Shown here piece by piece: positions 1 through 64,000 of a stretch of 64,000 bases of DNA (position 1 is the stretch's first letter; the number at the start of each line of letters is the position of its first letter). The DNA is from Squalus acanthias. Its lineage: Eukaryota. The position numbers and the translations under genes were made by a program. Where the stretch lies: NCBI GenBank assembly GCA_030390025.1, contig JASTWF010000034.1:1550001-1614000 (forward strand), in the 5' to 3' direction. The notes under the pieces were generated by a model. That model was not told the DNA's origin and ran no database searches. It saw only the letters and a program-made list of their open reading frames with translations.

Positions 1-525
1 GAGAGGGAGAGACTTCTGGAGAGATTCAACGTTGTGTGAAGGAGTTTTGGGTACTGAGCAGCACTTTGCAGGTTCATTTTGATTTGCCATTCCTTGTATC
101 ATTGTATCGATTTAGCAGAGACCGTGGGAGCTGTACTCTGAGCTCTTTGCCTGGTGCTCTCCATTGTTCTTTCCAGCACATTTGATGTGCAAGTCTCTCC
201 AGGCCGAGATTCAAGGCAGCAATGAACAGGATGTGGATGGAAAGCAAGATTAACCATCCCCTTTAAGAACTGGCCCGTGCCATTGTGTGTGTGTTCCATT
301 GCTGACTGACATTACATGAGCTTCGCCAGCGCTCCGAGTTAGCGCCTCACTGCTCGGCCTTTGCGCCTTAAGAGAGGTGTGCAGCACCTGCTTTAGCGCT
401 CCACTCACCTCCCGGGGCGGTAAAAGTGAAGTTTCCCGTCAGTGCCGATAATTAGCGCCAGGCGCTAATATTTGCGTCCGGACGATATTTGCGCCCCAAA
501 TGGGGCGCGACCTGATTTCTACCCC
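1..525. mobile_element. 3' part of a non-autonomous Harbinger/PIF-type DNA element
   Basis: Collinear with 62036-62553 (gagacttctggagagattcaac... through ...ttagcgccaggcgctaa). It ends ...gatttctacccc followed by TAA, the typical Harbinger target. The copy at 62 kb shares its 5' region with the transposase-bearing element at 62556+. Confidence 0.55.
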
Positions 526-959
526 TAAAACTATTAACCAATGACATAAATACCCTGTAAGGACCCAATACTCAATGAAACGCTCTGGAAACATTGAATT
601 CTCACATAGTCATACTCACAGAATCATAACTATCAGTCAACATTCTCGAATCCTCCTTCACCATCCCAGGCTGTGTCCTGTTCCACTGGCAGCACAGGCC
701 AACCAGAGGTGGGGGCACAGGGGTATACAGTCGCGTGGGTGAGCACCTGCGAATCCTCAACTTTGCCTAAGGATATAATGAAGTCTCATGACATCCAGTC
801 AGACATGGGCAAGGTAACCTCCTGCCGATTAACAAATATCGCCATCCCTCAGCTGATGAATCGGCACATCTGAATGATGAACACTAGTTGATGGGAACAC
901 CGAGAGCAGAAAGGGCACAAATTATGCTCTTGGTCGGGAGGAGGAAACGTCTATGTCCA

Positions 960-1680
960 TCACCAAAAGTGGCTCGGAATTACCATCATTCATAAAACGG
1001 GAGAAAATAGAATGAGATAAAACTAGCAAGATATATAAAAGCAGATAGTAAGAGTTTCTACAAGTATCTAAAAAGGAAAAGAGTAGCAAAAGTAAACATT
1101 GGTACATTGGAGACTGAGAAAGTAGAAATTATGGGGAATAAGGCAATTGCAGAAATGTTCAACAAATATTTTGTATCTGTCTTCAAAGTAGAAGACACAA
1201 AATGCATACCAAAAATGGTGGGAACCAAGGGTCTAATGAGAGTGAGGAACTAAATGTAATTGTTATAAGCAGAGAAAATGTACTAGAGAAACTAATGGGA
1301 CTGAGAGTCGACAAATCCCCTGGACCGGACGGCCTACATCCTAGGGTTCTAAAAGAGGTGGTTGATGAGTTAGTGGATGCATTGGTTTTGATCTTCCAAA
1401 ATTCCCTAGATTCTAGAATGGTCCCAGCGGATTGGAAGTTCGCAAAGGAGGGAGAGAAAAGAGGGAACTACAGGCCAGTTAGCCTGACATCAGTCGTCGG
1501 GAAAATGCTGGAATCCATTGTTAAAGAAGTGGCATCAAGTCACTTAGAAAATCATTACATGATTAGGCAGAGTTAACATGGTTTTATGAAAGGGAAATCG
1601 TGTTTGACAAATTTATTAGAGTTTTTAGAGGGTGTAACAAGCAAGGTAGATAAAGGGGAACCAGTGGATGTAGTATATGT
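960..1680 (+). mobile_element. CR1 LINE ORF2 fragment, degenerate
   Basis: ORF 1202-1576 has KSPGPDGLHPRVLKE...NYRPVSLTSVVGKMLE, then HGFMKGKSCLTNLLEF after a stop. Confidence 0.85.
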
Positions 1681-1704
1681 TCTTGTTAGAGCAGAGAAGC
1701 TTAA

Positions 1705-3913
1705 GAAACATAGAAATATGCAATCCTAGAAATTTATGGCACAGAAGGAGTTCTTTCGGCCCATCGAGTCTGTGCTGGTCGCGAAAGAGCTATCCACCCT
1801 AATCCCACTTTCCAGCTCTTGGTCCCTAGTCCTGTAGGTTGCGGCACTTCAATTGCACATCCAAGTACTTTTTAAATGTGATGAGGGTTTCTGCCTCTAC
1901 CACCCATTCCGGCAGTGAGATCTAGAGCCCCACCGCCCTCTGGGTGAAAAAGTTCGCCTCATCTCCCCTCTAATGCTTCTACCAATTACTTTAAATCTAT
2001 TCCCCTGGTTATTGACCTCTCTGCGAAGGGAAATAAGTCCTTCCTATCCACTCTATCCAGGCCCTTCATAATTGTGTGCACCTCAATTAAATCTCCCCTC
2101 AACCTGCTCTGTTCCAAAGAAAAGAACCCCAGCCTATCCAATATTTCTTCATAGCTAAAGTTCCCCAGTCCTGGCAACAAAATCTTAAATCTCCTCTGTA
2201 CCCTCTCTAGTGCAATCACATCTTTCCTGCAATATGATGACCAGACTGTACACAGTAATGTAGCTGTGGTTAAACTAGTGTTTCATACCGTTCTAGCATA
2301 ACGTCCCTGCTCTTATTATCTATACCTCGACTAATAAATCAAAGTATCCTCTATGCCTTCTGAACCAACTTATCTAATTGTCCTGATTTCTTCAGGGATC
2401 TGTGGACATGAACTCCAATGTCCCTCTGTTGCTCTACATTTCTCATTCTCCCCTATCATTTATTGTGTAGCCCCTTGCCTTGTTAGCCCTCCCCAAATGC
2501 ATTATCTCTCACTTCTCCGGATTGAATTCCATTTGCCAATTTTCTGCCCACCAGACCAGTCTATTGATATCTTCCTGCAGCCTAAAGCTTTCTTCTTCAT
2601 TATCAACCACACGGCTAATTTTGTATCATCTGCAAACTTCTTAATCGTGGCTTCAAGACGGAAGTCTACATCATTGATATATACCGCAAAAAGTTTCCGA
2701 CTAATGAGCTCTGCGGAAGCCCACTGAAAACAGCCTTCCAGTCACAAAAACATCAGTCGACCACTACCCTTTGCTTCTTGACACTGAGCCAATTTTGGAT
2801 CCAGCTTGCCCTTGGATGCCATGGGCTTTTATTTTTTTGACCAACATGTCATTTGGGACCTTGTTAAAGGCTTTGCTAATATCGATGTGAACTACATCAA
2901 ATTCACAACCCTCATCGACCCTCCTCGTTACGTTCTCAAAAAATTCAATCAAGTTACTCATGCACAGCCTTCCCTTAAAAAATCCATGCTGTCTGTCCTT
3001 GATTAATACGTAAAATGTCGATTTATATTGGCAATCAGAAATTTTCCAATTATTTTTTTACCACCGAGGATAGGCTGACTGGCCTGCAATTATTCGGTCT
3101 ATCCCTTTCTCCCTTTTTAAACAACGGTACAACGTTAGCAGTCCTCTAGTCCTCTTGACCATGTCAGCAGCCAGAGAGGATTGGAAAAGGATGGTCTGAG
3201 CCTCCGCTATTTCCTCCTTTGCCTCTCTTAAAAGCCTGGGATACATTTCATCCAGCCCTCGAGATTTATATACTTTCAAAGATGCTGAACTCCTTAATGT
3301 TTACTCTCACTAAGTTTATCTCATCTAATATTTCACACTCCTCCTCAACTACAATGTCTACATCTCTGCTGTGAAGACAGACACAAAGTATTTATTAAGA
3401 TCCGTACCCACGTCTTCCGCCTCTACACTCTGTCTGGATACCTTTTCGATCTCTAATAGGCTCAATCTTTCCTTAGTTATCCTCTTGCTCTTTATGTATT
3501 TATAAAATATCTTTGTTTTCCTTGATTTTACTTGCCAATATTTTTGATGCCCTCGCCGTGCTCTAATTTCCTTTTGTTTTTAAATTCACCTCTGCACTTT
3601 CTATACTCCTCTCGGCTTTCTGTCGTGTTGAGCTCTCAGTATCTTTCAAAAGCTTCCCTTTGTTGCGTTATCCTACCCTGTATGTTCCTTGACATCCAAG
3701 GGGCTCTAGGTTTGGGAAAACCTTCCTTTATTATTTTTCGGAACATATTTGCTCTGAAGCCTGACTATCTCCTCTTTGACTGCCTCCTGGCACTGATTTC
3801 CCTTCAAGAAGCTGTTTCCAATCCACTTTTGTAACATCACATTTCAGCTTAGTAAAATTGGCCTTTCCCCAATTCAGAACTTTTACACCTGGCCTATCTT
3901 TGTCCTTTTCCAT
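1705..3913 (-). mobile_element. CR1 LINE, 3' portion of ORF2 plus 3' UTR, degenerate
   Basis: Minus-strand pieces LNWGKANF, KSRGLDEMYPRLLRE, NLIEFFENVT...DISKAF and LERVQRRF...RLRGDLIE. Inverted counterpart of 9211-11420. Confidence 0.85.
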
Positions 3914-3914
3914 A

Positions 3915-4265
3915 AGGGGAGATACAATTGTTGGAAATCATGCTGGGTTTTGAGCGAGTAAGTCACTTTCCAGTGGCAGAATAGTGGGTAACCAGAGGGC
4001 ACAGATTTAATGTAATTGGCAAAAGAACCAGAGGAGAGATGAGGAGAATTTATCTTTACGCAGTGAGTTGTTGTGATCTGGAATGCACTGACTCAGAATG
4101 TGGTGGAAGCAGATTCAATAGTAATTTTCGAAAGGGAATGGGATAATTAGTTGATTTACAGGGCTCTGGCTAAAGAGCAGGGCTACTTAGATAGCTCTTT
4201 CAAAGAGTCGGCATGGACACGATGGGCCGAATGCTCTCCTCCTGTGCTGTGCAATTCTATGATTC
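3915..4265 (+). mobile_element. CR1 LINE 3' end fragment
   Basis: accagagggcacagattt...tggaatgcactg...gatgggccgaatg...ttctatgattct tail. Inverted counterpart at 8835-9210. Confidence 0.75.
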
Positions 4266-4429
4266 TTTGAGCAAGAGAAAGAAGGAGAAAGAAAGAGACA
4301 AATAAAAATAGTGACAGAAAGACTGGGAGAGTTACAGAGGTAAATAAATTAACTTTAAAATAGGAATTGGTTAAACACTTGAAGGGGAACAATTTGCAGG
4401 ACTATGGGAAAAGAGCAGGGATTGGAACT

Positions 4430-4920
4430 AATTGTAGGGGTGAGGCCATGGTGGAATTTGATCTTAAGGATGAGAATATTATAATAGAGTTGTCGCCAGA
4501 TCGGGAGCAAATGTTGGTCAGTGAGCACAGGGGGGATGGATGAACGGGATATGATGCGAGTTAGGATATGGGCAGCAGAGTTTTGAATGAGCTCTAGTTT
4601 ATGCAGGCTTGTAACTGGGAGGCCGGACAGGGGAGCATTGGAATAGTCGAGTCTGAATTTAACAAAGGCACGGATGAGGGTTTCTGCAGCGGAAGGGCTG
4701 AGGTGGAGCGGAGATGGGTGAAATTTTGGAGGTGGTAGTAGGCAGGACTGGTGATTCAGAAGATATGACTTCGGAAATCAGCTCAGGGACAAAGAGATCG
4801 CAGAGATTGCAAACAGCCTGGTCCAGCCTCAGACATTGACCAGGGAGGGGGATTGAATCGGTAGATTGAGAATGGAGTTCGTGACGAGGTCCGAAGACAA
4901 TGGCTTTGCTCTTCCCAAGA
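4430..4920 (-). mobile_element. L2-like LINE 3' fragment
   Basis: The reverse complement reads tcatccgtgcc...agactcgactattccaatgctccc...aaactctgctgcccatatcctaactcgc, the conserved L2 C-terminal region (RLDYSN, QNSAA). Mirror copy at about 8300-8610. Confidence 0.6.
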
Positions 4921-4988
4921 TTTAAATGACAAACAGTAATACAGTGAAATGTGGTTTACAGATCCAATTTCTGGATATAGAGACTTAC

Positions 4989-5366
4989 CAACGACACCAA
5001 CAGCAGCAAGGAGGAGATACTAAAAGTGTTGAATAATCACAAGTGCCAACTCCATCCGTCTGTCTAATGATAGATAATCAGAATAATATGAAAGAAAGTC
5101 AAACAGCGAGCTGAAACTCCTGCCCATTGTTGTAGCATTCCAATCTACTGTTCTCAGATTCCGATCCATTGCTGTAACATTCAATCTACTGTCCTCAGAT
5201 TCCGATCCATTGTTGTAACATTCCAATCTACTGCTCTCAGATTCCGATCCACTGCTGTAACATTCCAATCTACTGGTCTCAGATTCCGTCTCCCTCTCTG
5301 TGGAGAAGCACGCTGATTAATGCTAGTGCCGGAGGTGATGCTCTCACTGACACTATGGGATAACAT
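4989..5366 (-). pseudogene. GPR139-like: Gene A: exon 1 of a GPR139-like GPCR, disabled; exon 2 lies left of the window
   Basis: Paralogous to gene B exon 1: ...ALVIIQHF*YLLLAAVGVV G|GTAAGT, donor GT at 4988. TAG at 5022-5020 where B has TAC (Tyr), and a 1-nt deletion near 5182 inside a 42-nt repeat unit. Confidence 0.8.
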
Positions 5367-5374
5367 ATTAAAAT

Positions 5375-5530
5375 GAGTCCCTTATTAATAGAAGAGGGAA
5401 ACCCTGCACTGATACAATTAGAGTCCATGGAGACTGACATTAATTACAGTCACTGAAAAAACATCTTCAGTTAACCCGTGGAGACTGACATTAATTACAG
5501 TCACTGAACAAACAGATTCAGTTAACCCCT
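5375..5530 (-). promoter_or_regulatory. Putative proximal promoter of gene A: TATA-like TATTAATAAG plus a 2 x 51-bp repeat
   Basis: TATTAATAAG on - near 5381-5390. The 51-bp unit agactgacattaattacagtcactgaa... starts at 5431 and 5482. Conserved in mirror form upstream of gene B. Confidence 0.5.
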
Positions 5531-5569
5531 TTCAATCCAAAAGTTTTTGTACCACAGTGAAGTAGAATA

Positions 5570-5935
5570 TTTCCTAGGTCCGGATGGGATGTATGAGGGT
5601 TGCTGAGGGAAGAAATTGTGGAAATAGCGCAGGCTCTGGCCAGAATCTTTCAATCCTCCTCGGATATGGGAGTGGTGGCCGAGCACTGGAGGGTTGCAAA
5701 TGTTCAACCCTGTTGAAAAAAGGAGAGAGGGATAAAACCTGTAACTGCAGGCCAGTCAGCCTAACGTCAGTGGTGGGGAAACTTCTAGAGGCCATATTCC
5801 CGGAGAAAACTATCTGGTTTTGAAAAAATCATGGATTAATAAATGACAACCAGCACAGATATGTTAACAGCAAAGTGTGTCTGACAAACTTGATTGAGTT
5901 CTGTGATGAAGTAACGCAGAGGGTTGATGAGGGTT
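5570..5935 (+). mobile_element. CR1 LINE ORF2 fragment
   Basis: KKGERDKTCNCRPVSLTSVVGKLLE. Inverted copy of 7270-7570. Confidence 0.75.
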
Positions 5936-6089
5936 TATAAAATTGTCAACACACCTTGTCTCACCAGCCCATTGTGTTTGCTTTTCTGCTGTTGCCTTTA
6001 TTACAGTTCAAGTAACGATTAGAATCTGGCTCAAAAACTGCAGAACGCCCATTCTACACATGATACAATGACTCAATGGATTCTGTTGT

Positions 6090-7575
6090 CACAGAATCAC
6101 TGAATCATACAGCACAGAAGAAGGCCATTCGGTCCATTGTGCCTGTGCCGGCTCGTTGAAAGAGCTATTCAATTAGTTCCACACCCTTGTTATTTTCCGT
6201 TAGCCTTGCAAATCCCTCACTTCCAGTATTGATCGCGTTCCCTTTTGAAATTTATTATTGAATCTACTTCTATCACCTTTCCAGGCAGTGCATTCCAGAT
6301 CATAACAACTCGCTGCGGAGAACAAATGCTCCTCATCTTCCCTCTGGATCTTTTGCCAATTATCTTAAATCTGTGTCTTCTGGTTACCAGCCCTTCTGCC
6401 ACTGGAAACAGTTTCTCATTATTTACTCTATCCAAACACTTGAACACCTCCATTAAATCCCCCACTTAACCTTCTCTGCTCGAAGGTTAAAAATCTCAGC
6501 TTCTCCAGTCTCTCCATATAACTGAAACGTCTAATCTCTGGTACCATTCCAGTAATTCTCCTCTGCACCTTCTCCAAGGCCTCATAACGTGCGGTGCCCA
6601 GAATTGGACAGAATACTCCAGCTACGGCCTAACCGGTCATTTATAAAGGTTTATCATAACGTCCATGCTTTTGTACTCTATGCCTCTATTTATAAAGCCA
6701 AATATCCTGTATGTGTTTTTTACAATCTTACAACTTGCCCTGCCACATTCAAAGATTTGTGCACATAAACTCCCAGGTCTCTCTGTACCTGCACTCCATT
6801 CAAAATTGTACCATTTAGTTTATATTGCCGCTCCTCATTTTTCCTCCCAAAGTGTATCACTTCACATTCCTTTGTGTTAAGTTTGATCTGCCATGTGTCT
6901 GCCCATTTCACCCGTCTGTCTATGTGCTCCTGAAGTCTGCTACTCTCTTCACTATTTACTACATTTCTGAGCTCCGTGTCATCTCCAAACTTTGAAATTA
7001 TGCCTTTAAACTTAAGTCCAGGCCATTAATGTCTATCAGAAAGAGCACTGGCCCTAATATCGAGCCCTGGGGGACACCACTGTATACTTCCCTTCTGTCT
7101 GAAAAACAACCGTTCACCACTACTCGCTGTTATCTGTCCCACAGCCAATCTCGTATCCACGCAGCCACGGCCCCTTTCATCCCATGGGTTTCCGTTTCCC
7201 TATCTAGTCTATTAAGTGGTACTTAATCAAACACCATTAGAAAGTCCATATACACAACATCAACTCCGCTACCCTCATTGACCCTCTCCGTTACTTCATC
7301 AAATAACTCAATAAAGATTGTCAGACACACATAGACTTTTAAAAAATCTGCGCTGTTTGTCATTTATTCCTCCATGTTTTTTTCCAAATGACAGACAATT
7401 TTGTCCTGGAATATGGCCTCTGCAAGTTTCCCCACCACCGACGTTAGGCTGACTGGTCTGCAGTTACAGGGTTTATCACTCTCTCCTTTTTTAAACAGGG
7501 AGTAACATTTGCAACCCTCCAGTCCTCTGGCACCACTCATTCCTTCCCTCAGCAACCCTGATACATCCCATCCGG
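6090..7575 (-). mobile_element. CR1 LINE 3' half, degenerate
   Basis: Minus-strand pieces [23 protein letters not shown] motif near 7060, WADTWQIKLNTKECEVIHFG and TRRHRFK...VMIWNALP. Confidence 0.85.
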
Positions 7576-7624
7576 ACCGTGGAATTGTTCTACTTTACTG
7601 TGGTACAAAGAGTGCTGGATTGAA

Positions 7625-7780
7625 AGGGGTTAACTGAAGCTGTTTGTTCAGTGACTGCAATTAATGTCAGTCTCCGCGGGTTAACTGAAGCTGTTTGTTC
7701 AGTGACTGTAATTAATGTCAGTCTCCATGGACCCTAATTGTTTCAGTGCAGGTTTTCTCTCTTCTATTAATAAGGGACAT
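7625..7780 (+). promoter_or_regulatory. Putative proximal promoter of gene B: 2 x 51-bp repeat plus TATA-like TATTAATAAG
   Basis: Two tandem units gttaactgaagctgtttgttcagtgactg(c/t)aattaatgtcagtctcc, then ctattaataagggac near 7764-7778, about 130 bp before the first in-frame ATG. Confidence 0.5.
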
Positions 7781-7899
7781 ATTTCATTGTGTTATCCCAT
7801 AGTGTCAGTGAAAGCATCACCTCCGGCACGAACAGCGATCAGCGCGCTGCTGTACAGAGAGGGAGTCGGAATCTGAGAACAGGAGATTGGAATGTTACA

Positions 7900-8080
7900 A
7901 TGGATCAGAATATGAGAACAGTAGATTGGAATGTTACAACAATGGACAGGAGTTTCATCTGGGAGTTTGACCACCTTTCAGAATATTATGATAGATTGTT
8001 ATTAGAGGATCGGATCTATTATGCACTTGTGATTATTCAGCACTTTTACTATCCCCTCCTCGCTGCTGTTGGTGTTCCTG
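7900..8080 (+). CDS. GPR139-like: Gene B exon 1: N-terminus and start of TM1 of a GPR139-like class A GPCR
   Basis: First in-frame ATG at 7900: MDQNMRTVDWNVTTMDRSFIWEFDHLSEYYDRLLLEDRIYYALVIIQHFYYPLLAAVGVP-G|GTAAGT. The phase-1 donor at 8081 joins in frame to the acceptor at 21657, giving GVPVNLVTVVIL. Confidence 0.85.
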
Positions 8081-8299
8081 GTAAGTCTCTCTATCCAGCT
8101 ACTAATCCTATAGACCACGTTTAACTGCATTGCTGTTCTTGTCATTTACTCTCCACTTCTTTTTGCTGTTGTTGTTCCTGATAAGTCTCTGTATCCAACT
8201 ATTAACTCTGTAAACCTTTGCTAACTGTATTACTCTTCTGGTAATTTACTCTCCCCTCTTTGGTGTCAATGTAATATCCAGAAAATAGATCTGTAATTC

Positions 8300-8610
8300 T
8301 CGGAATCACAAGTCGTGCCGACCACAACCTTCAGAATATCGCCTGTCTCCGCCCCGCCTCAACCCTTCTGCTGCATAAACCCTCATCCGTGCCTTTGTTA
8401 AATCCAGACTCGACTATTCCAATGGTCCCCTGACCGGCCTCCCAGTTACAAGCCTCCATAAACTAGATCTCATCTAAAATTCTGCTGCCCTTATCCTAAT
8501 CCGTTTCATGTCCCGTTCACCCATGTCGCTGACCGACATTTGATTCCAATCCGGCAACGCCTTTACCTTAATATTCTACTACTTGTATTCAAATCCGACC
8601 ATGACCTCAC
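8300..8610 (+). mobile_element. L2-like LINE 3' fragment
   Basis: ctcatccgtgcctttgttaaatccagactcgactattccaatg...; mirror of 4430-4920. Confidence 0.6.
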
Positions 8611-8834
8611 CCCTTCTATTATTCCCATGCCCCTGCTCTTTTCCCATAGTGATGAAAATTGTTCCCCTTCAGGTACTTATCCAATTCCCCTTTTAAATTT
8701 ATTTTTTCCCTCTGTACCTCTCCCAGTCTTTCTGTCTCTCTTTTTATTTCTCTCTTTGTCTCTCTCCCCTCTTCTCTCTCTCCCCCTCTTCTCTCTCTGC
8801 CACTCTTCTCTCTCTCTCTCTGTCTCCTGCTGAT

Positions 8835-9210
8835 AGAATCATAGAACAGTACAGCACAGACCGGCACCATTTGGCTCATCGTGCCCGTGCCGTCTCTTTG
8901 AAAGAGCTATCTAATGAGTCCTACTCAATAGCTAGAGCCCTGTAAAAAATTCCCCTTCAACTAATTATCCAATTCCCTTTCAAAAGTTACTGTTGAATCT
9001 GTTTCTACCGCGTTCTCAGTCAGTGCATTCCAGAACACAACAAATCGCTGCGTAGAGCAAATTGTCCTCATCTCTCCTCCGGTTCTTTTGCCAATTACCT
9101 AAAATCTGTGCCCTCTGGTTACCCACCATTCTGCCACTGGAAACAGTTTCGACTTACTTACTCTATCAAATCCCATCATGATTTTGAACGTCTATATTAA
9201 ATCTCCCCTT
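8835..9210 (-). mobile_element. CR1 LINE 3' end fragment
   Basis: Tail atagaatcatagaa on the + strand. Mirror of 3915-4265. Confidence 0.7.
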
Positions 9211-11420
9211 ATGGAAAAGGACAAAGATAGATCAGGTGTAACAGTTTTCAATTGCGGAAAGGCTATTTGTATTCAGTTGAGGTGAGATTTAGCAAAAGTG
9301 GACTGAAAACAGCTACTTGAATGGAAATCGGTGTCAGAGCCGTGGGGAGCATTCAAGGAGGAGATAATGAGGTTTCAGAGCAAATATGTTGCCACAAAGA
9401 AATAGGATGTGATCCCCAATTCTAGTTTACCCCGGATGTCAAGAGATATACAGGGTAGTATGAGGAATAAATTGGAAGCTTTTGACAGATACCGAGAGCT
9501 GAATACTACAGAAAGCCTAGAAGGGTATACAACGTGCAGGGTTGAAATTAAAAAGGAAATTAGGAAAGCAAAGAAAGGGCACGAAAATAAATTGGCAAAC
9601 AAAATCAAGGAAAACCCAAAGAGGTTTTATAAATACATAAATATCAAGAGGATAACTAAGGAAACAGTAGGGCCATTTAGAGACCAAGAAGGTAACCAGA
9701 GTGTGGAGGCAGAAGACGTTTTGTAAGGTTCTTAATGAATACTTTGCATCTGTCTTCACAGCAGAGAGGGACAATGCAGACATTTTGGTTAAGGAGGAGT
9801 GTGAATTATTAGATCAGATAAACATAGCGAGAGGGGAAATATTAAGGGGTTTGGCACCTTTAAAAGTAGATAAATCACGAGGCCCGGATGGAATGTATCC
9901 CAGGCTGTTAAGAGAGCTAAGGGAAGAAATAGCGGAGGCTCAGATCATCATATTTCGACCGTCTCTGGTTACTGGTGTAGTGCCAGAGGACTCCTAACGT
10001 TGTATCGTTGTTTAAAAAGGTAGAAAGGGTTAGAGCAAACAATTAAAGGCCAGTCCGCCTAACCTCGTTGGTGGAAAAAGTATTAGAAAAGTTCTGAGGG
10101 ATATTACAAATCGGCATTTAGAAAGGCACGGATTAATCAAGAACAGTCAGCGTGGATTTGTAAAGGAAAGGTCGTGTCTGACTAAATTGATTGCATTTTT
10201 TGAGGAGGGTCAATGAGGGTAGTGTATTTGATGTTGTCCACATAGATATTAGCAGGGCCTTTGACACGGTCCCACATGACAGGTTGGTCAAAAAGTAAAA
10301 ACGCATGGGATCCAAGGTTAAGTGGCAAAGTGGACAAAAATTGGCTCAGTGGCAGGAAGCAAAAGGTAATGGTCGACTGGTGTTTCTGTGACTTGAAAGC
10401 TGTTTCCAATTGGGTTCCACAGGGCTCAGTACTCGGTCCCCTGCTGTTTGTGGTATATATCAATGATTTAGACTTCAATGTTGAGGCCATGATTAAGAAG
10501 TTTGCTGATGATACATAAATCGTCCATGTGGTTGATAAGAAAGCTGTAAACTGCAGGAAGATATCAATGATCTCGTCAGCTGGGCAGAAATGTGGCAATG
10601 GAATTCAATCCAGTGAAGTGTGAGGTGATACATTTGGGGAGGGCAAAAAACAAAAGGGAATACACAATAAATGGTAGGATACTGAGAAGTGTAGAGGAAC
10701 AAAGTGACTTTGGAGTGCATGTCTGCAGATCCCTGAAAGTAGAGGACATGTAAATAGGGTAGTTAAGAAGGCATATGGCATACTTTGCTTTATTAGCCTA
10801 GGCATAGAACATAAGAGCAGGGAGGTTCTGCTTGAACTGTATGAAACACTAGTTGGACCACAGCTAGAGTACTGTGTACAGTTCTAGTCATCACATTACA
10901 GGAAATATGTGGTTGCACTAGAGACATTTCAGAGGAGATTTACGAGGATGTTGCATGGGCTGGGGAATTTTAGCTGAGGAAAGATTGGATAGGCTGGGGT
11001 TGTTTATTTAGAACAGATGAGGCTGAGGGAAGATTTAATTGAGGTGTATAAAATTATGAGGAGCCTAGATAGATTGAACAGGTAGCATCTATTTCCCTTA
11101 GCACAGAAATCAATAACCAGGGGCATAGATTTAAAGTAATTGGGAGAAGGATTAGAGTGGAGAAGAGGATAATTGTTTTCACCGAGAGGGTGGTGGCGGT
11201 CTAGAACTGACTGCCTGAAAGGGTGGTAGGGGCTGAAACCCTCATCACATTTAAAACGTATTTGGATATGCACTTGAAGTGCTTTAACCTATAGGGCTAC
11301 GGACCAAAAGCTGGTAATTGGAATTAGGCTGGATAGATCTTTTTCGACCGGCGTATACACGATGGGCCGACTGTCCTCTTTCAGTGCTGTAAATTTCTAT
11401 GATTCTATAATTCTATGATT
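9211..11420 (+). mobile_element. CR1 LINE ORF2 3' portion, degenerate
   Basis: KIKENPKRFYKYI, LNEYFASVFT, KSRGPDGMYPRLLRE, VPQGSVLGPLLFVVYINDLD...KFADDT; ends in ttctatgattcta repeats. Confidence 0.9.
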
Positions 11421-12145
11421 CTTAACCTTCGCTGCTCTAAAAAGAACAATCCCAGCTTCTCCAGTCTCTCCACGAAACTGAAGTCCGAGATCCCTGGTAC
11501 TATTCTGGGCAATCTCCTCTACACCTTCTCTAATCCTTGACATGCTTGCCCAAGAAAGTGTTCAGAATTGGACACAATACTCCAGATGGGGACTAGCCAA
11601 TGATTTATAAAAGGTTAGCATTTCTTCCTGGATTTTGTTACTCTGTGTTTCTGTTTGTAAAGCCAAGGACTCCGTATTCTTTATTAACAGCCATCACAAC
11701 TTGTCCTGCCACCCTCAAAGATTTATGTAAGTACGTCCCAGGTCTGTCTGATCACGCACCCGCTTTAAAATCGTACCGTTTAGTTTATATTGCCTCTGCT
11801 CTTGCTTCCTACCAACATGAATCTCCTCACCCTTCTCTGTGTTAAATTGTATCTGCATGCGTCTGCCCATTTCACCAGTCTGTCTATGCTCTCCTGAAGT
11901 CTGTTACTTTCCTTCTCACTGTTTATTAATATTTCCGAGTTTGAAATTATGTGCTGTATACCGAAGTCCATGGCATTGCTATACAAGAAAGGAGCAACGG
12001 TCCCAACACCGACCCCTGCGGAACACCAGTGTAGACTGAGCCTGAAAAACAACCGTTTAACACTGCTCTCTGCTTTCTGTCTCTTAGCCAATTTCCGAGC
12101 CATGTTGCCACTGCCACTTTAATCCCATGGGCTTCAATTTAGGTA
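11421..12145 (-). mobile_element. CR1 LINE ORF2 fragment
   Basis: Minus strand RLQESIDRLVKWAD and ggtgttccgcaggggtcggtgttggga (GVPQGSVLG). Confidence 0.75.
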
Positions 12146-12329
12146 TTATGTGGGAATTTATCAAGCACCTTTTTAAAGGACAGGGACATTGGGAAAGTAT
12201 TGGCAATAGCAATCATATAATCATAGAATTGGTGAGCCAAGTTGTGAGACAATTTGTGTAGCAGAGCAAGATTCTGATCACAGGCCTTGCCTGGTTTCAA
12301 TCAGTGAATTACAAAATCATTGACTGTAT

Positions 12330-12615
12330 TCCTATTTTATTATTTCTATCTATTTGTTCTCAGGATATGGGTGACACTCTCAAGGCTGGTATTAATTGCC
12401 CATCCCTAGTTACCCACGAGAAAATGCTGGGCCTTCATCTTGAGCCGCTGCAGTCCGTGCGGCGAAGGTGCTCCCAAAATACTGCACGTGGATGAACATT
12501 TTAAAATTGAGCCATTGCCGGACCGGGAGCCAATGTAGGTCAGCGAGCACAGGGGTGATGGGTGAACGGGGACTGGTGCGAGTTAGGACACGGACAGCAG
12601 AGTTTTGGATGAGAC
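12330..12615 (-). mobile_element. HER1/HE1-type LINE tail (about 12330-12490) abutting an L2 3' fragment (about 12490-12615)
   Basis: ttgcccatccctagttaccc tail shared with 57230-57260; IQNSAVRVLTRTSPRSPITPVLADLHWLPV is an L2 C-terminal motif. Confidence 0.6.
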
Positions 12616-13129
12616 AGAAATGCATGTAATTAATTTTAGATACAACTCTTATATAACTCCCCACCACTCGAGCAATCTGTATCAGAAGATAACAAATGAC
12701 TTGAATGGAATGAAGCCGAGTCTTTGAGAGGCAAAGTCTTAATTCAATTCATCAGCAGGCTGTGACATTTCATATCTGTCGATGTCTGCAGACAATGGCC
12801 GAGCAATGTGTCTCGGGCGGTGGGTTAAACGGGTGGTATCGGATCGGGCGCCCGTTACACGCTGCGCCTGATATTCAGTTCCAATGCAGTCAATGACTGA
12901 TTTCTAGGCCTAGGACTTCAATTCTTAACACTAGTTTTCCAGCAAAGGTTTCTCCATAACTCAGTGAAGCCACTTCGTCAAAGAACAAGTCTCAGTAATC
13001 CTGCACCATCAACACCCCTGTGGATCCAAAATCCATGGTCCCCTGTTAAAAACAAACTCCATTCTGCCTCTTCTTAATTGTATAGCATGCAATGAACACC
13101 TAAACAAGAGGGCGGAGCCACAGTCAGTG

Positions 13130-14195
13130 AGACAGAAACATTCACACAGGCTTTTTAAAGAGACAGGACCAATCACACAGGCTTTCGAAAGAGACAGGAG
13201 TAGACACACAGGCTTTCGAAAGAGACAGGGCCTGACACACAGGTTTTTTGAAGAGACTGGTCCAATCACACAGGGTTTCTAAAGAGACAGGACCAGTCAC
13301 ACAGGCTTTTTAAAGAGACAGGGCCAGTCACACAGGCTTTTTAAAGAGACAGGGCCAGTCACACAGGCTTTTTAAAGAGACCGGACGAGTCACACAGGCA
13401 TATTTAAGAGACAGGACCAGTCACACAGGCTTTCTAAAGAGATAGGAGCAGTCACACAGGCTTTCTAAAGAGACTGGTCCAATCACAGAGGCTTTTTAAA
13501 GATACAGGACCAGTCCAACAGGCTTTTTAAAGAGAGAGGACCAGTCACACAGGCTTTCTAAAGAGACTGGTCCAATCACACAGGCTTTTTAAAGAGATAG
13601 GATCAGTAACACAGGCTTTCTAAAGAGACTTGTCCAATCACACAGGCTTTTTAAAGAGAGAGGACCAGTAACACAGCCTTTTTAAAGAGAGAGGGCCAGT
13701 CACACAGGCTTTCTAAAGAAACTGGTCCAATCACAGGCTTTTTAAAGAGATAGGACTAGTAACACAGGCTTTCTAAAGAGACTGGTCCAATCACACAGGC
13801 TTTTTAAAGAGACAGGACCAGTAACACAGCCTTTTTAAAGAGAGAGGACCAGTCACACAGGCTTTTTAAAGAGACAGGACCAGTCACACAGGCTTTTTAA
13901 AGAGACAGGACCAGTCACACAGGCTTTTTAAAGAGACAGGACCAGTCACACAGGCTTTCTAAAGAAACTGGTCCAATCACACAGGCTTTTTAAAGAGATA
14001 GGACCAGTAACACAGGCTCTCTAAAGAGACTGGTCCAATCACATAGGCTTTCTAAAGAGACAGGACCAATCGCACAGGCCTTTTAAAGAGACAGGACTAG
14101 TAACACAGGCTTTTTAAAGAGACAGGGCCAGTCACACAGGCTTTCTCAAGGGACACGTCTAGTCACTCAGGCTTTTTAAAGAGTCAGGACCAGCG
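13130..14195. repeat. Minisatellite, 31-bp unit aagagacaggaccagtcacacaggcttttta, about 34 copies
   Basis: Directly visible tandem array. Confidence 0.95.
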
Positions 14196-14289
14196 AGAAC
14201 GGATTTTTAAAAAGGCAAAGCCCTGCAAAGAAAAGGGCCTAGAAATTGTGATTTTTTAAATTCTTGAGTTTAATTCTGTTAAGTTAGTT

Positions 14290-14875
14290 AATAGTCTATT
14301 AAAAAGTGGCATGGCACTGCACCCCAGTCCCGTGGAATGCACATGTGGGTGCTCCAGGACACTTCCCATAGGTTTCGGAGCTTGAACAGCAGCTGGCATC
14401 ACTGCTGTGCATCCGTGAGGCTGAGAGCTACGTGGATAGCACGTTTCAGGAGGTGGTCACCCCGCAGTATACGAGTGTGCGGGCAGAGAGGGAATGGGTG
14501 AACGTCAGACAGACAAAGTGGACCAGGCAGGTAGTGCAGGAGCTCCCCTGAGTCTATTTCACTCTCTAACCAGTGTTCAATTTTCCCTCTGAGGAGTCCA
14601 AGTCCACGGTAACACGGGTGGTTCCGCTGTAGGTGGGGGAAGAGGAAGATCGGGAAAGCAATAGTGATAGGATATTCGATAGTTAGGGGAACAGACAAGC
14701 CTTTCTTTGCCCGCAGACGTGACTCCAGGATGAGATGTTGCCTCCCTGGTGCCAGGGTCAAGGATGTCACTGAGTGGCTGCAGAACATTCTGAGGGGGCA
14801 GGGTGAACAGACTGACGTCGTGGTCCATATCGGTATCATCGAAGTAGGTAGAAAGAGGGATGTGATCCTGCAGGC
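14290..14875 (+). mobile_element. CR1 ORF1 fragment (coiled coil plus SGNH esterase)
   Basis: IVIGYSIVRGTDKPF...CCLPGARVKDV...VVVHIG, homologous to ORF1 at about 18790-19757. Confidence 0.8.
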
Positions 14876-14899
14876 CGATTTTCCTCTTCATCCTCCTCC

Positions 14900-15581
14900 T
14901 CCTTCTCCTTCTCCTCATCCTCCTACTCCTCAGGTGGTGAACCAATCCCTGGTGGCAATGGCTGGGTCCTCATGATTGCAATGTTATGAAGCATGCAGCA
15001 CAAAACAATGAAGAGGGATACTCGCTCGGCTTCTCCTGAATGGTCCAGACACCGGAACCGTTGTTTCAAGACACGGATCGAGTGCTCAATGTGGTTCCTG
15101 GTGAAGTTATGGCTCTCATTGTATTGCAGCTCGGCAGGCGTGTTGGGGTTACGGAGCAGTGGCATCAACCAGGTGCAGAGTGGATAACCCTTTTCCCCGA
15201 GGAGCCATCCACTAGGTTGACACGGTGGTTGGAAGAGGTCTGCGAGACCGGTCTGGCGCAGGATAAAAGTATCGTGGCTGCTGCCAGCATAGCGGGCATT
15301 GACGGCGAGTATGAGCTGTCTGTGTTCATAGACCAACTGGACATTCAGAGAGTGGAAGCCCTTGTTGATGCGGAACATCTCTGCATTCTCATGAGGTGCC
15401 GAGAATACCACTTGCATGCAGTCAATGGCGATCTGAACTAAGGGGAAGCCCACTATCCTCGCACAGCCACATGCGCATTCATGCTGTTTGTCCCGGGTCA
15501 TGGGGAGAGATGTACTGGCGTCTCATCTTATAAAAAGCCTTTGTCACCTCCAGGATGCAACAATGAACAGCGAACTGGAAG
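14900..15581 (-). mobile_element. Harbinger/PIF (HARBI1-like) transposase, C-terminal half, degenerate
   Basis: GFPLVQIAIDCMQV, NKGFHSLNVQLV, GSSHDTFIL, LLGEKGYP, YNESHNFTRNHIEHSIRVLKQRFRCL, CCMLHN. Confidence 0.9.
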
Positions 15582-18500
15582 AACGTAAGAACATAGGTAC
15601 ATAAGAAATAGGAGCAGGAGTAGGCCAATTAGCCCCTCGAGCCTGCTCCACCATTCAATAAGAACATGGCTGATCTGATACTAACCACCAATCTACTATC
15701 ACAGAACCATCTCCTGAACGTAACAGAATTGGACACATGAAATAGGAGCAGGATCAGGCTACACAGCTCCTGGGCCCGCTACGCTACCCACAGGGCCATG
15801 ACCGATCCGAACCTAGACTCCTGTCCAAATTCCTGCCCGCTCCCCGTAACCCTTAATTCCCTTTACTTCTAGGAAACTGTCTATTTCTGTTTTAAATTTA
15901 TGTAATGATGTAGCTTCTACAGCTTTTTGGGGCAGCATATTCCATGGACCTACCAACCTCTGAGTGAAGTAGTTCCTTCTCATCTCAATTTTGAAAGAGC
16001 AGCCCCTTATTCTAAGACTATGCCCCCTAGTTCTAGTTTCACCCATCATTGGGAACATCCTCCCTGCATCCACCCGATCAAGCCCCTTCACAATCTTATA
16101 TGTTTCAATCAGATCGCCTCTCATTCTTTTTAACTCCAATGAGTAGAGTCCCAATCTACCCAACCTCTCCTCATATGTCCATCCCCTCATCCCCGGGATT
16201 AACCTAGTGAAACTTCTTTGTACTGACTTGAGAGCAAGTATGTCTTTTCTTAAGTATGCACACCAAACTGTATGCAGTATTCCAGGTGCGGTCTCACCAA
16301 TACCTTGTACAACTGAAGCAATACCTCACTATTTTTATATTCAATCCCCCTAGCAATGAAAGCCAACATTCCATTGGCCTTCTTAATCACTTGCTGCACC
16401 TGCATACTAACCTTTTGAGTTTCGTGCACCAGGACCCCCAGATCCCTTTGTACTTCAGTACTTTCCAGTTTCTTGCCATTAAGATAATAACTTGCTCTAC
16501 TATTTTTCCTGCCAAAGTGCATAACCTCACACTTTCCAGTATTGTACTCCATCTGCCAAATCTCTACCCACTTACTTAGCCTGTCTATGACCCCTTGGGG
16601 ATTTTTTATGTATTCCTCACTCACTACTTTCCCTCCCATCTTAGTATCATCTGCAAACTTTGATATGTTACACTCGGTCCCCTCCTCCAAATCGTTCATT
16701 TTGATTGTAAAGAGTTGAGGACACAGGACTGACCCCTGCGGAACACCACTAGTTACTGATTGCCAGTCTGAAAATGAACCATTTATCCCAACTCTAAGCC
16801 TTCTGTTAGATAGCCAATCCTCCATCCATGCCAGAATATTACCCCCAATTCCGTGATTTTTTATCTTAAGCAATAATCTTTTGTGTGGCACCTTGTCAAA
16901 TGCCTTTTGGAAGTCTAAATACACCACATCCACTCGTTCACCTTTATCCACCCTGTATGTTACTTCCTCAAAGAACTCCAGCAAATTTGTCAAACATGAC
17001 TTCTCCTTCATAAAACCATGCTGACTTTGTCCTATTAAATTATGATTATCCAAATGTCCCGTTACTGTCTCCTTAATAATGGACTCCAAAATGTTACCTA
17101 CCACAGATGTTAGGCTAACCGGTCTATAGTTTCCCGCCTTCTGTCTACTACCCTTTTTAAATAAGGGTGTTACATTAGCAGTTTTCCAGTCTGCCGGGAT
17201 CTTTGCTGAGTCCAGGGAGTTTTGGAAAATTACTACCAATGCATCCACAATCCCTACCGCCACTTCCCTCAAGACCCGAGGATGTAAGCCATCAGGTCCA
17301 GGTGATTTATCCGTCTTGAGTCCCATTATTTTACCGAGTACCACTTCCTTAGTGATTTTGATCGTGTTTAGCTCCTACCCCCCTATAGCCCCCTGTTGGT
17401 TCAGTGTTGGGATATTCTTAGTGTCCTCTACTGTAAAGACTGATACAAAATATTCATTCTGTGTATTTGCCATCTCCATATTTCCCACCATTAATTTCCA
17501 GGTCTCATCCTCTAAGGGACCAACATTTACTTTAGCCACCCTTTTTCTTTTTATATAACTATAAATATTCTTACTATCTGTTTTTATATTTTTTGCTAAT
17601 TTACTTTCATAATCTATCTTCCCTTTCTTAATCAATCTTTTTGTTATTTTTTGCTGTCATTTAAAGTTTTCCCAATTCTCTATCCTCCCACTAGATTTGG
17701 CTACCTTATAAGACCTTGTTTTTAGTCGAATACTATCCTAAATGTCTTTACTTAGCCACGGAAGACTGTCTTTTCTTTCACAACCTTTTCTTCTCAGTGG
17801 AATAAATATTTCTTGGAAATTGTAAAATAACTCCATAACTGTACACCACTGATCATGTATCGTCTTACCCTTTAATCTATTTTCACAATCCTCACTTCTC
17901 AATTCCGCTCGCATTCCTTCATAGTATCCTTTATTCCAGCTTAGCACACTTGTTTGAGATCCAACCTTCTCACCCTCTAATTGAATATGGAATTCAACCA
18001 TGTTATGATCACTCATTCCAAGGGAATCCTTTACTAGGACATTTTTAATTAATCCTGTCTCGTTACACAGGACCAGATCTAAGGTTGCTTGCCCCCTGGT
18101 TGGTTCAGTTACATACTGCTCAAGAAACCCATCCCTAATACACTCAATGAACTCATCCTCAAGGCAGCCCTGCCCAATTTGATTTGTCCACTTAATATGA
18201 TAGTTGAAATCCCCCATAATTATAGATGTTCCCTTATTACAAGCCTCAACTATTTCCTGATTGATACTCCTTCCAACAGAGTTGCAAATGTTCGGAGGCC
18301 TATAGACTACGCCCACTAGTGTTTTTTCCCCTTATTTTTCCTTATCTCCACCCAAACTGTTTCATTATCCTGATCTTTTGACCCAATATCATTTCTCTGT
18401 ATTACAGTGATTCCTTCTTTTATTAACATGGCCACCCCACCTCCCCTTCCTTCCTGCCTGTCCTTCCTGATCGTTAAATAACCTGGTGTGTTTAATTCCC

Positions 18501-20548
18501 AGGCATTGTCACCTTGCAGCCATGTTTCTGTAATGGCCACAAGATCGTACCCATATGTAGATATTTGTGCCATTAACTCGTCTATTTTGTTACCAATGCT
18601 ACGTGCATTCAGATAGAGAACTTTCAAATATGTTTTGTGATACTTAGTTCCTGCTTTTGCCCTTTTTATTACTTTAGCTTTTACTCCATACCTTGTGCCC
18701 CTTCCTGACACACTCTGGTATTTAATTTCCCCACTGCTACCTAAGTCTATGACCTTCTCTGTTGTCATTTTTATTATTTGCTCTCTAGGAACCTCCCCCC
18801 AACTAGTTAGTTTAAAGCCCTTTCTACAGCCCTAGTTATATGATCCGCCAGGACTCTAGTCCCAGCACTGGCCAAGTGAAGCCCGTACCAACGGAACAGC
18901 TCCCTCCTGCCCCAGTACTGGTGCCAGTGCCCCAGGAAGCAAAACCCATTTCTCTCACACCAGTCTTTGAGCCACTCATTTAACTCTCATTTTATTTGTC
19001 CTAGCCAAATTCGGTCGTGGCTCAGGTAATAATCCAGAGATTATTACCCTTGAGGTTCTGTTTTTTAATTTGAACCCTAGCTGCTCATAATCCTTTAACT
19101 GAACCGGCTTCCTTGTCCTATCTACGTTGTTTGTACCAACAGGGACCACGACAACTGGATCCACCCCCTCTACTGCAAGTTTATTTGCAGCCCAGAGGAG
19201 ATGTCCTTAACCCTGGCACCGGGCAGGCAACACAGCCTACGGGACTCTCGCTCTCGGCTGCAGAGAACTCTATCTATCCCCCTAATAATACTATCCCCTA
19301 TCACTAGAACATTTCTATTTACTCCCCCCTCTTGAATGGCCCCCTGTCCCACAGTGCTGTGGCCAGGTTGCTCATCCTCCCTGCAGTCCCCGCTTCCGTC
19401 CCCACAGGGAGTAAGAGCCCCGAACCTGTCGGACAAGAGCAAGGGCTGCGGCTCCTCCAACACTACCTCCTGGATCCCCGTACCTGCCTCACTCGTAGTC
19501 ACATCGTCCTGCCCCTGACCATGGGCTACATCTGAATTAATTAACTTCATAGGTGTGACCACCTCCTGAAACACAAAGTCCAGGTACTTCTCCCCCTCCC
19601 TGATGTGTCGCAGTGGCCGAAGCTCAGACTCCAGCTCATCAACACGGAGCTGGAGTACCTGTAGCAGCAGACACTTGTCACAGATGTAATCACCGTGAGC
19701 CTCAATGGGTTCCACCGGCTCCCACATCTCGCAATAGTAACACATCACCTGCTCCATTCTATGTAATTAATTAAATTTTTGATTGTTAGTTATGGACACT
19801 CTCTGCCCGATTATAGATGCCAGTATCCCCTCTAATTAATTGGATTTAAATTAAATCAATCCCTCTAAATTACACCAGTTAAATCTTTTACCAACAGTCA
19901 CTCTCCACCAGAAAGGCATTATTAACTACAACCCACAGAGTTTAAGTTTAAAATGTGAGAAATACTCACCAACCAATTACTTACCTGCTTTCTGGTGACG
20001 TCACACCTCGATTATTTTTACCTCTCTCCCTCCCTCAGAGTTCGGAGACTGGTCCCGCCTTACCTGGTCTCTGGAGACTTTTAAACCCTCTGCCGCCGCC
20101 TCGCCTCACGCAGGTCCGCCGCCGCAGCAGGAAGCTGACAAAGATGGAAAAAGGAAGGCACACCTCCCTCCCTGAACTCCCTCACTCACCAAACTCGCAG
20201 CTTAGCACTCTGTTCCAAATCTGGACTCCGTGACAAACTGCACTCTAGTCTCCCATATTTATACTGCTGAGATTTAAATAAGTGAGCTATCTGGCAGTTA
20301 CAGAACGAGATTAGACCAGTTAATTAATTAATTGCTATCACCTGCTCTCCAGCACAGAGCAGGCTTAGCCCTGCCAAAGCCTGGAAGAAACTTAAAACTT
20401 GAAACAGTAAATTTAAATGCTAATTGCAAGCACACAAGACTAGAATTTATAAAAAATTATAAAAATAAGAGATTAACCTTTAAGATTTACTCCCTCACTC
20501 ACCAAACTCGCAGCTTAGCACTCTGTTCCAAATCTGCACTCCGTGACC
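15582..20548 (-). mobile_element. Near full-length CR1 LINE (5' UTR, ORF1, ORF2, 3' tail) with several disablements
   Basis: ORF1 from 19757: CxxC...CxxC, leucine zipper, GDSIIRGID/GARVKD esterase. ORF2 from 18768: endonuclease YLNARS, ITETW, GDFN, SDH; RT YLDFQKAFDKV, PQGSVL, KFADDTK. 3' tail of aagaacat-type repeats at 15582-15610. Confidence 0.95.
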
Positions 20549-20850
20549 ATATTCAATATGTCCCCAGTAGAAGCCTGAAAGGAACCGCTGACTTAGAAAT
20601 TCAGAGCCATTGTCACCTTCACTGCCACCGACAGAGATGTCCTGGTCCTGAGCGGAGGCTGCAGATCTGGTTGCAGGAGGCGGCAGAGCTCAGTGATCAC
20701 CTCATTGCTGAAGCACAGCCTTTGGAAACACTGCTCCTCTGACAAATGGATATAGGAGGATCATTGCTCCCTGAATACCATGGGAGGGGTAGGTCTCATG
20801 TGCAGAGCCCTGTTGGCCCTACTCCCTCTTGCCATTCACTCTCTGCGACG
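20549..20850 (-). mobile_element. Harbinger transposase N-terminal part; continuation of 14900-15581
   Basis: Reverse complement matches 63040-63345; aagcctgaaaggaaccgctgacttagaaattcagagcc is identical in both. Confidence 0.85.
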
Positions 20851-21657
20851 TTAGGTGGCATTTGCCTGTGGGATAAGTCGTCTGATTTCGATGCTGACAA
20901 ATGCACTTAGTGGGGCATTACCTGGTCAATCATAACTATTTACCTTAATTCAGAGTCCATTATATGCAATGTTACTTGGCAAATCTTCCTTTCAATCAGC
21001 TTATAAGTTGTGTATTTCAACAAAAATGCAGAAAACACAATCTTCAAAACATATCTGATAGCCCAGTTATCTTTCTAACTGCAGTGCAGTTGTATTTATT
21101 ATTATCTTAGCATTGTCATATTACATCCGTACATTTTACATACAATTGCCTGTAATTATTGCACGCCAACGTTGCAGTTTCTGTATTTTGCTGTTGCATT
21201 CATTTTCAGTTCTATATATAATGGATATTCTAACCAGGAGCAGGAATCCAAGCGGGATTTCCCACTCCCCTAACACAGGGGCACAGAAGCGAATTTCACC
21301 ACTCCAAATGCTGACTGATCCCGGGATACGAAGCCTTCCTGAGAGGTTCCGGTCCTTTGTGTCCCTGGTACCTCGGGCGGTGCTTTTGTCTGCTGGGCTA
21401 AAGTTCGATCGATCATTTAATCTCTCCGTCATCAAATATCTGTTAATTTGCTATTGTATTTATTCCTATTACAGTTATTGATTCCACAATGCATTTCCGA
21501 TTATTCTTCTCCTGTATTCAGTTCCACAGGTATTAGAATTAGATTATTTCATTGAATGTCGGTAATGAGTTGCAGAATTCAGCCCGAATTCCATCAAACT
21601 GCTGCTTTTGCTCCCAGCCTGATGTATAATGTCCCTGTTTATTTCCCTTCCTCACAG

Positions 21658-22559
21658 TTAACTTAGTGACGGTTGTGATCCTGTCTCAGGGAAAGTGCGG
21701 TCTCTCCAAATGTGTCACTCGCTACCTGGTGGCCATGGCAGCGGCGGATCTACTGGTCGTTATCCTCGACCTGATATTGAGGCACATTCCCATTGTTTAT
21801 TGGGAACAATTTTATTTCGTGGTGTACATCCCCGTGTGTAATATCCACGCCGTCCTACTTTATGCAGCCACAGACTGTTCAGTCTGGTTCACCGTCACTT
21901 TCACCTTTGATCGATTTGTGGCCATTTGTTGCCAGAAGCTGAAAACTAAATATTGCACCGAGAAAACGGCGGCTGTGGTTCTGGGAACAGTGACTGTGCT
22001 GAGCGGTTTAAAGGACATCTCCTGGTATTTTATGATCACAAATCGGTATAGGCTTCTGAACGACCCCTGGTTTTGTGAGTTCACAAACGATGTTCTGTAT
22101 TCACGGGTCTGGGCATCAATCGAGTTCCTCCATTATATTCTCACCCCGTGTGTCCCATTTGCAGTGATTCTGCTGCTCAATGCTGTCACCGTTAGACACA
22201 TTTTAGTGGCCAGCAGAGCCCGCAGGAGACTCCGGGGTCCCAGCAGTGGGGAGAGTCCCAGAGATCCAGAGATGGCGAGCCGCAGGAAATCCATCATTTT
22301 ACTGCTTGTTATCTCCGGCAATTTCATCCTGTTATGGGCAGTGTTTATGGTGTTTTCCATATCGTGGCGGATGTGGAATTTGGGGTATCAGTCTGTATAT
22401 CTACCAGTTTATGTACAGGAATTGGGATTCATGCTGCAGCTGCTGAGTTGCTGCACAAACACTGGTATTTACACCGTGACCCAGACTAAGTTCAGAGAGC
22501 AGTTGAAGAATGTGGGGAAATATCCCTTTACTCTGATTGTAAAATTCATTAAAGGATGA
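21658..22559 (+). CDS. GPR139-like: Gene B exon 2: TM1 end to TM7 and C-tail of a GPR139-like class A GPCR (spliced protein 360 aa)
   Basis: Acceptor tttcccttcctcacAG ends at 21657; frame open to TGA at 22557-22559. Motifs MAAADLL (TM2), C..HAVL (TM3), TFDRFVAIC, ECL2 Cys (PWFC), LLW (TM6), NTGIY (TM7) and KFR helix 8. Confidence 0.93.
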
Positions 22560-22614
22560 GAAGAAGCGGAGACTTTGCAGTCTGAGTGTTGACAGTTCCC
22601 TGGGCCTGATATTG

Positions 22615-23980
22615 TGTCGCCCGCACAAAGATGTCGGCTCTGGGGCCCAGCACGAAAATGGCGGCTCCGGTGCCCGTACAAAGATGGCGGCACCCGCGTC
22701 CCGCACAAAGATGGTGGCACTGGGGAAACGCACAAAGATGGTGGCTTCGGGGCCCGTCCAAAAATGGCGGCAGACGCGTCCCGCACAAAGATGGCTGCTC
22801 CGGTGCCCGTCTCAAATTTGGCGGCTCCGGGGCCCATCACAAAAATGGCGGCTCCCGCGTCCCGCACGAAGATGGCGGCATCCGCACCCAGTACAAATAT
22901 GGCGGCTCGGGGGCACCGTACAAAGATGGCGGCATCCGCGTGCCGCACAAGGATGGCGGTTCTGGGGCATCGCACAAAGTGGGTGGCACCCGGGCCCAGC
23001 ACAAAGATGGCGGCTCTAGGGACTCCGCACAATGATGGCGGATTTGGGGACTCACAAAGATGTCAGATCTGGGGATCCGCACAATGATGGCGGATCTGGG
23101 GACCCGCACAAAGATGGCGGATTTGGGGACACGCACAAAGATGGCGTCTCTGGCGCCCCGCACAAAAATGGCAGCTCTGGGAAACCGCGCAATGATGGCG
23201 GCTTTGGGGCCCCACAAAACATGGTGGCACCCGCGCTCCTCACAAAGATGTAGGCACTGGGGCCCAGCACAAATATGTCGGTACCCGTGCCCCGAACAAA
23301 CATGGCGGCTCTGCGGCCTCGTCCAAAGATTGTGGCACTCGCGCCCCGCACAAAAATGGCGGCTCTGTGACCGAGCACAAATATGGCAAAACCCGAGCGC
23401 AGCACAAATATGGCGTCACCTTGGCCCAGCACAAAGATTGCGGCAACCGCGCACCGCACAACGATGGCAGCACCCTCGCCCAGCACAAAGATGGCGGCTC
23501 TGGAGCCCTGCACAAAGATGATGGCCCTGGGGACACGCAGAACGATGGCGGATCTGGGGACCGCACAAAAATGGCCGCATACGCACCCCGCCCAAAGTTG
23601 GCTGCACAGGCGCCCCGCGCAAAGATGGCGTCTCTGGCGCCCCGCCCAAAGATGGTGGTACAGGCGTTCAGCACAAAGATGGCGGCTCTGGCGCCCCGCA
23701 AAAAATAATGCAGTCTCTGCCCCCCCCCCACCCCACAACGCCCAGTACAATGATGGCGGCACTGGGTCATCGCACAAAGATGGCAGCTCCGGCGCCCCTC
23801 ACAAAGATGGCGGCTCTGGGGTGCTGCACATAGATGGCGGCGCTGGGGCTCTGCACAAAGATAGCTGCGCTGGGGCTCCGCACAATGATGACGTCTCTGG
23901 GGCCTCACACAAAGTTGGCGGCTCCTGGGATCCGCTCAAATTTGGCGGCTCTGGGGCCCTGCACAAAGATGGCGGCTCTC
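22615..23980. repeat. CpG-rich minisatellite, 27-28-bp unit gcacaaagatggcggctctggggcccc, about 50 copies
   Basis: Directly visible; gives 9-aa periodic pseudo-ORFs (HKDGGSGAP). Confidence 0.95.
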
Positions 23981-24295
23981 ACTCGGGGAATTTCCCCGGC
24001 GGCGGGCGGCGAATGTTCGGAGGGCGGCAGCAGTTGTAGGCTCGGTTAAAGTGAGAGCGGTCGGCGAGGTGGAGCAGCCCGGGTCCGCCCAGTCCACAGG
24101 GGCCCGAGCAACCCAGCCCGGGGAGGAGGAGGCCCGGCACAAGGACTTTATTAATCATTATAACCCTTTATAATGCTTTAAAATCACTACACCACTTTAC
24201 AGTTCTTTTATAACCCTTTATAAATGATTTTGAATATTAATAAAACATTATGAGGCTTTATAAATCATTATGACACTTAATAAATCATTTTTAAA

Positions 24296-24706
24296 ATTCA
24301 TTCCTGTAATGTGGGCGTCGCTGCCAAGGCCAACATTCTATTGCCCATCCCTAATTGCCCTTGAGAAGGGGGTGGTGAGCCGCCTGAGGCAAGCGAGTGT
24401 CTTGTGGGCCATTTCAGAGACCAGTTAAGAGTCAACCACATTGCAGTGGGTCTGGAGTCACATTTCAGCCAGACCAGGTGAGGACGGCAGATTTCCTTCC
24501 CGAAAGCCCATTAGTGAACCAGATAGGTTTTTTACGAAAATCTGGTACTTTCATGCTCACTGTTACATGACACTAGCTTTTTATTCCAGATTTGTTTCAT
24601 TGATTGAATTTAAATTCCCCAGCTGCTGGGAATATGAACTCTGGATCATTTGTCCAGGAATCTGATTTACTAGTCCAGTAACATAACCACTATGCTACCG
24701 TACCCT
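24296..24706 (-). mobile_element. HE1-like tRNA-derived SINE
   Basis: The reverse complement starts gggtacggtagcatagtggttatgttactggactag (A box), has gagttcatattccc (B-box-like) and ends gggcaattagggatgggcaata...gaatgaat. Family name is from recollection of elasmobranch HE1, not from a search. Partial mirror copy at about 58238-58490. Confidence 0.7.
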
Positions 24707-24709
24707 TCA

Positions 24710-24920
24710 AATATATCGCCGTTCCTTCATCGTCATTTGTCAAAAGCCTGAAAATGCTTCTGTACCAGTATTGTGGAAGCACCTTCACCACACGGACTGC
24801 AGCGGCTCAAGATGAAGGCCCACCATTTGCACATGGGTAACTCGGGATGGGCAAGTGATATCGGCCTTGACAGCGTTACCCATATCCTGAGAACAAATGC
24901 ATAGAAATAATAAAATAGGA
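24710..24920 (+). mobile_element. HER1-type LINE 3' end
   Basis: ccttcaccacacggactgcagcggctcaag...gggatgggca matches 57165-57240. Confidence 0.7.
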
Positions 24921-25164
24921 TTAAATTCAATGATTTTATAATTCATTGATTTAAACCAGGCGAGGCCTGTGATCAGAGCGGGGCGTCAAGTACGCTAAAC
25001 AAATTGTCAACACCACTTGGATCACTAATTTTATGGTTGTATGATTGATACTACTCATATTTTCCCAATTTCCCTCTCCTTAGAAAAGGTGCTTGATAAA
25101 GTATCACATATTACCAAAATTGAAGCCCATTGGATTAAAGTGGCAGTGACAACATTGAGTGTCA

Positions 25165-26500
25165 TGGGATATATCAGTATGTAAGAGAGGATTAAAATGT
25201 GGGGGATATCAGAGTGCTACAGTGAGGGGGTTGGTATATATCAGAGTGTTACAGTGAGGCGTATGGGGTTTATCAGCATGTTGCGGTGAGCTGTGTGGGG
25301 TATGTCAGTGTTACAGTGAATGGTGTGGGATATATCAGAGTGTTACAGTGAGGGGTGTGGGGTATATCAGCGTGTTACAATGAGGGATGTGGGATATATC
25401 AGTGTGTTACAGCGCGGGGTGCGCCGTATCTCAGAGTGTTAAAGTGCGGTGAGTAGGGTATATCGGTCTGTTACAGTGAGAGGTTTGGAATATGTAAGAA
25501 ATGATTAAAATGAGGGGTAAATCAGAGTGTTAAAGTGAATGCTGTGAGCTATATAAGAGTGTCACAGTGAGGGGTGTGGGATATATCAGAGTATTATAGT
25601 GAGAGGTGTGGGGTATTTCAGTGTGTTACAGTGAGGGGTGTGGGGTATATCAGAGTATTACAGTGAGGGGTGTGGGGTATATCAGAGTGTTACAGTGAGG
25701 GGTGTGAGGTATATCAGAGTGTTACAGTGAGGGGTGTGGGGTATATCAGAGTATTACAGTGAGGGGTGTGGGGTATATCAGAGTATTACAGTGAGGGGTG
25801 TGGGGTATATCAGAAAGTGTTACAGTGAGGGGTGTGAGGTATATCAGAGTGTTACAGTGAGGGGTGTGGGGTATATCAGTGTTACAGTGAGGGGTGTGGG
25901 GTATATCACAGTGTTACAGTGAGGGGTGTGGGGTTTATCAGCGTGTTGCAGTGAGAGGTGTGGGATTTATCAGAGTGTTATAGTGAGGGGTGTGGCATAT
26001 ATCAGACTGTTACAGTGAGGGGTGTGGGGTATATCAGAGAGTGTTACAGTGAGGGGTGTGTGGTATATCAAACTATTACAGTGAGGGGTGTGGGGTTTAT
26101 CAGCGTGTTGCAGTGAGAGGTGTGGGATTTATCAGAGTGTTGAAGTGAGAGGTGTGGGATTTATCAGAGTGTTACAGTGAGGGCTGTTCGGTATCTCAGT
26201 GTGTTACAATAAGGTGCGTGGGTTATATCAGTGTGTTACATTGAGGGAATTGGGGTATATCAGAGTGTTAAAGTGAATGGCATGGGGTATATCACAGTGT
26301 TACATTGAGGGGTGTGGGGTATATCAGAGTGTTAAAGTAAGGTGAGTGGGGTATATCGGTCTGTTACCGTGAGAGGTTTGGAATATGCAAGAAAGGATTA
26401 AAGTGAGCGGTACATCAGAGTGTTAAAGTGAATGGTGTGGGGTATATCACAGTGTTACATTGAGGGGTGTGGGGTATATCAGAGTGTTACAGTGAGGTGA
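25165..26500. repeat. Minisatellite, 32-bp unit atcagagtgttacagtgaggggtgtggggtat, about 40 copies
   Basis: Directly visible; homogeneous core at about 25560-26200 with diverged edges. Confidence 0.95.
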
Positions 26501-26539
26501 GTGGTCCATTACTCTGTATCTAACCCACGTGTACCTGCC

Positions 26540-26676
26540 TGTTCCAATGAAAGGTCAACGACCTGAACCGTTAACTCTGTTTCTCTCTCTACAGAAGCTG
26601 CCTGACCTGCTGGGTATTTCCAGCATTTTGTGTTTTTACTTCAGATTTCCAGCATCCACAGTATTTTGCTTTTGTG
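26540..26676 (+). mobile_element. Solo Penelope-type terminal repeat with a decayed hammerhead motif
   Basis: aaggtcaacgacctgaaccgttaactctgtttctctctct...gctgcctgacctgctgggtatttccagcattttg matches the termini of the 34987-37577 element. Confidence 0.75.
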
Positions 26677-26720
26677 CGTCTGCCTGGAATTGTGTGAATG
26701 GACAGGATTGAGGGCCCTTT

Positions 26721-27545
26721 AAGAACATAAGAACATAAGAACATAAGAAATAGGAGCGCAGTATGCCATTTGGCCCTTCGAGCCTGCTCCGCCATTCAAT
26801 ATGATTATGGCTGTTCTTCTACCTCAACTCCAGTTTCCTGCACTATTCCCATATCCCTTGTTTCCTTCAATATTCAAAATTCCATGGAGCTCTGTCTTGA
26901 ATATACTCAACGACTAAGCGTCCACAACCCTCTGGACTAAAGAATTCCAAAGATTCACCACCCTCTGAGTGAAGAAATGTCTCCTCATCTCAGTCCTAAA
27001 TATCCGACCCTTATTCTGAGACTGTGACTCCTGGTTGTAGAATCCCCAGCCAGGGGAAACATCCTCCTTGCATCTATACCTGTCAAGCCCTGTAAGAATT
27101 TTGCTTTTTTTCAATGAGATCACCTCTCATTCTTCTAAATTCTCGGGAATATAGGCCTAGTCTACTCAATCTCTCCTCATAGGACAATCCCCCCCATCCC
27201 AGGAACCAGTCCGGTGAACCTGCGTTGCACTCGCTCTTTGGCAATTATATCCTTCCTTCGGTAAGGAGACCAAAACTATACACAGTACTAAAGGTGTGGT
27301 CTCACCAGGGCCTTATATAATTGCAGTAAGACGTCTTTACTCTTATACTCAAATCCTCTTGGAATGAAGGCCAACATACCATTTGCTTGCCTAATTGTTT
27401 GCTTTACCTGCAGGTTAGCGTTCAGTGATTCGTGTAGAAGGACACCCAGGTCCCTCTCAACACCAACATTTCATATTCTCTAACCATTTAAAAAATACTC
27501 TGCTTTTCTATTTTTCCTACCAAAGTGGATAACTTCATATTCAAA
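26721..27545 (-). mobile_element. CR1 LINE 3' fragment
   Basis: aagaacat-repeat tail at 26721-26750 and FRTEMRRHFFTQRVVNLWNSL. Mirror remnant at 57850-58235. Confidence 0.85.
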
Positions 27546-29532
27546 CCACATGTTTCGTCCACGTAAGATATTAGAATATTAATCACAATGCAACCAGACA
27601 ATCAACAAATATAAAGTGCTGTAGTTCTTTAATTCGCAGTATTAAAAAGAACTGAACAAAATGGGTATCCGTATTTTCAACTTCAATCACTTCCATTAAT
27701 AAATGTTGCATTCTTGAACTAGCACTCCAACCATGTAACATGTCAGAAATGCAGCACTTAAATCCCAAGTGTAGAAAAACACATACAGAGTTTGTGTCAC
27801 TGAATTAAAAACAAAAAGCAGGAAAAGCTATGATTTAACAGAAATAAACATTTGTCTTTCTTCCTGGACAGGAGAACCAGTCAGACTGACTTGGAAATGT
27901 TTACTCATATGTTGACGTGAAGATTTATAATTTACCAATTTAACTTCTAATGTTTTTCTCTCAAACATTCTCCACAATATTAATCCCTGCTCTTATCACG
28001 AAAAGTGATGAATTGTTTTAGCTAATTCGCAATTAAAAGCGGGAAACAAACGACATTGTACTCTCAATTTTTAATCTCCTATTTCAAACATTCAAACCAA
28101 ATCGAATTGTACGTTATCAGTTTAATCAAAGCATTTTCTGTGTCTTTCTCAATAAACAAAGAGTGGTTTCTTCTAAAGTAGCTTCCTGCAATTTTTATAC
28201 ATCATTACATAACTCTTGTTTCTATTAACACTCCACTAAATGTTTAAGAAGAAATCTATATTTACATTAATCCTGCGACTTGCTAGGACTATGGAACACA
28301 GAAAAAATAAAATGGTTTGTGTTTTTCCCATTTTTGGTTCTCTTCCTAAATGTCTTAATGGTATATTTTTAAAAAGTCATTAAAAATTAATATGTAACTC
28401 CTACAAATCCTCCCCTGCCCTCCCCAGCCTCAACACCATAGTTGCATGTATGTGTAAAGCTACTCACTTCACTTGATCACTCAAACTCTAATATTGAGAA
28501 ACTTCAATTTTAAAAATTTTAAGCATTTCAGAGCCTCTTTGAATGCGTTTGGACTTCAAGAGCTGGTTGAAATTTGTTTAGGTGAGGGGAAAATTGGCTT
28601 TTGCTTCAGTATCTTCCAAAATCATATTCGAAACTTAGGGGGAAAAAGTGTTTTAATACACATTTTTTGTGAAAAGTTCGTTAAAAATCTTTAAACTCTT
28701 TCAAGTTTAATTGCAGCTTTGGCAGAAGAAGTTGCTCCAAGTTTCTCTTTCCCCCTTCAATGCTGTCGTTAAACATACGACAAAATATAATAAAATAAAG
28801 TCTGATTCCAAACGGAGCACAAATCAGAAAGTGAATAAAGTGATTAAACTTCCCAAGAAGGTGGTGAGGTTATCTCTCCCCAGACTTGGCGATGAGTTGG
28901 GAGCAATTTTTGGAGATGTTGTTTCCTGTTTTTCTGCTGCCGTCCCTCCGTCTCTCAGGCTCTGAGGTACAAACGGGGGCACAAACGTTTTCCCCTCTCT
29001 CGCAACATGAATTAAATAACCCTGATAAACTTTTCAAAAAGGGGACGAGCCCTGGCAAAATTGAACTGGAACTTACCACGAAATATTCAGCATCACTTTC
29101 CCATGTCCCTTTCCGGCTTTAAATAATTTTCTGAATTAAAAAAAAAATTCTCATACTTTTGTTTCACCGCGGTGTTAAAACAATGTTTGCTTTCACCTCC
29201 TTCCAGCGGCCACTATATACGCGCTGCACCTCCGCCTGTGTTGTTGCAAATTAAGGCCGCCGGTCAGTTCCCAGGAACGGACTACACGCGTCTCCGCGGA
29301 AAAAGTACTGAAACAATCCAGAGGCAACGCTCGCCGGTTTCCAGGACTCCGTATCTCAGCAAATGTTGTTCCAATTCGGATCGGCTCTGTGAGTTCACAA
29401 ACGGCTCTGTGAGGATTCGCGGGTCATTGGGTATTAGGCCTCTCTGCCCGCTCCTGCTCACTGCGCCGCCTGTGAATTTCAGTGCGCGGGACCTTACAGA
29501 TCGCCGTGCACCCACGCACCTTACAGGGAACA

Positions 29533-29700
29533 TTGCTCAGCAGGTCAGGCAGCATCTGTTGTGGGAGAAACAGAGTTAATGTTTCAGGTCGATGGCATTT
29601 CATCAGAACTGGGAAATTTATGATGTAACAGATTTTAAGCAAGGACAGAGGCAGGGAAAGGGTTGAATGGAAGGAAAGAACAAAAGGGAAGGTCTGTGTT
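29533..29700 (-). mobile_element. Solo Penelope-type terminal repeat with a hammerhead-like motif (29574-29610)
   Basis: ctcagcaggtcaggcagcatctg...gagttaatgtttcaggtcgatggcatttcatcagaact. Same ancestral insertion as 54895-55040. Confidence 0.75.
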
Positions 29701-30600
29701 GTACCTGTCCTGGGTGTATTTGGCGGGATTGGGTAGCAGGAGCTTTACTCGTGATGTACTTACCTTGGGAGAATTTGCTGGCACAGTGCAGAGGGATATT
29801 TACCCAATACCTAACAGGTGCTGCACCTGCTGTGGAAATGTTTGATGAGTCAGTGTAGAAGTAGATTTAACCTGTATCTAACCCATGCTGTACTTGCTCT
29901 TGGAGTATTTGATGGGGCAGTGTAGAGGGAGCTTTAAGCTGTATCTAACCCATGCTGTACCTGCTCTTGGAGTATTTGATGGGGCAGTGTAGAAGGAACT
30001 TTAATCTATTACATTACATAGTATTTACAGCACAGACACAGGCCATTCGGCCCAACAGGTCCATGCCGGTGTTTATGCTCCACACGAGCCTCCTCCCACC
30101 CTACTTCATCGCACATCCTTCTATTCCTTTCTCCCTCATGTAGATATCCAGCTTCCCCTAAAATGCTTCTATGTTATTCGCATCAATTACTCCATGCGGT
30201 AGCGAGTTCCACATTCTCACTACTCTCTGGGTAAAGATGTTTCTCCTGAATTCCTTGTTGGATTTATTAGTGACCAACTTATATTGATGGCCATTAAATC
30301 ATCAAAGCCCTGTACCTGCCCTGGGAGTGTTTGATGGGACAGTGCAGAGTGAGTTTTACTCTTTATCTAACTGGTGTTATACCTGACCTGTTTGATGTGT
30401 GTTTGATGGGGACAGTAAAGAGCGAGATTCACTCGGTATCTATCGCGTGCTGTACCTGCCCTTGGAGTGTTCAATAGGTCTGTGTAGAGCAAGCTTTACC
30501 CTTTATCTAACCGGTGCTGTAGCTGACCTTGGAGTGTTCGATGGAGCATTGTAGAGGGAGTTTTACTCTGTACCTAACCCGTGGTTTACCTGCCTGTGAG
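29700..30600. repeat. Degenerate tandem repeat of about 65 bp (tgtacctgccctgggagtgtttgatgggacagtgtagagggagctttactctgtatctaacccgtgc), interrupted by a CR1 3' fragment at about 30010-30300
   Basis: Recurring unit visible; mirror copies at 53880-53985 and 54760-54890. Confidence 0.8.
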
Positions 30601-30789
30601 TGTTATCCCATCCCCCGGCTGTTACCCTACTCCGGCTCTTAGACCCCCTGCCCCGCCGTTTATCTCCCCCCTTGGTTTTATTCCCCCATTTCTAACTCCC
30701 CCGCTTCCTCTGAACTGCTCCTTTTAATCCCCCCTGTTAATTCCTCCCCTCCGCATTCTAATTCGCCCCCGTTTATGTCCATCCCCACT

Positions 30790-31760
30790 GTATAATACCC
30801 CCTGTATATTACGCCCTGTATAATGCACGTGCAATACTTTCTTCCAACTCCCTGTTTAATACCCCTGTATACTATACCGCTGTGACACGCCCCCTGTATA
30901 CTAGACTCCTGTGACACCCCCCTGTATACTATACCACTGTGACCCACCCCTGTATACTATACCCATGTGACACCTCCCTGTATACTACACGCCCATAACA
31001 CCCCCCTGTATACTATACCACCGTGATACCCCCTGTATAATATTCCCCTGTGACTCCACCCAGTAAACAATACCACTGTGGCACCCCCTGCATGCGATAC
31101 CCCTGTGACATCTCCATGTATACTATATTACCGTGACACCTCCCCTGTATACTATACCACCCTGACAACCCCCTGTACAGTATAACCACGTGAGACCCCA
31201 CTGTATACTATACCATTGTGACACCCCCCTGTATAATAAACACCTGACACACCCCCTGTATACTATACCACTGTGACACGCCCCTGTATTATATACCCCT
31301 GCGACAACCCACCTGTATACTATACCTCTGGGACACCCCCATGTACACTATACCACTGTAACACATCACTGTATACTATTCCCCTGTGACACCCTCTGTA
31401 TAATATATCTTTGTGACACCCCCCTGTATACTGTACCCCTGTGACACCCCCTGTAAACTATACCATTGTGACACCCCTTGTATAATATACCGCTGTGACA
31501 CCCCCCTGTATAATATACCCCTGTGACACACCCCTGTATACTATAACCCTGTGACATCACCTGTATAATATACCCCTGTGACACCCCCTTGTATACTATA
31601 CCCCTGTGAACCGCCTCCTGTATATTATACCCTTGCGACACACCGACTGTATACTATACCGCTGTATAATACCACTGTATATTATACCGCTGTGACATCC
31701 CCCTGTATACTCTACCCCTGTGGCACCACGCCCCCTGTATACTATACCACTGTTATTCTT
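30790..31760. repeat. Minisatellite, about 28-30-bp unit ccccctgtatactataccactgtgacac
   Basis: Directly visible degenerate tandem array. Confidence 0.9.
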
Positions 31761-32269
31761 CCACCATCTGCCCCCTGGTATACTACACCGCATTAAACTC
31801 CCTCCACCCCCACCCCCATAATACTGCTGCATACTACATCACCTCGTGAAGCTCCCCATATGAAACTCCCCATTTGGTCTCCATCTATAATTTGTCCAGC
31901 TTCGAAATGCCACGTTTAAGCCCCCTGTAAATTCCACCCACCTGTATAATTCCCCTCGCTTATCTCCTCCCCCCACCCTGTATAATTGATCCTAGCTCGC
32001 TGTACACTTCGCCCTGAATATCTCTCCCTCTGTGAAACTCGTTCCTCCCTCCCCCTTGGCGAAAGTCCACATCCACCCGGTATAAGACCTCCATATATCT
32101 CAATCCATGTATAATCCCCCCCCCGCGCCCTATCAATCTCCCTCCCCCTGCTGGTGAAACCCCATTTTGCCCCTTGTGTGACTCATTTAACTGGTGTGGC
32201 TTGAAATCCCGACCTTCGTTAATTTGGTTTAATTCATGTCCAGACAATCACAAACTCTGTAAAATACTC

Positions 32270-32605
32270 CCTCGCACGAAGCATAAAATGTGTCCCCCCC
32301 CCTCCACCCACCAAAGACAAATTGGGTGCCCGCACCCCCGCACCAAGCACAAAATGTCTTCACCCCCCCCCCTCGGCGCCAAAGACAAAATTGTTTCACC
32401 CCCACCACCCCCCCGGCACCAGCACCAAAGACAAAATGGGTGCAACCCCGCACCAAGCACAAAATGGCTTCACCCCCCCTGCACCGAAGACAAAATGGGT
32501 GACCCCCCCGCACCAAACACAAAATGGGTGCCCCCACCCCCCACACCAAGCACACAATGGGTGCCCCCCCCCCCCACGCACCAAGCACAAAATGGCTGCA
32601 CCCGC
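32270..32605. repeat. Short minisatellite, about 30-bp unit gcaccaagcacaaaatgggtgc(C)n
   Basis: About 11 visible units. Confidence 0.85.
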
Positions 32606-33734
32606 TAACTCAGTGGCTGTATAATGAGTGACTGGAACCCAATTGGAGAGAGATTAAGATGCCTGTGCATACAGGAGAAGAGAGACTGTAATGGGGAGTG
32701 TGGGGTTGGGGGAGATTAGAGATCAGAGGGGAAAATATGGAGCAAGAGATGGAGACATGCAGAGACTGAATCGCATTCCCAACCTTTTGCGCATAGCACG
32801 ATCCCAGCTCCAGACGTATCCCTCACTGCAGAAAAGTGTTCCCACCCCTTACCCCCATCAGTGTACAAGGAATCAAAACCTGAGCTGGGTGTCCCTTACC
32901 CCTGAACAGAGAAAAGACATAGAAACATTGGCGGACGTAGGACTCCATTTACCCACAGGAGTGAGACAGAGACAGTGAGGGAGCAGCGACATAGAGAGGG
33001 AAAAAAACAGTGGCTTTGATTTTGACTTGGCGCTATAGATCAAACCGGGTGATTGTGAACCAGCAGCCCGTTTCACATCTCTCCCTATTTTTACATCGAT
33101 AGAAATAAACCTCGGGAGAGATGTAATGCAGGATGCCGGTTCATTATCACTAGGTTCACACTGTGGCACCAAGTCAACATCTAGCCCAGTGAGAGGCACT
33201 GAGGAGCAGAAAACAGAGATACCGAAAGAAAGAAGGACATGGGGCAGAACTAAGTGAGAGAGGGAGCTAGATAGGGAATAATAGATAAAGACAGGGAGCC
33301 AGAGCCAGTGAGAGGAACAGAGACCAGAAGACAGAGAAACTGAGATTCAAAAAAGAAAGAAGGTTCGAAAGAGATAGGCAGATAGACAAAAAGAGAGAGA
33401 GAGAGTTGCAGAGAGAGTTAGGGAGAGAGATGCAGAAATAGAGAGTTGGAGATATAGAGAAAGACAGAAAGAGTGATGCAGATACAGAGAAAGAGATGGA
33501 GAGGCTGAGATATAAAGAAAAATGTACAGATACAGAGGTGTGACTAGAGAGGGTGGGAGATGGATAGTGGGATATACAGCTTACATTGGGCGATCCAGAG
33601 AACTCCAGTGGAAATTCAACCCCCAATGTGTCTACAGGGACAGGTGCCTCTGACTGTACGGCCTGCATGTGTCTTTGTCACTGGTCCCAGACTGTAAGGG
33701 ACAGAGAGATGGAGAAATCGGTACAGAGATAGGG

Positions 33735-34250
33735 AATCATACATATTTCCGGCACAGAAGGAGGACATTTGGCCCACCGTGTCTGTGCCGACCGATTTAT
33801 AAAGATATGCAGCCTAATCCCACTTCCCTGCTCTTGGTGCGTCGCCTTATAGGTTACGGCACTTCAAGTGCATATATGTCCCCTTGTTATTGACATCACT
33901 GCTGAGGGAAATCAATCCTTTCCATCCACTCTAACTAGGCCCATCATAATGTTATGCATCTCTTCTTAGTCCCCCTCAGTCTCCCCTATTCCAAAGAAAG
34001 CAAACCCAGCCTATCCAACCTTTCCTCATAGCTAAAATTCTCCAGTCCCAGCAACATCTCTGTGAATCTCCACTGTATCCTCTCTAGTGCAATCACATAT
34101 TTCCTGTAATGTGGCCAGAACTGCACACAGTACTCTAGCTGTGGCCTAATTAGTGTTTGATACAATTCTAGCATAACCTCCCTCCTCTTGTATTCTATAT
34201 TCCTCGGCTAATAAAGGAAAGTATATTGTATGCCATCTTAAGCGCCTTTT
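33735..34250 (-). mobile_element. CR1 LINE 3' fragment
   Basis: LELYQTLIRPQLEYCVQFWP...LERIQWRFT...YEERLDRLGL. Confidence 0.85.
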
Positions 34251-34986
34251 CCACAGTGGTAGAGAGAGAGAGGGAGGGGAAGAAAGATGTAAACGTTACA
34301 TTGGGCGATTGGGGGAGCAAGCGATGGAAATGAATCCCGGTGTGTTAGACAGACACATTGGGGACAGCCTGTACTGAGGGGCCTCAGTTACTCCCCTCTG
34401 AAGGAAGCTTTTCTCCAAGGATTCCACATCCTAAGACACTCTCTCTCTGCATCGTCACCTTGCAGCTTCCATTGAAATTCTACTCGGGGGAGAGAGAGAA
34501 ATTGAAATTGATTAAAACAAAGCAAGCAATGAATTAAAAAATAAACTACATAGCAAGAGCCCAGGCCCCTTCACTCTCGCTGGCTCAGGTCCAGGGACAA
34601 TCTCTCAGCAACAGGTATATCCCAGTTATAAACTCAGAGAATGTCAAGAGGAACAAGATTGACGAGCGGTGTTGAGGACACACAAACACACAGGCAGAAC
34701 AAGGCTTGAAGTGTGTTCGCGTCCCCAGGAGAAAGGGTGTGGGTATTGGGACTGGGACCCACCCTCCCTCGCTCCCAGCTCAGCAGTTTGTAGACTGGGC
34801 TGGAGAAAATCCCTCGGGCCCTTGAGAAGTGTCTCTCTGCCCGGTTTCTGTTCATTGACATGTTAATCCAGCGCACCTTTCTGATTCAGCATTGTCCGTT
34901 GATATATTAATCCCTTAATAGCCCAGGGCAGCACTGCACTGACACGTTAAACAGAATGGTTTGACCAGGACACCTTTCTGATTCTG

Positions 34987-37577
34987 AAATAAAAACAGGA
35001 AATGCTGGAAATACTCAGCAGGTCAGGCAGCATCTGTGGAGAGAGAAACAGAGTTAACTTTTCAGGTCGATGACCCTTCGTCAGAACTGGAAAAAGATAG
35101 AGATGGAACAGGTTTTTAAGCAAGTGCAGGGGCAGGGAAAGGGGGGAGGGGAGGAAAGAACAAAAGGGAAGGTCTGTGATATGATGGAAGGCAGGAGAGA
35201 TGAAGAGACATTAAGAGAGATAAAGAGATGGTGCAAGGCAAAAGGAGATGGTAATGGGACAAGTTAAGAAACAAAGGATGGCTCTAGATGAAGCGCAAAT
35301 TGCACTGGCAGAATGAAAGACAGCTGCCATGAAACAGAGGGAAAAAAAGAAAAAAAATGATTGGGGCAGAGGTCATGTTCTGAAATTGTTGAACTCTATG
35401 TTGATTCCAGAAGGCTATAAAGTGCCCAATCGAAAGATGAGGTGCTGTTCCTCGAGCTTCCGTTGAGATTCATTTAAACAGTGTAAGAGACCGAGAACGG
35501 TGAGGTCAGAGTGGGAGTGGAGCGGTGAATTAAAGTGAGAGGCGACCGGAAGCTTGGGGTCACACTTACGGATTGAATGGAGGTGTTCCGCAAAGCGGTC
35601 ACCCAATCTGTGTTTGGTCTCCCCAATGTAGAGGAGACCGCATCGTGAGCAGCGAATACAGTATACTAAATTTCAAGGAGTACAAGTAAATTGCTGTTTC
35701 ACCTGGAAGGAGGATTTGGGGCCCTGGACAGTGGGAAGGGTGGATGTCAAATGTATGTGTTGCATCTCCTGCGCTTGCACGGGAAGATGCCGGGTGAAGG
35801 GGAAGCAGTGTTGGAGGTGATAGAGGAGTGGACCAGGGTGTCTGGAGTGAGCGGTCCCTTCGGAATGCTGAAAGGGAAGGTGAGTGGAAGATGTGTTTGG
35901 TGGTGGGATCACGCTGGAGGTGGCGGTAATGGCGGAGGATGATCCGTTGAATGTGGAGGCTGGTGGGGTGAAATGTGAGGACAATGGGAATACTATCGTA
36001 GTTCCGGGAGGGAGGGGAAGGGGTGAGAGCAGAGGTGCAGGAAATACAACGGACATGGTCAAGGGCCTTGTCAACCACAGTAGAGGGGAATCCTCGGTTG
36101 AGGAAAAAGGAAGGCATGTCGGAAACACTAATGTAGACGGTGGCATCATCAGAGCAGATGCAGTGGAGGTGGAGAAACTGGGAGAATGGAATAGAGCCCT
36201 TACAGGAAGCGGCGTGGGAGGAAGTGTAGTCCAGGTAGCTGTGGGAGTCAGTGGGCTTGTAGTGAATCTTTGTCAATAGCATATCCCCAGAGATGTAGAC
36301 GGAGAAGTCGAGGAAGGGAAGAGAAGAGTCGGAGATGGACCATGTGAAGGTGAGAGTAGGGTGGAAATTGGAAGCAAAGTGAATGAAATTTTCTAGTTCT
36401 GAGCGAGAGCAGGAAACAGCACCGATACATTCATCGAAGTACCGGGAAAAAAGGTGAGGGTGGGGACCTGAGTAGGACTGGAACAAAGAATGTTCCACAT
36501 ATACCACGAAAAGGCAGGTATAGCTAGGACCCATGCGGGTTCCCATAGCAACACCTTTAATTTGGAGGAAGTGAGTGGAGTCAAAGGAAAAGTTGTTCAA
36601 TGTGAGAACAATTTCAGCCCAGCGGAGGAGGGTGGTGGTGGATGGGGACTGGTTGGGCCTGTGTTCAAGGAAGAAGCGGAGCGCCCTCAGGCCATCCTGG
36701 AGGGCGATAGAGGTGTAGAGGGATTGGACGTCCATAGTGAAAAGGTTTGGTTGGGGCCAGAAAACTGGAAAGTGTTAAATTGAGTGAGGGCATCGGGAGA
36801 GTTGCGGATGTGGGTGGGAAGAGACTGGACAAGGGGAGAAAAAATAGACGAGATAGGAAGAGATAAGTTCCGTGTGGCAAAAACAGGCTGAAACGATGGG
36901 TCTCCCAGGGCAGTCCTGTTAGTGGATCTAGGGAAGGAGGTAGAAGCGGTCTGTGCGGTGTTGGGGCACTATGAGGTTGGCGGCCGTGGAGGGAAGATCT
37001 CCAGAGGAGATGAGGTCAGTGACGGTCTTGGAAACGATGGCTTGATGTTCGGTAGTGGGGTCATGGACCAGGCGGAGGTACGGGGTTGTGTCAGCGAGTT
37101 GGCGTTCAGCCACCGCTTGTTAGAGGCCGGTTCGCCAAACAATCACAGCACCACCCTTGTCAGCACGTTTACTGACAATGTTGGAGTTGGATCTGAGAGA
37201 ATGGAGTGCTGCAAGTTCAGAGGGAGGTAGGTTAAAGTGAATGAGGGGAGCAGAGCCGGCCGATGTCACGCCGGCAGTTTGCAATGAAAAGATCTCGAGA
37301 GGTTAAGGTAGAACGAGAATTGTGAAAACGGGAGAAAGGGTCAGCTGTGCGGGGGGAAGACCCCTGGCCAAAGAAGTGGGCACGGATGCGAAGGCAGCGG
37401 AAAAAGAGCTCAGCATCGTGCCGAGCTCGAAATTCATTCGTATGGGGGCGTAAGGGGATTAGGCTCAGGCATTTGCTACCTCCGTCCTTCCCACCGATGC
37501 TGCCTGACCTGCTGAGTATTTGCTGCATTTTCTGTTTTTATTTCAGATTTCCAGCATGCGCAGTATTTTGCTTTTGT
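34987..37577 (-). mobile_element. Penelope-like retroelement (RT plus GIY-YIG endonuclease), frameshifted, with inverted terminal repeat and 15-bp TSD
   Basis: RT: MDVQSLYTSI, QIKGVAMGTRMGPSY, RYFDE, PFLD, YKPTDSHSYL. Endonuclease: VYCIRCSRCGLLYIGET...RFAEH...VASHFN. acctttctgattctg flanks both ends (34972-34986 and 37578-37592). 34987-35035 is inverted relative to about 37495-37545. Confidence 0.92.
35052..35088 (-). ncRNA. Minimal type I hammerhead ribozyme motif in the Penelope 3' terminal repeat
   Basis: AGUU-CUGACGA-A-GGGUC-AUC-GACCU-GAA-AAGU-U-AACU: both core boxes, stem II and a 4-bp stem I are present; the stem III palindrome is mutated. Confidence 0.65.
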
Positions 37578-38204
37578 ACCTTTCTGATTCTGCCTTGTCC
37601 ATTGATATGTTAATCCGTTAATAGCCCAGGGCAGCACTGCTCTGACCAGGACATTTTTTTTGCTGATTTAAAACCTTTACCTCTGGCACTTGTTGTGAAA
37701 ATATCAAACACTGATCCCACACGAGCCCCCGCACTTTATCTTCTGTTCACTCCCTCAGTTAAACAGAAGAGAAAGGGCGAAGATACGGGAGGGTGAGAGT
37801 AACAGATACTGAAACTAATATACAGAATATACAGAATCAGTGAGAGGGACTGAGAAACTGAAACAAACAATAGAGGCGGTATTTTAAACCGGGCAATGTG
37901 GGATCAGAGAGAGATACAGAAAGATGTGCAGAGAGACTCAGAAATAATGCCACACTCAGAACCTCATTAAAATGGCCACGGCGGCGTGTATTCCAAGCTG
38001 GGAACATCCCCGCACTCCCCAGAAAGTGCGAACCTCTCTTTTAAAAGGGGTTAAGCTGTTGATTCCTTTGGGACACTTATTAAAATCGCCGTCCTGGGAT
38101 TGATTTTTGAATCTTGACATTCTGGAAGGATGTGACAGAGGGGCTTTTCTGCAGACGCTGGGAGCGGGGCAGTGACTAAACACTGGAGACCCCCAGAGCC
38201 ACTG

Positions 38205-41200
38205 TCTCTCCCTGTGTGTTTAACCCAGTCAACCCCTCTCTCTCTATCTCTCTCCCGGTTTCTCTCTCTCTCTCTCCCAGTTTCTCTTTCTGCCTCTCTC
38301 TCTCTCTCTCTCTCCTTTTATCTCTCTCTCTCCCTTTCTCTCTCTCTCTCTCTCCCAGTTTCTCCCTCTCTCTCCCAGTTATCTCTCTCCCAGTTTCTCT
38401 CTCTCTCTCCCAGTTTCTCTCTCTCCCAGTTTCTCGCTGTCTCTCTCTCTCTCTCTCTCCCAATTTCTCTCTCTCTATCCCAGTTTTTCACTCTCTTTCC
38501 CAGCTTCTCTCTCTCCCTCTGTCTCTCTCTCTCTCCCAGTTTCTCTCTCTCTCTCTCTCTGTCTCTGTCTCTCTCTCTCCCGGTTTCTCTCTCTCTCTCT
38601 CTTTCTCCCCGTTTCTCTCTCTCTCTCCCAGTTTCACTCTCTGTCTCTCTCTCTCTCTCCCAGTTTCTCTCTCTCTGTCTCTCTCCCGGTTTCTATCTCT
38701 CTCCCTCCCAGTTTCTCTCTCTGTCTGTCTCTCTCTCTCCCAGTTTGTTTCTCGGTCTCTCTCTCTCTCTCTCCTGGTTTATCTCTCTCTCTCTCCTGGT
38801 TACTCTCTCTCTCTCTCAAAGTCTCTCTCTCTTTCTCTCTCTCTCGGTTTCTGTCTCTCTCTCTCTCCTGATTTATCTCTTTCTCTGTCTCTCTCTCTCT
38901 CCCTGTTCATTTCTCTCTCTCTCCTTGTTTCTCTCTCTCTCTCATTCTCTTCTGGTTTCTCTCTCTATGTCTAGCTCTTCCTCCTAGTTTATCTTTCTCT
39001 CTGTCTCTCTCTCTCTCTATCCCAGTTTCTCTCTCTCTCTCCCAGTTTCTTTCTCTGTCTTTCTCTGTCTCTCTCTCCCAGTTTTTCTCTCTCTCCCCGT
39101 TTCTCTGTCTGTCTGTCTCTCTCTCTCCCGGTTTCTCTCTCTTTCTCTCCCAGTTTATCTCTCTCTCCCGGTCTCTCTCTCTCTCTCCCAGTTTCACTCT
39201 CTCTCTCTCCTCCATTTCTCTCTCTGTCTCTCTCTCTCTCCCAGTTTCTCCCTATCTCTCCCAGTGTCTCTCTCTCTCCCAGTTTCTCTCTCTTCCCTCT
39301 GTCTCTCTCTCCCAATTTCACTCTCTCTCTCCCAATTTCTCTCTCTGCCTGTCTCTCTCATTCCTAGTTTCTCTCTCTACCCTTTGTCTCTCTCTCTCTC
39401 TCCCAATTTCTCTCTCTTTCTCCCAGTTTTTCTCTCTCTCTCCCAGCTTCTCTCTCTCCCTCTGTAGCTCTCTCTCCCTCTCTCAGTTTCTCTCTCTCTC
39501 TTTCTCCCGGTTTTTGTCTCCCTCTCTCCCAGTTTCTCTCTCTGTCTGTCTCTCTCTCCCAGTTTCTCTCTCGGTCTCTCTCTCTCTCCTGATTTTTCTC
39601 TCTCTCTGTGTCTCTCTCTCCCTGTTCCTTTTTCTCTCTCTCTCCTTGTCTCTCTCTCTCTCACTCTCTTCTGGTTTCTCTCTATGTGTCTCTCTCTTTC
39701 TCCCGGTTTCTATTTCTCTCTGTCTCTCTCTCTCTCTCTCCCCGGGTTTCTCTCTCTCTCTCTCTCTATCCCAGTTTCTCTCTCGCTCTCCCAGTTTCTT
39801 TCTCTTTTTCTCTCTGTCACTCTCTCCCAGTTTCTCTCTCTCTCTTCCAGTTTTTCTCTGTCTCCCAGTTTCTCTCTGTCTCTCAGTTTATCGCTCTCTC
39901 TCTCTCGCTCCCGGTTTCTCTCTCTCTCGCAGTTTCTCTCTCTGTCTCTCTCTCCTTTTCTCTCTCTCTCTCTTTCTCTCTCTAGGTATCTCTCTCTCTC
40001 TCTCTCTCTCCCAGATTCACTCTCTCTCTCTCCCGCCCTTTCTCTCTCTGTCTCCCTCTCTCTCCCAGTTTCTCTCTCCCAGTTTTTCTCTCTCTCCCAG
40101 TTACTCTCTCTCTCCCAGTTTCTCTCTCTCTCTCTCCTAGTTTCTCTCTCTCTCTCCCAGTTTAACTCTCTATTCCCTTTGTCCGTCTCTCTCTCTCCAA
40201 ATTTCTCTCTCTCTCTCTCCCAATTTCTCTCTCTCTCCCAGATTTTCTCTCTCTCTCCCGGCTTTTCTCTCTCCCTCTGTCTCTCTCTCTCTCTCAGTTC
40301 CTCTCTCTCTCTCTTTCTCCCGGTTGTTCTATCTCTCCCAGTTTCTCTCTCTCTCTGTCTCTCTCCCGGTTTCTATCTCCATCTCTCCGAGTTTCTCTCT
40401 CTGTCTGTCTCTCTCTCTCCCAGTGTCTCTCTCTGTTTCTCTGTGTCTCTCTCTCTCCCTGTTCCTTTCTCTCTCTCTCTCGCCCGGTTTCTCTCCCTCT
40501 CTTGGTTTCTCTCTGTGTGTGTATCTCTCTCTCCCTGTTCCTTTCTCTCTCTGTCTCCTGGTTTCTATCTCTCTCTTTCTCCCGGGTTCTCTCTCTCTCT
40601 CTCTTCTGGTTTCTCTCTCTCTCTCTCTCTTCTGATTTCTCTCTCTGTCTCTCTCTCTCTGCCGGTCTCTCTCTCTCTCTCTCTCTCTCTCATGGTTTCT
40701 CTCTCTGTGTGTGTGTCTCTCTCTCCTTGTTCCTTACTCCCTCTCGCCCGGTTTCTCTCTCTCTCTCTCAAGGTTTCTCTCTCTGTGTGTGTCTCTCTCT
40801 CCCTGTTCCTTTCTCTCTCTCTCTCTCTCTCGCCCGGTTTCTCTCTCGGTGTGTGTCTCTCTCTCCTCGTTCCTTTCTCTCTCTCGCCCGGTTTCTCTCT
40901 CTCTCTCTCAAGGTTTCTCTCTCTGTGTGTGTCTCTCTCTCCCTGTTCCTTTCTCTCTCTCTCTCTCTCTCGCCCGGTTTCTCTCTCGGTGTGTGTCTCT
41001 CTCTCCTTGTTCCTTTCTCTCTCTCGCCCGGTTTCTCTCTCTCTCTCTCAAGGTTTCTCTCTCTGTGTGTGTCTCTCTCTCCCTGTTCCTTTCTCTCTCT
41101 CTCTCGCGCGGTTTCTCTCTCGGTGTGTGTCTCTCTCTCCTTGTTCCTTTCTCTCTCTCGCCCGGTTTCTCTCTCTCTCTCTCAAGGTTTCTCTCTCTGT

Positions 41201-41646
41201 GTGTGTCTCTCTCTCCCTGTTCCTTTCTCTCTCTCTCTGTCTCTCGCCCGGTTTCTCTCTCGGTGTGTGTCTCTCTCTCCTTGTTCCTTTCTCTCTCTCG
41301 CCCGGTTTCTCTCTCTCTCTCTCTCATGGTTTCTCTCTGTGTTTGTGTCTCTCTCTCCCTGTTCCTTTCTCTCTCTGTCTCCTGGTTTCTATCTCTCTCT
41401 CTCTCCCGGGTTCTCTCTCTCGCTCTCTTCTGGTTTCTCTCTCTCTGTCTCTCTCTCTCTCTCTCTCCCAGTTTCTCTCTCTCTTGGTTTCTGTGTGTGT
41501 GTCTCTCTCTCTCTCCCTGTTCCTTCCCCTCTCTCTCTCTTAGTTTCTCTCTCTCTCTCTCTCTCTCTCTGTCTCACTCTCTCACTCTCCTGGTTTCTGT
41601 TCTCTCTTGTCTCTCTCTCTCCCGGTTTCTCTCTCTCTCTCTTTCC

Positions 41647-41677
<31 letters not shown>

Positions 41678-41790
41678 ACGCGGTTTATCTCTCTCTCTCC
41701 TATTTTCTCTCTCTCTCTCCTGGTTTCTCTCTCTCTCTCCCGGTTTCTCTCTCTCTCTCTCCCTGTTCCTCGCTCGCTCTCTCGCTCCCA
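38205..41790. repeat. 3.6-kb CT-rich compound microsatellite with a higher-order repeat near 40690-41330
   Basis: (CT)n runs punctuated by cccagttt/cccggttt; almost all pyrimidine on the + strand. Confidence 0.97.
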
Positions 41791-42284
41791 TTTATTTCTC
41801 CCTATCTCGGATTTAATCGTGACTGAAAGGTACTCTGAAATGTTTCTGTCTCACCATTTGAAATAACGACAAATCCAATTGCTCTGGGCGGCATTGTTTA
41901 CAGTCCTAAGTAGAGAAATTGAGAGACAAGGAAAATGGAGAGAAATTGAGACAGAGGGAAGAGAGACAGAGAGACAGAGAGAACTCCACACTCAGAACCT
42001 CATTAAAATGAATTAAAATGGCCACCGCGCATCTCACTTAACCGTCAAAATCATCGCACTGCCCAAAACACCAACATTATTCTGGAATTATAACAAGCAC
42101 GGGTTCCCGTTGAGGACTTCACTTTCTTCTTGGAGCCCTTTTTAGGAAATAGGTCCTTCCCATCCACTGTATCTAGGCCCCTCATAATTTTATTAACCTC
42201 CATTTAATCTCCCTCATACTCCTCTATTCCAAAGAAAACAACCCCAGCTTATATTGTGCCTGTGTGTTTAACCCAGTCAACTCC

Positions 42285-42432
42285 TCCTCTCTGTCTGTCT
42301 CTCTCTCCCTGTCTCTCTCTCCCTGTTTCTCTCCTTCTGTTTCTGTGTCTCTCTCTCTGGCTCTCTCTGTGTCTCTCTCTGTCTGTCTCTCTCTCCCTGT
42401 CTCTCTCTCCCTGTTTCTCTCCTTCTGTTTCT

Positions 42433-42477
<45 letters not shown>

Positions 42478-43070
42478 TCTGTCTCTCTCTCTCTGTCTCT
42501 CTCTCCCTGTTTCACTCTCCCTCGGTTTCTCTCTCCCTCGGTTTCTGTCTGTTTGTGAGTGTCTCACTCTCTCTCTCCCTGTCTCGCTGTCTCCTTCTCG
42601 CCCTTTGTTTCTCTATCTCCTTTTCTCATACCCTCACTCTTCCTCTGTGTCTCTCTTTCTCCCTCCCTCTCTCTCTTTATCTTTTATTCCTACTGACTTT
42701 CTGCCTCTCCGTTTCGTTCTCTCTGCCTATCTCGCCATCTTTTTCTGCCTCATTGTAAAAACACAAACACTGGCGATCCCCGTGTCTCTCCCTCTCCCTG
42801 CCCTCCTGTACCCGCTCGGCTCAGGATAGTTGCTCTGTGTGCATTAAATGTTACAGTGCATCTCCCACTTCTGTCATTTAACAGTCACGTCCATCTGTGT
42901 CCCCCTCTCTCTCACTCTCTCTCTCTCCCTCTCTCTTTCTGCCCCTATCTCTCTCTCCCTCGCTTTCATTTTCACTCCCCCTCTCTCTGTTCCTATCGAG
43001 GTCCCCATCTCTGTCCCTATTTCTCTTTCTTTTAATCATCTGCTCTCTCTCTATTTCTTTCACTCTATCT
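42285..43070. repeat. CT-rich low-complexity tract
   Basis: Directly visible. Confidence 0.85.
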
Positions 43071-43529
43071 CAGCTTTAATCTTGATTGAAATGTACTCTG
43101 AAATGTTTATATCTACCATTTGAAATGACGACAACTCACATTGCTGTATGCTGCATTTTTTAGATGTTAAAGTTTTAGAGAGGGAGACGGTGAAAGCTGG
43201 AGAGAGACAACAACACAACTTTTATTTGTATAGTGCCTTTAATGTAGTAATACCTCCCAGGGCGCTTCACAGGAGTTTTATAAAACAAAATTTGACATCG
43301 AGCCACATAACAGATAAAGATGGAGAGAGACACAGAGCAAGATGGAGTGAAATATACACAATAATAAATCCACACTCAGAACCTCAGTAAAATGAATTAA
43401 AATGGCCACCGCGCATCTCATTTAACCGACAAAATCATCGCATCGCCCAAAACACCAACATTTTTCTGGAATAACAAGCCTTTGCACGGGTTCACATGGA
43501 GGACTTTAATTTCACAAACTCAGGAGCGC

Positions 43530-43655
43530 TCTACAGCAAACGCGGCAGCCAATCTGTCCACAGCAAGCTCCCACAAACAACAATGTGTTAATAACCAGAT
43601 GATCGGTTTCAGTGATGTTGGTTGAGAGATAAATGTTGGCCTCAGGACATCAGAG
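43530..43655 (-). mobile_element. DeuSINE (SacSINE1/AmnSINE-type) central-domain fragment
   Basis: Reverse complement tctcaaccaacatcactgaaa...tgtttgtgggagcttgctgtggacagattggctgccgcgttt. Second copy at 48115-48260. Family name from recollection. Confidence 0.55.
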
Positions 43656-43704
43656 AGCGACACCAGCAGAGGGAGGTAGCGATAGGCATGCAACTGAGTG
43701 TGCC

Positions 43705-45880
43705 CTGATAGAGACACACCAACAGAGGGAGAGAGAGAGAAATGTGTGTAACTCTGTGCAGTGATAGAGAGACACCAGGAGGGGGAGAGAGAGAGAAAGG
43801 TGTGTAACTCTGTGCAGTGATAGAGAGACACCAGGAGGGGGAGAGAGAGAGAAAGTTGTGTAACCTAAGAGGCAAGAGAGAGGTGTGTAACTCTTGTAGT
43901 GATAGAGAGACACCAGGAGAGGGAGAGAGAGGTGTGTAACTCTGTGTAGTGATAGAGAGACACCAGGAGACAGAGAGGGAGAGAAAGGTGTGTAACACTG
44001 TGTCTGATAGAGAGACACCAGAAGAGGGAGAGAGAGAGAAAGGTGTGTAACTCTGTGTAGTGATAGAGAGACACAGGAGAGGGAGAGAGAGAGAAAGGTG
44101 TGTAACTCTGTGTAGCTGATAGAGAGGACACCAGGAGACAGAGAGGGAGAGAAAGCTGTGTAACTCTGTGTCTGATAGAGAGACACCAGGAGAGGGAGAG
44201 CGAGAGAAAAGGTGTGTAACTCTGTGTAGGATAGAGACGACCCAGGAGTGGGAGAGCGAGAGAAGGTGTGTACTCTGTGTAGTGATAGAGAGACACCAGA
44301 GAGGAGAGAGGAGAGAAAGGTGTGTAACTCTGTGTCTGATAGAGAGACACCAGGAGAGGGAGAGGAGAGAAAGGTGTGTAACTCTGTGTAGTGATAGAGA
44401 GACACCAGGAGAGGGAGAGAGAGAGAAAGGTGTGTAACTCTGTGTAGTGATAGAGAGACACCAGGAGAGGGAGAGAGAGAGAAAGGTGTGTAACTCTGTG
44501 TCTGATAGAGAGACACCAGGAGAGGGAGAGAGAGAGAAAGGTGTGTAACTCTGTGTAGTGATAGAGAGACACCAGGAGAGGGAGAGGAGAGAGAAAGGTG
44601 TGTAACTCTGTGTCTGATAGATACACCAGGAGGTGGGAGAGGGAGAGAAAGGTGTGTAACTCTGTGAAGTGAGTAGAGAGACAACCAGGAGAGTGAGAGG
44701 AGAGAAAGGTGTGTAACTCTGTGTCGTGATAGAGAGACACCAGGAGTGGGGAGAGAGAGAGAAAGGTGGTAACTCTGTGTAGTGATAAGAGAGACACCAG
44801 GAGAGGGAGAGGGAGAGAAGGTGTGTAACTCTGTGTCTGATAGAGAGACACCAGGAGAGTGAGAGGGAGAGAAAGGTGTGTAACTCTGTGTAGTGATAGA
44901 GAGACACCAGGAGAGGGAGAGCGAGAGAAAGGTGTGTAACTCTGTGTAGTGATAGAGAGACACCAGGAGAGGGAGAGAGAGAGAAAGGTGTGTAACTCTG
45001 TGTAGTGATAGAGAGACACCAGGAGACAGAGAGGGAGAGAAAGGTGTGTAACTCTGTGTCTGATAGAGAGACACCAGGAGAGGGAGAGGGAGAGAAAGGT
45101 GTGTAACTCTGTGTAGTGATAGAGAGACACCAGGAGAGGGAGAGGGAGAGAAAGGTGTGTAACTCTGTGTAGTGATAGAGAGACACCAGGAGAGGGAGAG
45201 AGAGAAAGGTGTGTAACTCTGTGTAGTGATAGAGAGACACCAGGAGAGGAGAGCGAGAGAAAGGTGTGTAACTCTGTGTCTGATAGAGAGACACCAGGAG
45301 AGGGAGAGAGAGAGAGAAAGGTGTGTAACTCTGTGTAGTGATAGAGAGACACCAGGAGAGGGAGAGCGAGAGAAAGGTGTGTAACTCTGTGTAGTGATAG
45401 AGAGACACCAGGAGAGGGAGAGCGAGAGAAAGGTGTGTAACTCTGTGTCTGATAGAGAGACACCAGGAGAGGGAGAGGGAGAGAAAGGTGTGTAACTCTG
45501 TGTAGTGATAGAGAGACACCAGGAGAGGGAGAGCGAGAGAAAGGTGTGTAACTCTGTGTCTGATAGAGAGACACCAGGAGAGGGAGAGGGAGAGAAAGGT
45601 GTGTAACTCTGTGTCTGATAGAGAGACACCAGGAGAGTGAGAGGGAGAGAAAGGTGTGTAACTCTGTGTAGTGATAGAGAGACACCAGGAGAGGGAGAGG
45701 GAGAGAAAGGTGTGTAACTCTGTGTCTGATAGAGAGACACCAGGAGAGTGAGAGGGAGAGAAAGGTGTGTAACTCTGTGTAGTGATAGAGAGACACCAGG
45801 AGAGGGAGAGAGAGAGAAAGGTGTGTAACTCTGTGTAGTGATAGAGAGACACCAGGAGAGAGAGAGAGAGGTAGGTAACT
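43705..45880. repeat. Minisatellite, about 55-57-bp unit aaaggtgtgtaactctgtgtagtgatagagagacaccaggagagggagagggagag, about 39 copies
   Basis: Directly visible and highly homogeneous; two interleaved variants (gtAGtgata and gtCtgata). Confidence 0.97.
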
Positions 45881-47434
45881 ATGTGCAGTAAGCGATACAG
45901 AATAAGATAGAGAGAGAAACCACAGACCCCACACAGGAACGGGGCCAAGAACAGTTCCCAGTGATTCCACCCACAGCTCACACCCAAGCTAGCAGAGAGA
46001 TTGGAAGGAGCAAGTGGGGAATGGGACCTACTTCTACCCCTTCCTCGCCCCCTCTCCATCGCGCCCGCTGTAACCTCCTACCCCTCAGGGGTGTGTATTC
46101 CAAGGCTGGGAACATCCACTCACTCCCCAGAAAGTTCGAAACTCTCTCTTTAAACTGGCATTAAGCTGCTGATTCCTGTGGGACACTTATTAAAATCACC
46201 GTCCCGGGATTTATTTTTGAATCTTGACATTCGTGAACGGTGTGACAGAGGGGCTTTTCTGCAGAGGCTGGGAGCGGGGCAGTGACTGCACACTGGAGAA
46301 CCCAGAGCCTGTGCCTCTCCCTGTGTGTTTAACCCAGTGAACTCCCTCTGTGTCTCTCCCTCTGCCTCTCTCTCTCTCTCTCCCTGTTTCTGTCTCCCTC
46401 TGTCTCTCTTTCTTTCTCCCCCATTTATTTCTCCCTATCTTGGATTTAATTTTGATTGAAATGTACTCTGACATATTTCTGGCTCACCGTTTAAAACAAC
46501 GACAAATCCAATTTTTGTGGACGGCATTTTTACTTATTAAAGGGCAGAATAGAGAAATTGAGAGGCAGTCAAAGATGGAGTGAAGGTAAATATCTCATTG
46601 CTGTATGTCATTTTTTAAACATAATTAAGATTGAAAGAGACAGATAGAGGGAGAGGGTAAAAAATGATACAGACAGAGAGAGATATAGAGAGAGACAGAC
46701 AGAGGGAGAGAAAGAGAGAGACAGGCAGAGGGAGATATAGAGAGAGACAGACAGAGCGAGAGATAGAGAGAGACAGACTGAGGGAGGGAGAGAGACATGC
46801 AGAGGGAGGGAGAGAGACAGACAGAATGAGGCAGAGAGACAGACAGAGGGAGAGGGAGACAGACAGACAGAGGGCGAGAAAGAGACGTACAGAAGGGAAG
46901 ATGAAGAAAGAGAGAGACAGAGAAATCGACACTCAGAACCACAGTTAAATGAATGGTGTTTATCCCAGTCAACTCTCTGTGTCTCTCCCTCTGTATCTCT
47001 CTCTCTCTCTCTCCCTTTTATTTCTCCCTATCTCGGATTTAATCGTGATTGAAATGTACTCTGAAATTATTCTGTCTCACCATTTAAAATAACGACAAAT
47101 TCAATTGCTGTGGGCGGCACTGTTTACGTATTAAATGGTTAAATAGAGAAATTGAGAGACAGTCAAAGGTGGAGAGAAAGAGAGACAGAGGGAAAGAGGA
47201 GAGAGATTGAGTCATCAACAACTTGTATTTATACAGCGCCTTTAACATAGTAAAACGTCCCAAGGCGCTGCACAGCAGTATTGAAAGACAAAAAATTTGA
47301 AATAAGGAACATATCATTGCTTTCTGTCATTTTTTAAACAGAGTTAAGGCTGAAAGAGACCGACAAAGGGAGAGGGTGAGAAAGAGAGATACAGAGAGAG
47401 GGAGAGATAGAGAGAGATCGACAGAGGGAGAGAA

Positions 47435-47466
<32 letters not shown>

Positions 47467-47498
47467 GGAGAGAAAGAGAAAGAGAGAGAGAAAGACAC

Positions 47499-47529
<31 letters not shown>

Positions 47530-48114
47530 GGGCGAGGAAGAGACAGACAGACAGACAGATGGAGAGAAAAATAGAGAGAGACAGAGGGAGAGAAAGAGAC
47601 AGAGAGAAGGAAAGATGTAGAAAGAGAGAGACAGAGAAATCCACACTCAGAACCTCAGTAAAATGAATTAAAATGGTGTTCATCCAAGTCAACTCTCTGT
47701 GTCTCTGCCTCTGCCTCTCCCTCTATCTCTCTCCCTTTTATTTCTCCCTATCTCGGATTTAGTCCTGATTGAAATGTACTCTGAAATGTTACTTTCTCAC
47801 CAATTATAATATTGACAAATCCTCTTGCTGTGGGCGGCATTGTTTACGTATTTAAGGGTTAAATAGAGAAATTGAGAGACAAGGAAAATGGAGCGAAATT
47901 GAGAGACAGAGGGAATAGAGGGAGAGACAGAGAGAACTCCACACTCAGAACCCCAGTAAAGTGAATTAAAATGGCCAGCGCGCATTTCAGTTAACCGATA
48001 AAATCATCACACTGTCCAAAACACCAGCATTATTCAGGAATTATAAAAAGCCTGTAGTCGGGTCATGTTGAGGACTTTAATTTCAGAACCTCAGGAGCGC
48101 TTTACAGCCAATGA

Positions 48115-48260
48115 GCTCATTTTTGAAATGTAGTCACTGTTTTATTGTAGGAAACACGGCAGCCAATTTGAGAACGGCAAGCTCCCACAAGCAACAGTGT
48201 GATAACAACCGGATGGTCGGTTTCAGTGATGTTGGTTGAGGGATAAATATTGCCCCCACG
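48115..48260 (-). mobile_element. DeuSINE central-domain fragment
   Basis: Reverse complement ...gtgggagcttgccgttctcaaattggctgccgtgtttcctacaataaaacagtgactacatttcaaaa. Confidence 0.55.
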
Positions 48261-50460
48261 ACATCAGAGAGACACCAGCAGAGGGCGGTAGAGATAGGCA
48301 TGCAACTGAGTGTCCTGTGATAGAGAGAAACCAACAGAGGGAGAGAGAGAGAAAGGTGTGTAACTCTGTGTAGTGACTGATACAGAAGCAAATAGAGAGA
48401 GAAACCTCAGGCCCAGCACAAGCGGGGCCAAGAACAGGCCCCAGTGAACAAGCTCGATTTGGGGAATGGGACCTACTTTGTCCCCATCCTCGCCCCCTCT
48501 TCCTTTCGTCTGCTGTAAACGCCCCCTGTCACTATCTCTCTCTCTCCCTCTCTTTTGTTCACGCTCCCCCTCTCTCTGTTCCTGTACAGGTTCCCATCTC
48601 TGTCCCTCTTTTTCATTCACTCATCTGCTCTCTCTGTTTCTTTCTCTCTATCTCAGCTTTAATCTTGATTGAAATGTACTCTGAAAGTTTTCTGTCATTT
48701 AAAATGACGACAAATCACATTGCTGTGGGCGGCATTTTTTAGATTTTAAGGGGGAAAAATTTGGTTGCTTTGCAAAGAGACAGAGAAAGCTGGAGAGAGA
48801 GAAAGCTAGAGAGAGAGGGAGAAAGCTAGAGAGAGATAAAGAGAGAAATCTAGAGAGAGAGAAAGCTAGAGAGAGAGGGAGAAAGCTAGAGAGAGATAAA
48901 GAGAGAAATCTAGAGAGAGAGAAAGCTAGAGAGAGAGAGAGAAAGCTACACAGAGAGAGAGAGAGAGCTACACAGAGAGAAAGGGAAAGCTAGAGAGAGA
49001 GATCTAGAGAGAGATCTAGAAAGAGAGAAAGCTGGAGGCAGACAGGGAAAGCTGGAGAGAGATAACAACAGCAACTTATCTTCGTATAGTACCTTTAATG
49101 TAGTAAATCCTCCCAGGGCGCTTCACAGGAGTGTTATAAAACAAAATTTCACATCGAGCCACATAAAAGAGAAAGATGGAGAAAGACAGAGAAAGATAGA
49201 GAGAGAGAGCGAAAGCTGGAGTGAAATAGACACAGTAATAAATCCACACTGAGAACCCCAGTGAAATTGATTAAAATTGGCCACCGCGCATCTCATTTAA
49301 CCGTCAAAATCATTGCACTGCCCAAAACACCAGCATTATTCTGCAATTATAACCAGACTTGCACAGGTTCACGTTGAGGAATTTACTTTCCTCTTGGTTC
49401 CGCACCAGGGGTTAACATGTTTCTGACAGATTGCAAGGCTGGGGCTTCTTTAACCCCAGGCTTTAAACTTGTTGAAAAAGCAAGGCCCACAACTCAACAG
49501 TAACAAGTTAACCCGAGGCACCAGAATCCCAGTGTCCCCGAGAGGAAATGCAACCCCGGGGTAATAAACAGACACAAACTCACGTGGGCCCATTGGGTGC
49601 AGCCTCGGGGCGAAGGTCTCGGATTGGCCAATGCGGAGAAAGCTCTTGTCCAATGCATTCCTCATCCCAAAGCTCTCTCGCTCACTCTGCATCTTGTTAC
49701 AGCTTTGCAAATATAATAAATGTCATTGGGAGAAGAGAGATAGAAGGAGATTGGTTAAGAAACAAAGAAAAAAATGCACAGCAAGAGCCCAGATCTCCCT
49801 CTCTCGGTTATACAGAAAATCTCTTAACAACATCCCATTACGAACAAACCCCGGTTAGAAACCAGAGGATCTAAAGAGTTAATGATTCAGACAGAGAGAA
49901 ATTCCAAACTGCACAACAAACACACACAGCAGACTGAAAGAGATATCCCTTCTCCTCGAGGGAGGAGGGATTGGGACTGGGACTCCGCCACCAGGTGAGC
50001 AGATGGCAGATTCCACCGCTTGAGCCATTGACATGTTGGCTTTTCTCCCTAGGGGCCCTGTCCATTATCATGCTAATCCAAGGATAGCCCAGGGAAGCAC
50101 ACTGGCAAGGGTCATGCTTTTCCGTTCTGAACGACACAGGATGCAAGATGTTTATTGTAAACACCCGAGACAAGGACATGTTTAAAAAATGTCTGGCCAA
50201 CGCCAGAGACTTCAAACACAGGATATGGTGGAATATACAAAACCCAACGTTCCCAGACCAGATGAGGCAGAAGATGTTGGCACACATTCTAGTTCGGCAT
50301 CTCTTGTGTCTTTGGAGCAGGTTCTGTTTAATTTTAACATTTCTCTCTCGAATAATAGGCCTGAGAGAGATCCTGAGACAAATTGAGAACAGATATTCTA
50401 AGAATTTGAAAGAGAGCAATGTGCTATTGCATTGCAAATGACGATTATTTTGCAAAGTGA

Positions 50461-52031
50461 AAGAACATAAGAAACAGGAGCATGAGTAGCTCAATCGGCC
50501 CCTCGAGCCTGCTCCCCCATTCAATAAGATCATGGCTGATCCAATCTTGGCCTCAGCACTACTTTCCCGCTTTCTCCCCATACCCCTTGACATCCTTCTC
50601 ATTCAAATGTCTGTCAATCTCTGCCATGAATATATTCCATGACTCCACCTCCACCGCTCTCTGGGGTAGAGAATTCCAAAAGATTCACTAACTTCTGAGA
50701 GAAGAAATTTAATTAATCTCCGACTTAATTCAGCGACCCCTTAGTCTGAAACTACGCCCCCTAGTTCTAGATACCCCCACTAGGGGAAACATCCTCTCAG
50801 CATCCACACTTCCAATCCCCCTCAGAATCTTATATGTTTACATAAGATCACCTCTCATTCTTCTAAACGCCTATGAGTATTGGCCCAACCTGCTCAAACT
50901 TTCGTCAGACATCAACCCCTTCATCCTAGGAATCAACCTAGCGAACCTTCTCTGTACTGCCCCCCAATGCAAGTGTATCCTTCCTTAAATATCGAGACGA
51001 CAACTGTACGCAGTACTCCAGGTGCGGTTTCACCAGCGCCCTGTAAATTTGCATCAAAACTTCCCTACTTATATAATCCATACCCCTTGCAATAAAGGCC
51101 AACATTCCATTAGCCTTCTTAATTACTTGCTGTGCCTGCATGCTAACTTTACGTGCTTCATGTACTAGGACCCCCAAATACCTTTGTACCACAGCATTTT
51201 GTAGTCTCACTTCATTTAAATAATAATTTGCGTTTTCATTCTTCCTTCCAAAGTGGTAACCTCACATTTTACCACATTATACTCCATCTGCCAAGTTTTT
51301 GCCCACTCACTTAACGTATCTATATCCCTTTGCAGACTCTTTGTGTCCTCCTCAGAACTTGCCAACCCAACTATCTTTGTATCATCAGCAAATTTGGCTC
51401 CAGTACACTCGGTCCCTTCATCCAAGTAATTGATAAAGATTGTAAATAGTTGAGGCTCCTGCACTGATCCCTGTGGCACCCCACTAGTTACTGATTGCCA
51501 GCCGGAAAATGACCCATTGTTCATGACTCTCTGTTTTCTGTTAGTTAGCCAATCCCCTATCCATGCAAAAATATTACCCACATCCCCATGCGCTCTTATC
51601 TTGTGCAGTATCCTTTTATGTGGCACCTTATCAAATGCCTTCTAGAAATCCAAATACACTACATCCACGGGTTCCTCTTTATCCACCCTGTTTGTTACAT
51701 CCTCAAAGAACTCCAGCAAATTTGTCAAACACGATTTCACTTTCATAAAACCAGGTTGACTCTGCTTCATTGTCTTATGATTTTCTAAATGTCCTGCTAT
51801 TACCCCCTTAATAATGGATTCCAGCATTTTCCCAAAGACCTATGTTAGGCTAACTGGCCTATAGCTTTCTGCTTTCTGCCCCCCTCCTCTCTTGAATAGT
51901 GGCATTACATTTGCAGTTTTCCAATCCACTGCTCCCATTCCAGAATCCAAGTAATTTTGGTAGATTACAACCAAAGCATCCACTATCTCTGCAGCCACTT
52001 ATTTTAAGACCGTGGGATGCAGGCCATCAGG
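50461..52031 (-). mobile_element. 5'-truncated CR1 LINE
   Basis: SCLTNLLEFFEDVT, GVPQGSV, KFADDTK, KKANGMLAFIARG; aagaacataagaaac tail at 50461. Confidence 0.92.
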
Positions 52032-53040
52032 TATTCCATTGCAATGTGCTATTGAATTGCAAATGACGATTATACTGCACAGCGATATTACATTGCAATA
52101 TGCTATTGCATTGCAAATGACTATTATATTGTAAAGTGATATTCCATTGCAATTTGCTATTGCATTGCAAATGACTATTACATTGCAAACTGATATTCTA
52201 TTGCAATGGGCTATTGCATTGCAAATAACTATTATATAGCAAATTTATTGTCCATTGCAATCTGCTATTGCGTTGCATATGACTATTATTTTGCAAAGTG
52301 ATATTCCATTGCCATGTTCTATTGCATTACAAATTACTATTATATTGCAAAGTGATATCGTATTGAAATGTTCAATTGCATTGCAAATTCTGATTATATT
52401 GCAATTTGATTTTCCATTGCGATGTGCTTTTGCATTGCAAATGACACTAATATTGCATAGTTACATTCCATTGCAATGTGTTATTGCTTTGCAAATGAAG
52501 ATTATATTGAAAAGCGATATTCCATTATAATGTGCTATTGCATTTACATGACTATTATATTGCAAAGTTATATTACATTGCAAAATGCTATTGTATTTCA
52601 AATGACTATAATATTGCAAAGTGATATTCCATGGCAATGTACTTTTGCATTGCAAATGACTATTATATTGCAAAGCGAAATTCTATTGCAATGTGCTTTT
52701 GCATTGCAAATGGCGATTATATTGCAAAGTGATATTCCATTCCAATGTGCTATTGCATTTCAAATGACTATTATATTTCAAAGTGATATTCCATTGCAAT
52801 GTTCTATTGCATTGCAAATGACGATTATATTGCAAAGCTATATTCCATTGCAAAGTGCTATTGCATTGCAAATGACTATTATATTGCAAAGTGATATTCC
52901 ATTGAAATGTGCTATTGCATTGCAAATCAATATTATACTGCAAAGTCAGATTCCATTGCAAAGGCAGATTCCACTTTAAAGCACTATTATAATGCAGCGA
53001 TTTTCCATTGTAACGTGCTATTGCATTGCAAGTGACTATT
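52032..53040. repeat. AT-rich minisatellite, 54-bp unit gatattccattgcaatgtgctattgcattgcaaatgactattatattgcaaagt, about 19 copies
   Basis: Directly visible, with an 18-aa periodic pseudo-ORF; one further partial unit at 50416-50460. Confidence 0.95.
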
Positions 53041-53044
53041 ATAT

Positions 53045-53345
53045 AGGGGTCACTGTTTAAAGATAAGGGGTTGCCCATTTAAGACAGAGATGAGGCGATT
53101 TTTTTTTCACAGAGGGTACTGAATCTTTGGAACTCTCTTCCTCAGAGGACGGTAGAAGCAAAGTCTCTGAATATTTTTAAGGAGATGTAGATAGATTCTT
53201 GATAAACAAGGGAGTGTAAGGTTATCAGGGGGTAGGCGGGAATGAGAAGTAATCAGATCAGCCATGATCTTATTGAATGGCGGAGCAGGCTGGATGGCCC
53301 GAGTGGCCTACTCCTGCTCCTGATTCGTATGCTCGTAAGTACGTA
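53045..53345 (+). mobile_element. CR1 3' end fragment
   Basis: aggggtcactgtttaaagataagggg...gatcagccatgatcttattgaatggcggagcagg...cctactcctgctcc. Confidence 0.8.
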
Positions 53346-53559
53346 ATTTCGTATTCTACATCGATCTCATTAGCCAATTTACCCGTTCCAAATCATCTGC
53401 CATTTTGGTGAGGTTTGCTCTTATGAAATCTGGTACGAGCTGCAGGTTCTCAGTACCTTTACGATAGCAAAATACTGCGGATGCTGGAAATCCGAAATAA
53501 CAACAGAAAACGCTGGAAAAACTCAGCAGGCCAGGCAGCATCCGTGGAGAGAGAAAGAG

Positions 53560-53596
53560 AGTTAACGTTTCAGGTCGATGACCTTTCATCAGAACT
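53560..53596 (-). ncRNA. Minimal type I hammerhead ribozyme motif (best-preserved copy), within a solo Penelope terminal repeat at about 53467-53610
   Basis: AGUU-CUGAUGA-A-AGGUC-AUC-GACCU-GAA-ACGU-U-AACU: perfect stems I and II, palindromic ACGU in place of stem III, GUU triplet. Confidence 0.72.
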
Positions 53597-53987
53597 GGGA
53601 AGAGCCGGAAATCAAATAGATTTAAGGCCAGGGTACCTTTACTTCTCAGTACCTTTAGTTCCACTGTGGAACTCGCTACCACATGGAGTAGTTGAGGCAA
53701 ATAACATAGATGCATTTTAGGGAGTGTTGTATCAGTAAATGAGGGTCAGAGGAATAGAAGGATGTGAGATTAAGTAGGGTGGGAGGAGGCTCGTCCAGAG
53801 CATAATCACCGACATGAACCAGTTGGGCCGAATGGCATGTTTCTGTGATGTAAATTCTATCTAATGTAATAGATTAATGTACCTTCTACACTACCCATCA
53901 AATACTTCAAGAGCAGGTACAGCATGCGTTAGGTACAGGTAAAAGCTAATTCTACACTGTCTCATCAAACATTGCCATGGCAGGTGC

Positions 53988-54757
53988 ATAAGAACATAAG
54001 AACATAAGACGTAGCAGCAGGAGTGCATCATTTGGCCTCTCGAGCCAGCTCCACCATTCAATAAGATCATGGCTGATCTGATCTTGGCCTCAACTCAACT
54101 CCACGTCCCTGCCTGCTACCCATAACCCTTGATTCCCTTACCTTTCAAAAATCTGTCTATCTCCACCTTAAATCTATTCAATGAACCAGCCTCCACAGTT
54201 CTCTGGGGAAGAGAATTCCAAAGACTCACGACCCTCTGAGAGAAGAAATTCCTCCTAATTTCCGATATAAATGGGTGGCCCCTTATTCTGAAACTATGCC
54301 CCATAGTTCTGAATTCCCCCATGAGCGGAAACATCCTCTCTGCATCTACCCTGTCAAGCCCCTTCAGAATCTTATATGTTTCAATAAGCTCCGCTCTCTT
54401 TCTTCTAAACTCCAATGAGTATAGGCCCAACCTGCTTCAAACTTTCTTCTTAAGACAACACCTTCATCTCCGGAATCAACCTCATGAACCTTCTCTCAAC
54501 TGCCTCCCATGTAAGTATATCCTTCCTGAAATAAGGAGACCAAAACTGAACGCAGTACTCCAGGTCTGGTCTCACCAAGGCCCTGTACAGTTGTAACCGG
54601 GCTTCACTACTTTTCGACTCCATTCCCTTTGCAATAAAGGCCAACACTTCATTTGCCTTCCTAATTACTTGCTGTACCTGCATGCTAACTTTTTGTGATT
54701 CATGTACAAGGACACCCATATCCCTCTGCACCTCACCATTTTGTAATCTCTCATTTT
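53988..54757 (-). mobile_element. 5'-truncated CR1 LINE
   Basis: LYRALVRPDLEYCVQFWSP, LIETYKILKGLDRVD; aagaacat tail. Absent from the paralogous site near 29822. Confidence 0.9.
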
Positions 54758-54894
54758 GCAGCACCTGTTTTTCATAGGGTAAATCTCCCTCAACACTGTG
54801 CCATCAAATTCTCCCAAGGCAAGTACAGCATGAGTAAAGCTCCCGCTACCCAATCCCACCAAACACACCCAGGGCAGGTACAGCACAGACATTC

Positions 54895-55040
54895 CCTTTT
54901 GTTCTTTCCTCCGATCCCCCCTTTCCCTGCCTCTGTACTTGCTTAAACTCTGTTACATCTGGAACATTTGCCAGTTCTGATGAAAGGTCATCGACCTGAA
55001 ACATTAACTCTGTTTGTCTCTCCACAGATGCTGCCTGATT
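54895..55040 (+). mobile_element. Solo Penelope-type terminal repeat with a hammerhead motif at 54973-55009
   Basis: agttctgatgaaaggtcatcgacctgaaacattaact followed by ctgtttgtctctccacagatgctgcctga. Confidence 0.75.
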
Positions 55041-55835
55041 AGGTGTGCAATGTTCCCTGTAAGGTGCGTGGGTGCGCGGCGATCTGTAAGGTCCCGCGCA
55101 CTGAAATTCACAGGCAGTGTAGTGAGCTGCGGTGGGCGGAGGGGTCCAATACGCAATGACCCGCGAATCCTCACAGAGCCGTTTGTGACCTCACAGAGAC
55201 GATCAGAATTGGAGCAATATTTGCTGAGATGTGGAGCCTTGGAAGCCGGCGAGTGTTGTCTCGGGATTCCTTCAGTACTTTTTCCCTGGAGACGCATGTA
55301 GTCCGTTCCCGGGGACTGAGCGGCGGCCGCACTTTGGAACACCACAGGTGGAGGCGCAGCGCGTATACAATGGTACAATGGCCGCTGGAAGGAGGCGAAA
55401 ACAAACATTTTTTAGCCCCGCGTTGAAACAAAACTTTGAGGGTTTTTTTTAATTCTGCAAATTGTTTAAAGCTGGAAAAGGATACGGGAAAGTGATGTTG
55501 AATGTTTCGTGGTAAGTTCCAGTTCAATTTTGCCAGGGCTCGTCCCCTTTTTGAAATAGTTTATCCGGATTATTTAAATCATGTTGCGAGAGAGGGGAAA
55601 TGTTTGTGCCCCCGTTTGTACCTCAGAGTCTGAGAGACAGAGGGAACGGCAGCAGAAAAGGAGGAAAATAAATCTTTAAACTGATCCCAACTCATCGCCA
55701 AAGCTGGGGAGAGATAACCTCACCGCCTTCTTAGGAAGTTTAACCACTTTATTCACTTTCTGATTTGAGCTCCGTATGGAATTAGACTTTATTTTATGTT
55801 TTTTGTTGTATGTTTGAGGACAGCATTGAAGGGGA

Positions 55836-57300
55836 TACTTTACATCAGCATTCGGGGGTAATGTTGAAATCTACCCAGGTATGTCCTGTCCACAAAAAGC
55901 AGGACAAATCGAACCCGGCCAATTACTGCCCCATCAGTCTACTCTCAATCCTCAGCAAAGTGATGGATGGTGTCATCGACAGTGCTATCAAGCGGCACCT
56001 ACTCAACAATAACCTGCTCACTGATGCCAAGTTTGGGTTCCGCCAAGACCACTCGGCTCCCGACCTCATTGCAGCCTTGGTCCAAACATGGACAAAGGAG
56101 CTGAATTCCAGAGGTGAGGTGAGAGTGACTGCCCTTGACATCAAGGCAGCATTTGATGGAGTCTGGCATCAAGGTGCCCTAGTAAAACTGAAGTCATTGG
56201 GATTCAGTGGGAAAACTCTCCATTGGCTGGAGTCAAACCCAGCACAAAGGAAGATGGTTGTGGTGGTTGAAGGTCAATCCTCACAGCCCCAGGACATCGC
56301 TGCAGGATTTCTTCAGGGCATTGTCCTAGGCCCAACCACCTTCAGCTGCTTCATCAATGACCTTCCCTGCAACATAAGGTCAGAAATGAGGATGTTCGCT
56401 GACGACTGCACGGTGTTCAACGCCATTCACAACTCCACAGATAATGAAGCAGTCTATGCCCGCCTGCAACAAGACCTGGACGATGTTCAGGCTTGGGCTG
56501 ATAAGTGGCAGGTAATATTCGCGCCACAGAAGTGCCAGGCAATGACTATCTCCAACACGAGGGAGTCTAACCACCTCCACTTGACATTCAATGGCATTAC
56601 CAACGCCGGATCCCCCACTATCAACATCCTGGGGGTCACCATTAACCAGAAACTTAACTGGACCAGCCACATAAATAATGTGGCAACAAGAGCAGGTCAG
56701 AGGCCAGTAATTCTGCGACGAGTGTCTCACTTCCTGACTCCTCAAAGACTTTCCACCATCTAAAACGCACAAGTAAGGAGTGTGATGGAATACTTTTCAC
56801 TTGCCTGTATGAGTGCAGCTCCAACAACACTCAAGAGGCTCGATCCCATCCAGGACAAAGCAGCCCGTTTGATTGGCAGACCATCCACCACCTTTAACAA
56901 TCACCCCCTCCACCACCGGTTTACCGTGGCTGCAGTGTGCACCATCTACATGATGCACTGCAGCAACCCGCCAAGGCTTCTTCGTAAGCACCTCCCAAAA
57001 CTGCAACCTCTTCCACCTAGAAGGACAACAGGCGCATGGGGACACCACCACCTTCAAGTTCCCCTCCAAGTCACACACCATCCTGACTCAGAAGCATATC
57101 GCCGATCCTTCATCGTCGCTGGGTCAAAATCCTGGAACTCCCTCCCTAACAGCACAGTGGGAGTACCTTCACCACACGGACTGCAGCGGTTCAAGAAGTC
57201 GGCTCACCACCACCGTCTCAAGGGCAACTAGGGATGGGCAATAAATGCTGGCATTGCCAGCGAAGCCCTGATCGCACAAAACGAATAAAAATAAATTATA
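55836..57300 (+). mobile_element. 5'-truncated LINE of a second CR1-superfamily lineage (HER1-like), RT domain
   Basis: NYCPISLLS, FGFRQDHS, ALDIKAAFDGVWH, QGIVLGP, MFADD, LGVT. The 3' tail agggatgggcaataaatgctgg is shared with the HE1-like SINE. Confidence 0.85.
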
Positions 57301-57849
57301 AAAAGAATGTAATATAGATTTCCTCTTAAACATTTAGTGGAGTGTTAATAGAAACATTAGTTATGTAATGATATATAAAAATTGCAGATTACACTTTAGA
57401 AGAAACCCCTCTCTTTATTGAGAAAGAAACAGAACATACTTTGATTAAATTGACAACGTAAAATTCGATTTGGTTTGAATGTTTGATATAGGAGATTAAA
57501 AATTGTGAGTACAATGAAGTTTCTTTCCCGCTTTTAATTGCGAAGTAACTAAAATAATTCAACACTTTTCGTGCTAAGAGCACGGAATAATATTGTGGTG
57601 AATGTTTGAGAGAAAAACATTCGAAGCGAAATTGGTAAATTATAAATCTTCACGTCAACATATGAGTAAACAACGTTTATTAATGTAAGTGATTGAAGTT
57701 GAAAATACGGATACCCATTTTGTTCAGTTCTTTTTAATACTGCGAATTAAAGAACTACAGCACTTTATATTTGTTGATTGTCTGGTTGCATTCGGATTAA
57801 TATTCTTATAACTTACGTGGACGTAATATGTGGATGGAATATAAGGTGG

Positions 57850-58490
57850 AGAAATGTGAAGTTATCCACTTTGGTAGGAAAATTAGAAAAGCAGAGTATT
57901 TTTGAAATGGTGTGAGATTGGGAAATGTTGGTGTTCAGAGGGACCTGGCTTTCCTTCTGCAAAAATAACTGAACGTTAACCTGCAGGTACAGCAAGCAAT
58001 TAGGAAAGCAAATGGTATGTTGGCCTTTAATACAAGAGCATTTGATTATAAAAGTAAAGACGTCTTATGGCAATTATATAGGGCCCTGGTGAGACCACAG
58101 CTGGAGTATTGTGTACAGTTTTGGTCGCCTTACCTAAGGAAGGATATACTTGCCATAGAGGGAGTGCAGCGAATGTTCACCAGACTGTTTCCTGGGATGG
58201 GGGATTGTCCTCTGAGGAGAGATTGAGTAGACTAGACCAAGAAAGTACCAGGTTGTCGTAAAAACCCATCTGGTTCACTAATGGCGTTTAGGGAAGGAAA
58301 TCTGCCGTCCATACCTAAAATATGACTCCAGACACACTGCAATGTTATTGATTCTTAACTGGCCTCTGAAATGGCCCAGCAAGACACTCGCTTATCTCAG
58401 GCGGCTCACAACCACCCTCTCCAGGGAAAATAGGGATGGGCAATAAATGCTGGCCTTGTCAGCGATGCCTACATCCAAATAATGAATTAT
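57850..58490 (+). mobile_element. CR1 fragment (about 57850-58235) joined to the 3' part of an HE1-like SINE (about 58238-58490)
   Basis: LYRALVRPQLEYCVQFWSPY; then aaaacccatctggttcactaatg...agggatgggcaataaatgctggcc. Confidence 0.75.
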
Positions 58491-58805
58491 AAAAATGATT
58501 TATTTATTGTCATAATGATTTAAAAAGCATCATAATGTTTTATTAATTGCCATAATGATTTAAAAAGGGATATAAAGATATGCAAAGTGGTGTAAGATTT
58601 TAAAGTATTATAAAGTGTTATAATGATTTATAGAGTCCTGGTTCCAGGCCTCCTCCTCCCCGGGCTGGGCTGCTCCTGCTTCTGTGGGACGGGCCGGGCT
58701 GGGCTGCTCCTCCTCGTCGCCCACTCGCATGGTAAATGGGAGTCCAACTGCTGCCGCCCTCCGGATGATCGCCTCCCGCCGCCAGGGAACGGCCGCAAGT
58801 GAGGG

Positions 58806-58940
58806 CCACCATCATTGTGCGGATCCCCAGAGTCGCCATCTTTGTGCCGGTCCCCCACAGCTGCCATCATTGTACGGGGCGCCAGAGCCGCCATCTTTGT
58901 GCGGGGCGCCAGATCCGCCATCTTTGTGCTGGGCGCCACA
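58806..58940. repeat. Five units of the 27-28-bp CpG-rich repeat, 3' of gene C
   Basis: gccatctttgtgc-type cores; reverse complement of the 22615-23980 unit. Confidence 0.85.
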
Positions 58941-59090
58941 ATATCAGGCCCAGTGAGCACAGTGCAGACAATGTGTGAGTGAACGTGTGAATGTCCCAGA
59001 TAACCGGGCCGCCGGCCCAGAACTGGCGAGAGCTGCTCACCACAATATCAGGCACAGGGAAGTCTCGGGCTGCAAAGTCTCCGCTTCTTC

Positions 59091-59992
59091 TCATCTTTTA
59101 ATGTATTTTACAATCAGAGTAAAGGGATATTTCCCCACATTCTTCAACTGCTCTCTGAACTTAGTCTGGGTTACGGCGTAAATCCCAGTGTTTGTGCAGC
59201 AACTCAGCAGCTGCAGCATGAATCCCACTTCCATTACATAAAAAGGTAGATCTACAGAATAATCCCCCAAATTCCTCATCCGCCACCATATAGAAAACAC
59301 CATCAACACTGCCCATAAAAGGATGAAATTGCCGGAGATAACAAGCAGTAAAATGATGGATTTCCTGCGGCTCTCCATCTCTGGGTCTCTGGGACTCTTC
59401 CCACTGCTGGGGCCCCGGAGTCTCCTGCGTGCTCTGTTGGCCACTAAAATGTGTCTGACGGTGACAGCATTGAGCAGCAGAATTACCACAAATGCGATCC
59501 CCGGGGTGAGAATATAATGAAGGAACTCGATTGGTCCCCAGACCAGTGACAACTGAACATCCATTGTGACATGACAAAACCAGGGGAGGTTCCCATGCGC
59601 ATACCGATCTGTGAACATAAAATACCAGATGATGTTCTTTAAACCGCTCAGCACAGTCACTGTTCCCAGAACCACAGCCGCCGTTTTCTCGGTGCAATAT
59701 TTCGTTTTCAGCTTCTGGCAACAAATGGCTACAAATCGATCAAAGGTGAAAGTAACGGTGAACCAGACAGAACAGTCTGTGGCTGCGAACAGCAGGACGG
59801 CGTGGATATTACACACGGGGATGGACCACAGGAAATGAAACTGTTCCGAATAAATAATCGGAATTTGCCTCAATATCAGGTCGAGGATAACGACCAGTAG
59901 ATCTGCCGCTGCCATGGCCACCAGGTAGCGAGTGACACATTTGGAGAGGCCGCACTTTCCCCGAGACAGGATCACAATCGTCACGAAGTTCA
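59091..59992 (-). CDS. GPR139-like: Gene C exon 2: GPR139-like class A GPCR; exon 1 lies beyond position 64000
   Basis: Same phase-1 acceptor tttcccttcctcacAG (G at 59993). Open frame (V)NFVTIVILSRGKCGLSKC...TFDRFVAIC...NTGIY...IKR*, collinear with gene B exon 2 with no indels. Confidence 0.92.
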
Positions 59993-61294
59993 CTGTGAGG
60001 AAGGGAAATAAACAGGGAAATTATACATCAGGCTGGGAGCAAAGGCAGCATTTTGATGGAATTCAGGTTGAAATCTGCAACTCACGAGCGACATTCAATG
60101 ATATAATCTAATCCTATTGCCTGTGGAGCTGAATACAGGGTTTATTGTAAGAATAATCGGGAATATATTGTGGAATCAGTAAATGAAATTGGAATAAAAA
60201 CAACATGAAAGTAACAGATGTTTGATCAAGGAGAGATTAAATGATCGATCTATATTTTGCCCAGCAGACAAATGCACTGCCCGAGCTACCAGGGACACAA
60301 AGGACCAGAACCTCTCAGGAAGCCTTCGTGTCCCGGGATCAGTCAGCATTTGGAGCGGTGCAATTCGCTTTGTGCCCCTGTGTTAGTGAGCGGGAAATCC
60401 CGCTTGGATTCCTACTCCTGGTTAGAATATCCATTCTATTTAGAACTGAAAATGAATGCAATAGCAAAATAAGTAACTGCAACCTTGGCATGCAATAATT
60501 ACAGGCAATTGTAAGTAAAATGTACGGATGTAATATGACAATGCTGAGAAAATAAATACAAGTGCACTGCATTTATAACGATAACTGGGCTGTCAGATAT
60601 GTTTTGAAGATTGTGTTTTCTGCATTTTTTTTGAAATACACAAATTGTAGCTCATTGAAAGGAAGATTTGCCAAGTAACATTGCAAATAATGGACTCTGA
60701 ATTAGTGATGGTTGACCAGGTAATGTACCACTAAATGCATTTATCAGCATCGAAATCAGATGATTTATCCCACAGGCACAGTGCCACCGGTTGCTGTTGT
60801 AAAGTATCTGAACACAAATGGAAGAGATTTATCCTTGTACTTTTTCAGCTGTTGTTTCCAACTTGTGCAGAAAATACTAGACGAGAAGATATCAAAGGAT
60901 TTTCTTATCCTCAGTACTTCAGTTACAATCAGCTGGGATTGTTTATCCTGAAGTACAGCAGGAGGCAATAGAGAATCACTCTGGGTCTCATTGACAGTTC
61001 CACTGAACTGTGACCGACGGCCATGGGATCCAATTGCAAATTTAAAACATTGATTGGAAATAAATGTATTGAAATCTGTCTGAATGAACGTTTTGTGAGA
61101 ATATAAATTATCCTTGTAATCCTACTTTAACCATCAGAAGCAGTGCCACTAATGCAGAACTGGAGAGGGTTGGAAAGGAGACACTGACTGGAACTGAATG
61201 ATTAGCCGATATTTCAGGTATTTAAAGATGTGGATGTGATCTGCCAGGATTTGTTCCAATGACTCTGTAAGTAACCATACCGAGCATTAGCTGA

Positions 61295-61430
61295 AAACAA
61301 ACACAAAATACTGTGGATACTGGAAATCTAAAATGAAAACAGAAAATGGTGGAAATCCTCAGCGGGTCAGGCAGCATCGGTGGAGAGAGAGAGAGAAACA
61401 GAGTTAACGTTTCAGGTCGATGATCTTTCG
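61295..61430 (-). mobile_element. Solo Penelope-type terminal repeat, hammerhead truncated
   Basis: aaatactgtggatactggaaatct...ctcagcgggtcaggcagcatc...gagttaacgtttcaggtcgatgatctttc. Confidence 0.7.
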
Positions 61431-61721
61431 CCATCAGGTGAAAAGTCTCCTAAACCAAGACAGCATTCTTCTGATCTGTTACCAATGTTCAGTGTAGGTA
61501 GCAGACTGAAATTCGTTAAATAAAGAGTCACCTTCAATAAAAAATTGCCTGAGTTGAATATAGAATATTTGAATCTTGGTAACACGATATCATGTTCACA
61601 ATCAATAGCTGACAGCAGCGCGGATGGGATGGGGAACGACAAAGTGGGAAACACAATTAAACATGTGGGGGGAAAGTCGGTTGGTTAGCCCCTCCACTTA
61701 GCACCTTAAGAGGTCACCAAT

Positions 61722-62553
61722 GGGGAACAAAGCATCTAGCGCCCATGCGCGGCGATGTTTGCGCCGCTCACAAAATTAACTAGACATTCTGCGGCGGCGC
61801 TAAACACTACCGCCACAAACTCATGCGCCGGCAGATATTGACATAAGTCGAGTGCGCAACGGCCCGGTAGCGCCCCGGATGCGATATTGAGTGGCGCCCT
61901 CTGCCTTACTGCCTGCTGCTAGCAACGATAGGTTGAGGGGAGCGTTTTGCAGTCAGGAAGGGACTGGGGGAGTGCTATTTAAAAGCGACCTCTTCCTGCG
62001 TTTTTCTTGGTGACATTTTTGCACCACGTATTCTGAGAGAGAGAGAGACTTCTAGAGAGATTCAACGCTGTGTGAAGGAGTTTTGGGTACTGAGCAGCAC
62101 TTTGCAGGTTCATTTTGATTTGCCCTTCCTTGTATCGATTTAGAAGAAACTGTGGGGCCTGCACTCTGAGCTCTTTCCCTGTATTTCTCCATTGTTCTTT
62201 CCAGCAGATTTGATGTGCAGGTCTCTCCAGGCCGAGATTCAAGGCTGCAATGAGCAGGATGTGGATGGAGAGCAAGATCAACCTTCCCCTTTAAGAACTG
62301 GCCGGCGCCATTGTGTCTGTGTTCCATTGCTAACTGACATCTAATGAGCTTCGCCAGTGCTCTGAGGTAACGCCTCGCTCCGCGGCCTTTCCGCCTTATA
62401 ACAGCTGTGAAACGCCTGATTTAGCGCTCCAATCAATTCCAGGGGCGATAAAAGCCAAGTTTGCAGTCAGAGTCGATAATTAGCGCCAGGCGCTAATTTT
62501 TGCGCCCGGCCGATAATTGAGCCGCAAATGGGTCGATACTGAATTTGTCCCCC
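61722..62553. mobile_element. Non-autonomous Harbinger derivative
   Basis: The 5' about 400 bp resembles 62575-62940, and the 3' part matches 1-525. Weak terminal inverted match ggggaacaaa / tttgtccccc. Confidence 0.6.
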
Positions 62554-62555
62554 GA

Positions 62556-64000
62556 GATATTTAGTGCTTGAGCGCGGCTAATTTAGCGCCGCTCGGGAAA
62601 TTGACCAGTTATTTTGCGCTGGTACTAAGCACTACCGCCACGATCTCCTGCGCCTGCAAATCATGACGTCAGTCGAGCGTGCAACGCCCCTTTAGCGACC
62701 CGGACCGGATATTGAGTCGCATCCCCTGCCTTAGTGTCTGCCACTAGGAACGACAGGTAGAGGGGAACGTTTTCAAGACGGGAGGGGCTGGGGGAGCACT
62801 AATTAAAGGCGGCCGCTTCCTGCATTTTCATGTCGGCAAAATTTTTGGTACACGCATGTTGAGAGGGAGAGAGACGTCTGGAGAGATTCGAAGCTGACCG
62901 AACGAGATTTGGGTCCTGAGCACCACTTTGGAGATTCATTTTTATGTCACTTTCCTTCTGACGATATTTAGAAGCTTCGATGGGGGCTGCACTAACTCAG
63001 GCCTCGTCGTCCAGCTTCACCATCAGAGGCAGCAGAGGCGCAGAGTGAGAGTGGCAAACGTGGCCAGAAGGAGGAGGGCCATCAGGCCTCTGCACAGGAG
63101 ACCTTACCCTCCCAGGGTATTCAGGAACCGATCCTCTTCCTATAGCCATTTGTCTGAGGAGCAGTGTTTCCAATGGCTGGGCTTCAGCAAGGAGGTGGTC
63201 ACAGACCTCTGCCGCCACCTGCAACCAGATCTGCAGCCTCAGCTCAGGACCAGATCATCTCTTTCGGTGACAGTGGAGGTGACAGTGGCTCTGAATTTCT
63301 AAGTCAGCGGTTCCTTTCAGGCTTCTACTGGGGACACAGTGAATATCTCCTGGTTCCCTGTTCATTGTTGCATCCGGGAGGTGACAAATGCTTCGTAGAA
63401 GAGGACACGCCAGTACATCTCTCCCAATCACCTGCGACAAACAGGGTGAACGCACATGTGGTTTTGCGAGGATAGCGGGCTTCCCCATAGTTCATGGCAC
63501 CATTTACTACACGCATGTGGCATTGCGGGCAACTCGTGAGAATGCAGAGGTGTTCCGAAACCACAAGGGCTTCCATTCTTTGAATGTGAAGTAGGTCTGT
63601 GACCACAGACAGCTCATACTCGCCGTCACTGCCCTATATTCTGGCAGCAGCCACGATACTTTTATCCTGCGCCAGACCGGTGTCATCAACATCTTCCAAC
63701 ACCGCATCAACCTACTGGATGGTTCCTCGGGGACAAAAGTTATCCAATCTGCACCTGGCTGATGATACCGCTCTGTAACCCCAACACTCCTGCTGAGCTC
63801 CAATACATTGAGAGCCAGAGTGCCACCAGGAACCTCATTGAGCAGCCGACGGGTGTCTTGAAACAACGGTTCCGGTGTCTGGACCACTCAGGGGGAGCCC
63901 TGCAGTACTCTCTCGAGCGAGTCTCCCTCTTCATTTGTGTGTGCTGTATGCTTCCTAACATTGCAATCATGAGGACCCAGCCATTGACACCAGGGATTGG
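62556..64000 (+). mobile_element. Harbinger/PIF element with a degenerate HARBI1-like transposase, running off the window
   Basis: RRPYPPRVFR...LGFSKEVVTDLC...VTVALNF*, GFPIVHGTIYYTHVALRA, RNHKGFHSLNV, GSSHDTFIL, LKQRFRCL; multiple stops and frameshifts. Confidence 0.9.

Follow-up and report, generated by a model that had tools for sequence, protein, structure and literature searches.

A large family of class A receptors in sharks and rays joins a constant signalling side to diversified extracellular loops and may be a chemosensory repertoire

Two genes in one stretch of shark DNA encode receptors that are nearly alike on the cytoplasmic side of the membrane and often different on the outside. 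To what family do they belong, and what might it sense? The stretch, 64,000 nucleotides of Squalus acanthias contig JASTWF010000034.1 (the window), had been read as holding GPR139-like paralogues with shared signalling and diversified ligand specificity; we call this reading the original prediction.

The genes, B and C, are two-exon class A GPCR genes. Their second exons lie in open reading frames at 21630-22559 (+) and 59091-60020 (-), each of 309 aa without a stop, and begin at 21658 and 59992 respectively, the first bases following ...cacag acceptors. A tblastn search with N-terminal sequences taken from six full-length shark relatives matched 7900-8079 at E ~1e-21. The exon 1 of gene B located in this way holds the initiating Met, an N-terminal tail that lies outside the cell and carries an NVT sequon, and the outer TM1 segment; the exon stops in phase 1, the donor gtaagt following directly on its final g. 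It sits 13.6 kb upstream of exon 2, so that the coding region is interrupted at codon 61, and the two exons together give 1083 nt / 360 aa, equal to the length of the relatives. The features are:

4993..5169, reverse strand: exon 1 of a third family member, 'A' (tblastn, E as low as 2e-16)
7900..8080, forward strand: coding exon 1 of gene B (tblastn and direct sequence reading)
8081..21657, forward strand: intron of gene B, 13.6 kb (GT..AG boundaries read)
14923-15522, reverse strand: Harbinger-type DDE_Tnp_4 ORF in the gene B intron (Pfam)
16250-18831, reverse strand: LINE with RVT_1 and endonuclease domains in the gene B intron (Pfam)
20549..30213: B-side arm of an inverted duplication, collinear with 63346-53665
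21658..22559, forward strand: coding exon 2 of gene B, from the inner end of TM1 to the C-terminus, 300 codons and stop
22620..23979, forward strand: 27-nt GC-rich minisatellite, 50.8 copies, beginning 60 nt past the B stop codon
53665..63346: C-side arm of the inverted duplication (blastn, window against itself)
58802-58938: short version of the same 27-nt minisatellite, after the gene C stop
59091..59992, reverse strand: coding exon 2 of gene C, convergent with B

Mobile-element remains fill the gene B intron (Pfam) and, with simple repeats, the space between B and C. An intact exon 1 of gene C was found 15.4-15.6 kb past the right end of the window, in the 20 kb examined on that side; at other copies the coordinates place the two exons about 7.6-16.7 kb apart. 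The exon 1 of 'A', 68% identical to that of B and divergent from it at a spacing of 2.7 kb, has an in-frame stop inside the match, and exon 2 of 'A' is absent from the window.

Class A membership is clear from Pfam 7tm_1, which scores 63.1 bits for B (E 3.7e-17) and 68.6 bits for C (E 7.8e-19) against a cut-off of 30.5; it was the only model reported, the olfactory-receptor model giving no match at E<=0.01. Identity as odorant receptors (OR) was rejected on this absence and on the 13.6-kb intron that splits the coding region; OR, TAAR, V1R and T2R coding regions are intronless. The AlphaFold model of a relative 81% identical to B (P0006; pLDDT 86.9, pTM 0.85) has seven helices, helix 8 and an ECL2 hairpin, and among solved folds Foldseek places GPR139 closest, followed by peptide, chemokine and chemerin receptors. 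C121 and C200, the TM3-ECL2 disulfide pair, are present in at least 90% of 48 aligned relatives. Several class A motifs take variant forms that are conserved family-wide: DRF, with R146 invariant, in place of canonical D/ERY; a tryptophan, at what we take by the general numbering convention to be position 6.48, without the next proline of canonical CWxP; and N-T-x-x-Y where NPxxY is canonical. In gene B, exon 2 carries DRF, NTxxY and helix 8, all conserved, together with the hypervariable sites of ECL1, ECL2 and ECL3.

How B and C differ was recomputed throughout. BLASTP aligns their second exons without a gap, as predicted, with 262 of 307 residues identical (85%); the 50-aa TM3-ICL2-TM4 block said to be identical shows 0/50 differences, and the earlier hand counts came out the same, at 7/15 for ECL1, 16/35 for ECL2 (residues 180-214) and 8/21 for ECL3 (296-316). 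With the topology fixed in advance from the AlphaFold model of a full-length relative (pLDDT 86.9), the 125 extracellular-half codons hold 33 of the 45 differences and the 174 cytoplasmic-half codons 12 (odds ratio 4.8, Fisher p=5e-6). The skew is thus genuine, but to say that the receptors differ "almost only" on the extracellular side was too strong, because 27% of the differences fall elsewhere. Within the identical block four of the 150 nt differ, all synonymously, a level close to the gene-wide dS. What has kept the block identical is thus purifying selection, not a recent conversion of one gene by the other.

Comparison of the window with itself by blastn places both genes in an inverted segmental duplication whose arms are 80-90% identical and broken by insertions, and in which homology stays collinear for at least 9 kb past the exon; the noncoding blocks differ by 416 mismatches and 30 gap openings over 3,554 aligned columns. 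A DDE_Tnp_4 ORF lies at collinear positions in the B and C introns, and family copies are scattered across many contigs, both of which would suit multiplication of the gene by a mobile element, whether a Harbinger-type transposon or retrocopying. The transposase family, however, is repetitive across the whole genome (80,863 first-look candidates, ~77% identical everywhere), and this particular intronic remnant recurs, at 91-100%, only in seven B-like copies; the copies keep the intron and so are not retrocopies, and homology between units continues over at least those 9 kb and shows no defined boundary. Carriage by a mobile element is not supported, and we regard it as scarcely credible. Growth has most probably proceeded by segmental duplication of entire two-exon units, of at least 15-20 kb and clustered, with some copies decaying by birth and death.

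The family is far from a mere handful of paralogues, as an expanded repertoire demands: a conserved exon-2 30-mer occurs 1,476 times in the 3.7-Gb genome (753+723, <=3 mismatches) and its reversed control 0 times. The resulting figure of ~1,500 loci includes pseudogenes and possibly uncollapsed haplotigs, of which a copy 99.87% identical to B over 3.9 kb (L002) may be an example. Most members look intact. The 128 exon-2 matches that were scored have identities of 85-100%, and 127 of them lack a stop, as do 150/150 scored exon-1 matches; of the fetched exon-2 copies, B and C counted, 90/91 are open and gap-free, and the B/C noncoding flanks give a neutral expectation of ~7.6 indels per 900 nt and a probability of ~0.19 per lineage of having no stop. 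Choosing copies by DNA similarity alone gave 40 places, of which 37 were examined; 31 were open and 6 broken.

Selection was estimated as omega with the GY94 codon model on 87 unique copies, the subclade nearest B, using one fixed tree and ignoring recombination. The cytoplasmic half has an omega of 0.29, below 1 at p=4e-49, and all ECLs together one of 2.34 (p=1e-14); ECL1 reaches 2.63, significantly >1, and ECL2 5.21 (p=7.5e-20). No region-wide omega >1 appears in ECL3 (0.90), the outer helix halves (0.94) or the N-terminal exon (0.60-0.67). Nei-Gojobori estimates agree with this picture. Synonymous divergence is not raised in ECL2 (dS 0.076 vs 0.089 in the cytoplasmic half); it is raised in ECL1 and in ECL3, ~2.5-fold in the latter, and is lowest in the TM3-ICL2-TM4 block. 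In their ECLs, 21 independent mutual-nearest pairs differ by Nd 56.5 and Sd 5.5 (p=0.017); ECL2 taken by itself has 26 non-synonymous and no synonymous changes (p=0.002). Across the copies, individual sites carrying at least eight amino acids are spaced like a helix face or strand. The diversifying selection foreseen for the loops is accordingly present in ECL1 and in ECL2, the latter with unraised dS, and does not extend to ECL3, whose omega of 0.90 and raised dS are what the original prediction had set down for its alternative, patchy gene conversion. The outward loops have been driven apart and the inner signalling half held constant, a pattern typical of receptors of the smell and taste type.

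Expression, whose absence was to count against the original prediction, is indicated by one spliced contig from one run (X9), the RNA nature of which is a guess. The contig runs from exon 1 straight into exon 2 across the splice site as predicted, and its exon 1 end is near-identical to B 8048-8077 (3 mismatches in 30); in the same run exon 2 is covered and 780 nt of intron have zero cover. Of the three outcomes named in advance as refuting the original prediction (few paralogues, loops without an omega above 1, no expression), none came about.

Might most of the family nevertheless be functionless, amplified passively in repeat-rich DNA, its patchwork of differences owed to gene conversion and relaxed constraint? 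A high whole-exon omega of 0.68, B/C divergence in exon 2 barely below that of the flanks (8.9% vs 11.7%), the uneven dS of ECL1, ECL3 and the TM3-ICL2-TM4 block, and the 6/37 broken copies would all be expected. Such an account has to contend with the cytoplasmic-half omega of 0.29, an ECL2 omega of 5.2 reached without raised dS, the near-complete lack of indels where ~7.6 per pair were expected, the presumed spliced transcript, and the sites with at least eight amino acids, which gene conversion cannot create. It is largely refuted, and we give it very little weight.

The name under which the family is filed says little about it. GPR139 is a receptor for aromatic L-amino acids. "Probable GPR139" stands as an automatic name, derived from the human protein, on thousands of shark gene models; human GPR139 (PDB 7VUG, 9M42) is the top Foldseek match and the sole solved structure matched in sequence at E<=1e-10 (3.8e-11, 46 bits), and it shares with the family class A membership and a similar TM3 DRx-xAxC stretch. 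At 24% identity to the human protein the predicted label "GPR139-like" is nominal only, and orthology to GPR139 or GPR142 was rejected by similarity and copy number, on that identity, the 46 bits and the ~1,476 loci. GPR139 is described, in passages of two papers, as a conserved brain/habenula receptor (PMC7946892, PMC6443882); the shark family, with ~1,500 loci and hypervariable loops, is unlike it.

Apart from a small salamander group, the nearest relative outside the elasmobranchs is the clade of Latimeria XP_005988539, 35% identical to B, a single-copy vertebrate orphan likewise auto-named "probable GPR139" and 50-66% conserved among coelacanth, catshark, sturgeon, frogs, teleosts and reptiles. 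The "GPR210" that a passage of PMC6504862 proposes beside GPR139 and GPR142 may be the same receptor. Squalus has one copy of this orphan (G000:C17:37413763-37414743), which shares 85% of its residues with the catshark protein; after it, identity falls to 38%. Membership of our family in the orphan clade was rejected, since the genome has its own orthologue and a 268-protein tree, with the Latimeria clade as outgroup, sets that clade apart as a branch of its own with support 100. In that tree the 87 Squalus copies form one clade (support 95) with no other-species proteins inside and with eight Pristiophorus proteins as sister. On these sequences the family is confined to sharks and rays, where different lineages have had expansions of their own. 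In the literature searched we found no description of it.

The explanation that we favour, a huge shark and ray family of class A receptors serving as a chemosensory repertoire, has as a whole a probability of roughly 0.6. Its evolutionary description (size, birth-and-death growth, fixed chassis with diversified rim) is highly probable; chemosensory function is our best guess, on which we would bet at even odds. B and C are members, very probably functional, among the ~1,500 loci of the genome. All members share one signalling chassis, made up of the inner helix halves, DRF, ICL2, ICL3, NTxxY and helix 8 and maintained by purifying selection, and some 25 positions around the extracellular mouth are driven to differ: the TM2 tip and ECL1; alternate residues of the ECL2 hairpin flanking the disulfide cysteine; and the tops of TM4 and TM5, one face of the TM6 top, ECL3 and the TM7 top. 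A fixed chassis under a diversified mouth would imply that every receptor has its own ligand at the outer vestibule and reports it via a common G-protein route. Ligands would then differ between copies and, if of external origin, would be chemosensory cues, perhaps peptides, amino-acid derivatives or other bulky molecules engaging the loops.

Some observations run against a chemosensory role. The two coding exons with a long intron are unlike the known intronless vertebrate chemoreceptor families. Odorant receptors vary most deep in the helix bundle; here the variable sites lie on the outer rim and loops, which fits internal or microbial peptide and protein ligands too. In a catshark "brain & olfactory epithelium" library, as reported in a passage of PMC11979771, there is no GPCR among the top 50 specific genes.

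Instead of odours the loops may track pathogen or self/non-self peptides and proteins, as an immune or microbe-sensing repertoire expressed in leukocytes or barrier epithelium. Formyl-peptide and chemokine receptors offer a precedent, and the centring of diversifying selection on ECL1 and ECL2 and not on the deep pocket, the chemokine, chemerin and other peptide receptors that follow GPR139 among the nearest folds, and the fast, lineage-specific growth are all in keeping with it. Against it, a size close to 1,500 loci is not known for any vertebrate immune GPCR family, only for chemosensory GPCRs, and the one spliced contig does not point to immune tissue. We consider an immune role unlikely. 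A little less likely still are receptors for the animal's own, equally diversified peptides (reproductive, pheromone-like or neuromodulatory), each pair co-evolving. An ECL2 hairpin and loop-centred variation, seen here in the model and the sequences, are typical of peptide receptors, and the closest relatives belong to the orphan and peptide-type receptors of class A; against this, no expanded ligand gene family is seen within the window, and 1,500 endogenous ligand-receptor pairs would be without precedent.

Known receptor repertoires share some of these features. The Mas-related GPCRs and formyl-peptide receptors of mammals are class A sets that expanded in particular lineages, with positive selection reported on extracellular domains, and some of them are used by sensory or vomeronasal neurons; they number tens of genes as against ~1,500 and belong to other class A branches. 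Like the OR, TAAR, V1R/ORA, T2R, V2R and T1R families, which run to hundreds or thousands of clustered genes with lineage-specific birth and death and a minority of pseudogenes, the shark family is a large clustered set with lineage-specific turnover that keeps its signalling side constant and shows positive selection at ligand-facing positions. It nonetheless stands outside all of them, with its variation at loops and helix tips and an intron of 12-19 kb dividing its coding sequence. MAS1-related receptors are given as lacking in cartilaginous fishes in a passage of the whale-shark genome paper (PMC8455134), and six GPCR families are presented as the core of vertebrate chemosensation in part of PMC10869828. 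That ours is a seventh, unrelated to those six, the "missing" shark and ray repertoire, expressed one per cell in olfactory or other sensory epithelium and detecting peptide-like or amino-acid-derived cues via its loops, is a tentative proposal that we think has rather less than an even chance.

Cartilaginous fishes are famed for their sense of smell. Sharks are nonetheless credited with very small sets of OR, TAAR and V1R genes and a moderate number of V2R genes (in a passage of PMC10116579), and cartilaginous fishes with a relative paucity of GPCRs (in a passage of PMC8455134). A set of some 1,500 class A receptors, most of them intact and filed in databases solely under the misleading automatic name "probable GPR139", contradicts that low-GPCR picture. 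Whatever the function, sensory, immune or endocrine, the family would rank with the largest that any vertebrate has for receptors, and it would show cleanly, in nature, how a signalling scaffold can stay fixed while the binding rim evolves. Its selection signature is that of receptors diversified by ligand, and it offers a concrete candidate for functional testing. Were it indeed a seventh chemosensory family, its ~1,500 genes would match the mammalian odorant receptors in number.

Gene B is split into a short exon 1 (7900-8080), a 13.6-kb intron and an exon 2, since the N-termini of shark relatives find their counterpart at 7900-8079, bounded by an ATG and a g|gtaagt donor in the appropriate places. 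Positions 21658 and 59992, from which exon 2 of B and of C respectively begin, are the first bases past two near-identical acceptors (a pyrimidine tract, then cacag). Joined, the two exons of B make 1083 nt (360 aa), and the full-length proteins of shark relatives have about 360 aa. The parts of the genes are as follows.

Parts of the receptor genes (window positions, strand, nature)
7900-8080, forward: exon 1 of gene B, from the ATG start; the first 60 residues of shark relatives match 7900-8079; donor after 8080
between 8080 and 21658, forward: intron of gene B, 13.6 kb
21658-22559, forward: exon 2 of gene B, behind a pyrimidine tract + cacag acceptor
21630-22559, forward: stop-free frame of B, 309 aa (ORF reading)
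59091-60020, reverse: stop-free frame of C, 309 aa (ORF reading)
15.4-15.6 kb past the window's right end: exon 1 of gene C, intact, 68% identical to that of B (20 kb right of the window examined)
5169-4993, reverse: exon 1 of a third family member, with an in-frame stop, head to head with exon 1 of B

Two further fragments of exon 1 were seen. In the C intron, on the reverse strand 5.9 kb to the right of the window, 23 residues resemble the end of exon 1 (...YYPLLAAVGVP) and may be a decayed extra first exon. Upstream of the third member's exon 1, its first ~20 codons recur in part two or three more times (DRNLRxVDWNVT motif, 5184-5288; the site spans 4993-5288, reverse strand), apparently a small tandem duplication in a probable pseudogene.

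At E<=0.01 the only Pfam family matched by B and C is 7tm_1. The structure of P0006, a full-length relative with 81% identity to B and a gap-free alignment to it, was predicted with AlphaFold from an input alignment of 48 sequences (pLDDT 86.9, pTM 0.85). The predicted fold has seven helices, a helix 8 and a beta-hairpin second extracellular loop (ECL2) joined to transmembrane helix 3 (TM3) via the conserved C121-C200. Human GPR139 is the sole solved structure reached by sequence at E<=1e-10 (3.8e-11, 46 bits), and it ranks first in Foldseek, followed by the CXCR3, cholecystokinin, ghrelin, chemerin, neurotensin and neuromedin receptors. Being the best match in both sequence and fold, it has given its name to the genes: the 120 protein matches listed are all shark gene models, all but one of them called 'probable G-protein coupled receptor 139', less similar models from sharks and rays bear the same name, and a protein-atlas look-up returned only more clusters so named. 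The original prediction's 'GPR139-like' is thus nominal: at 24% identity in the Foldseek match, the label is a best-hit name and not a statement of orthology. The family has several signatures of its own: exon 2 of all copies keeps N-T-x-x-Y (e.g. window 22458-22472) in place of the usual class A NPxxY, all copies have DRF for DRY, and the proline after the TM6 tryptophan is absent. Residue 227, a TM5 proline nearly invariant elsewhere in the family, is alanine in C.

Comparison of the window with itself places B and C on opposite arms of an inverted segmental duplication. The arms are 80-90% identical and interrupted by insertions, and their homology stays collinear over a span that starts about 1.1 kb before exon 2 and reaches 8 kb or more past it. 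A GC-rich minisatellite with a 27-nt unit (50.8 copies, 68% matches; 22620-23979, forward) begins 60 nt past the B stop codon and yields long spurious open frames on both strands; its C counterpart, in the same relative place, is a short version only (58802-58938). Between the genes, at ~38100-46100, low-complexity arrays rich in CT/AG (frames SLSLSL..., ERERER...) span about 8 kb and show a strong GC skew that changes sign near 43-44 kb. A 391-aa open frame at 35599-36774 (reverse) has no Pfam match. Remains of mobile elements are also present.

Mobile-element remains (window positions, strand, nature)
14923-15522, reverse: Harbinger/PIF-type DDE_Tnp_4 transposase remnant, B intron
63603-63998, forward: Harbinger/PIF-type DDE_Tnp_4 transposase remnant, C intron, collinear with that of B
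16250-18831, reverse: LINE remains, RVT_1 + endonuclease domains, in the B intron
55786-56763, forward: LINE remains, RVT_1 + endonuclease domains

Carriage of the family genes by such an element was considered and rejected: the DDE_Tnp_4 family is a genome-wide repeat (80,863 first-look candidates, ~77% identical everywhere), and the insertion in the B intron is common to only seven B-like gene copies (91-100%), as fits duplication of the whole unit after the transposase had inserted. Many of the scored DDE_Tnp_4 copies keep open frames of 300-600 aa. Retrocopying is ruled out because the copies retain the intron.

The size of the family was estimated in the window's own assembly (3.71 Gb). 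A 30-base stretch of the B TM3 region, allowing up to 3 mismatches, occurs at 753 places on one strand and 723 on the other, against none for the reversed control, in keeping with the expanded set of paralogs originally proposed; the resulting count of ~1,476 takes in pseudogenes and may take in uncollapsed haplotigs. A six-frame search with B exon 2 gave 128 scored places, all 85-100% identical and 127 without a stop, and a search with exon 1 gave 150, none with a stop, at identities from 100% down to 63%; the first-look candidate numbers (4,712, 2,041 and 874) do not count copies and did not enter the estimate. Family places are clustered across many contigs, some chromosome-sized (e.g. C7 148-153 Mb, C26 39-44 Mb); the contig of the window measures 6.1 Mb. 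On a different contig, one copy matches B at 99.87% identity along 3.9 kb. That recent true duplicates exist follows from two B-like copies placed 65 kb apart on one contig.

Most copies examined are intact. Exon 2 is open and gap-free over 299 codons in 90 of 91 sequences (90 fetched loci, one of them B, together with C), a sample biased to good matches. A less biased sample comprised 40 places chosen by nucleotide similarity to a 150-nt conserved block, and among the 37 examined 31 were open: 17 had been fetched earlier and were open, and the 20 others divided into 14 open and 6 broken. In 3,554 aligned columns of noncoding sequence, the B and C arms show 416 mismatches and 30 gap openings, from which about 7.6 indels are expected per 900-nt neutral stretch, and under random substitution at 4.5% the frame stays stop-free only 19% of the time. 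The neutral expectation is thus very different from the intactness observed.

Evidence of transcription was sought in public sequencing runs, none of which is registered as RNA, so that RNA labels are guesses (best share of words 0.37); four were compared with 20850-22620. Run X9 covers exon 2 and leaves the 780 intron bases essentially uncovered. One X9 contig carries 154 unmatched letters that stop just before the acceptor, and the last 30 of these have their only match in the window at 8048-8077, where B exon 1 ends (3 mismatches; no chance match in 100 shuffles). On this sequence evidence, and with the run type guessed as RNA, the contig represents a spliced transcript in which exons 1 and 2 of a close family member are joined. 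Several paralogs are present in X9, since its 29 contigs range in likeness from <90% to >99%. Runs X1 and X5 cover the intron as well and are hence uninformative on transcription; X19 behaves as DNA.

The original prediction held that the paralogs differ almost only on the extracellular side. Recounting B against C reproduced its figures in full: 7 of 15 positions differ in the ECL1 stretch, 16/35 in ECL2 and 8/21 in ECL3, a 50-aa block from TM3 through the second intracellular loop to TM4 is identical, and exon 2 aligns without indels (262/307 protein identities, no gaps). The identical block contains 4 synonymous differences and has therefore been kept by selection, not homogenised. For this pair alone dS is 0.126 and dN 0.086.

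Selection was measured by pairwise counts and partition-wise codon models, not per-site models, in 87 unique copies from the subclade nearest B (median nucleotide distance 7.1%), with region borders set beforehand from the AlphaFold model and the usual helix numbering. Over all pairs, Nei-Gojobori dN/dS was 0.25 in the cytoplasmic half, 1.16 in the extracellular half and 3.2 in ECL2; dS in the cytoplasmic half is 0.089, and ECL2 does not exceed this (0.076); in ECL1 and ECL3 dS is raised ~2.5-fold. In 21 mutual-nearest-neighbour pairs, which share no branches, ECL2 has 26 non-synonymous and 0 synonymous changes (binomial p=0.002) and all ECLs together 56.5 and 5.5 (p=0.017), the ratio in the cytoplasmic half being 0.34. 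Maximum-likelihood GY94 fits per partition, on one fixed tree without recombination, gave an omega (dN/dS) of 0.29 for the cytoplasmic half (<1, p=4e-49) and 2.34 for all ECLs (>1, p=1e-14); ECL1 (2.63, p=1.5e-6) and ECL2 (5.21, p=7.5e-20) each exceed 1, and ECL3 (0.90) and the outer helix halves (0.94) are indistinguishable from it. No omega above 1 was found in the N-terminal exon, at 0.60-0.67 significantly <1 (42 copies, 35 unique). Most of the variation lies in ~25 positions, where as many as eight residues or more, of unlike chemistry, occur at a single site.

Variable positions (protein numbering)
107-117
182, 187-196 (alternate residues, strand-like), 201-208, 213-214
293/296/297/300/301 (one helix face), 304-311, 314

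At E<=1e-30 the family matches 116 protein clusters (50% clustering). Every cluster sampled with 39% identity or more comes from sharks and rays (Heptranchias, Narcine, Scyliorhinus, Mustelus, Leucoraja); a coelacanth protein follows at 35%, then salamander proteins and a teleost protein, both at 30%. That coelacanth protein represents a conserved orphan that occurs from catshark to reptiles (50-66% identity) and is present in this genome as one copy (G000:C17:37413763-37414743, forward) that is 85% identical to catshark P0281, the next match being 38%. The orphan's public gene model is fused to TMEM183A in two species. It may be the orphan 'GPR210' that a 2019 survey proposes beside GPR139/GPR142 in coelacanth, gar and some fishes (PMC6504862). 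In a FastTree phylogeny of 268 proteins with the conserved orphan clade as root, the salamander proteins branch as the sister group of the entire elasmobranch family (support 92). All 87 copies from this genome fall into a single clade (support 95) with no foreign member, and its sister is a group of eight Pristiophorus proteins, so the large numbers arose separately within lineages.

We found no description of the family in Creative-Commons PubMed Central or bioRxiv, nor is it mentioned in passages of papers on catshark senses (PMC11979771) and the whale shark (PMC8455134) or in the abstract of one on shark olfactory receptors (PMC10116579); the whale-shark paper stresses the paucity of GPCRs in cartilaginous fish. 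Since public annotation holds the genes under an automatic name only, the sequences are already known and the family as such appears to be undescribed.

Sharks and rays have a very large, clustered receptor family that turns over within lineages, constant in its cytoplasmic half and positively selected in ECL1 and ECL2. We infer that the ligand varies from paralog to paralog and that G-protein coupling is common to them. Variation centred on the loops and a fold like that of peptide receptors suggest ligands touching the outer rim, and are compatible with an immune or endogenous-peptide role, for which room should be left. Such size and dynamics are known among vertebrate GPCRs only for chemosensory families, and by this analogy a chemosensory repertoire would be the most likely function, with a probability that we put at about one half.

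Follow-up and report, generated by a model that had tools for sequence, protein, structure and literature searches.

A degenerate 27-bp minisatellite with YY1 consensus sites lies behind duplicated receptor genes of the shark Squalus acanthias

Results

The receptor genes and their surroundings

The window (the whole stretch of 64,000 bp that was analysed) contains three receptor genes, A, B and C. Gene B is intact and lies on the forward strand. Its first coding exon (7900-8080), located by tblastn with the N-termini of homologs, encodes the N-terminus, with glycosylation-type repeats, and the start of TM1, and a start codon further upstream is possible. The second (21658-22559) matches Pfam 7tm_1 (E = 3.7e-17), and the two exons spliced give a protein of 360 amino acids with a single terminal stop (22557-22559) and no internal one. 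Exon 2 has 2315 homolog clusters, the best 120 of which are 56-82% identical to it, all labelled as shark (Heptranchias, Pristiophorus, Heterodontus, Rhincodon and Scyliorhinus are among them) and named 'probable G-protein coupled receptor 139'. This name is an automatic label; Pfam gives a rhodopsin-family 7TM receptor and nothing narrower. In a literature search that took in few subscription journals we found no description of this shark receptor family.

Exon 2 of gene C (59091-59992, reverse strand) is an inverted segmental duplicate of that of B, with 91% identity; no exon 1 of gene C was found within the window. Self-comparison of the window matched pieces of 20549-29825 to 63346-54757 at 82-90% (the B/C duplication) and 1678-4760 to 8300-11448 (the A/B duplication). 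The three genes stand as inverted duplications, A/B head-to-head and B/C tail-to-tail, gene A (4993-5288, reverse strand) being a head-to-head copy of exon 1 that has an in-frame stop near its end and its B counterpart at 7852-8080 (forward strand). A 14-residue (42-bp) repeat of variable copy number, with an N-glycosylation-type motif, is found in the N-terminal part encoded by the first exons of A and B, and many homologs have it too. ORFs at 14942-15575, 62898-64000 and 20549-20834, which we take to resemble fragments of Harbinger-type transposases, lie in the first intron of B and probably also of C. TRF reported no 26-bp array ahead of exon 1 of A or B. Tandem arrays longer than 300 bp make up 19% of the window, and between genes B and C lie a CT-rich tract of 3.5 kb (38236-41787) and a 56-bp array (43699-45870) that is young and homogeneous (pairwise divergence 0.10).

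Structure and borders of the array

A 60-bp spacer (22560-22619, forward strand), which is common to gene C, separates the stop codon of gene B from the array under study; homology between B and C runs over 20854-22616 at 89%. The array (22620-23979, forward strand) was delimited by TRF and alignment as a degenerate 27-bp minisatellite of about 50 units with the consensus CCCGCACAAAGATGGCGGCTCTGGGGC, TRF giving a period of 27, 50.8 copies and 68% matches. Its short units of fixed period run head-to-tail, and it is a minisatellite in the usual sense of a tandem repeat with units of 10-60 bp. The original prediction, of some 50 units of 27-28 bp beginning about 55 bp past the stop, was right about the array and its unit number; the unit is 27 bp long and the array begins 60 bp 3' of the gene B stop. 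Among 49 intervals measured from core to core, 42 are 27 bp long, four are 26 bp, and one each is 28, 25 and 74 bp, the longest marking a disrupted unit (23695-23741, forward strand) in which a poly-C run occurs and which breaks the array. Uniform wraparound alignment gave 50 full units, from which the 49 with at least 50% identity to the consensus were retained, and two types of unit tail (33/49 and 16/49) are intermixed along the array.

Downstream lie a GC- and CpG-rich non-repetitive tail (23980-24140, forward strand), also common to C, and an AT-rich block (24141-24300, forward strand) with a 20-bp repeat. The AT-rich block adjoins the poly(A) end of an antisense retroelement, the 3' part of a SINE/LINE-type element (24301-24558, reverse strand) whose tail matches 57197-57303 behind an RT-like ORF. 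Judging from titles and the openings of abstracts, again in a search that took in few subscription journals, we found no description of the array in the literature on the shark receptor family, shark satellites or YY1 repeats.

YY1 sites and CpG content

We scored YY1 sites by published consensus rules (PMC1904287, PMC2665242) instead of a weight matrix, and the unit consensus of array B holds a complete site. That many units contain a YY1 core was correctly foreseen: the two 11-mers singled out at the time, AAGATGGCGGC (eight occurrences) and AAAATGGCGGC (four), fall in 12/49 units, with 13 occurrences across the whole window on both strands, and the unit motif agrees with the YY1 consensus as given in the accessible text of PMC1904287. 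Exact matches to CGCCATNTT number 18 in the array, all in a single orientation, versus four in the remaining 62.6 kb. Under the more permissive rule of PMC2665242, 34 sites fall on one strand of the 1.37-kb array, versus 0.58 per kb elsewhere. On its sequence, array B counts as a region of clustered YY1 motifs, with at least three in 500 bp in the same orientation. No CTCF pattern occurs in array B. Since the roughly 50 copies represent one event amplified, the fair measure of chance is that for the founding unit. In 200,000 shuffles of the 27-mer, CGCCATNTT arose with P = 4.6e-4, and the full 11-bp consensus has P = 7e-5 in a shuffled unit, both before correction for testable motifs and arrays.

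The array carries 79 CpG per kb versus 22 per kb elsewhere in the window, and its observed/expected ratio is 0.82 (window 0.46, exon 2 0.63). The original prediction of a CpG-dense array in a CpG-poor region thus stands for the array and was overstated for its setting, values of 0.78-0.86 occurring in four further 1-kb bins. Taken together, the end of the exon, the array and the tail of gene B make up a CpG-island-like block (22451-24250, without strand; GC of at least 55%, observed/expected of at least 0.65, length of at least 500 bp), and the 3' end of C (58551-59250) has the same sequence properties. Only three places in the window pass GC of at least 55% and observed/expected of at least 0.65 over 500 bp: the two receptor 3' ends, of B and of C, and a block at 36601-37500, the sole CpG-island-like one in the window that is not at a receptor 3' end.

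One explanation of these observations is that the array is a selected, methylation-gated YY1 element of the Peg3 kind, standing 3' of a receptor subfamily, from which YY1 loops to the promoter or clusters the paralogs, and in which unit number or methylation sets which copies are expressed. We regard this as possible but rather unlikely. The full consensus in the unit, the single orientation, the 18 exact sites and the CpG-island-like block at the matching place in both genes all argue for it; the behavior of the motif within the unit is divided.

Conservation of the motif within the unit

The check proposed at the outset was whether the motif core is better conserved than the rest of the unit, and the answer varies with the measure (p = 0.02-0.11). 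With the tail types separated, the eight fixed YY1 positions show a mismatch of 0.112 versus 0.190 for the rest (permutation p = 0.021, cyclic rank 2/27); by parsimony, p is 0.054 and the rank 7/27. The 11-bp core compared with the rest gives p = 0.10-0.11, and its CpG half shows no effect (p = 0.60). Parsimony changes per column are 2.8 for CACAA, 3.75 for ATGG and 6.2 for GCGGC, the unit mean being about 6.19; the best-kept block of the unit is CACAA, of which a single column in five belongs to the YY1 consensus. The contrast between the best 9-column window and the mean (0.63) is similar to that in five control arrays (0.33-0.79). For a selected element speaks the fact that ATGG and AA are conserved while no core column varies as much as the free N position, and intact YY1 units (17/49) exceed the 9.7 expected at the non-motif rate. 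Against it, the CACA rate would lead one to expect 20.7 intact units, the CpG half of the motif is kept no better than the unit average, intact sites drop along the array (8, 6, 3), and a variant breaking a T needed for YY1 binding, according to the accessible text of PMC1904287, recurs in 6/49 units of B and 2/5 of C.

The motif CpG is lost in 18/49 units, 13 of them via TpG/CpA; TpG/CpA stands at the motif CpG in 13/49 units and at the other CpG of the unit in 5/49 (p = 0.066), a hint that the motif CpG may be methylated and unprotected in the germ line. Across the array, CpG transitions (0.076-0.086 per base versus 0.053-0.106 for other C/G) reveal no overall hypermutability. This would suit a selected element, but the B-C flanks also have little CpG excess (a comparison of measures that do not strictly correspond). 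CpG retention is therefore a poor guide to methylation and no proof that it is lacking. Taken together, the signs in the sequence that array B is being kept for a regulatory job are weak.

Array C, age and the direction of length change

The corresponding array of gene C (58805-58938, reverse strand) has five units (TRF 4.9 copies; nhmmer with the B profile, E = 8.8e-16), in agreement with the original prediction of five units there and about tenfold more in B. Between spacer and array, C has about 100 bp of its own (109 bp at 58954-59062, reverse strand) that are absent in B and are skipped by contigs of three runs, from organisms A (5 contigs), G (1) and H (1), which pass from the spacer to the array start.

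All 49 units of array B are distinct, with a mean pairwise divergence of 0.31 and a nearest-neighbour divergence of 0.16, and it is the most diverged of the six arrays compared (units of 27-56 bp). No 31-mer is repeated within it, and unit distance by lag (8.15-9.03 versus 8.48 overall) places neighbours no closer than distant units. Array B is not a hypervariable VNTR of near-identical units; the predicted copy-number variability holds between paralogs (50 versus 5) and fails in the sense of a homogeneous, actively turning-over VNTR. Between B and C the divergence is 9% in exon and intron, 12% in the far flank and 17% in the 3' flank. As unit divergence (31%) exceeds B-C divergence (9-17%), array B would be older than the B/C duplication, assuming equal mutation rates. 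The units of C find their matches, with 2-8 mismatches, inside array B and not simply at its ends. The length gap therefore probably reflects contraction in C and not growth in B; what was described as a tenfold longer array in B is better taken as a loss of units in C. That C retains an open exon 2 despite an array of only five units also counts against a selected element.

Linkage to the gene and occurrence elsewhere

In a run search, 5 of the 20 runs listed hold at least half of the query words, and none of the 20 is an RNA run holding them. We aligned the contigs of four of these 20 runs to the gene end of C at 80% likeness and made no use of the other runs with small shares. Organisms G and H stem from a single study, and H contains 6% of the B-region words. 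In one 2,166-bp contig from organism H, letters 1-296 correspond to the coding end and spacer and letters 1979-2166 to the AT-rich block. This leaves 1,682 bp between gene end and AT-rich block, where B has about 1,530 bp and C has 405; a long array presumably fills the interval. In a second organism H contig (792 bp), array units run into the GC-rich tail. Contigs of G and H thus link the spacer to units and units to the tail, apparently in the position seen in B and C, although such contigs fix neither orthology, array length nor species identity; as the same flanks are joined to units in both organisms, the cassette of spacer, array, tail and AT-rich block seems to exist beyond the source genome. 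The array seems, from these junctions, to be a gene-linked cassette duplicated with the receptor subfamily, which lends some support to a selected element as well. Of the predicted attachment to each receptor gene, we can uphold attachment in at least this subfamily, with the same flanks in B, C and the contigs of two other organisms; 'each' goes beyond these data. Contigs show loose ends at C's counterpart of the AT-rich block, and poly(A) loose ends of the antisense SINE/LINE-type element occur at 58476 in hundreds of contigs.

It is also conceivable that the array is a dispersed satellite or transposon-internal repeat that landed behind an ancestral gene and has most of its units elsewhere. 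Several observations fit this: (i) contigs that match two places number 688/13,525 in organism A (run X1) versus 29/19,830 and 45/20,189 in organisms G and H; (ii) 89 contigs of organism A extend beyond the end of C's array as more units of the B consensus; (iii) repeats of other animals carry YY1 motifs, according to the accessible portions of PMC11602158 and PMC10760456; and (iv) a two-unit pattern, absent (0 matches) from viral contigs and prokaryote genomes, matched two metagenome contigs, which carry the 15-bp core in units at the 27-bp spacing that the search pattern imposed, have another tail and lack a receptor gene. Nevertheless, we consider a dispersed repeat unlikely. Within the window the B unit profile has a significant match only at gene C, the immediate array flanks match only as the B/C pair in the self-comparison, and no terminal repeats were noticed by eye. 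The extra organism A units, moreover, may be long paralog arrays or copies elsewhere, between which contigs cannot tell.

The two metagenome contigs match neither the masked window nor the receptor, and we took theirs as an independent repeat instead of the same family, only the 15-bp core being in common. Both are AT-rich (L001, 3001-3165; L002, 70-205). Two to three tandem 27-bp units in them bear the 15-bp YY1 core, and behind these comes a palindrome that contains a pair of inverted YY1-like cores. Within the window, a more degenerate array of about 10 units (32269-32603) has the ACAAAATGG core in common with the YY1 array, mostly without the CpG of the latter; homology of the two was rejected as unproven (E = 1.0 versus 0.72 for a reversed control).

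Summed contig depth, which is not copy number and cannot rank the parts of the locus, is 1.56 million in the best array bin of X1, 2,481-224,038 in coding bins and 643-3,728 in the 3' flank; in X13 and X16, with the same limits, it is 13,000-20,000 in the array versus up to 70,000 and 47,000. Run X11, which is guessed to be RNA and may hold DNA, covers coding and array bins, and its array cover may stem from other copies. In one X11 contig, 118 of 353 letters align with the gene end and no other piece is listed, which hints weakly that the 3' sequence could differ in some paralogs.

RNA and coding roles

As predicted, AATAAA lies downstream of the array at 24239, with a twin at 24279, and array B may fall within the 3' UTR. 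We also weighed the possibility that the array acts at the RNA level in a long 3' UTR, through structure, stability or protein binding, or that it encodes a 9-residue repeat. The array does lie between the stop and the first AATAAA after it, which is kept in both B and C, and the 27-bp period is a multiple of three. On the other hand, an AATAAA is expected by chance (41% of shuffles of the AT-rich block contain one), and no contig bridging stop and array is among the listed contigs of X11. Folding gave no signal (mean z 0.05-0.23 in 10 windows, on both strands, for RNA and DNA), on which ground a hairpin model for the array was dropped, and Rfam returned no match. Units of 25, 26 and 28 bp break the frame, codon periodicity is absent, and true protein relatives were not found, two word-index searches giving 0 matches. 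Roles of this kind are accordingly very improbable. An exhaustive search gave 45 matches to the array translation; the seven inspected were rejected as unrelated repeat proteins, four of the seven scanned having DUF7666. These (P0121-P0127) are metagenome proteins with a 9-residue tandem repeat, several with DUF7666, which matched the array translation by period alone.

Discussion

We favor, with a probability of roughly 0.55, the possibility that the array is a co-duplicated passenger minisatellite that forms a CpG-island-like 3' block and could bind YY1 if unmethylated. A plausible scenario is that, in an ancestral gene of the shark subfamily, a 27-mer with a YY1 consensus at the 3' end was amplified in tandem, and that the array was then copied with the gene by segmental duplication, as is seen for B and C and as the contigs suggest for other species. 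Unit divergence shows that homogenisation ceased long ago and that the units now decay by point mutation; paralogs would have changed in length by deletion or unequal exchange, C probably losing most of its units. Each of genes B and C has been left with a CpG-island-like block behind it, and by analogy with mammalian YY1 the 18 intact sites of B should bind the protein when unmethylated; the array would be mainly a passenger and not a selected switch. Our reasons for favoring a passenger are the age of the array, its place in a gene-linked cassette, the weakness of selection on the motif and the repeat-rich setting. The case is weakened by the better-kept fixed YY1 positions, by the surplus of intact units, by N being the most variable position and by the long interval in another species, which implies long retention.

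A bolder idea is that 3' YY1 arrays of a large shark receptor family serve as methylation-gated switches or clustering anchors, array length and methylation choosing the paralog that is expressed. It leans on the precedents of olfactory receptors and protocadherins, and we think it quite improbable. Overall, the YY1-motif array is real and of an ordinary kind, and the chance that it has a regulatory role is small though testable. As a passenger it would be a modest example of repeats that accompany genes through duplication and give rise to CpG-island-like blocks; it could also serve as a marker of subfamily history. If YY1 does bind and methylation gates it, the array would offer a testable handle on the regulation of a many-copy shark receptor family (2,315 homolog clusters) and would mean that clustered YY1 control elements are not confined to mammalian imprinting and X inactivation.

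There is precedent for arrays of this sort. The fingers of YY1 are highly conserved across animals and its binding is methylation-sensitive (PMC1904287, the accessible text of which does not mention sharks), and the original prediction was on firm ground in citing this sensitivity together with Peg3, both being in print (PMC1904287, PMC4196374, as far as their accessible text goes). According to the accessible parts of PMC4196374 and PMC2665242, the Peg3-DMR has about 10 YY1 sites in 2.5 kb of a first intron beside the promoter, with binding, allele-specific methylation and a deletion phenotype all demonstrated. It resembles array B in having the YY1 consensus within a degenerate tandem repeat, a CpG in the motif and many sites beside a gene; the shark array differs in having 18 sites in 1.4 kb past the stop of a multigene family member, and in being known from sequence alone. 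Known arrays of the selected kind sit at promoters or first introns, not past the stop, whereas array B lies 14.7 kb downstream of exon 1 (beyond 5 kb from the start). Given this position and the kind of data in hand, we have not filed it as a Peg3-type element.

Other likenesses, drawn from the accessible portions of the sources cited, are looser. In mouse L1 Tf, promoter monomers occur at 3-4 per copy in the 5' UTR of a retrotransposon, with function established by reporter assay and EMSA (PMC11602158); as in the shark, each tandem unit has a methylation-sensitive YY1 site and unit number varies among copies, but the shark unit has 27 bp and lies 3' of a host gene. On the X of the fish Poecilia picta, YY1-bearing transposon repeats have undergone a dispersed, recent expansion, for which no effect on genes close to the motifs was found (PMC10760456); there too YY1 motifs were multiplied by repeats and are tied to methylation differences, whereas the shark repeat is old, tandem and gene-linked. 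The DXZ4 macrosatellite is likewise a tandem repeat with methylation-dependent YY1 association, but it has 3-kb units, lies on the mammalian X and has had binding shown (PMC3287207). Finally, shark genomes are described, in the accessible text of two reports, as enriched for simple tandem repeats in GC-rich tracts and rich in tandem gene duplicates (10.1101/2022.10.17.512540, 10.1101/2025.06.08.657570). Five other long arrays in the window liken array B to such ordinary GC-rich minisatellites, from which it is set apart by the greatest divergence and by a complete transcription-factor consensus.
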